Source: Candidatus Helarchaeota archaeon (GTDB taxonomy: Archaea > Asgardarchaeota > Lokiarchaeia > Helarchaeales > RDOG01). Taken from it: a stretch of DNA of 23,999 nt. The position numbers were made by a program, and so were the translations under genes. The notes beneath the pieces are model-generated. The model saw only the letters and a list, made by a program, of their open reading frames with translations. It did not search any database and was not told the origin of the DNA. The stretch spans positions 1 through 23,999 of the forward strand of contig JALGVI010000079.1 in NCBI GenBank assembly GCA_029838215.1, read 5' to 3'. Shown one piece after another: positions 1 through 23,999 of this stretch (the first letter of the stretch is position 1; every line of letters starts with the position of its first letter).

Positions 1-1
1 A

Positions 2-1369
2 ATGACTTCTACATTACAAGAAATAGAGGCAAGAATAAAAAATCGAGATGTTTTGATATCCGTATTTGGCTTAGGACGAATCGGTTTACCAACAGCAGCC
101 ATTTTCGCAAATGCGGGATTCAAGGTTAATGGCATTGACATTAATTCTGAAATCATAACTCTTTTAAATCAAGGTAAGACGATTCTTGATGAACCAGGGC
201 TTGTCGAGCTCGTCAAAAAAAGCACGGGAGCCAAAATGCTTCAAGGGCTTCTACAATCAGAAATAAAAAACCTTGAAAGTGATGTATTCATTATTTGCGT
301 GCCTACACCAGTTACGGAAAATAAAGTTCCAGATTATTCAGACGTGCTCAGTGCTATTGAAAAAATAGGTGAGATATTAAAAAAAGGGGATTTGGTCATA
401 GTTGAAAGCACGACTTCTCCAGGCACGGTTGAAAACCTTCTCATTCCAAGAATTGAACGCAACTCTCAATTAACTGTAAAAAAGGATTTTTGGATCGTAA
501 GTTGTCCAGAAAGGGCGAATCCGGGAGAAATCCTACATATCTTTCAAAATACGCCCCGAATAATAGGAGGCATCGATCAAAAGTCCACAGATGTGACTTT
601 TAAATTATATAGAGAAGTAATGAGTGCAGAAATTATAAAAGTGAGCAATCCCAAAACAGCTAATGCTGTAAAATTGACGGAAAACATTTTTAGAGATGTC
701 AACATCGCTCTGATGAATGAAATTTCGATTTTATATGAAAAATTAGGGATCGATACATTTGAGATCATCAAGGCCGCATCTTCGAAGTGGAATTTTGTTC
801 CCCACTTCCCAGGAGCAGGTGTGGGAGGACCCTGTTTACCAGCCAATCCTTATTACTTGATTCAGGAAGGCATGAAAGTCGGATTTGTTCCACACTTGAT
901 TCGGTTTGCTCGAGAAATCAACGATCGAATGCCTGCTCATTTAATTGAGTTGATACTTGATGCCTTAAATGAGGCGGGGAAGACAGTGAAAAATGCCAAT
1001 ATTTGTCTTCTCGGCATGAGTTACAAAGAAAATATAGGAGATGCACAGGTTTCTCCTTTTTTTCCAATTTATAACGCCTTACGTGAGTTAAAAGCCAATA
1101 TAAAAGTACATGATCCGCATTTCTTGAATAAAAATCCACTTTCCATCACAATTGAATCATCAATCGAAAACGCATTGGAAGATGCAGATTGTATTGTTTT
1201 TATTACAGCGCACGATGAATTCAAGAAACTCAGATTGGAGAATGTTCAATTAATGGCTAGCTCACCTCTCGTTATAGTAGATGGAAGAAACGTTACGGAT
1301 AACAAAAAGCTTCCGAAAGGAACAATTTTTAGAGGTATTGGACGTCTGAAAAGCAGCGATTTTGAATAA
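2..1369 (+). CDS. wecC: UDP-N-acetyl-hexosamine 6-dehydrogenase (WecC/WbpA nucleotide-sugar dehydrogenase family)
   Basis: Rossmann motif GLGRIG, ICVPTP, EST-x-PGT, CPERANPG, KLTENIFRDVNIALMNE and catalytic-Cys motif GVGGPCLP. ManNAc versus GlcNAc specificity is not resolvable. The ATG at 2 is at the window edge. Confidence 0.88.
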   Translation: MTSTLQEIEARIKNRDVLISVFGLGRIGLPTAAIFANAGFKVNGIDINSEIITLLNQGKTILDEPGLVELVKKSTGAKMLQGLLQSEIKNLESDVFIICVPTPVTENKVPDYSDVLSAIEKIGEILKKGDLVIVESTTSPGTVENLLIPRIERNSQLTVKKDFWIVSCPERANPGEILHIFQNTPRIIGGIDQKSTDVTFKLYREVMSAEIIKVSNPKTANAVKLTENIFRDVNIALMNEISILYEKLGIDTFEIIKAASSKWNFVPHFPGAGVGGPCLPANPYYLIQEGMKVGFVPHLIRFAREINDRMPAHLIELILDALNEAGKTVKNANICLLGMSYKENIGDAQVSPFFPIYNALRELKANIKVHDPHFLNKNPLSITIESSIENALEDADCIVFITAHDEFKKLRLENVQLMASSPLVIVDGRNVTDNKKLPKGTIFRGIGRLKSSDFE

Positions 1370-1396
1370 ATTCTTGTTAATTATCGAATTTAGACG

Positions 1397-1402
1397 TTTT
1401 TT
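1397..1402 (+). terminator. Possible archaeal-type U-tract terminator
   Basis: T6 run about 30 nt after the stop of 2..1369, in a convergent intergenic gap. Confidence 0.3.
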
Positions 1403-1419
1403 CTTGAGCTAAATAAAAT

Positions 1420-2577
1420 TCATCTCAAAAATTTTTTATACAATGACTCAACTTGCTTCGATATTACATTCCAAGAGTAATTTTTAGCCTTATTCACGCC
1501 ATTTTTAATTAATTTATTCCTTAATTCATCATTTTTTAAGATTCTTATTATTTTGTCTGCCAAATCATCAATTGAATTCGGCTTGAATAATAAGCCATTC
1601 TCTTGATCGTCAATCAATTCAATTGTAGCACTATCTTTTTGATTTGCGGCAATAATTGGAGTTCCTGCAGCCATTGCCTCTAACAATACGATTCCAAAAC
1701 CTTCTTTTACAGATGGTAGCACAAACAAAGTCGAGGACTTGTATAGTCTTATGAGATCGTCTTCAGGTAAGAAACCGTGAAATATAACGCCATCCTTTAA
1801 ATCATGATGGATTACTAATTGCTCTAAACTCCTTAATAGAGGCCCAGTTCCAACAATATGTAAACAAATGTCAGGAATATTGGTCTTGATTTTCGCAATG
1901 GCAGAAATCAATACATCTATCCTTTTATTTGGACTTAAACGACCAACATACAAGATTTGATTCTTCATTTTTTCAATTTTCGTTGCTTGAAAAACTTCAA
2001 ATTTTACACCCCCAGGAATCACAGTTATTTTTGACGGATCAATTTTCATTTTTTTTTCCAATTGGGATTTAGTAAAATTTGAAACGGCTATCAAATGCAT
2101 TGGAAGACGCGTTGTCATTTTTTCAATTTGTTTACCAAGTGAAGCGAATATAGGGTTTTGTAGATATTGAAACCAATAGTTGTCCCAAACCTCGTGAAAC
2201 GTGATGAAAAGAGGAATTTTTTGAAAAAAAGAGAAGATTTTTCCACTAAAACAAGGAAAATATGGGAATGAGTTACATTCGATAATCTCTGAATTCTTAA
2301 TTTCATTGAAAAATTTTAAGCTTTTAATGCAAAACAACATAGAAGGTAAGATTTTCCTCCGTCCAGTGTCATCATAAAAGTTCTCAATTTTATGACATCT
2401 TTTTACATGCATGTTTAAGTGAATTTCTGATCTTTTCGAATCATGCCATTGCATTGAATAGACATTTATTGAATGATTCTCGGCTAGGCGCGTAAATATT
2501 TCATAATATCTCTTTTCAGCTCCGCCTTTCAGATAGGGGTAAAAAACATCAGAAAGTAAGCTTATTTTCATTAGCAT
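1420..2577 (-). CDS. GT4 (GT-B) glycosyltransferase
   Basis: N-terminal GGAEKR, TFHEVW, YVGRL-x-x-x-K, and E-x7-E motif KEGFGIVLLEAMAAGTP. Confidence 0.92.
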   Translation of the reverse strand: MLMKISLLSDVFYPYLKGGAEKRYYEIFTRLAENHSINVYSMQWHDSKRSEIHLNMHVKRCHKIENFYDDTGRRKILPSMLFCIKSLKFFNEIKNSEIIECNSFPYFPCFSGKIFSFFQKIPLFITFHEVWDNYWFQYLQNPIFASLGKQIEKMTTRLPMHLIAVSNFTKSQLEKKMKIDPSKITVIPGGVKFEVFQATKIEKMKNQILYVGRLSPNKRIDVLISAIAKIKTNIPDICLHIVGTGPLLRSLEQLVIHHDLKDGVIFHGFLPEDDLIRLYKSSTLFVLPSVKEGFGIVLLEAMAAGTPIIAANQKDSATIELIDDQENGLLFKPNSIDDLADKIIRILKNDELRNKLIKNGVNKAKNYSWNVISKQVESLYKKFLR

Positions 2578-2829
2578 CCGACTAGCATGTTTAATTCCAA
2601 TTATATTTTTAAGAACTTAATTTATTATTTCAATTCAAAAATCTTCTTTTTTTTCTTTTTCCTTTGTGTATTTAATAATAAAGAGATAGAGAGAAATCCA
2701 CCAGAATTCTTGTTCAATAAACTTATTATTTATGATGAAAACAAGTGCAATTTCAAATTTTTTTTTACCAATAAGTAAGATTTACTGAAGAAAAACTAAA
2801 ACATAAAAATTAAATATGAGAAAAAGATT

Positions 2830-2850
2830 TTAATCGTTATTAATCGTTAT
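2830..2850. repeat. 10-bp tandem direct repeat (TTAATCGTTA x2) in a divergent intergenic region
   Basis: ttaatcgtta ttaatcgtta t read directly from the sequence. Confidence 0.85.
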
Positions 2851-2861
2851 ATTTGAGATTG

Positions 2862-2875
2862 AAGACAAGTTTATA
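2862..2875 (+). promoter_or_regulatory. Putative BRE/TATA box for the GT2 gene
   Basis: Purine-rich AAGACAAG followed by TTTATA (2870-2875), about 75 nt upstream of the ATG at 2951. Confidence 0.35.
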
Positions 2876-2950
2876 CTAACGATATTTCGTAGTTTAAACA
2901 GTTTAGAAAGAGAGAGCCTCAGAAAATAAAAAGGAAGAAGGAATTATTCT

Positions 2951-3964
2951 ATGGGCGAGATTTTTAACAAGCACGTTTCCTCAATGTCAGAATCTAGTGA
3001 GATAGAAGAAAAGTCATCGATAAATTCATTTTCATTAGTTGTCATTTTGATTAAAATAATACGAGATTTAACTCCAATTTTGGAAAAAGTTGCAAGAAAC
3101 ATTGATAAATTGGATTTGATCATGAAAAAATCGCCAGATATATTGTATTCCTTTCTATTTAAAGATTTTCAGGAAATAGTCGAGAGTCCTTATACAGAAG
3201 AATTTATGAGTGAAATCGAAAACTTTTCCACTAATTTAATAGCAAGTTCTAAAGAAAAGAAAGCCAGTTCTCGGCAAAAAGTTTCACACCCTCCAATATC
3301 AATTATCATACCCTCGCTTAACGAGGAAGAAGCAATTAAACAAACTATTGCAGATATCCAAAAGCAAAATCTTCCAAATGTAGAAATACTCGTTGTAGAT
3401 GGATTATCTGCTGATAGAACTCAAGATTTTGCCCGAAAGATGGGGGCAAAAATCATTGTGGAACACAGAAGGGGGTATGGAAGGGCAATCCAGACCGGAG
3501 TTGAGAACGCCAAAGGTGATATTTTGATATGGATGGATGCGGATTTTTCTTATCCAGCGAAGTATCTTTCCGCATTGATTCAACCAATAATAGAGAGAAA
3601 AGCAGATATCGTATTAGGAAATAGATTACGAAAACTTGAATACAAATCAATGACTCCGTCCCATCTCTTTGGAAATGTCATTTTGACAATAATTTTTAAT
3701 ATTTTTTATGGAAAGAGAATAAAAGACACTCAATGTGGACTTCGAGCGTTCTCTAGAAGAGGACTCGAGAAAATGAATCTTGAGAAAAAAGGAATGTCTT
3801 ATGCCACAGAAATCTTAATCGAAGCAGTAAAAAAGAACTTAAAAATAGAACAAATAGATATAAGTTATCGAAAAAGAATTGGAGAAACAAAACTCAATAC
3901 ATTCAAAGATGGTATAAACATTCTTCTAACTATAATACAGAATAGGTTTCGAAAAAAATCGTAG
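2951..3964 (+). CDS. GT2 glycosyltransferase (DPM1-like polyprenol-phosphate glycosyltransferase fold) with ~110-aa N-terminal extension
   Basis: ISIIIPSLNEE, VVDGLSADRT, GYGRA-x-x-x-G, MDADFSYP (DxD), DTQCGLRAF, ISYRKRIGETKL. The true start may be downstream of 2951. Confidence 0.88.
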   Translation: MGEIFNKHVSSMSESSEIEEKSSINSFSLVVILIKIIRDLTPILEKVARNIDKLDLIMKKSPDILYSFLFKDFQEIVESPYTEEFMSEIENFSTNLIASSKEKKASSRQKVSHPPISIIIPSLNEEEAIKQTIADIQKQNLPNVEILVVDGLSADRTQDFARKMGAKIIVEHRRGYGRAIQTGVENAKGDILIWMDADFSYPAKYLSALIQPIIERKADIVLGNRLRKLEYKSMTPSHLFGNVILTIIFNIFYGKRIKDTQCGLRAFSRRGLEKMNLEKKGMSYATEILIEAVKKNLKIEQIDISYRKRIGETKLNTFKDGINILLTIIQNRFRKKS

Positions 3965-4029
3965 TAGATTTTCTTTGAAGAAGAATCGTGTTTATTGCAA
4001 GAGTTTTCTTCCATCCTTATCGGATCAAA

Positions 4030-5193
4030 TTAGTATATGATTTCCTGATATGATTTTTCAAATCTTTGACAGACAGACTCCCAAGAGAACGATCTAGCAA
4101 GTTTCAAACCTTCATTCGAAAGTTTTTCATATAATTCTTTATTCAGGTATAGCTCAAGGATTGCATTGGAAATTTCGGCTGGAATTGCTTCGATATTGTT
4201 ACTTAGAAATAGTCCAGTTTTTCTATTTTCCAAAACGTGTTCAATTTCACCTACAACAGTCGTGATAACTGGTTTTCCACTAGCGAGACTTTCTAAAACA
4301 ATTGCAGGAAAACCTTCCGATGCAGACGGGAGTGCTATAACATCAACTATTGAAAGAAAGTGAGGCATGAGATGATGTTGAACGCGCTCGTGGAATCTAA
4401 TATTTTCTAATTCATATTTTTTTATCAATTCTCTTAAATTATTTTCTTCTGAACCGTTTCCAACAATTAATAATTTAATATTTGGATGTTTATCAAGTAA
4501 ATTCATCGCCAGAATCAGTTTATCAATTCGTTTAACTTTTTCAAATGACCCAAAAAAGCCAATTACGAAATCATCTTTCTTCAAATCTAGTTTACGACGT
4601 AGTTTTTCGTTCACGGAAGGTTTGAAAAGGTCACAGTTTACGGCGTTTGGAATTATTTCTATTTTTTCCTTATCAATCTTTAGCTTTTCGGCCAATTTAA
4701 TGAAATTCTTCGATATTGAGTAGATTTTTTGGTAATTCAACTTCCAAGCAAATGCTTGAATTTTCTGGAAAAACGTATTTTTTATGGAACTTTTTGTGAT
4801 TTCATACCATTCTTCATAACCATAAGATAAAAGAGAAATGACGACAGGAATTTTTAAGATCTTGCCGAAAATATAAGCAGCTATTGAGCATACAGGCGGT
4901 ATTGCATGAATTACATCTATTTTAGCTTTTTTTATTCTTGATATGGAGATCAGTAAGAAAAAACCAAATAAAATTCTTTTAAAAATGTTGGATAAAGAAA
5001 AATTCTGCTGATTAAAATCAGCTGGGAATGAATCAAGTAACTTGAAAGATTTATTTAAATATTTAACAGGTTTTCCGGTAATAATATTTATGGCATGGCC
5101 TCGTTTAGCTAAAAAACTTGCTAAGTTGTTAAAAAAAATCTCACCCCCGCTTGCTTCAGGATACCATTTTTCTGTAATGAAAAGTATTTTCAT
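4030..5193 (-). CDS. GT4 (GT-B) glycosyltransferase
   Basis: YPEASGGE, NAV-x-x-x-x-F, FFGSF-x-x-x-K, and SEGFPAIVLESLASGKP (E-x7-E). Confidence 0.92.
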   Translation of the reverse strand: MKILFITEKWYPEASGGEIFFNNLASFLAKRGHAINIITGKPVKYLNKSFKLLDSFPADFNQQNFSLSNIFKRILFGFFLLISISRIKKAKIDVIHAIPPVCSIAAYIFGKILKIPVVISLLSYGYEEWYEITKSSIKNTFFQKIQAFAWKLNYQKIYSISKNFIKLAEKLKIDKEKIEIIPNAVNCDLFKPSVNEKLRRKLDLKKDDFVIGFFGSFEKVKRIDKLILAMNLLDKHPNIKLLIVGNGSEENNLRELIKKYELENIRFHERVQHHLMPHFLSIVDVIALPSASEGFPAIVLESLASGKPVITTVVGEIEHVLENRKTGLFLSNNIEAIPAEISNAILELYLNKELYEKLSNEGLKLARSFSWESVCQRFEKSYQEIIY

Positions 5194-5210
5194 TTCCGGT
5201 TTTTCCTTGT

Positions 5211-6626
5211 CTATTTCGAAACAGAGTTTAAAAAGTTGGTGAGTATTGTCCTGAAGCCGTTTATATAAGTTTTCAGGTCATGCAAGTTCCTTATTTTAAG
5301 AATTCTCTTTAAAATATATGAGGGTCGAAAATAGAAAGAATTGTATGCTTTTTTTACCATTTCTTCCATTAGATTTTTATTTAATTCGCCATGTTCAAAA
5401 ATTGCAATTCCTTTTTCGTTATCGTAATCTTCCCACCTATTTGTTAGCAATTTACCTTCTTTGAGTATAATGTCTCGAATGGGAGTTCCGGGATATGGAA
5501 TTAAAATGGAAAATTGTGCAGCGTCGGGGTCGATCTTTTTCGTAAAATTTATTGTATCTTGAATTGTTTGACGATTTTCACCTAAATTTCCGATCATAAG
5601 AAAAGCAACAGTAAATAGACCTGCTTTTTTTGCCCATTTTATGGCATTTTCGCTTTGTTCTAACGTTATTCCTTTACGTATGTTTTTCAATATTTGAGAA
5701 TTCCCAGATTCGACTCCAAAGCTAATGGAATAACATCCTGCTTGATTCATTAATTTTAATAATTCATAGTCCACGGTATTGACTCTGACACCATTAGGAC
5801 ACTTCCATTTGATATCTAATTTTTTCTTTAGCACTTGATAACAAAATTCCCTGACTCTTTTTTTATTTGCAGTAAAAAGATCGTCTAAAATGTGAAATTC
5901 TCTTATACCATAGTTATTTATCAGAAATTCGATTTCATTTAAAAGATGATTCACGCTCCGGGCTCTGAACTTTGTCCCAAAAATCTTCTTGTTGCAATAA
6001 ATACAACGGGCAGGACAACCTCTTGAAGTTAAAATATTTGCGAATTTACCGGTTTTGGTTTGAGGAGAATAATACTTGTCCATTTCTAAAAGCTCATACG
6101 CTGGAAGAGGAAGTTCATCCAAATCTTCAATCAATGGTCTTAAAGGATTACTAATAATTTCACCATTTTTCTTGAACACGATTCCTTCTACCTGAGAGAG
6201 ATCTTTTTTTTCTTCAATGGCTCGTATTAAATTCAAAAAAGTATACTCGCCTTCACCCACAACGACCACGTCTACGTTCTCGTTAGACACCGTGTCTTTG
6301 GGAAGAGCAGTAGGATGTGGTCCTCCAAGAACAGTAATGGTTTCAGGGTTCGCAGCTTTTATTTCAGCACATAACCTAAAGGCGTTATTTATAACCGGAG
6401 TGGAAGATGTGATTCCAATAATATCTGGTTCTTCTTCTTTAATTTGATGAATAAAATCAATTTTTGAAGGCAGATTTAAATTCAAATCGATAATTTTAAC
6501 TGCGATTTTATTTTGGATTAAAACCGCAGCGATATATGCCAGTCCCATTGGAGGAAGAATGGGAGACATTTTTTCGTTTCCAAGATAAGAAACACGATGA
6601 TATGGATTGATTAATAGGATTTTCAT
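5211..6626 (-). CDS. Cobalamin (B12)-binding radical SAM protein (class B / BchE-like architecture)
   Basis: N-terminal B12-binding region (PPMGLAYIAA, PDIIGIT, GGPHPT, VVVGEGE); TSRGCPARCIYC (CxxxCxxC); LDDLF, GVESG, PYPGTP. Confidence 0.92.
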   Translation of the reverse strand: MKILLINPYHRVSYLGNEKMSPILPPMGLAYIAAVLIQNKIAVKIIDLNLNLPSKIDFIHQIKEEEPDIIGITSSTPVINNAFRLCAEIKAANPETITVLGGPHPTALPKDTVSNENVDVVVVGEGEYTFLNLIRAIEEKKDLSQVEGIVFKKNGEIISNPLRPLIEDLDELPLPAYELLEMDKYYSPQTKTGKFANILTSRGCPARCIYCNKKIFGTKFRARSVNHLLNEIEFLINNYGIREFHILDDLFTANKKRVREFCYQVLKKKLDIKWKCPNGVRVNTVDYELLKLMNQAGCYSISFGVESGNSQILKNIRKGITLEQSENAIKWAKKAGLFTVAFLMIGNLGENRQTIQDTINFTKKIDPDAAQFSILIPYPGTPIRDIILKEGKLLTNRWEDYDNEKGIAIFEHGELNKNLMEEMVKKAYNSFYFRPSYILKRILKIRNLHDLKTYINGFRTILTNFLNSVSK

Positions 6627-6671
6627 CTCACGTAACCCATTTTTTTCATTTTTATTTCTATAAACTCCAAA

Positions 6672-7826
6672 TTAATAAGTAATTTGTTTCTGTATGAAAT
6701 CTTCCGTGATCTCTATATTTTTTAGGACTTCAACGATTTTCTGTGCTGCGTTGCCCTCACCAAATTTATTTTGGGATTTTCGTACATTCTCCAAGAATTC
6801 AGAGTCATACAAAGCGCGGTCAATCGCTTGTAATATGGCTTCTCTTACGGGAGGAACGTCAATGATGTTCTTAGAACGCTCGCGACCAGATTGTCTCTCA
6901 CCGATGTTAATCACGGGTATTTTCATGCTTGGAGCTTCCAATATTCCGCTACTCGAATTTCCAATCATTAAATCAACGGCTTTCATGAAACTGAAATATT
7001 CTACTGGCGAAAGGTTCTCGAATGACAAAACGTAATCATTTTTGCTGAATTCCTTGATACGTGTGATGAAATCTCTTGAACCTGCATCACAATTTGGAAA
7101 AATGAGAACGATTTGTTCCTTTAATTCAGTTAATACATCTAATAACGTTTCCAGTTGAGATAATCCATAATCTTGGAGTGTTGTAATGGGATGCTGGATG
7201 ACTAAATAAGTTTTTTTCCTATAATCCAGTCCATATTTTGAGAATAGGTCTTTTTTCTCGATGAGTTTCGTGTTCAAGATTATATCAAGCGAAGATGATC
7301 CCGTAACAAAAATACGCGATTTGTCTTCGCCCATTTTTTCGATTCGTCTTGCATTTGCCTCTGTAAAAGCAAAATGGATGTGCGAAATTTTTGTAATTGC
7401 ATGACGTATTGATTCATCGATCATCTTTCCAGTGACATCCCCGCCATTTATGTGAGCAATTGGGATATTTAGATACAAAGCAGCCAGTGCAGCGGCCAAT
7501 GCTTCAGAGCGATCTCCTAGAACGACAATGATTTCAGGTCGATTCTCTGACAAATATTCTGTGAAGTTCCTAATTCCATCAGATAAATAATATGCCATGT
7601 CAGATCTTGTATCGCCTGCCAATTTCATTGGTATTGAAATGGCAGATGCAAAATCTTTTTTTATAATTTCGATACTTTTCCCGTATTCTTCCAGCAGATG
7701 CATTCCTGTAACAATCGGAATTAACTCTAAGGTTTCATCTTTGTCTATGAGTGCCATTATGGATTTTAAATAACTGTATTCGGCTCGAGTTCCCGTTACA
7801 ACGGCGATGGTTCTAGATTTCTTCAA
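6672..7826 (-). CDS. neuC: UDP/GDP-N-acetylglucosamine 2-epimerase, hydrolysing (NeuC/LegG family)
   Basis: VTGTRAEY, VTGMHL, VLGDRSE, HINGGDVTG, DESIRHAITK, HP, PNCDAG, GNSSSGILEAP, NIGERQSGRE; overlaps neuB by 14 nt. Confidence 0.92.
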   Translation of the reverse strand: MKKSRTIAVVTGTRAEYSYLKSIMALIDKDETLELIPIVTGMHLLEEYGKSIEIIKKDFASAISIPMKLAGDTRSDMAYYLSDGIRNFTEYLSENRPEIIVVLGDRSEALAAALAALYLNIPIAHINGGDVTGKMIDESIRHAITKISHIHFAFTEANARRIEKMGEDKSRIFVTGSSSLDIILNTKLIEKKDLFSKYGLDYRKKTYLVIQHPITTLQDYGLSQLETLLDVLTELKEQIVLIFPNCDAGSRDFITRIKEFSKNDYVLSFENLSPVEYFSFMKAVDLMIGNSSSGILEAPSMKIPVINIGERQSGRERSKNIIDVPPVREAILQAIDRALYDSEFLENVRKSQNKFGEGNAAQKIVEVLKNIEITEDFIQKQITY

Positions 7827-8865
7827 GCATATCCTCTCTTATAATTTGATCTTTCTTAATGGAACGGTTAAGTCTTTTTCCAATTAGAGAATAAAACTTT
7901 TTAGGACTGATTCCCGTGGCGGGTCTCTTTATGGCAAGCATTTCTTCACGTAGGACCATCCCTTTTTCAATATCAACTCTTGCGACAACGGATTTTCGAA
8001 CAGCTTTCATGATTTCGATTTCTGATGGAACGGGAATTTTCTCATGACTGCCCAATGCTCTTTCAGCCCTTCGAACTTCTGCGATCATTTTTGTCAATTC
8101 TTGAGGATCCAATGAGGCTTTATGATCAGGGCCCGGTAGGTTCTTATCAAAAGTAAAATGCTTTTCTATCACGACAGCACCCATTGCTACAGCCATTATT
8201 GGAACAGTTATTCCTTCGGTATGATCAGAATAACCAACAAGACAGTCCAATTTTTCCTGCATTGTTTTCATTGCATTAAGATTTACTTCTTCAAGTGGAC
8301 ATGGATAATTTGTAGTGGCGTGTAGCATGATGATGTTCTCGTGATATCGTTTAATGAGCTCACAGGCTTCCATCACTTCTTCTAGCGTTGCCATCCCCGT
8401 TCCCAGTATCATTGGTTTTTTTCTTTTTGCCAATTTTTCTAAAAACACGAAGTTGGTAAGGTCACCTGAACCGATCTTATACGCTGGTAGAAGGGCATCC
8501 ATAAATTCAAGAATACCGGAGTACGTATGGAGCGTGGATAAAAAAATGATTTTCTTTTCATCACAATAATTCTTCAATTCTCGAAATTCGTCTAGAGATA
8601 ATTCTAGGTTTTTTAACATTTCTAACTGGGAAATAGTCTTGCCGATATTCTCCTTTTGATAGCCAACAATTTCAACATCTTTGGCAACAAGATCTTCAGA
8701 CACAAATGTTTGAAATTTTATTGCATTTGCCTTGGCGTTTGAAGCAACATCTATCAATTTTTTTGCCAAGTTAATGTCGCCGTTATGATTCACGCCCGCT
8801 TCTGCGATAATAAAACAGGGATTTCCAACTCCAATTTCGCTACTGCCAATTCTAATCGTCACCAT
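7813..8865 (-). CDS. neuB: Nonulosonic acid synthase (NeuB/LegI family) with C-terminal SAF domain
   Basis: IIAEAGVNHNGD, AIKFQTF, KIGSGDLTN, NYP, GYSDHT, IEKHFT, GPDHKASL, RKS, KRPATGISP; GAGGT RBS upstream. Confidence 0.95.
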   Translation of the reverse strand: MVTIRIGSSEIGVGNPCFIIAEAGVNHNGDINLAKKLIDVASNAKANAIKFQTFVSEDLVAKDVEIVGYQKENIGKTISQLEMLKNLELSLDEFRELKNYCDEKKIIFLSTLHTYSGILEFMDALLPAYKIGSGDLTNFVFLEKLAKRKKPMILGTGMATLEEVMEACELIKRYHENIIMLHATTNYPCPLEEVNLNAMKTMQEKLDCLVGYSDHTEGITVPIMAVAMGAVVIEKHFTFDKNLPGPDHKASLDPQELTKMIAEVRRAERALGSHEKIPVPSEIEIMKAVRKSVVARVDIEKGMVLREEMLAIKRPATGISPKKFYSLIGKRLNRSIKKDQIIREDMLEEI

Positions 8866-9007
8866 GCTAACCTCATTGTTTTTCAGCCTAGATTAAAGAA
8901 ATGAATGATTAAAACAAATAATTCGTAAAATAATATCATAAGATTTAAGATTACCTACTTTGTTTAAGTTTTTGTAAATTAGAATAATAATCCGAGGAAA
9001 TATAGGA

Positions 9008-10405
9008 ATGAAGGATTTTAATAAGATTCTGTCAAGAAAAGACCAGTCAATCCGAGATGTAATGAACATAATAAACGATTCTGGTGAAGTTAAAGGTTCT
9101 GTTATTGTTGATGATGATAACCGATTATTAGGAGTCGTAACCGACGGCGATATTAGAAGGGCCATCCTAAATAAAGTGGATTTGGAAACAAAAATTGAAA
9201 AAATTATGATTAAAAACCCATATGTCGCTAAAAGGGACGTGTCAAAAAGAGAAGTCTTCAATGTAATGAAGATGAAAGTATTGGATTTTATTCCCATATT
9301 GGATGACAGTCGAAAGGTCGTAAATGTATATACAATCCAAGACCTCAGCAAGTTTGAAAACAATATCGTTGAACTGAATGAGTTGGAAGACAGAGAAGTA
9401 AAATCCGTGCTCATAATCGGGGGGGCAGGATATACAGGTTCGGTTTTAGTACGAGCGCTATTAACAGAAGGTTATAAAGTAACAGTTTTTGATAACTTAC
9501 AATTCGGAGATAACTCCATTCGAGAACTCAAAAATAATCCTAATTTTAAATTCATTAAAGGAGATATTCGAGATATTCAATCTTTGCTAGAGCATATCAA
9601 AGACTTTGACGCAGTTATTCATTTAGCTGCAATAGTGGGTGACGCTGCATGTAATATTGACCCCGAAAATTCCGAAACTATCAACTTAATGTCCACGAGA
9701 GTCATAGCAGAAATTTGTAAATTTCGCAAGATCCCCCGATTCATCTTTGCTTCAACTTGTAGCGTCTATGGTGCAAGTGATGAACTTTTAAATGAAGAAT
9801 CTGAAGTAAATCCTTTATCGATATATGCTGAAACAAAACTCAAGTCAGAGCAAGCTATTCAAACATTGGCAGATAAAAATTTCTCACCTTGCATTTTTAG
9901 GATTGCCACAGTCTTTGGTCCTTCACCGAGAATGCGTTTTGATTTGGTAGTCAATCTCTTGACCGCAAAAGCTTGTAAAGAGAAAAAAATCACTATCTTT
10001 TCAGGTGAACAATGGAGACCCAATATCCACGTGGAAGATCTTGCAAGGGCTTATATCCAGTGCCTAAAAACACCCAGATACAAAATTCATAATCAAATTT
10101 TTAATGTTGGTGGAAATGATTCAAATTATAAGATAATAGACATCGGTAGGATAATTAAAAAGCTGATACCAGACGCGGAATTAATAATATATGATGATGA
10201 GTTTGATAAAAGAGATTATAAGGTTGATTTTACTAAAATTAAAAATATATTGGGATTTGAACCCCAAAAGAAGATAGAGGATGGAGTTCAAAAAATTCAG
10301 GCGATGTTTGAACAAAATGCAGATTTAGATTTTACCAAAAAGATTTATTATAATTCAAAGAGCTATGAGATAGGGACATTAAAAGGGCTCTATTTTGAGG
10401 CTTAA
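9008..10405 (+). CDS. Fusion of an N-terminal CBS pair and an extended SDR nucleotide-sugar oxidoreductase/epimerase (Cj1427/WcaG-like)
   Basis: Residues 1-115 are a CBS pair (LLGVVTDGDIRRAIL...IMIKNP). The SDR has GGAGYTGS, HLAAIVG, ASTCSVYG, YAETK (YxxxK), RIATVFGPSPRMRFDLVVN and DKRDY. Confidence 0.88.
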   Translation: MKDFNKILSRKDQSIRDVMNIINDSGEVKGSVIVDDDNRLLGVVTDGDIRRAILNKVDLETKIEKIMIKNPYVAKRDVSKREVFNVMKMKVLDFIPILDDSRKVVNVYTIQDLSKFENNIVELNELEDREVKSVLIIGGAGYTGSVLVRALLTEGYKVTVFDNLQFGDNSIRELKNNPNFKFIKGDIRDIQSLLEHIKDFDAVIHLAAIVGDAACNIDPENSETINLMSTRVIAEICKFRKIPRFIFASTCSVYGASDELLNEESEVNPLSIYAETKLKSEQAIQTLADKNFSPCIFRIATVFGPSPRMRFDLVVNLLTAKACKEKKITIFSGEQWRPNIHVEDLARAYIQCLKTPRYKIHNQIFNVGGNDSNYKIIDIGRIIKKLIPDAELIIYDDEFDKRDYKVDFTKIKNILGFEPQKKIEDGVQKIQAMFEQNADLDFTKKIYYNSKSYEIGTLKGLYFEA

Positions 10406-10451
10406 AATTCTTAAAAAATACATTTAAAATAATTCTTAAGAAGGAATAGGA

Positions 10452-11471
10452 ATGAAGGTTCTAATTACTTCTCCCTTTCATCCTGATTCAACAGAAAAAC
10501 TACGTGAAAATGGATTAGACGTGGTCTATGAGAGTTGGATGGAAGTGAACAAGCTATATGTTGGAGAACAGCTGGTCGAAAAGATAAATCAAGACCAAAT
10601 AGACATTTTAGTCATTGAAGCAGACGTGCTTAACGAATTAGTGTTTGAAAAAACAAAAGGCAAGCTAAAATACGTGGCAGCTTGTCGTGCAAACCCTACG
10701 AATGTAGACATTGAAGCCGCAACGAAGGTTGGCGTTCCGGTTTCTAATTCACCAGGACGTGGTGGACCCTCAGTCGCGGAACTTGCCATCGGGATCATGA
10801 TTTGCTTGATGCGGCATCTCCACCGCTCAGATCATGTCGTGAAATCTAAAAAATGGACGGAACAACTCACGTGGGCGACCACGTATCGTGGCATTACTTT
10901 TGAGAATAAGGTTGTAGGTATCGTGAGTTTGGGGGCCGTAGGGTATGAAGTTGCCAAAAGATTACAAAATTGGGACTGTAAAATAATAGTATATGATCCA
11001 TATGTTTCTGAGGAGAAACTTAAAAGCGTGAACGCATCTAGAGTTGATCTTCCAATACTCATGAGAGAATCGGATATTGTTACGGTTCATGCTCCTGTCT
11101 TGGATGAAACAAAGGGCATGATAACCGAAGAACTCATAGGTATGATGAAAAAGACTGCATTTTTCATAAATACGAGCAGGACAGCAATCATTAATGAAAA
11201 AGCAGTTGTAAAAGCAGTCAAGGAAGAACGCATTGCCGGTGCTGGTTTTGATGTTTATTACAAGGAACCTTTAGGACGAACCAATTACTTCAAAGAGTTC
11301 TTTTTTGGAGGTCCTCATGCAGATAAAAACGTCGTTTTCGGAGCACATATTGGAGGCATGACGTGGGATTCCATTAAAACTCAATCGGAAATTGTGACAA
11401 GAGATATTTTAGCATTCATGAAGGGAGAAAAACCTCCAAATCTCTTGAATTTAGAAGTTTGGAATAAATAA
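10452..11471 (+). CDS. D-isomer-specific 2-hydroxyacid dehydrogenase (SerA-like fold)
   Basis: NVDIEAATKVGVPVSNSPG, SVAE, GIVSLGAVG (variant GxGxxG), YDPY, TVHAP, FINTSR (Arg), DVYYKEP (Glu), AHIGG (His). Confidence 0.9.
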   Translation: MKVLITSPFHPDSTEKLRENGLDVVYESWMEVNKLYVGEQLVEKINQDQIDILVIEADVLNELVFEKTKGKLKYVAACRANPTNVDIEAATKVGVPVSNSPGRGGPSVAELAIGIMICLMRHLHRSDHVVKSKKWTEQLTWATTYRGITFENKVVGIVSLGAVGYEVAKRLQNWDCKIIVYDPYVSEEKLKSVNASRVDLPILMRESDIVTVHAPVLDETKGMITEELIGMMKKTAFFINTSRTAIINEKAVVKAVKEERIAGAGFDVYYKEPLGRTNYFKEFFFGGPHADKNVVFGAHIGGMTWDSIKTQSEIVTRDILAFMKGEKPPNLLNLEVWNK

Positions 11472-11498
11472 TTCAACATGACGGATCAGTGATGAGAC

Positions 11499-13004
11499 TT
11501 GTCTGATTCTTTAATTGTATCTTTAGATGCAGGCACGACAGGTGCCAGATGTTTCATTTTTAATATAAAGGGCGATCTAATTCAATCAAGCCGAGCCGAA
11601 TGGACATTTACCGCAACGCCAAAAGTAAACTTGGGCTTGGAATTCCAACCGGAACAATTCTGGCAAGTTCTTTGCAGCCAAATAAAAAATTGTTTTAGAG
11701 CCGGAAATATCAACCCCGAAAATGTAAAGGCAATCGCCTGCACCAGCATGCGTGAAGCACAGGTCATATTAGGAGAAAAAGATGAATACCTTCTTGCCAC
11801 GCCTGCTCATGATTTACGGGCACTTTCACAAGCAATGAAAATTTTTAACAAGCATCGAGATACCATTTATCAGGTAACGGGACGTCTTCCTCCAATGATT
11901 TTTGCTTTGGCGAGACTTCTTTGGATGAAGAGAAAGATGAAAGAAGAATATGCACGGATTTCAATGTTATTGCTTTTTAGCGACTGGATGAATTTCATGC
12001 TTTGTGGGGAGAAAGCGTCAGAACCTTCGGTTGCAGGCGAAAGCATGCTTTTTGACGTGAGGAAGAGAACGTGGTCTGAAGAAATCTTGAATTTATTCGA
12101 AATCACCCCAGATATTTTGCCTCAACTCAAAAATGCAGGAGAGATAGTGGGAGAAATCAATGAAAAAGCCGCCAAGGATACAGGGTTAAAAAAAGGCACG
12201 CCCGTCGTCATGGCGGGAGCTGATTCGCAATGTGGATTATTGGGAATGGGTCTAAATGATGATTTGAATTTGGGAATTATTGCAGGCTCAACGGCGCCCT
12301 TACAAGTTGTTACGGATAAGCCATTATTCGATTCAGAATTAAGAACATGGACAAATTGTCATCTCTTGCAGGATAAATGGATTTTAGAGGCAAATACGGG
12401 ACGAACAGGTGCCGCACTCCTGTGGTTTAAGAAATACTTGGCAGATTTTGGCTTGAAAGAGCAGGAACCATTTGAGAAACTCGAAGAACTAATAAAGGAC
12501 GTTCCGCCAGGTGCAAGAGGTGTCTGGGCTTTCTTAGGACCGATGATAACAAATGCAGGGTCATTGGAAGGACTTGGACAAGGTGGTTTTTTGTTTCCTC
12601 TACCAATAGCGGAGGATAATTCGGGATTGCCCCTATTCTATAAAGCAGCTCTTGAGAATGCTGCATATGCTTTTCGTGGAAATTATGAGATATTATCGGG
12701 CATTCTTGGTAGTGAATTTTCTTCAATCGGAATTGGAGGAGGAATGGTTCAAAGTTCGACATTCGTGCAAATAGTGGCAGATGTCTTGCAAAAACCAGTT
12801 CATACATATCAGACTTTTGAAGCAACGGCATTAGGCGCGTCCATTTGTGCTACTGTAGGGGTGAACATTTACGGTTCTTTTAATGAAGCCACCGATTCCA
12901 TGATCCATCCAACAAAAACCTTTTCTCCAAGTCCTCAACAATCCAAATATAAGTCTCTTTTCAAGCGGTGGTTACAAATAATGCAATCTTTAAAATCAAT
13001 TTAA
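11499..13004 (+). CDS. FGGY-family carbohydrate kinase, most similar by recalled motifs to the LsrK (AI-2/DPD kinase) subgroup
   Basis: LDAGTT, AEW, CTSMRE, RLLW, SDW, GTPVVMAGADSQ, VPPGARGV, ENAA, GGG, EATALG; TTG start. Confidence 0.88.
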   Translation: MSDSLIVSLDAGTTGARCFIFNIKGDLIQSSRAEWTFTATPKVNLGLEFQPEQFWQVLCSQIKNCFRAGNINPENVKAIACTSMREAQVILGEKDEYLLATPAHDLRALSQAMKIFNKHRDTIYQVTGRLPPMIFALARLLWMKRKMKEEYARISMLLLFSDWMNFMLCGEKASEPSVAGESMLFDVRKRTWSEEILNLFEITPDILPQLKNAGEIVGEINEKAAKDTGLKKGTPVVMAGADSQCGLLGMGLNDDLNLGIIAGSTAPLQVVTDKPLFDSELRTWTNCHLLQDKWILEANTGRTGAALLWFKKYLADFGLKEQEPFEKLEELIKDVPPGARGVWAFLGPMITNAGSLEGLGQGGFLFPLPIAEDNSGLPLFYKAALENAAYAFRGNYEILSGILGSEFSSIGIGGGMVQSSTFVQIVADVLQKPVHTYQTFEATALGASICATVGVNIYGSFNEATDSMIHPTKTFSPSPQQSKYKSLFKRWLQIMQSLKSI

Positions 13005-13007
13005 AAC

Positions 13008-13014
13008 TTTTTTT
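13008..13014 (+). terminator. Possible U-tract terminator ending the CBS-SDR/dehydrogenase/kinase unit
   Basis: T7 run 4 nt after the kinase stop, followed by a 175-bp AT-rich intergenic region. Confidence 0.4.
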
Positions 13015-13179
13015 AGAATGAAATAAAAGTTATCAACTAGTCAAAAAATAGATGGAATCAGTTGCAAAAATACTTTTTAAACAAAATAGTTTAACAGTTA
13101 TAATACGAGAGCTTTCATTTTCCAAGTAATTGAGTTTTGAAGATTTTTCATAAAAGAGGACACGTTAAAATGTCGACAG

Positions 13180-14199
13180 ATGGCGAAATTGATATTGCAA
13201 GGAATGAAATGGTTACTGCGACAATTGTTTCTCCAGATGGCTCAAGATGAAGATCTTCCGAATTATTTAAGCACGCCACGTCGATTTATTGAATTAATTG
13301 CCACGAAGGGTTATAAAAACCTCAAATTAACGGAAGCTTTTTTTAATTACTTGCGCGAAATGGGAGTAATTCGCGTGGAAAATGATCAATACATTTGGGA
13401 GAGTCCTTCGGCTTCATCATCCGCAAAGGGTAAAACGGTCATTGAGTCGGAAGCCTTATCCCAAAGAGAAGTTCAAAAGCGCGCCATGCCATTGTTTAGC
13501 ATTCTCCGGAAATATTCGGAACGCCTTCCAAAGGTAATGAAAGGAAATCTAGGAGAGAAGGAAAAAGAATTAATAATTTGGGATTCTCTACATGTAACGG
13601 ACTTGTACCAATGGCTCAGAGATCAAGCAATTAAATACGGACAAATACCTCCCGATTCAATAATTCTTGACGTGAATTGTCGAACGGGTTGGAGCACTAT
13701 TGACTTGATTAGAAATACGGCACCCCGAAGAGTCATTGCAATGGATCCGGACGAAGCAATGATAGAATTGGCATATAATAACATCGTTGCTTATGATTAC
13801 CAAGAAAAAGTGCAACTCGTTGTTGCCGACGTCATTGATAAAATAGAACTTTCGGGCAAAGTGGACGTTATTTTTGCAAACTTATTATTTAACCGATTTG
13901 AGGATAATCAACTCACGGACATTCTCTTTAACATTCAACCACTTCTGAAAAAAGGTGGTATATTCTGTGGATTACAGCCCATTAAAGCGAACGAAAATGT
14001 TGATGGAGCCGAACTTCTTCTATATTCAGATCCGGAGTTCAAGGGATATCCTACATTTCCCGCATTTATAACAGCCTTTGAACGCTCGGGATTCACGGAA
14101 CTTAAAATTGATAAAAGCATGTTCTTTAAAGCCCGTATTGGCGGCGAGAGCATTAGTGACATGAAGAAAGAAGGTCAAAGACTGAAAGTTACAAAATAA
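13180..14199 (+). CDS. Class I SAM-dependent methyltransferase with N-terminal helical/winged-helix-like domain
   Basis: ILDVNCRTG (motif I variant), VIAMDPDEAMI (acidic motif II), LVVADV, VDVIFA, LLKKGGIFC. Confidence 0.72.
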   Translation: MAKLILQGMKWLLRQLFLQMAQDEDLPNYLSTPRRFIELIATKGYKNLKLTEAFFNYLREMGVIRVENDQYIWESPSASSSAKGKTVIESEALSQREVQKRAMPLFSILRKYSERLPKVMKGNLGEKEKELIIWDSLHVTDLYQWLRDQAIKYGQIPPDSIILDVNCRTGWSTIDLIRNTAPRRVIAMDPDEAMIELAYNNIVAYDYQEKVQLVVADVIDKIELSGKVDVIFANLLFNRFEDNQLTDILFNIQPLLKKGGIFCGLQPIKANENVDGAELLLYSDPEFKGYPTFPAFITAFERSGFTELKIDKSMFFKARIGGESISDMKKEGQRLKVTK

Positions 14200-14206
14200 A
14201 AAATGA

Positions 14207-14536
14207 CTAACACAAGGGCAGAGTGCTTTCTTCACGAATTTTTTGAATTCCTTTTTCAGAGAATTGACAGATCATTTTGGTTGATTGTTCTCCTTCAATT
14301 TTTTGCTCTTCGCAGTAACCTGCTTTAATCCATTTCTTCAAGATTACCTTTACTTGCTGGTGATAGATTCTAAGTTTAGTTTTTGGCATGTTTAATTCTT
14401 GTATGACGATCTTTGCCAATTTAAAGCTGTTAAACGTCATTCCTTTTGAGACCAGATTTATAGAACTCACGTGGGTTTTTAATAATAACTCAATTTTTGG
14501 GTCAATTCTAATCTGACGCTTTCGACCTTTTCCCAT
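14207..14536 (-). CDS. Small basic hypothetical protein, possibly winged-helix
   Basis: 109-aa ORF filling the gap between two genes, Lys/Arg-rich N-terminus, amphipathic helices, and a C-terminal F-S-E-K-G-I-x-x-I pattern reminiscent of PadR/MarR wings. Confidence 0.6.
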   Translation of the reverse strand: MGKGRKRQIRIDPKIELLLKTHVSSINLVSKGMTFNSFKLAKIVIQELNMPKTKLRIYHQQVKVILKKWIKAGYCEEQKIEGEQSTKMICQFSEKGIQKIREESTLPLC

Positions 14537-14678
14537 TGAAAGACCTCAATTTAAACCTTGGTTTAATTGCGATTCCTTATCGAATTACATAAACTAATCA
14601 CTTCTAGGAGAATTTAAATTATTTTAAAGAAATTATTGACCTAGAAAAGCATTTGAATAAAAAATTGGTGGATTTTTA

Positions 14679-15773
14679 TTGAAGAAGTCGAAAATCGCAT
14701 TCATTTTAGGGACCAGACCAGAAATCATTAAGATGGGACCAATCCTCCAAGAATGTGACAGGGAAAAAATACAATATGAAATCGTGTTTACGGATCAACA
14801 TTATGATTATGAATTATCAAGACGTTTTTTCGAGGAATTGGAGATAAGGGCCCCAGATTTTCACTTGGACGTGGGTTCAGGAACGCAGGCAGTTCAAACT
14901 GCGAAAGCCATGATCAAAATTGAGGAAAATTTGATTCAAAATTCACCTTCTATCGTTGTAGTTCAAGGAGATACGAATACGGTTCTTGCAGGTGGATTGA
15001 CCTCGGCTAAATTGCGAATTCCAGTGGGGCATGTCGAGGCAGGATTGAGATCTAATGATTTTAGGATGCCTGAGGAGATAAATCGAAGAGTTGTAGACCA
15101 CATTTCCCAATATTTATTTGCACCGACAAAGATCACTGTAGAGAATTTGAAAAAAGAAAATGTCTGGGGAAATATCTATGAAACAGGGAATACCATCATA
15201 GACGCTTGTCTCAAAAATTATAAAATAGCCTTAAAAAAGTCTAAAATCTTAACAGACATTGATTTCAAGGATTTTGTTTTAGTCACTTTTCATCGTGCTG
15301 AAAACGTCGATGATTTAAAAGTTCTAACTAACTTCGTGGAATTGCTTGAGCATCTAGATGAGAACTTCATTTTTCCCATTCATAATAGAACTTTAAAGAA
15401 TCTTAAAAAGTTCAGGCTTCTCGAGAGAATCAAGTCAAATGAACGGATTCGATTAATGCCACCAGTTGGATATTTGGACATGTTACTACTCTTGAGTAAA
15501 TCCAAGTTTATTCTTACGGATTCTGGAGGGATCCAAGAAGAGGTCACTGCTCCTATCATTCAGAAGAAGTGTTTCGTTTTGCGTGATTCAACGGAACGAC
15601 CTGAAGCTGTAGAAGCAGGTTTCGTTGAAGTGGTCGGGACAGATTCTGAAAAAGCCAGAAAGGTCATCAAACAAACAGATTATAATGATTTTCAGGGTGT
15701 AGAATCACCTTATGGAGATGGGCAGGCAGCAAAGAAAATTGTTGGCATTCTAAAAAACATCCTTGAAGGCTAA
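14679..15773 (+). CDS. wecB: UDP-N-acetylglucosamine 2-epimerase, non-hydrolysing (WecB/WbpI family)
   Basis: GTRPEIIK, TDQHY, VQGDT, HVEAGLRS, PEEINR, HRAEN, TDSGGIQEE, TERPE, PYGDG; TTG start with GGTGG RBS. Confidence 0.93.
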   Translation: MKKSKIAFILGTRPEIIKMGPILQECDREKIQYEIVFTDQHYDYELSRRFFEELEIRAPDFHLDVGSGTQAVQTAKAMIKIEENLIQNSPSIVVVQGDTNTVLAGGLTSAKLRIPVGHVEAGLRSNDFRMPEEINRRVVDHISQYLFAPTKITVENLKKENVWGNIYETGNTIIDACLKNYKIALKKSKILTDIDFKDFVLVTFHRAENVDDLKVLTNFVELLEHLDENFIFPIHNRTLKNLKKFRLLERIKSNERIRLMPPVGYLDMLLLLSKSKFILTDSGGIQEEVTAPIIQKKCFVLRDSTERPEAVEAGFVEVVGTDSEKARKVIKQTDYNDFQGVESPYGDGQAAKKIVGILKNILEG

Positions 15774-15810
15774 GACGTATATCGTTCATCAAAATAATGG
15801 ATGGTTTGGT

Positions 15811-16656
15811 TTAGAAACCATGAATTCCAAACCGTTCCCATATTCTATCGAAGAAATACATTCCCAAGACAATGGCTATGAGATTAAAGCAAACGATATA
15901 AATAATATCAAAAAAGTTAATTCCAAAAAAGTTTAAAGTTAAAGAATTTACGAAAATGTCCGAAAACCATGTAAGCGGATAAAACCAAATATTGCGAATT
16001 AAAGCAAGTTCCATGTAAAGTGGATTTATTCTTATTACCATTGCAATTGGCAGAGGAAATAATTCGATTGGAATTGAATAGGAACTTAGAAATAGAAATA
16101 CAAAACTCAATAGACCAAATAGGCTCATGAAATTTTCGTTTGATAATGCAATAACGCCACGTAATATTCCAAGTCCAGCGACCCCAGAAGAAAAAAATGC
16201 CAAAACAATAAAAATGAGGAAGATATTAGGTATCAAAGTTGGAGAATAGAGAAATGCAACAATTGCTAAGATGATGGAAATTGCAGTCTGCTCTAATATG
16301 TTTTGTATGACAAATCCAAATAATACAGAATAGCGATTGATGGGTGCCAAGAGTGTAAATTCGATTGTATGCCAATACTTTTCTCGTACGAACACGTTTT
16401 CATATCTAATAAGCATTCTATTGCAGAATTGGAAGAAGATAATTCCCATTAATATCCAAGCACCATAATTATAACGATTTACAGTAATTAAATCCTTGTT
16501 GAAGTAAAAGAAAAAACCACCATATAAGAAGAATAGAGGAAAGAAGGAAATCATTGGGGAAATGGCTATTGTCATGATGTATTTCCAACCGAATCGCATC
16601 TCGATTTTTATCTCTTTTATGCAAATTGCTAATGTTTGTTTTATGAAATGTTTCAA
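15811..16656 (-). CDS. ABC-2 type transporter permease
   Basis: About six hydrophobic segments, EKYWHTIEFTLLAP, P-x-x-x-x-P...NPL; lies immediately downstream of the ABC ATPase. Confidence 0.85.
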   Translation of the reverse strand: MKHFIKQTLAICIKEIKIEMRFGWKYIMTIAISPMISFFPLFFLYGGFFFYFNKDLITVNRYNYGAWILMGIIFFQFCNRMLIRYENVFVREKYWHTIEFTLLAPINRYSVLFGFVIQNILEQTAISIILAIVAFLYSPTLIPNIFLIFIVLAFFSSGVAGLGILRGVIALSNENFMSLFGLLSFVFLFLSSYSIPIELFPLPIAMVIRINPLYMELALIRNIWFYPLTWFSDIFVNSLTLNFFGINFFDIIYIVCFNLIAIVLGMYFFDRIWERFGIHGF

Positions 16657-16673
16657 TTCAGTTTCTCTCCGGA

Positions 16674-17639
16674 CTATTCGCTTGAGAATTGGAAAAAAAT
16701 ACCTTCTAAATCAGGTTCCTGTTCCTTGACGTGTATTATTCGATATTTCGCAAGTATTTTCAAAATTTCGGAATATTCATTCTTACCGTTATCAAAATGA
16801 AATTCTATTTGACCATCTCTTAGAAGGATATCTTCCTTCTCAATCATGTCTATCAATTCATCTTTGATTTTGGCGGAATCGGGACTTTCTACAACCAATT
16901 TTAGCTTGCTTCGTAAAATGGATTTTAGATTGCTTGGAGTATCAAGCTTTATTATTTTGCCTTTTGATAAGAATCCGATTCGATCACTTAATTGCTCGGC
17001 TTCTCTCATATTGTGTGTTGTTAAAATAATAGTTTTACCACTTTCCCGTAGATTCCGGATTATATTTCTTATTTGAATTATACTCATGGGATCTAGTCCC
17101 AAGGTTGGTTCATCCAATACAATAATTTCGGGATCTGTCAATAAAAGGCGACAAAAAGAGAGCTTACAGAGCATTCCTAAAGAATAATTTTCAACATAGT
17201 CATTTATCCATTTTTCGAGACCAAACATTTTCGCTTTTTCATTGATTTTAGCACGTCGGTCAGGAACATTATAAATTTTAGCAAAATAATTTAAATTATC
17301 AAAACCCGTCATTCGCCAATAAATCATGCTGTTACTGAACATGAAACCGAGAATTTTCCCAACATACAATTTATTGGTTAGTGGATTTTTTCCGTTAAGA
17401 AGGGCTTCTCCTGAAGTTGGTTTCAGAAGACCTGAAATTATTTTTATTATGGTTGTTTTTCCTGCGCCATTAGGTCCAAGAAGACCAAAAATCTCGCCAT
17501 TCTTTACAGTGAATGAAACGTCATCCACGGCTTTAAATTTGGCAGGAATATCTCCAAGCATCTTTCGAATAAATCCAAATGTTCTTCTTTTTTCATAGAA
17601 CTTTGATAAATGTTTTACTTCAATTGGATTCATGGTCAT
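16674..17639 (-). CDS. ABC transporter ATP-binding protein (DrrA/NodI-like)
   Basis: Walker A GPNGAGKTT, signature YSLGM, Walker B IIVLDEPT, H-loop TTH, C-terminal EPDLEGIF. Confidence 0.95.
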   Translation of the reverse strand: MTMNPIEVKHLSKFYEKRRTFGFIRKMLGDIPAKFKAVDDVSFTVKNGEIFGLLGPNGAGKTTIIKIISGLLKPTSGEALLNGKNPLTNKLYVGKILGFMFSNSMIYWRMTGFDNLNYFAKIYNVPDRRAKINEKAKMFGLEKWINDYVENYSLGMLCKLSFCRLLLTDPEIIVLDEPTLGLDPMSIIQIRNIIRNLRESGKTIILTTHNMREAEQLSDRIGFLSKGKIIKLDTPSNLKSILRSKLKLVVESPDSAKIKDELIDMIEKEDILLRDGQIEFHFDNGKNEYSEILKILAKYRIIHVKEQEPDLEGIFFQFSSE

Positions 17640-17663
17640 TAGAACTTAGTGATAGAAAAGGAG

Positions 17664-17672
17664 TATAATAAA
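17664..17672 (-). promoter_or_regulatory. Putative archaeal TATA box for a leaderless ABC operon transcript
   Basis: TTTATTATA at -33 to -25 relative to the ATG at 17639, with no RBS in between. Confidence 0.4.
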
Positions 17673-17727
17673 TTAATCCAAATGACATCTAATGATCAAA
17701 AAAATCGAGCTGTTCGCCCATAAATAT

Positions 17728-17752
17728 CAAGAAAAAACAAGAAAAAAAAGAA
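17728..17752 (-). terminator. U-rich terminator downstream of the dodecin-like gene
   Basis: The minus strand reads TTCTTTTTTTTCTTGTTTTTTCTTG (on the plus strand, CAAGAAAAAA x2), about 30 nt past the stop. Confidence 0.5.
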
Positions 17753-17779
17753 TTGAGTTGTTGTTGAAGGATTTGGGAC

Positions 17780-17992
17780 TTATTTCTCTTCATACTTAAA
17801 AGAGAGCCGTACTCGTGCACGATACATTACGATCTTGTTGTTATCGATTTTGACATCTAATTGAACGACTTCTGCAATTCGAAGATCGCGTAATGACTTA
17901 GAGGCTTGCGTTATTGCAACCTGTACGGCATCTTCCCATCCTTTTTCCGAGGCTCCAACGAGCTCTATTATTTTATATACAGAATCAGGCAA
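17780..17992 (-). CDS. Dodecin-family small protein
   Basis: 70 aa: SVYKIIELVGAS-x-x-GWEDAV...AS-x-SLRDLRIAEV...YRARVRLSFKYE; TTG start with GTGGGG RBS. Confidence 0.9.
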   Translation of the reverse strand: MPDSVYKIIELVGASEKGWEDAVQVAITQASKSLRDLRIAEVVQLDVKIDNNKIVMYRARVRLSFKYEEK

Positions 17993-18119
17993 AATTTCAA
18001 CCCCACTTGATTTTTGCTGAAAAAAAATGAGTATTTATTTCTAAGTCGGAGCATCCTTATTTATTTTTCCACGACAAATGACTTATTAATTGGAATTCAT
18101 TTACAAAATTGAGTGGATT

Positions 18120-19214
18120 ATGATGAAGATCCCGATCATAAAACCCTGTGTTAACCGTTATACGGAAGAATTACTGCCAATTCTGGGAGAAATTCTTAAT
18201 AGTAACATGCTTACCAATGTTCATGATTATACCGTAAAATTTGAAGATGCAATAAAGAAATATCTTGCTTGTAAGGATACTATTGCCCTGTCATCATGTA
18301 CCTCGGGTTTGATCCTTACGTTTAAAGCTCTAGGAATTTCAAATAAAGAAATTATCTTACCAAGCTTTACATTTGTGGCAACCGCGGCAGTGGCTTCTTG
18401 GACAAATAATAAGATAAAATACGCGGACATTGATGATACATTAACCATTGCCCCCGATGACGTGAATGAAAAAGTTTCATCCAAGACGGGTGCAATTTTA
18501 GCGGTTCACATGTATGGAAATCCTGCGCATGTTAAAGAACTGGGTGAAATCGCAAGTGATCATGGCATTCCGCTTATTTTTGATGGTGCTCATGCTTTGG
18601 GAGCTGAATATCATGAAAAGAAAATTGGGAATTTTGGAATGGCAGAAGTATTTAGCTTGAGTCCAACAAAGCTCTTAACAACAGTTGAAGGTGGGATTGT
18701 TTCAACAAGTAATGAAGAATTAGCCGAAAAATTGCGAATTTTAAGGAATTATGGAATGAATCCGGACTATACTTCCAAAATGGCAGGAATTAATGCAAGA
18801 ATGTCTGAAATACATGCCGCTATTGGATTAGTACAGGTTAAAGATTTAGAAACGTTTATTTCAAACCGAAATGATTACGTGAATTTGTACAAAAAAGAAT
18901 TATCTTCGATTAATGGAATTAGCTTCCAAAGAATTCCAGAAAATCACAGGAGCACGCATAAAGATTTCTCGATAATATTGGATCCTGAGAAATACGGGAT
19001 GAATCGGGATGAGCTTGGGAAAAAGTTGGAAGGTTCGGGTGTAGGAGTAAAGAAATACTTCTTCCCGCCGATGCATCGACTTAAAGCATACGAAGATAAA
19101 GATGCGAAATTACCCATCACGGATGAAGTGTCAAACAATCTTTTATCTCTTCCAATTCATAACTTCATGCATGAGTCTGACATAAAAAGAATAGTAGACC
19201 TTATTCGAGGATAA
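18120..19214 (+). CDS. DegT/DnrJ/EryC1/StrS PLP-dependent sugar aminotransferase (VioA/DesI-like)
   Basis: ALSSCTSGL, PSFTFVAT, VHMYGNP, IFDGAHALG, FSLSPTK (PLP Lys), EGG, GINARMSE. The start is placed at ATG 18120/18123 after GAGTGG rather than TTG 18090. Confidence 0.92.
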   Translation: MMKIPIIKPCVNRYTEELLPILGEILNSNMLTNVHDYTVKFEDAIKKYLACKDTIALSSCTSGLILTFKALGISNKEIILPSFTFVATAAVASWTNNKIKYADIDDTLTIAPDDVNEKVSSKTGAILAVHMYGNPAHVKELGEIASDHGIPLIFDGAHALGAEYHEKKIGNFGMAEVFSLSPTKLLTTVEGGIVSTSNEELAEKLRILRNYGMNPDYTSKMAGINARMSEIHAAIGLVQVKDLETFISNRNDYVNLYKKELSSINGISFQRIPENHRSTHKDFSIILDPEKYGMNRDELGKKLEGSGVGVKKYFFPPMHRLKAYEDKDAKLPITDEVSNNLLSLPIHNFMHESDIKRIVDLIRG

Positions 19215-19217
19215 AAG

Positions 19218-19619
19218 ATGACAGAAGACCGTTTTAAGGATTGGAAGCCTCCAGAGTTTGATGAAAGGGGGTTTACAAAATGGAATTGGTGGTGTCAACA
19301 TCATCAGAACTTGAAATTAGGAATCAAGACGGATATTGGTGCTTTTACATATATGAACGCGAAATTTGGGATTGAGATTGGTGATTACGTTCAGGTTGCT
19401 TCACACTGTGCCATATATTCTTATTCCACGATAGATAATAAGAAGGGAAAGGTAATAATAAAGGAAAATGCAAAAATTGGATCTCATTGCGTGATTTTTC
19501 CAGGAATAACGATTGGTAAAAATGCAATTATCGGTGCGGGTGCAGTCGTGACGAAAGACGTTCCTGATAATGCCGTAGCCATTGGAATTCCTGCAAAAGT
19601 AGTGAGATATATCGACTAG
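19218..19619 (+). CDS. Hexapeptide-repeat (left-handed beta-helix) acetyl/acyltransferase
   Basis: IGDYVQV, IKENAKIGSHCVIFPGITIGKNAIIGAGAVVTKDVP...GIPAKV; 3 nt after the aminotransferase stop. Confidence 0.9.
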   Translation: MTEDRFKDWKPPEFDERGFTKWNWWCQHHQNLKLGIKTDIGAFTYMNAKFGIEIGDYVQVASHCAIYSYSTIDNKKGKVIIKENAKIGSHCVIFPGITIGKNAIIGAGAVVTKDVPDNAVAIGIPAKVVRYID

Positions 19620-19636
19620 ATTAAGGGTTTCTTCTT

Positions 19637-21607
19637 TCAAACATCACGTGCAATCTTCTCAATTTGTTGAACAATTCTTTTTGTTGACATTCCATCAAAA
19701 GAAAAGCAATGATCCTTGATGAAATTATTCCGATTTTTTTTCATTTCTTGAACATATTCAGGATCACTTAAGATTTTTTTTAAAGATAAAGCAAGGTCAT
19801 CAGAATTTGCAACAACTGAAGCAACAGAATAGGGTAAATATTGATTCTGAACTTCGTAATCAAAATGCCCTTCCAATTTCCGTATCAATATGAGATTTTT
19901 GTCCATCAAAATGGCTTCGGTGGCCGTCGTGGATGTTCTGGTTATGACGAAGTCGCTAGCATCATAAAGTTCGTATAGATTTACATTTCTTAAGACAGGT
20001 ACGTTTGAAATTCCGTTCATTGCCAAAAAATTTTCATAACGCTCGGTTGATTCGTGTGGATGCGTTTTGATAATCAGTCGAACGGTGGGAACGTCTTTTA
20101 GTGCTTTGAGAATCATCAGGATATCTTTTTTCATCTCATTGAAGAATTTATTTTGTGTTGTAAAGACTAATACCTTCTCTTCAGGTTTTATGCCTAGCTG
20201 TGACCGAAATTCTCGGGAATTGAAGAATTTTTTTTGAGCCCAAATCAAGTCAAATCTTGGGAGTCCTGTTGTAATAACATTACTTTCAGGAAATCTGGCC
20301 TGAGTTATTAATAATTCCTTGAAATGATTACCCATTGTAAACATGTACGTTGGTAAAAATGCATGTTCTTCCTTGAGTGGGTGAAAGTAGTCGTAATCAT
20401 TAACAGTAATTTCACCGTGTTGAATTCCAATAACGGGTTTATTCAATTTTTTTGCGTGATAACATAGTATTTTTCCAACGACGGTATTTTCCGAAGCGAA
20501 TAATAAAACATCGGGATTCTTTCTCACGAGCATGTTTCTTGCGGCTTCAAACATTTTTATCGTTCTCAAAATCCCAAAATGGAAAATTCTCGAGACATGT
20601 TCTTTGTATAATGGCCATAAAGAAACACCCTTAAATGAAAAAATTCGAATGAAATTGTCATTTTTTTCAAGTATTTTCCATCTTTCTTTGAATATTTGGC
20701 TTGCTTGAAGTATTTTTCTGCACGTGGTAAGATTAACATGACCATCCAGATAAAAGCAATTAGAAGGGCGGATTAGTAGTTCTTTGAACATTTTTAAAAA
20801 AGAGAATGGACTTACACCCAAGAGAACCATTAAATCGTGTTGTCTTGCAAGATATGTCATTACTGAACTCATTATAAATTCCGTGAAAACGAGTTTTTTT
20901 CGGGCGTGATCGTATCTGCTTTTAAAACTGTTGATAAAAGTCAGTAGAAGAATGCTCAAATTTCCCTTTTTTCTCACGGTATAATGGAAGAAATTCAGAA
21001 GTTTCGTGAAGATTGCCCTTGCCATGGTTTCGTAAATCATCAGAATGGAATACACGGGCTTTATTAAAGCAATGATTCTATCACGGAAAGATCTTGAGTG
21101 CCTATAATGTCTGATGAACGTCGTCTTTATACTTTTCGCTTGACAAAATAGTTCAAGTATTTCATTTTGATAATCGCGTGTTTTATTCAAAATTATTATT
21201 TCATCTGGTTTCTCTTTATCAATTATTCTCTCCAGACTTAAGATGAGAAAAAAGATTTTCCTAAATCGGTAATCATAGCTCGTTACCAAAGGGTAATCAT
21301 TAAGCCACCATAAGGAAATATCTTCATGATAAAATAATTTTCTAAAATTTAGATTTGGATGTATTTCTGCTAACACCCAACTTTTCATCCACTTTGAAAG
21401 CATCAAATTACTTCTATTCACAAAATCCTTTTCGAGAAATTCTTCTACGCTTTTAATTTCAATGGTAGTAAAGCGTTGTTGAACCTCTTTTTTTAAGAGA
21501 TCATCAAAAAGGATGACTTTTAATTCTTCATTTTGTTTTAATCGAAAAAGAGCAAGAGCCTCGACGTCTGCTCTTGAAAAAATACAGGACAGGAGTATTT
21601 TTACCAT
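19637..21607 (-). CDS. Large surface-carbohydrate biosynthesis protein with C-terminal GT-B-like (TagF/sialyltransferase-like) domain
   Basis: GIQHG, TGLPRFD, FTTQ, IKTHPHE, SDFVITRTSTTATEAILMDK. Start is ATG 21607, or GTG 21619 (which may instead be part of the RBS). Confidence 0.65.
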   Translation of the reverse strand: MVKILLSCIFSRADVEALALFRLKQNEELKVILFDDLLKKEVQQRFTTIEIKSVEEFLEKDFVNRSNLMLSKWMKSWVLAEIHPNLNFRKLFYHEDISLWWLNDYPLVTSYDYRFRKIFFLILSLERIIDKEKPDEIIILNKTRDYQNEILELFCQAKSIKTTFIRHYRHSRSFRDRIIALIKPVYSILMIYETMARAIFTKLLNFFHYTVRKKGNLSILLLTFINSFKSRYDHARKKLVFTEFIMSSVMTYLARQHDLMVLLGVSPFSFLKMFKELLIRPSNCFYLDGHVNLTTCRKILQASQIFKERWKILEKNDNFIRIFSFKGVSLWPLYKEHVSRIFHFGILRTIKMFEAARNMLVRKNPDVLLFASENTVVGKILCYHAKKLNKPVIGIQHGEITVNDYDYFHPLKEEHAFLPTYMFTMGNHFKELLITQARFPESNVITTGLPRFDLIWAQKKFFNSREFRSQLGIKPEEKVLVFTTQNKFFNEMKKDILMILKALKDVPTVRLIIKTHPHESTERYENFLAMNGISNVPVLRNVNLYELYDASDFVITRTSTTATEAILMDKNLILIRKLEGHFDYEVQNQYLPYSVASVVANSDDLALSLKKILSDPEYVQEMKKNRNNFIKDHCFSFDGMSTKRIVQQIEKIARDV

Positions 21608-21907
21608 GAAATCTCTCACGTTATTTATTGAAAATTAATAGGTCGGCAAACAAAGCTTAAGATCATTAATTTAGTTCTATCATGATTTTTTATCTATTCT
21701 CTTATAAAAGAAATTCTTAATTTTCATGCAATGAATCGTGATGCCAAGATGTATTCTTGATTAAAAAGTTAAAAAAAAATAAGAATTTAATAGATAAAAT
21801 AAATATGCACGGATATAAATCGATATCGAAAATAAACGAGAGAATTCAACGAATTTTAGGCATGAATTCCCTCAATGTACTGAAAATATGATAAAAATGG
21901 GGTTTTC

Positions 21908-23152
21908 TTGATTATAGATGAAGCACCTTCAAGAGATCGATTAGCAGTCGCAGTAATTTCTAGTCGAATCGGAAAAACTCCGGAACACATTGAAAACTCA
22001 TTTGTTTTCGATGAGATTCTGCGATTATCAGAAAAGGGAATCGACATACACGTCATTAGGGGTAAGAAAGAAGGTGACTCGGTCTATGATGGTCTAAATT
22101 TTCACGGTTTGAATACGAGATACAATTTTCGGGTATTAAAGTCTGTTTTTAGATGCATTGGTCAATATTCTCCATCTTTTTTATTGAATAGACCCAAGAT
22201 CGTCTTGGGAGATAACATGTATGCTTCTAGTGTTGTAAACGTGATAAACAAACATGATTTAGATCTCATTCATGCTCATTTCGCTTACCGAGAAGGTTTG
22301 ATCGGACTCTTGGCAAAGAAGCAGACTAAAAAGCCCTTGATCGTGACGGTTCACGGCTATGATATTCTTGTTAATTCAGAATTGAATTATGGAATAAGGC
22401 TTGACAAGAAATTCAACACGCTTGTAAAAAAAGTTCTGGACAATTCAGATGCAGTAATAGCTGCGAGTAAAGCAACATTTGATGAATCCAGTAAGGTAAT
22501 TGGGAATGATGAGAAGGTTCACCTGATACATCACGGTATTGATATCCAACAATTCCGTCCAGACATTGACGGGTCAGAAATAAGAGAAAAATTGGGAATT
22601 GGAAGTGAAACACGACTTGTATTCACGTTAGGGGCATACCGGGAAGATAAGGGATTTGATGATGTCATTAAAGCCGCCGCGCTGGTTTTAAAACAAATTA
22701 AGGATGTAATTTTCGTTCTTGGGGGTGATGGACCCTTAAGGGATTATTACGAACAATTGGCTTTAGACCTCGGTATCAGGGATAAAATTATATTCACGGG
22801 TTGGATTTCACCGAAACGTAGAGCACGTTATTATGCAATGAGTGATTTCATTATAGTTCCATCGTTGCAAGAAGCCTTTGGATTGGTGGTGACAGAGGCC
22901 ATGGGTTGTGGAAAGGTTGTGATTGGAACAAATGTTGGTGGAATCCCCGATCAAATAAAGAATGAAATAAATGGATTTTTGATTCCTCCCAGAAATCCAC
23001 GGGAATTAGCAAACAAGATATTAAGATTGGCTGAAAATCCAAAAGAAATCAACGAAATGGGAAAAAATGCAAGGAAAGTAGTCGAAAAAAAATTTGATGT
23101 TAAAATAAAAATCGAAAAAATCATTTCTCTATACAATCAATTGATAAAATGA
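21908..23152 (+). CDS. GT4 (GT-B) glycosyltransferase
   Basis: DLIHAHF, VTVHGYD, HGID, KGF, GGDGPLR, QEAFGLVVTEAMGCGK, VGGIPD; TTG start. Confidence 0.92.
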   Translation: MIIDEAPSRDRLAVAVISSRIGKTPEHIENSFVFDEILRLSEKGIDIHVIRGKKEGDSVYDGLNFHGLNTRYNFRVLKSVFRCIGQYSPSFLLNRPKIVLGDNMYASSVVNVINKHDLDLIHAHFAYREGLIGLLAKKQTKKPLIVTVHGYDILVNSELNYGIRLDKKFNTLVKKVLDNSDAVIAASKATFDESSKVIGNDEKVHLIHHGIDIQQFRPDIDGSEIREKLGIGSETRLVFTLGAYREDKGFDDVIKAAALVLKQIKDVIFVLGGDGPLRDYYEQLALDLGIRDKIIFTGWISPKRRARYYAMSDFIIVPSLQEAFGLVVTEAMGCGKVVIGTNVGGIPDQIKNEINGFLIPPRNPRELANKILRLAENPKEINEMGKNARKVVEKKFDVKIKIEKIISLYNQLIK

Positions 23153-23211
23153 TTAATGATTTGTTAAGTAAGAAGATATTTTATTAATCAAAGAAAAAAT
23201 GGAGATTTTTA

Positions 23212-23999
23212 ATGAAATTTGTCATCGTTTCTTCAGATAATCCTTTCATGCAAGTAAAAGTGGGCGGTAAACACATCCACATCGCAAACTTTTACAATGC
23301 TATTAAAAATGATGGAATAGAGACAGAAGTTATAACATTTGATAAGGAGATTAATATAAACGTTAAAAGTCCTTCACTATTTTTTTCTTATTTTTTATCA
23401 AGATTGTTTAAAGGCAAGAAAAACTCAAATAATAAAAGGAAAAATGCGAATTTTCGTTCCTTATTTTCAAAAAAGGTTCTAGATAAAGAATTGTTATCCC
23501 ATTACATGCAAAAGCATGTTAATTATGATGTCAGTCTTCAGGAATCCAAGAATTTAAGATTTTTGTTTAGGGTTAAGGCCATTGAGAACGAATTACGTGA
23601 CAAGATACTTGAAATGCTAAAGAAGGAAAATCGAGAAAATCTTTATTTTATTGCCGAAGATACAATTGCTATCAATGCCCTTTATCGGGCAGGAATTCAC
23701 AAAGAGCATATATTTGCAGTAATTCATGGATATTTCACGCATGAAGCGTTGAATTATCAATCATTGATTAAAAATGAACATGATCTAAAATTTCTTTTTG
23801 AATATGAGAAGAAAGCATATTTTTATTGTTCAAAAATCGTTGCAGTTGATAGTGCCATTCGGGATTATATCGTGAAAGAAATAGGTGTCCCCAAGCAAAA
23901 TGTGAAGGAAATATATAATGCCATTGATTACAAACCTTTGGATGTTAATAGAGAAAGAAAACAGCATTTTAAAGAGGAGTTTTTTAAGAGTCAGAATTT
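23212..23999 (+). CDS. GT4-type glycosyltransferase N-terminal domain (partial, runs off the window; absent from the ORF track)
   Basis: My translation is open from ATG 23212 to the end: MKFVIVSSDNPFMQVKVGGKHIHI...AVIHG...IVAVDSAIRDYI...IYNAID. Confidence 0.75.
   Translation, partial: MKFVIVSSDNPFMQVKVGGKHIHIANFYNAIKNDGIETEVITFDKEININVKSPSLFFSYFLSRLFKGKKNSNNKRKNANFRSLFSKKVLDKELLSHYMQKHVNYDVSLQESKNLRFLFRVKAIENELRDKILEMLKKENRENLYFIAEDTIAINALYRAGIHKEHIFAVIHGYFTHEALNYQSLIKNEHDLKFLFEYEKKAYFYCSKIVAVDSAIRDYIVKEIGVPKQNVKEIYNAIDYKPLDVNRERKQHFKEEFFKSQN

Follow-up and report, generated by a model that had tools for sequence, protein, structure and literature searches.

To our knowledge, every characterised type of 4,6-dehydratase (RmlB, GMD, CDP-glucose dehydratase, PseB/PglF) carries an Asp or Glu at position +1 or +2 of the catalytic Thr. 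Cj1427, an SDR and the studied enzyme closest to the protein described here, leaves the C6 hydroxyl in place on the 4-keto sugar that it releases (PMC10680097). It acts on GDP-heptose and is the sole member of its clade with biochemistry. In a surface-glycan locus of a Helarchaeales archaeon (Asgard), a gene for a CBS-fused SDR of this clade lies next to nonulosonate synthesis genes. Comparison of sequences and gene neighbourhoods leads us to propose, at not quite an even chance, that the locus encodes synthesis of a nonulosonate similar to legionaminic acid, with a CBS-regulated C4 dehydrogenase of the Cj1427 type in place of the 4,6-dehydratase.

Gene content of the locus

The window, the whole stretch of DNA analysed, is an entire 24-kb contig (23,999 nucleotides) of a MAG, and a gene absent from it may still be present in the genome. 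All genes named in the preliminary description were confirmed, positions included, by Pfam and NCBIfam. On the minus strand lie genes for a NeuC/LegG-type hydrolysing NDP-hexosamine 2-epimerase (6672..7826; TIGR03568, 421 bits against a cut-off of 236) and a NeuB/LegI-type nonulosonate synthase (7813..8865; TIGR03569, 426 bits against a cut-off of 400). A divergent, AT-rich intergenic region of 142 bp (8866..9007, read directly from the sequence) separates neuB from the plus-strand gene for the CBS-SDR, a 465-aa fusion of a CBS pair and an extended SDR (9008..10405; two Pfam CBS domains and Epimerase), and the two genes might be co-regulated from this region. A DegT-family PLP aminotransferase (18090..19214, plus strand; PF01041, 330 bits) and a small left-handed beta-helix (LbH) N-acetyltransferase of 133 aa (19218..19619, plus strand; Hexapep) are encoded 8 kb from the SDR. 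This distance and the opposite orientation of neuC and neuB count against the proposed pathway; the preliminary description had itself cautioned that the genes are in separate transcription units. Adjacent on the minus strand is the gene for a 660-aa GT-B-like protein (19637..21619) with matches to Epimerase_2 (C-terminal half), Glyphos_transf and Capsule_synth.

WecB, a non-hydrolysing UDP-GlcNAc 2-epimerase (14679..15773, plus strand; TIGR00236, 381 bits against a cut-off of 210), and a nucleotide-sugar dehydrogenase (2-1369), whose best match is an archaeal UDP-ManNAc dehydrogenase, form a separate hexosaminuronic-acid branch. A SAM methyltransferase (13180..14199, plus strand; Methyltransf_25/11/12) is probably a tailoring enzyme, and methyltransferases are frequent in homologous cassettes. 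The ABC-2 permease and ATPase (15811..17639, minus strand; ABC2_membrane and ABC_tran) are probably a glycan exporter; an ABC pair likewise adjoins DegT and the CBS-SDR in another Asgard genome (G192). The FGGY-family sugar kinase (11499..13004, plus strand; FGGY_N and FGGY_C, with LsrK and xylulokinase as top matches, under cut-off) had no counterpart in the remaining SDR loci and is lineage-specific, not a conserved partner. The B12-binding radical SAM enzyme (5211..6626, minus strand; PF02310 and PF04055, with HpnJ and BchE as top NCBIfam matches far under cut-off) is a recurrent neighbour of CBS-SDR cassettes: the loci L027, L029/L031, L051 and L108 also have it, and the L144 copy separates the DegT gene from that of the CBS-SDR.

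Relationship of the CBS-SDR to Cj1427

Likeness of the SDR to Cj1427 had first been suggested from shared motifs. These are present verbatim (GGAGYTGSVL at residue 138, DNLQF at 162, LAAIVG at 206, ASTCS at 248, RIATVFGPSPRMRFDLVVN at 298 and DKRDYKV at 400) and align with the equivalent blocks of PDB 6VO6, the title of which is Cj1427. Homology is confirmed by 6VO6 being the best PDB match, both with the single sequence (180 bits) and with the family profile (257 bits vs 149 for the next), and the top structural match of an AF2 model of the SDR (pLDDT 87.8; Z 36.6, rmsd 1.9 Å, 37% identity). A feature missing from the preliminary description is the N-terminal CBS pair, at about residues 10-115. 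The search for heptose genes that the same description had called for found none in the Helarchaeales genome.

Association with nonulosonate synthesis

A DegT gene lies within 5 kb of the SDR relative in 68 of 83 loci, mostly adjacent and on the same strand, as expected if the SDR passes on a keto sugar. The window DegT contains GINARMSE exactly as reported earlier and has DesI as best match in NCBIfam (275 bits, under cut-off) and in the PDB (2po3, 189 bits). It falls into a clade of 12 (SH-aLRT 100) whose 11 other members all directly adjoin Cj1427-like SDRs, and it is proposed to be the C4 aminotransferase partner of the SDR. The LbH acetyltransferase, with PDB matches confined to the C-terminal coils of WlbB, QdtC and FdtD-type enzymes, is 54-65% identical to its counterparts in NeuC-LbH-DegT-CBS-SDR or NeuB-LbH-DegT-CBS-SDR operons (L036, L038, L028, L075, L142). 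Both window genes thus have orthologues beside such SDRs, which, together with the LegG-like NeuC, speaks for their belonging to the module. The 660-aa protein is a candidate nonulosonate transferase: it matches the BFO_1060-family glycosyltransferase domain (113 bits, under the cut-off of 200), and its homologues adjoin NeuA/NeuB in L027, L039, L075, L085, L142 and L144.

A possible but unlikely alternative is that the locus holds two independent pathways, with NeuC, NeuB and NeuA making Neu5Ac from UDP-GlcNAc while a second, nucleotide-activated sugar, a 4-acetamido-4-deoxy-hexosamine, comes from the CBS-SDR, DegT and LbH and enters the glycan unchanged. NeuC and NeuB do pass the equivalog cut-offs of the Neu5Ac pathway, the two gene sets lie on opposite strands 8 kb apart, SDR relatives without CBS serve non-nonulosonate glycans with PglC-like transferases, and other sugars are clearly made at this locus via WecB and the UDP-sugar dehydrogenase. 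However, CBS-fused SDRs recur in NeuA-NeuB-NeuC-LbH-DegT-SDR operons, and tight NeuB/NeuC-LbH-DegT-CBS-SDR operons are repeated across unrelated lineages. Nonulosonate genes moreover track the CBS fusion, since NeuA, NeuB or NeuC is encoded in 15 of the 27 loci whose SDR is fused to CBS (e.g. L085, L042, L145, G004), as opposed to just 1 of the 61 whose SDR lacks it. The window NeuC is also closer to LegG, a GDP/UDP-diacetylbacillosamine 2-epimerase (PDB 5xvs, best match, 243 bits), than to enzymes acting on UDP-GlcNAc (human GNE, 197 bits), and LegG acts on a 2,4-diacetamido sugar.

Absence of a 4,6-dehydratase from the window

The preliminary description reported no 4,6-dehydratase, which holds for the window, where the CBS-SDR is the only SDR. 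It does not hold for the genome, in which contig C106 encodes a LegB-like 4,6-dehydratase with the motif T-S-E (TIGR04180, 471.8 bits, just short of the cut-off of 475) and, as its neighbour, a nucleotidyltransferase of the GDP/UDP type. Ordinary legionaminic acid, with this pair feeding DegT, LbH, NeuC and NeuB and the CBS-SDR acting elsewhere (e.g. in further oxidation and amination, or epimerisation), is nevertheless improbable. In its favour, the genome search found no NeuC besides the window copy, so that any Leg route needs this one, and in Methanococcoides a LegB-like/transferase pair 56% identical to that on C106 lies inside a gene string with NeuA-NeuB-NeuC-LbH-DegT-CBS-SDR (L028). 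In L028, however, a flanking gene for an SDR of the reductase type suggests that the LegB-like gene is part of a 6-deoxy-sugar module, and the C106 gene itself sits among rmlA, rmlB and rmlD. A LegB-like gene is present in 16 genomes of the phylum sample, of which 9, including a 100%-complete one scoring above the cut-off, lack NeuB, so that the enzyme is not tied to nonulosonates there. Conversely, no LegB, PseB or PglF was found in G192 and G004, Asgard genomes that contain the cassette and are 95% and 93% complete (top scores: LegB <=185 bits, PF02719 <=90 bits), and compact NeuA/NeuB/NeuC/DegT/CBS-SDR cassettes without a dehydratase occur repeatedly. Against the proposed pathway, G004 and L144 lack NeuC.

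Catalytic motif and redox balance

Slightly less probable again is that the CBS-SDR is itself a cryptic 4,6-dehydratase using unconventional residues, e.g. the conserved Cys, and that the cassette yields an ordinary 9-deoxy sugar of the Leg or Pse type. Its gene fills the exact operon slot of LegB, PseB or PglF, bacterial relatives bear a PglF-like N-terminal membrane anchor, and the Cys and Ser following the catalytic Thr are near-invariant in the clade. The NeuBs are likewise interchangeable with those from dehydratase-containing clusters: the window NeuB, apart from the second NeuB of the genome, falls into a large clade mixing synthases with dehydratase neighbours and synthases from CBS-SDR loci, the CBS-associated ones not being separated from the others. 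In favour of the proposed pathway, the L027 NeuB is sister (support 100) to NeuBs beside PseB-like dehydratases, which is what a swap of the first enzyme between close relatives would produce. Against a dehydratase stands the catalytic motif itself, STCSVYG, which in this SDR is accompanied by YAETK. The acidic residue said earlier to be lacking is indeed absent, and throughout the clade (S[T/S]CSVYG in 85 of 89) neither of the two positions after the Thr is acidic, in contrast to the LegB-like protein (T-S-E) and RmlB (T-D-E) of the same genome. The closest studied enzyme moreover yields a 4-keto sugar retaining the C6-OH (PMC10680097). Against the C4 dehydrogenase reading, the near-invariant Cys beside the catalytic Thr could have an unrecognised catalytic role.

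Net oxidation is also implied by gene neighbours. A true L-2-hydroxyglutarate oxidase gene, LhgO (NF008726, 540 bits), directly adjoins 45-49% identical bacterial SDR relatives in L056, L064 and L077, which fits an oxidation requiring 2-oxoglutarate rather than a redox-neutral dehydratase. The 2-oxoglutarate shuttle between aminotransferase and SDR proposed earlier thus gains indirect support, but archaeal SDR loci show no conserved NAD-recycling partner. The D-isomer 2-hydroxyacid dehydrogenase (10452..11471, plus strand; PF02826 and PF00389), 46 bp downstream of the SDR and previously suggested to recycle the hydroxyacid, is not a conserved partner either. No orthologue lies near the SDR in other annotated loci, the only other 2-Hacid_dh seen (L143) being 30% identical and 8 kb away, and the protein looks like a phosphoglycerate dehydrogenase or glyoxylate reductase (best PDB match P. 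horikoshii phosphoglycerate dehydrogenase, 192 bits, followed by glyoxylate reductases).

That SDR and DegT act late and introduce an extra amino group, either on the completed (CMP-)nonulosonate or at a different carbon, is very improbable: a dehydratase and the CBS-SDR do co-occur with two or three DegTs in L028, L051 (where a PseB-like gene adjoins the CBS-SDR) and L144, but the extended-SDR fold and closest relative indicate C4 of a nucleotide-hexose or -heptose, and cassettes such as those of G004, L085 and L145 encode a single DegT but lack a dehydratase, so that the first step there must fall to the SDR.

Proposed pathway and comparison with known systems

In the C4 dehydrogenase pathway that we infer, including its substrate, lack of dehydration, NAD+ regeneration, stereochemistry and product, the CBS-SDR would act as an NDP-GlcNAc C4 dehydrogenase, oxidising C4 of UDP- or GDP-GlcNAc and releasing a 4-keto sugar with the C6 hydroxyl kept, without 4,6-dehydration. 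DegT would then aminate C4 and the small LbH enzyme N-acetylate the amine, after which the LegG-like NeuC would epimerise C2 and remove the nucleotide, and NeuB would condense the sugar with PEP. The product would be activated by a CMP-synthetase, the gene of which is present on contig C147 of the same genome, and transferred by the 660-aa GT-B protein.

This route is predicted to yield a 5,7-diacetamido nonulosonate keeping the C9 hydroxyl (Neu5Ac7NAc type), possibly with further methylation or amidination. In the searchable literature Neu5Ac7NAc occurs as a synthetic analogue only. If the pathway operates as proposed, its product may be a hybrid of sialic and legionaminic acid so far known only as a synthetic compound. 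A further parallel to the described heptose system is seen in L043 and L143, where RmlD-like reductases adjoin the SDR in an arrangement that recalls the Cj1427/Cj1428 pair.

Gene content of the locus

The assembly that holds the window spans 3.6 Mb in 170 contigs (38.6% GC), with the window forming the entire contig C36, and the same locus is also present on a 77.7-kb JGI contig. Besides a nucleotide-sugar 6-dehydrogenase gene (2-1369, plus strand), three glycosyltransferase genes and additional GT4 genes, the window encodes a B12-binding radical SAM enzyme (5211-6626, minus), NeuC (6672-7826, minus) and NeuB (7813-8865, minus), the last two scoring above the NCBIfam equivalog cut-offs (TIGR03568, 421 bits; TIGR03569, 426 bits). 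These are followed on the plus strand by a fusion of a CBS pair with an SDR (CBS-SDR; 9008-10405), a D-2-hydroxyacid dehydrogenase (10452-11471), an FGGY kinase (11499-13004), a methyltransferase (13180-14199) and WecB (14679-15773). Further on lie an ABC-2 exporter pair (15811-17639, minus), a DegT aminotransferase (18090-19214, plus), a hexapeptide acetyltransferase of 133 amino acids with a left-handed beta-helix (LbH; 19218-19619, plus) and a GT-B-like protein of 660 amino acids (19637-21619, minus) that gave a sub-threshold match to a BFO_1060-family glycosyltransferase. Overlapping the CBS region is a minus-strand ORF (8893-9414) that matches no family and is uncalled in the JGI records; it was taken as spurious.

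In contigs from two sister samples, 99.9% identity to the window ends at window positions 13085-13088, an intergenic point between the FGGY kinase and methyltransferase genes. Beyond this junction (L025 from 14078, L026 from 6437), the sister contigs carry an integrase gene 45 bp away, an HTH regulator and Mu-type portal genes. The insert has the appearance of a virus or mobile element integrated in this Asgard lineage and missing from the window's variant. In one sister contig, moreover, a 53-bp deletion (window 644-696) leaves the nucleotide-sugar dehydrogenase gene broken into two ORFs (L025:1282-2362). On the longer JGI contig, a TviC-like SDR gene with the motif SSSSVYG (L024:28-984) lies immediately upstream of the window, in a stretch missing from the MAG. 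It precedes the nucleotide-sugar dehydrogenase gene, and the pair suggests a UDP-GalNAcA-type branch within the window's locus.

The CBS-SDR and its closest relatives

The CBS-SDR has the extended SDR fold with a Gly-rich NAD site and a complete Thr/Ser plus Tyr-x3-Lys triad (GGAGYTGS at 138, ASTCS at 248 and YAETK at 273). Its likeness to Campylobacter Cj1427 had been proposed in the preliminary description from sequence motifs, every one of which, together with those quoted for DegT, was found in the window proteins. Sequence, profile and structural model bear this out: epimerases, dehydratases and decarboxylases are all more distant from the SDR than Cj1427 is. The best solved-structure match of the single sequence is 6VO6/6VO8 (180 bits versus 110 for the next), 6VO6 being named as Cj1427 by its entry title, and a profile of 24 family members scored 257 bits with Cj1427 and 149 bits with the next best structure. 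An AlphaFold (AF2) model with a pLDDT of 87.8 aligned to 6VO6 with Z 36.6 and an rmsd of 1.9 A over 298 residues at 37% identity, while the GalE, RmlB, LegB and PseB models of NCBIfam all scored far under their cut-offs.

No acid/base pair for 4,6-dehydration stands beside the catalytic Thr of the CBS-SDR, where the following residues are C-S; they are S-E in the LegB-like protein of the same genome and D-E in its RmlB. The motif S[T/S]CSVYG occurs in 85 of 89 collected relatives and is near-invariant across the alignment. Members of the clade come in three architectures (stand-alone, membrane-anchored and CBS-fused); for the CBS-fused form alone, over 120 sequence clusters share at least 45% identity with the window protein. 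The closest homologue, from a Helarchaeota MAG, is 65% identical, and a scan of genome contigs with the single protein returned only distant relatives (25-33% identity).

Gene neighbourhoods

We collected relatives of at least 35% identity by scanning metagenomes, looking up exact proteins and searching genomes; they represent 83 non-redundant loci, 22 with CBS-fused forms and 61 without CBS. A DegT gene lies within 5 kb of the SDR gene in 68 of the 83, mostly adjacent and on the same strand. Nonulosonate genes accompany the CBS-fused forms in 10 of 22 loci and in all five further loci (in Asgard genomes G192 and G004, and L143, L144 and L145), and are found in one of the 61 loci without CBS. 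Gene strings of this kind are NeuA-NeuB-NeuC-DegT-SDR (L085), NeuB-NeuC-LbH-SDR-DegT (L042), NeuA-NeuB-x-NeuC-...-LbH-DegT-SDR (L145) and NeuA-x-NeuB-LbH-DegT-SDR-flippase (G004).

The forms without CBS are bacterial and have DegT, PglC-like transferase, GT4 and Wzz genes as neighbours. The N-terminal domain of bacterial relatives (L056:9527-10030, L064:483-980, L077:9467-10030 and L061:9563-10030) has about 150 residues with three to four hydrophobic helices and no Pfam match, and resembles the membrane anchor of PglF/CapD. These forms take the slot normally filled by PglF.

The B12-binding radical SAM enzyme is found repeatedly among the CBS-SDR nonulosonate cassettes (window 5211-6626, L027:3799-5187 and L144:8385-9929), its gene lying between DegT and SDR in L144; it may act in C-methylation, deoxygenation or some other step. 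Two cassettes with NeuA, NeuB, DegT and CBS-SDR are without NeuC, namely L142 (G004:C4, 4076-11568) and L144 (5157-16077), and NeuC is absent from the whole G004 genome. Both retain a protein of 550-660 amino acids with an Epimerase_2-like C-terminal half, a candidate transferase or epimerase substitute.

Availability of a 4,6-dehydratase

The earlier claim that a 4,6-dehydratase is absent holds for the window, where neither LegB nor another such enzyme was found, and no PseB/PglF was detected in the genome (best matches of 67 bits to PF02719 and 69 bits to TIGR03589), but a LegB-like gene is present on contig C106. Its product of 333 amino acids reaches 471.8 bits with the LegB model against a cut-off of 475, and the gene adjoins a nucleotidyltransferase gene and rmlA, rmlB and rmlD.

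Within a phylum sample of 251 genomes, NeuB was present in 60, a PseB-like gene in 40 (31 also with NeuB), a LegB-like gene in 16 (7 also with NeuB) and a Cj1427-like SDR in 23 (9 also with NeuB). Only three sampled genomes have the CBS-fused form, and LegB and PseB/PglF are absent from two of them, G192 (95% complete) and G004 (93% complete). Dehydratase and CBS-SDR genes occur together in the Methanococcoides locus L028, which holds a LegB-like gene with a transferase and a reductase as well as a PseB-like gene set, and also in L051.

DegT, LbH, NeuC and NeuB

The window DegT belongs to a 12-member clade supported at 100%, and the remaining 11 members all directly adjoin Cj1427-like SDRs. 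Its score with the LegC model TIGR04181 is 198 bits versus a cut-off of 420, and its nearest relative is DesI, in agreement with the resemblance first noted. The LbH protein matches generic C-terminal coils only and is 54-65% identical to those encoded within CBS-SDR nonulosonate operons. Both enzymes could carry out steps analogous to those of LegC and LegH. For NeuC, the best PDB match is LegG of Acinetobacter (5xvs), with 243 bits versus 197 for GNE.

In the NeuB tree, CBS-associated synthases were not clustered apart from dehydratase-associated ones, the observed value being reached in 221 of 500 shuffles, and the window NeuB is separate from the genome's second NeuB. At the closest locus, L027, NeuB has as its sister group NeuBs adjoining PseB-like genes, a placement that agrees with an exchange of the first enzyme. 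In total, the genome contains one NeuC, two NeuB and two CMP-synthetase genes, the latter being CTP_transf_3 genes outside the window, on contig C147 by the second NeuB. This second nonulosonate locus (L035:4799-17210) encodes a WbuX-type amidotransferase, a HisF/HisH-like protein, a CMP-synthetase and the second NeuB followed by a HAD phosphatase, and in addition an SDR, an aldehyde dehydrogenase, a transketolase-like protein and a CMP-synthetase/methyltransferase fusion.

Redox recycling

An L-2-hydroxyglutarate oxidase gene (LhgO; NF008726, 540 bits) directly adjoins the SDR gene in three bacterial loci (L056, L064 and L077), whose SDRs are 45-49% identical to that of the window and share its motif. 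By analogy, this arrangement would fit net oxidation by a Cj1427-like ping-pong mechanism, in which 2-oxoglutarate reoxidises a tightly bound NADH, rather than a redox-neutral dehydratase, and would be in line with NAD recycling driven by 2-oxoglutarate. LhgO was found neither in the window nor in any CBS-fused locus, and no comparable redox partner is conserved across the archaeal loci. The adjacent 2-hydroxyacid dehydrogenase, previously suggested to recycle the hydroxyacid, is not supported in this role. It is not conserved with the SDR and resembles phosphoglycerate dehydrogenase or glyoxylate reductase. Among the SDR loci compared, it and the FGGY kinase recur in this organism's own contigs only, and the 2-Hacid_dh protein of L143 is just 30% identical to it. 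Neither this dehydrogenase nor Fe-ADH is supported as a conserved redox partner, the Fe-ADH of L145 being part of a phosphonate module.

Proposed route and product

It is possible, and we propose it tentatively, that many archaea (Asgard, DPANN and methanogens) and uncultured bacteria use an undescribed nonulosonic acid route in which a CBS-regulated Cj1427-type dehydrogenase takes the place of the 4,6-dehydratase, giving natural Neu5Ac7NAc-type sugars. The comparisons lend real support to the preliminary idea of NeuC and NeuB being supplied by a Cj1427-type oxidase, DegT and an acetyltransferase, but the LegB-like gene in the genome speaks against it. We infer that the CBS-SDR route proceeds without dehydration, as we do its substrate and its product, the latter corresponding to Neu5Ac7NAc. 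In this organism, the retained primary hydroxyl might also permit phosphorylation by the co-transcribed FGGY kinase, as well as a role for the second NeuB and the HAD phosphatase of C147.

To our knowledge, the known 5,7-diamino nonulosonic acids (legionaminic, pseudaminic, acinetaminic and fusaminic acid) are all 9-deoxy because their pathways start with a 4,6-dehydratase. Neu5Ac7NAc-type sugars, equivalent to legionaminic acid with a C9 hydroxyl, are known so far only as synthetic sialic acid mimics that resist sialidases. Neu5Ac7NAc itself (7-acetamido-7-deoxy-Neu5Ac), which is the predicted product in the case of equatorial C4 amination, is described in the literature searched solely as a synthetic analogue and chemoenzymatic probe, without a natural source; nor did that literature hold anything on a natural 5,7-diamino-3,5,7-trideoxy nonulosonate or on CBS domains and nonulosonic acids in archaea. 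Neu5Ac7NAc has one more oxygen atom than Leg5,7Ac2, carried at C9 (PMC11356810). If true, the dehydrogenase-initiated route would add a natural class bridging sialic and legionaminic acids, assign a role to a large SDR clade that is so far uncharacterised and extend the 2-oxoacid-coupled ping-pong dehydrogenase chemistry of Cj1427 past heptoses. It would also offer insight into the Asgard archaeal cell surface, and its enzymes would provide a direct biocatalytic route to Neu5Ac7NAc-type probes.

Comparison with known pathways

With NeuC, NeuB and NeuA all present, the genome may make Neu5Ac, a pathway that shares with the locus both equivalog-level Neu enzymes and a product in which the C9 hydroxyl would stay. 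However, the Neu5Ac pathway needs none of the oxidase, aminotransferase and acetyltransferase that travel as a conserved module with the window's Neu-type genes, and this conserved SDR/DegT/LbH linkage argues that more than Neu5Ac is made.

The proposed dehydrogenase route is close to the CMP-legionaminic acid pathway (PtmE, LegB, LegC, LegH, LegG, LegI and LegF in C. jejuni; a UDP route in Acinetobacter and Legionella), as C4 amination, N-acetylation, a hydrolysing 2-epimerase, PEP condensation and CMP activation are expected in both after the first step, and a LegG-type NeuC and LegI-type NeuB are present. PtmE of that pathway likewise carries a CBS pair. In contrast, the window cluster is without LegB, its DegT is far under the LegC cut-off, its LbH lacks the N-terminal domain of PglD/LegH, and the predicted product, unlike legionaminic acid, keeps the C9 hydroxyl. 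Bacillosamine synthesis by PglF/PglE/PglD/PglC is matched by the bacterial SDR relatives with their PglF-like anchor, DegT and PglC-like transferase, although PglF is a CapD-type dehydratase and the clade consists of GalE-like extended SDRs without the dehydratase residues.

WbpB/WbpE provide a precedent for coupling a sugar dehydrogenase to an aminotransferase via 2-oxoglutarate, in their case with oxidation and amination at C3, and the presence of WecB, a dehydrogenase, DegT and LbH prompted consideration of a similar C3 route to 2,3-diacetamido uronic acids. This is not favoured: C4 is the site of action for the SDR fold and its nearest relative, DesI is the closest match of DegT, and the partners conserved across loci are NeuB, NeuC and NeuA. 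WbpB is a Gfo/Idh/MocA enzyme, unlike the GalE-like SDRs of the clade. An ArnA/UXS-type decarboxylase of UDP-GlcA or UDP-GlcNAcA, brought to mind by the UDP-sugar dehydrogenase at 2-1369, is unlikely because clade members lack the Glu that an S-E motif would have, and the SDR gene is not regularly accompanied by the dehydrogenase gene.

Cj1427 itself converts GDP-D-glycero-D-manno-heptose to the 4-keto sugar by C4 oxidation, with alpha-ketoglutarate supplied as the oxidant (PMC10680097). A heptose substrate was rejected for the CBS-SDR, as gmhA is absent from the genome (best match 23 bits versus a cut-off of 209) and GDP-heptose is therefore unavailable. In two loci (L143:9047-9961 and L043:2040-2990), an RmlD-like reductase with the motif STDWVY lies between DegT and CBS-SDR, which may recall the Cj1427/Cj1428 dehydrogenase-reductase pair. 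The CBS-SDR differs from Cj1427 in its N-terminal CBS pair, in having Cys instead of Asn at the +1 residue, and in being partnered with an aminotransferase rather than a C3/C5 epimerase and a reductase; its context is nonulosonate synthesis, and it is therefore not a functional orthologue. Common to both are the extended SDR fold with about 37-40% identity across the whole catalytic domain, the blocks GGAGY.GSVL, LAA.VG, R.ATVFG.SPRMR.DL.VN and DKRDY.V, and a Thr/Tyr/Lys triad in which no acidic residue follows the Thr.
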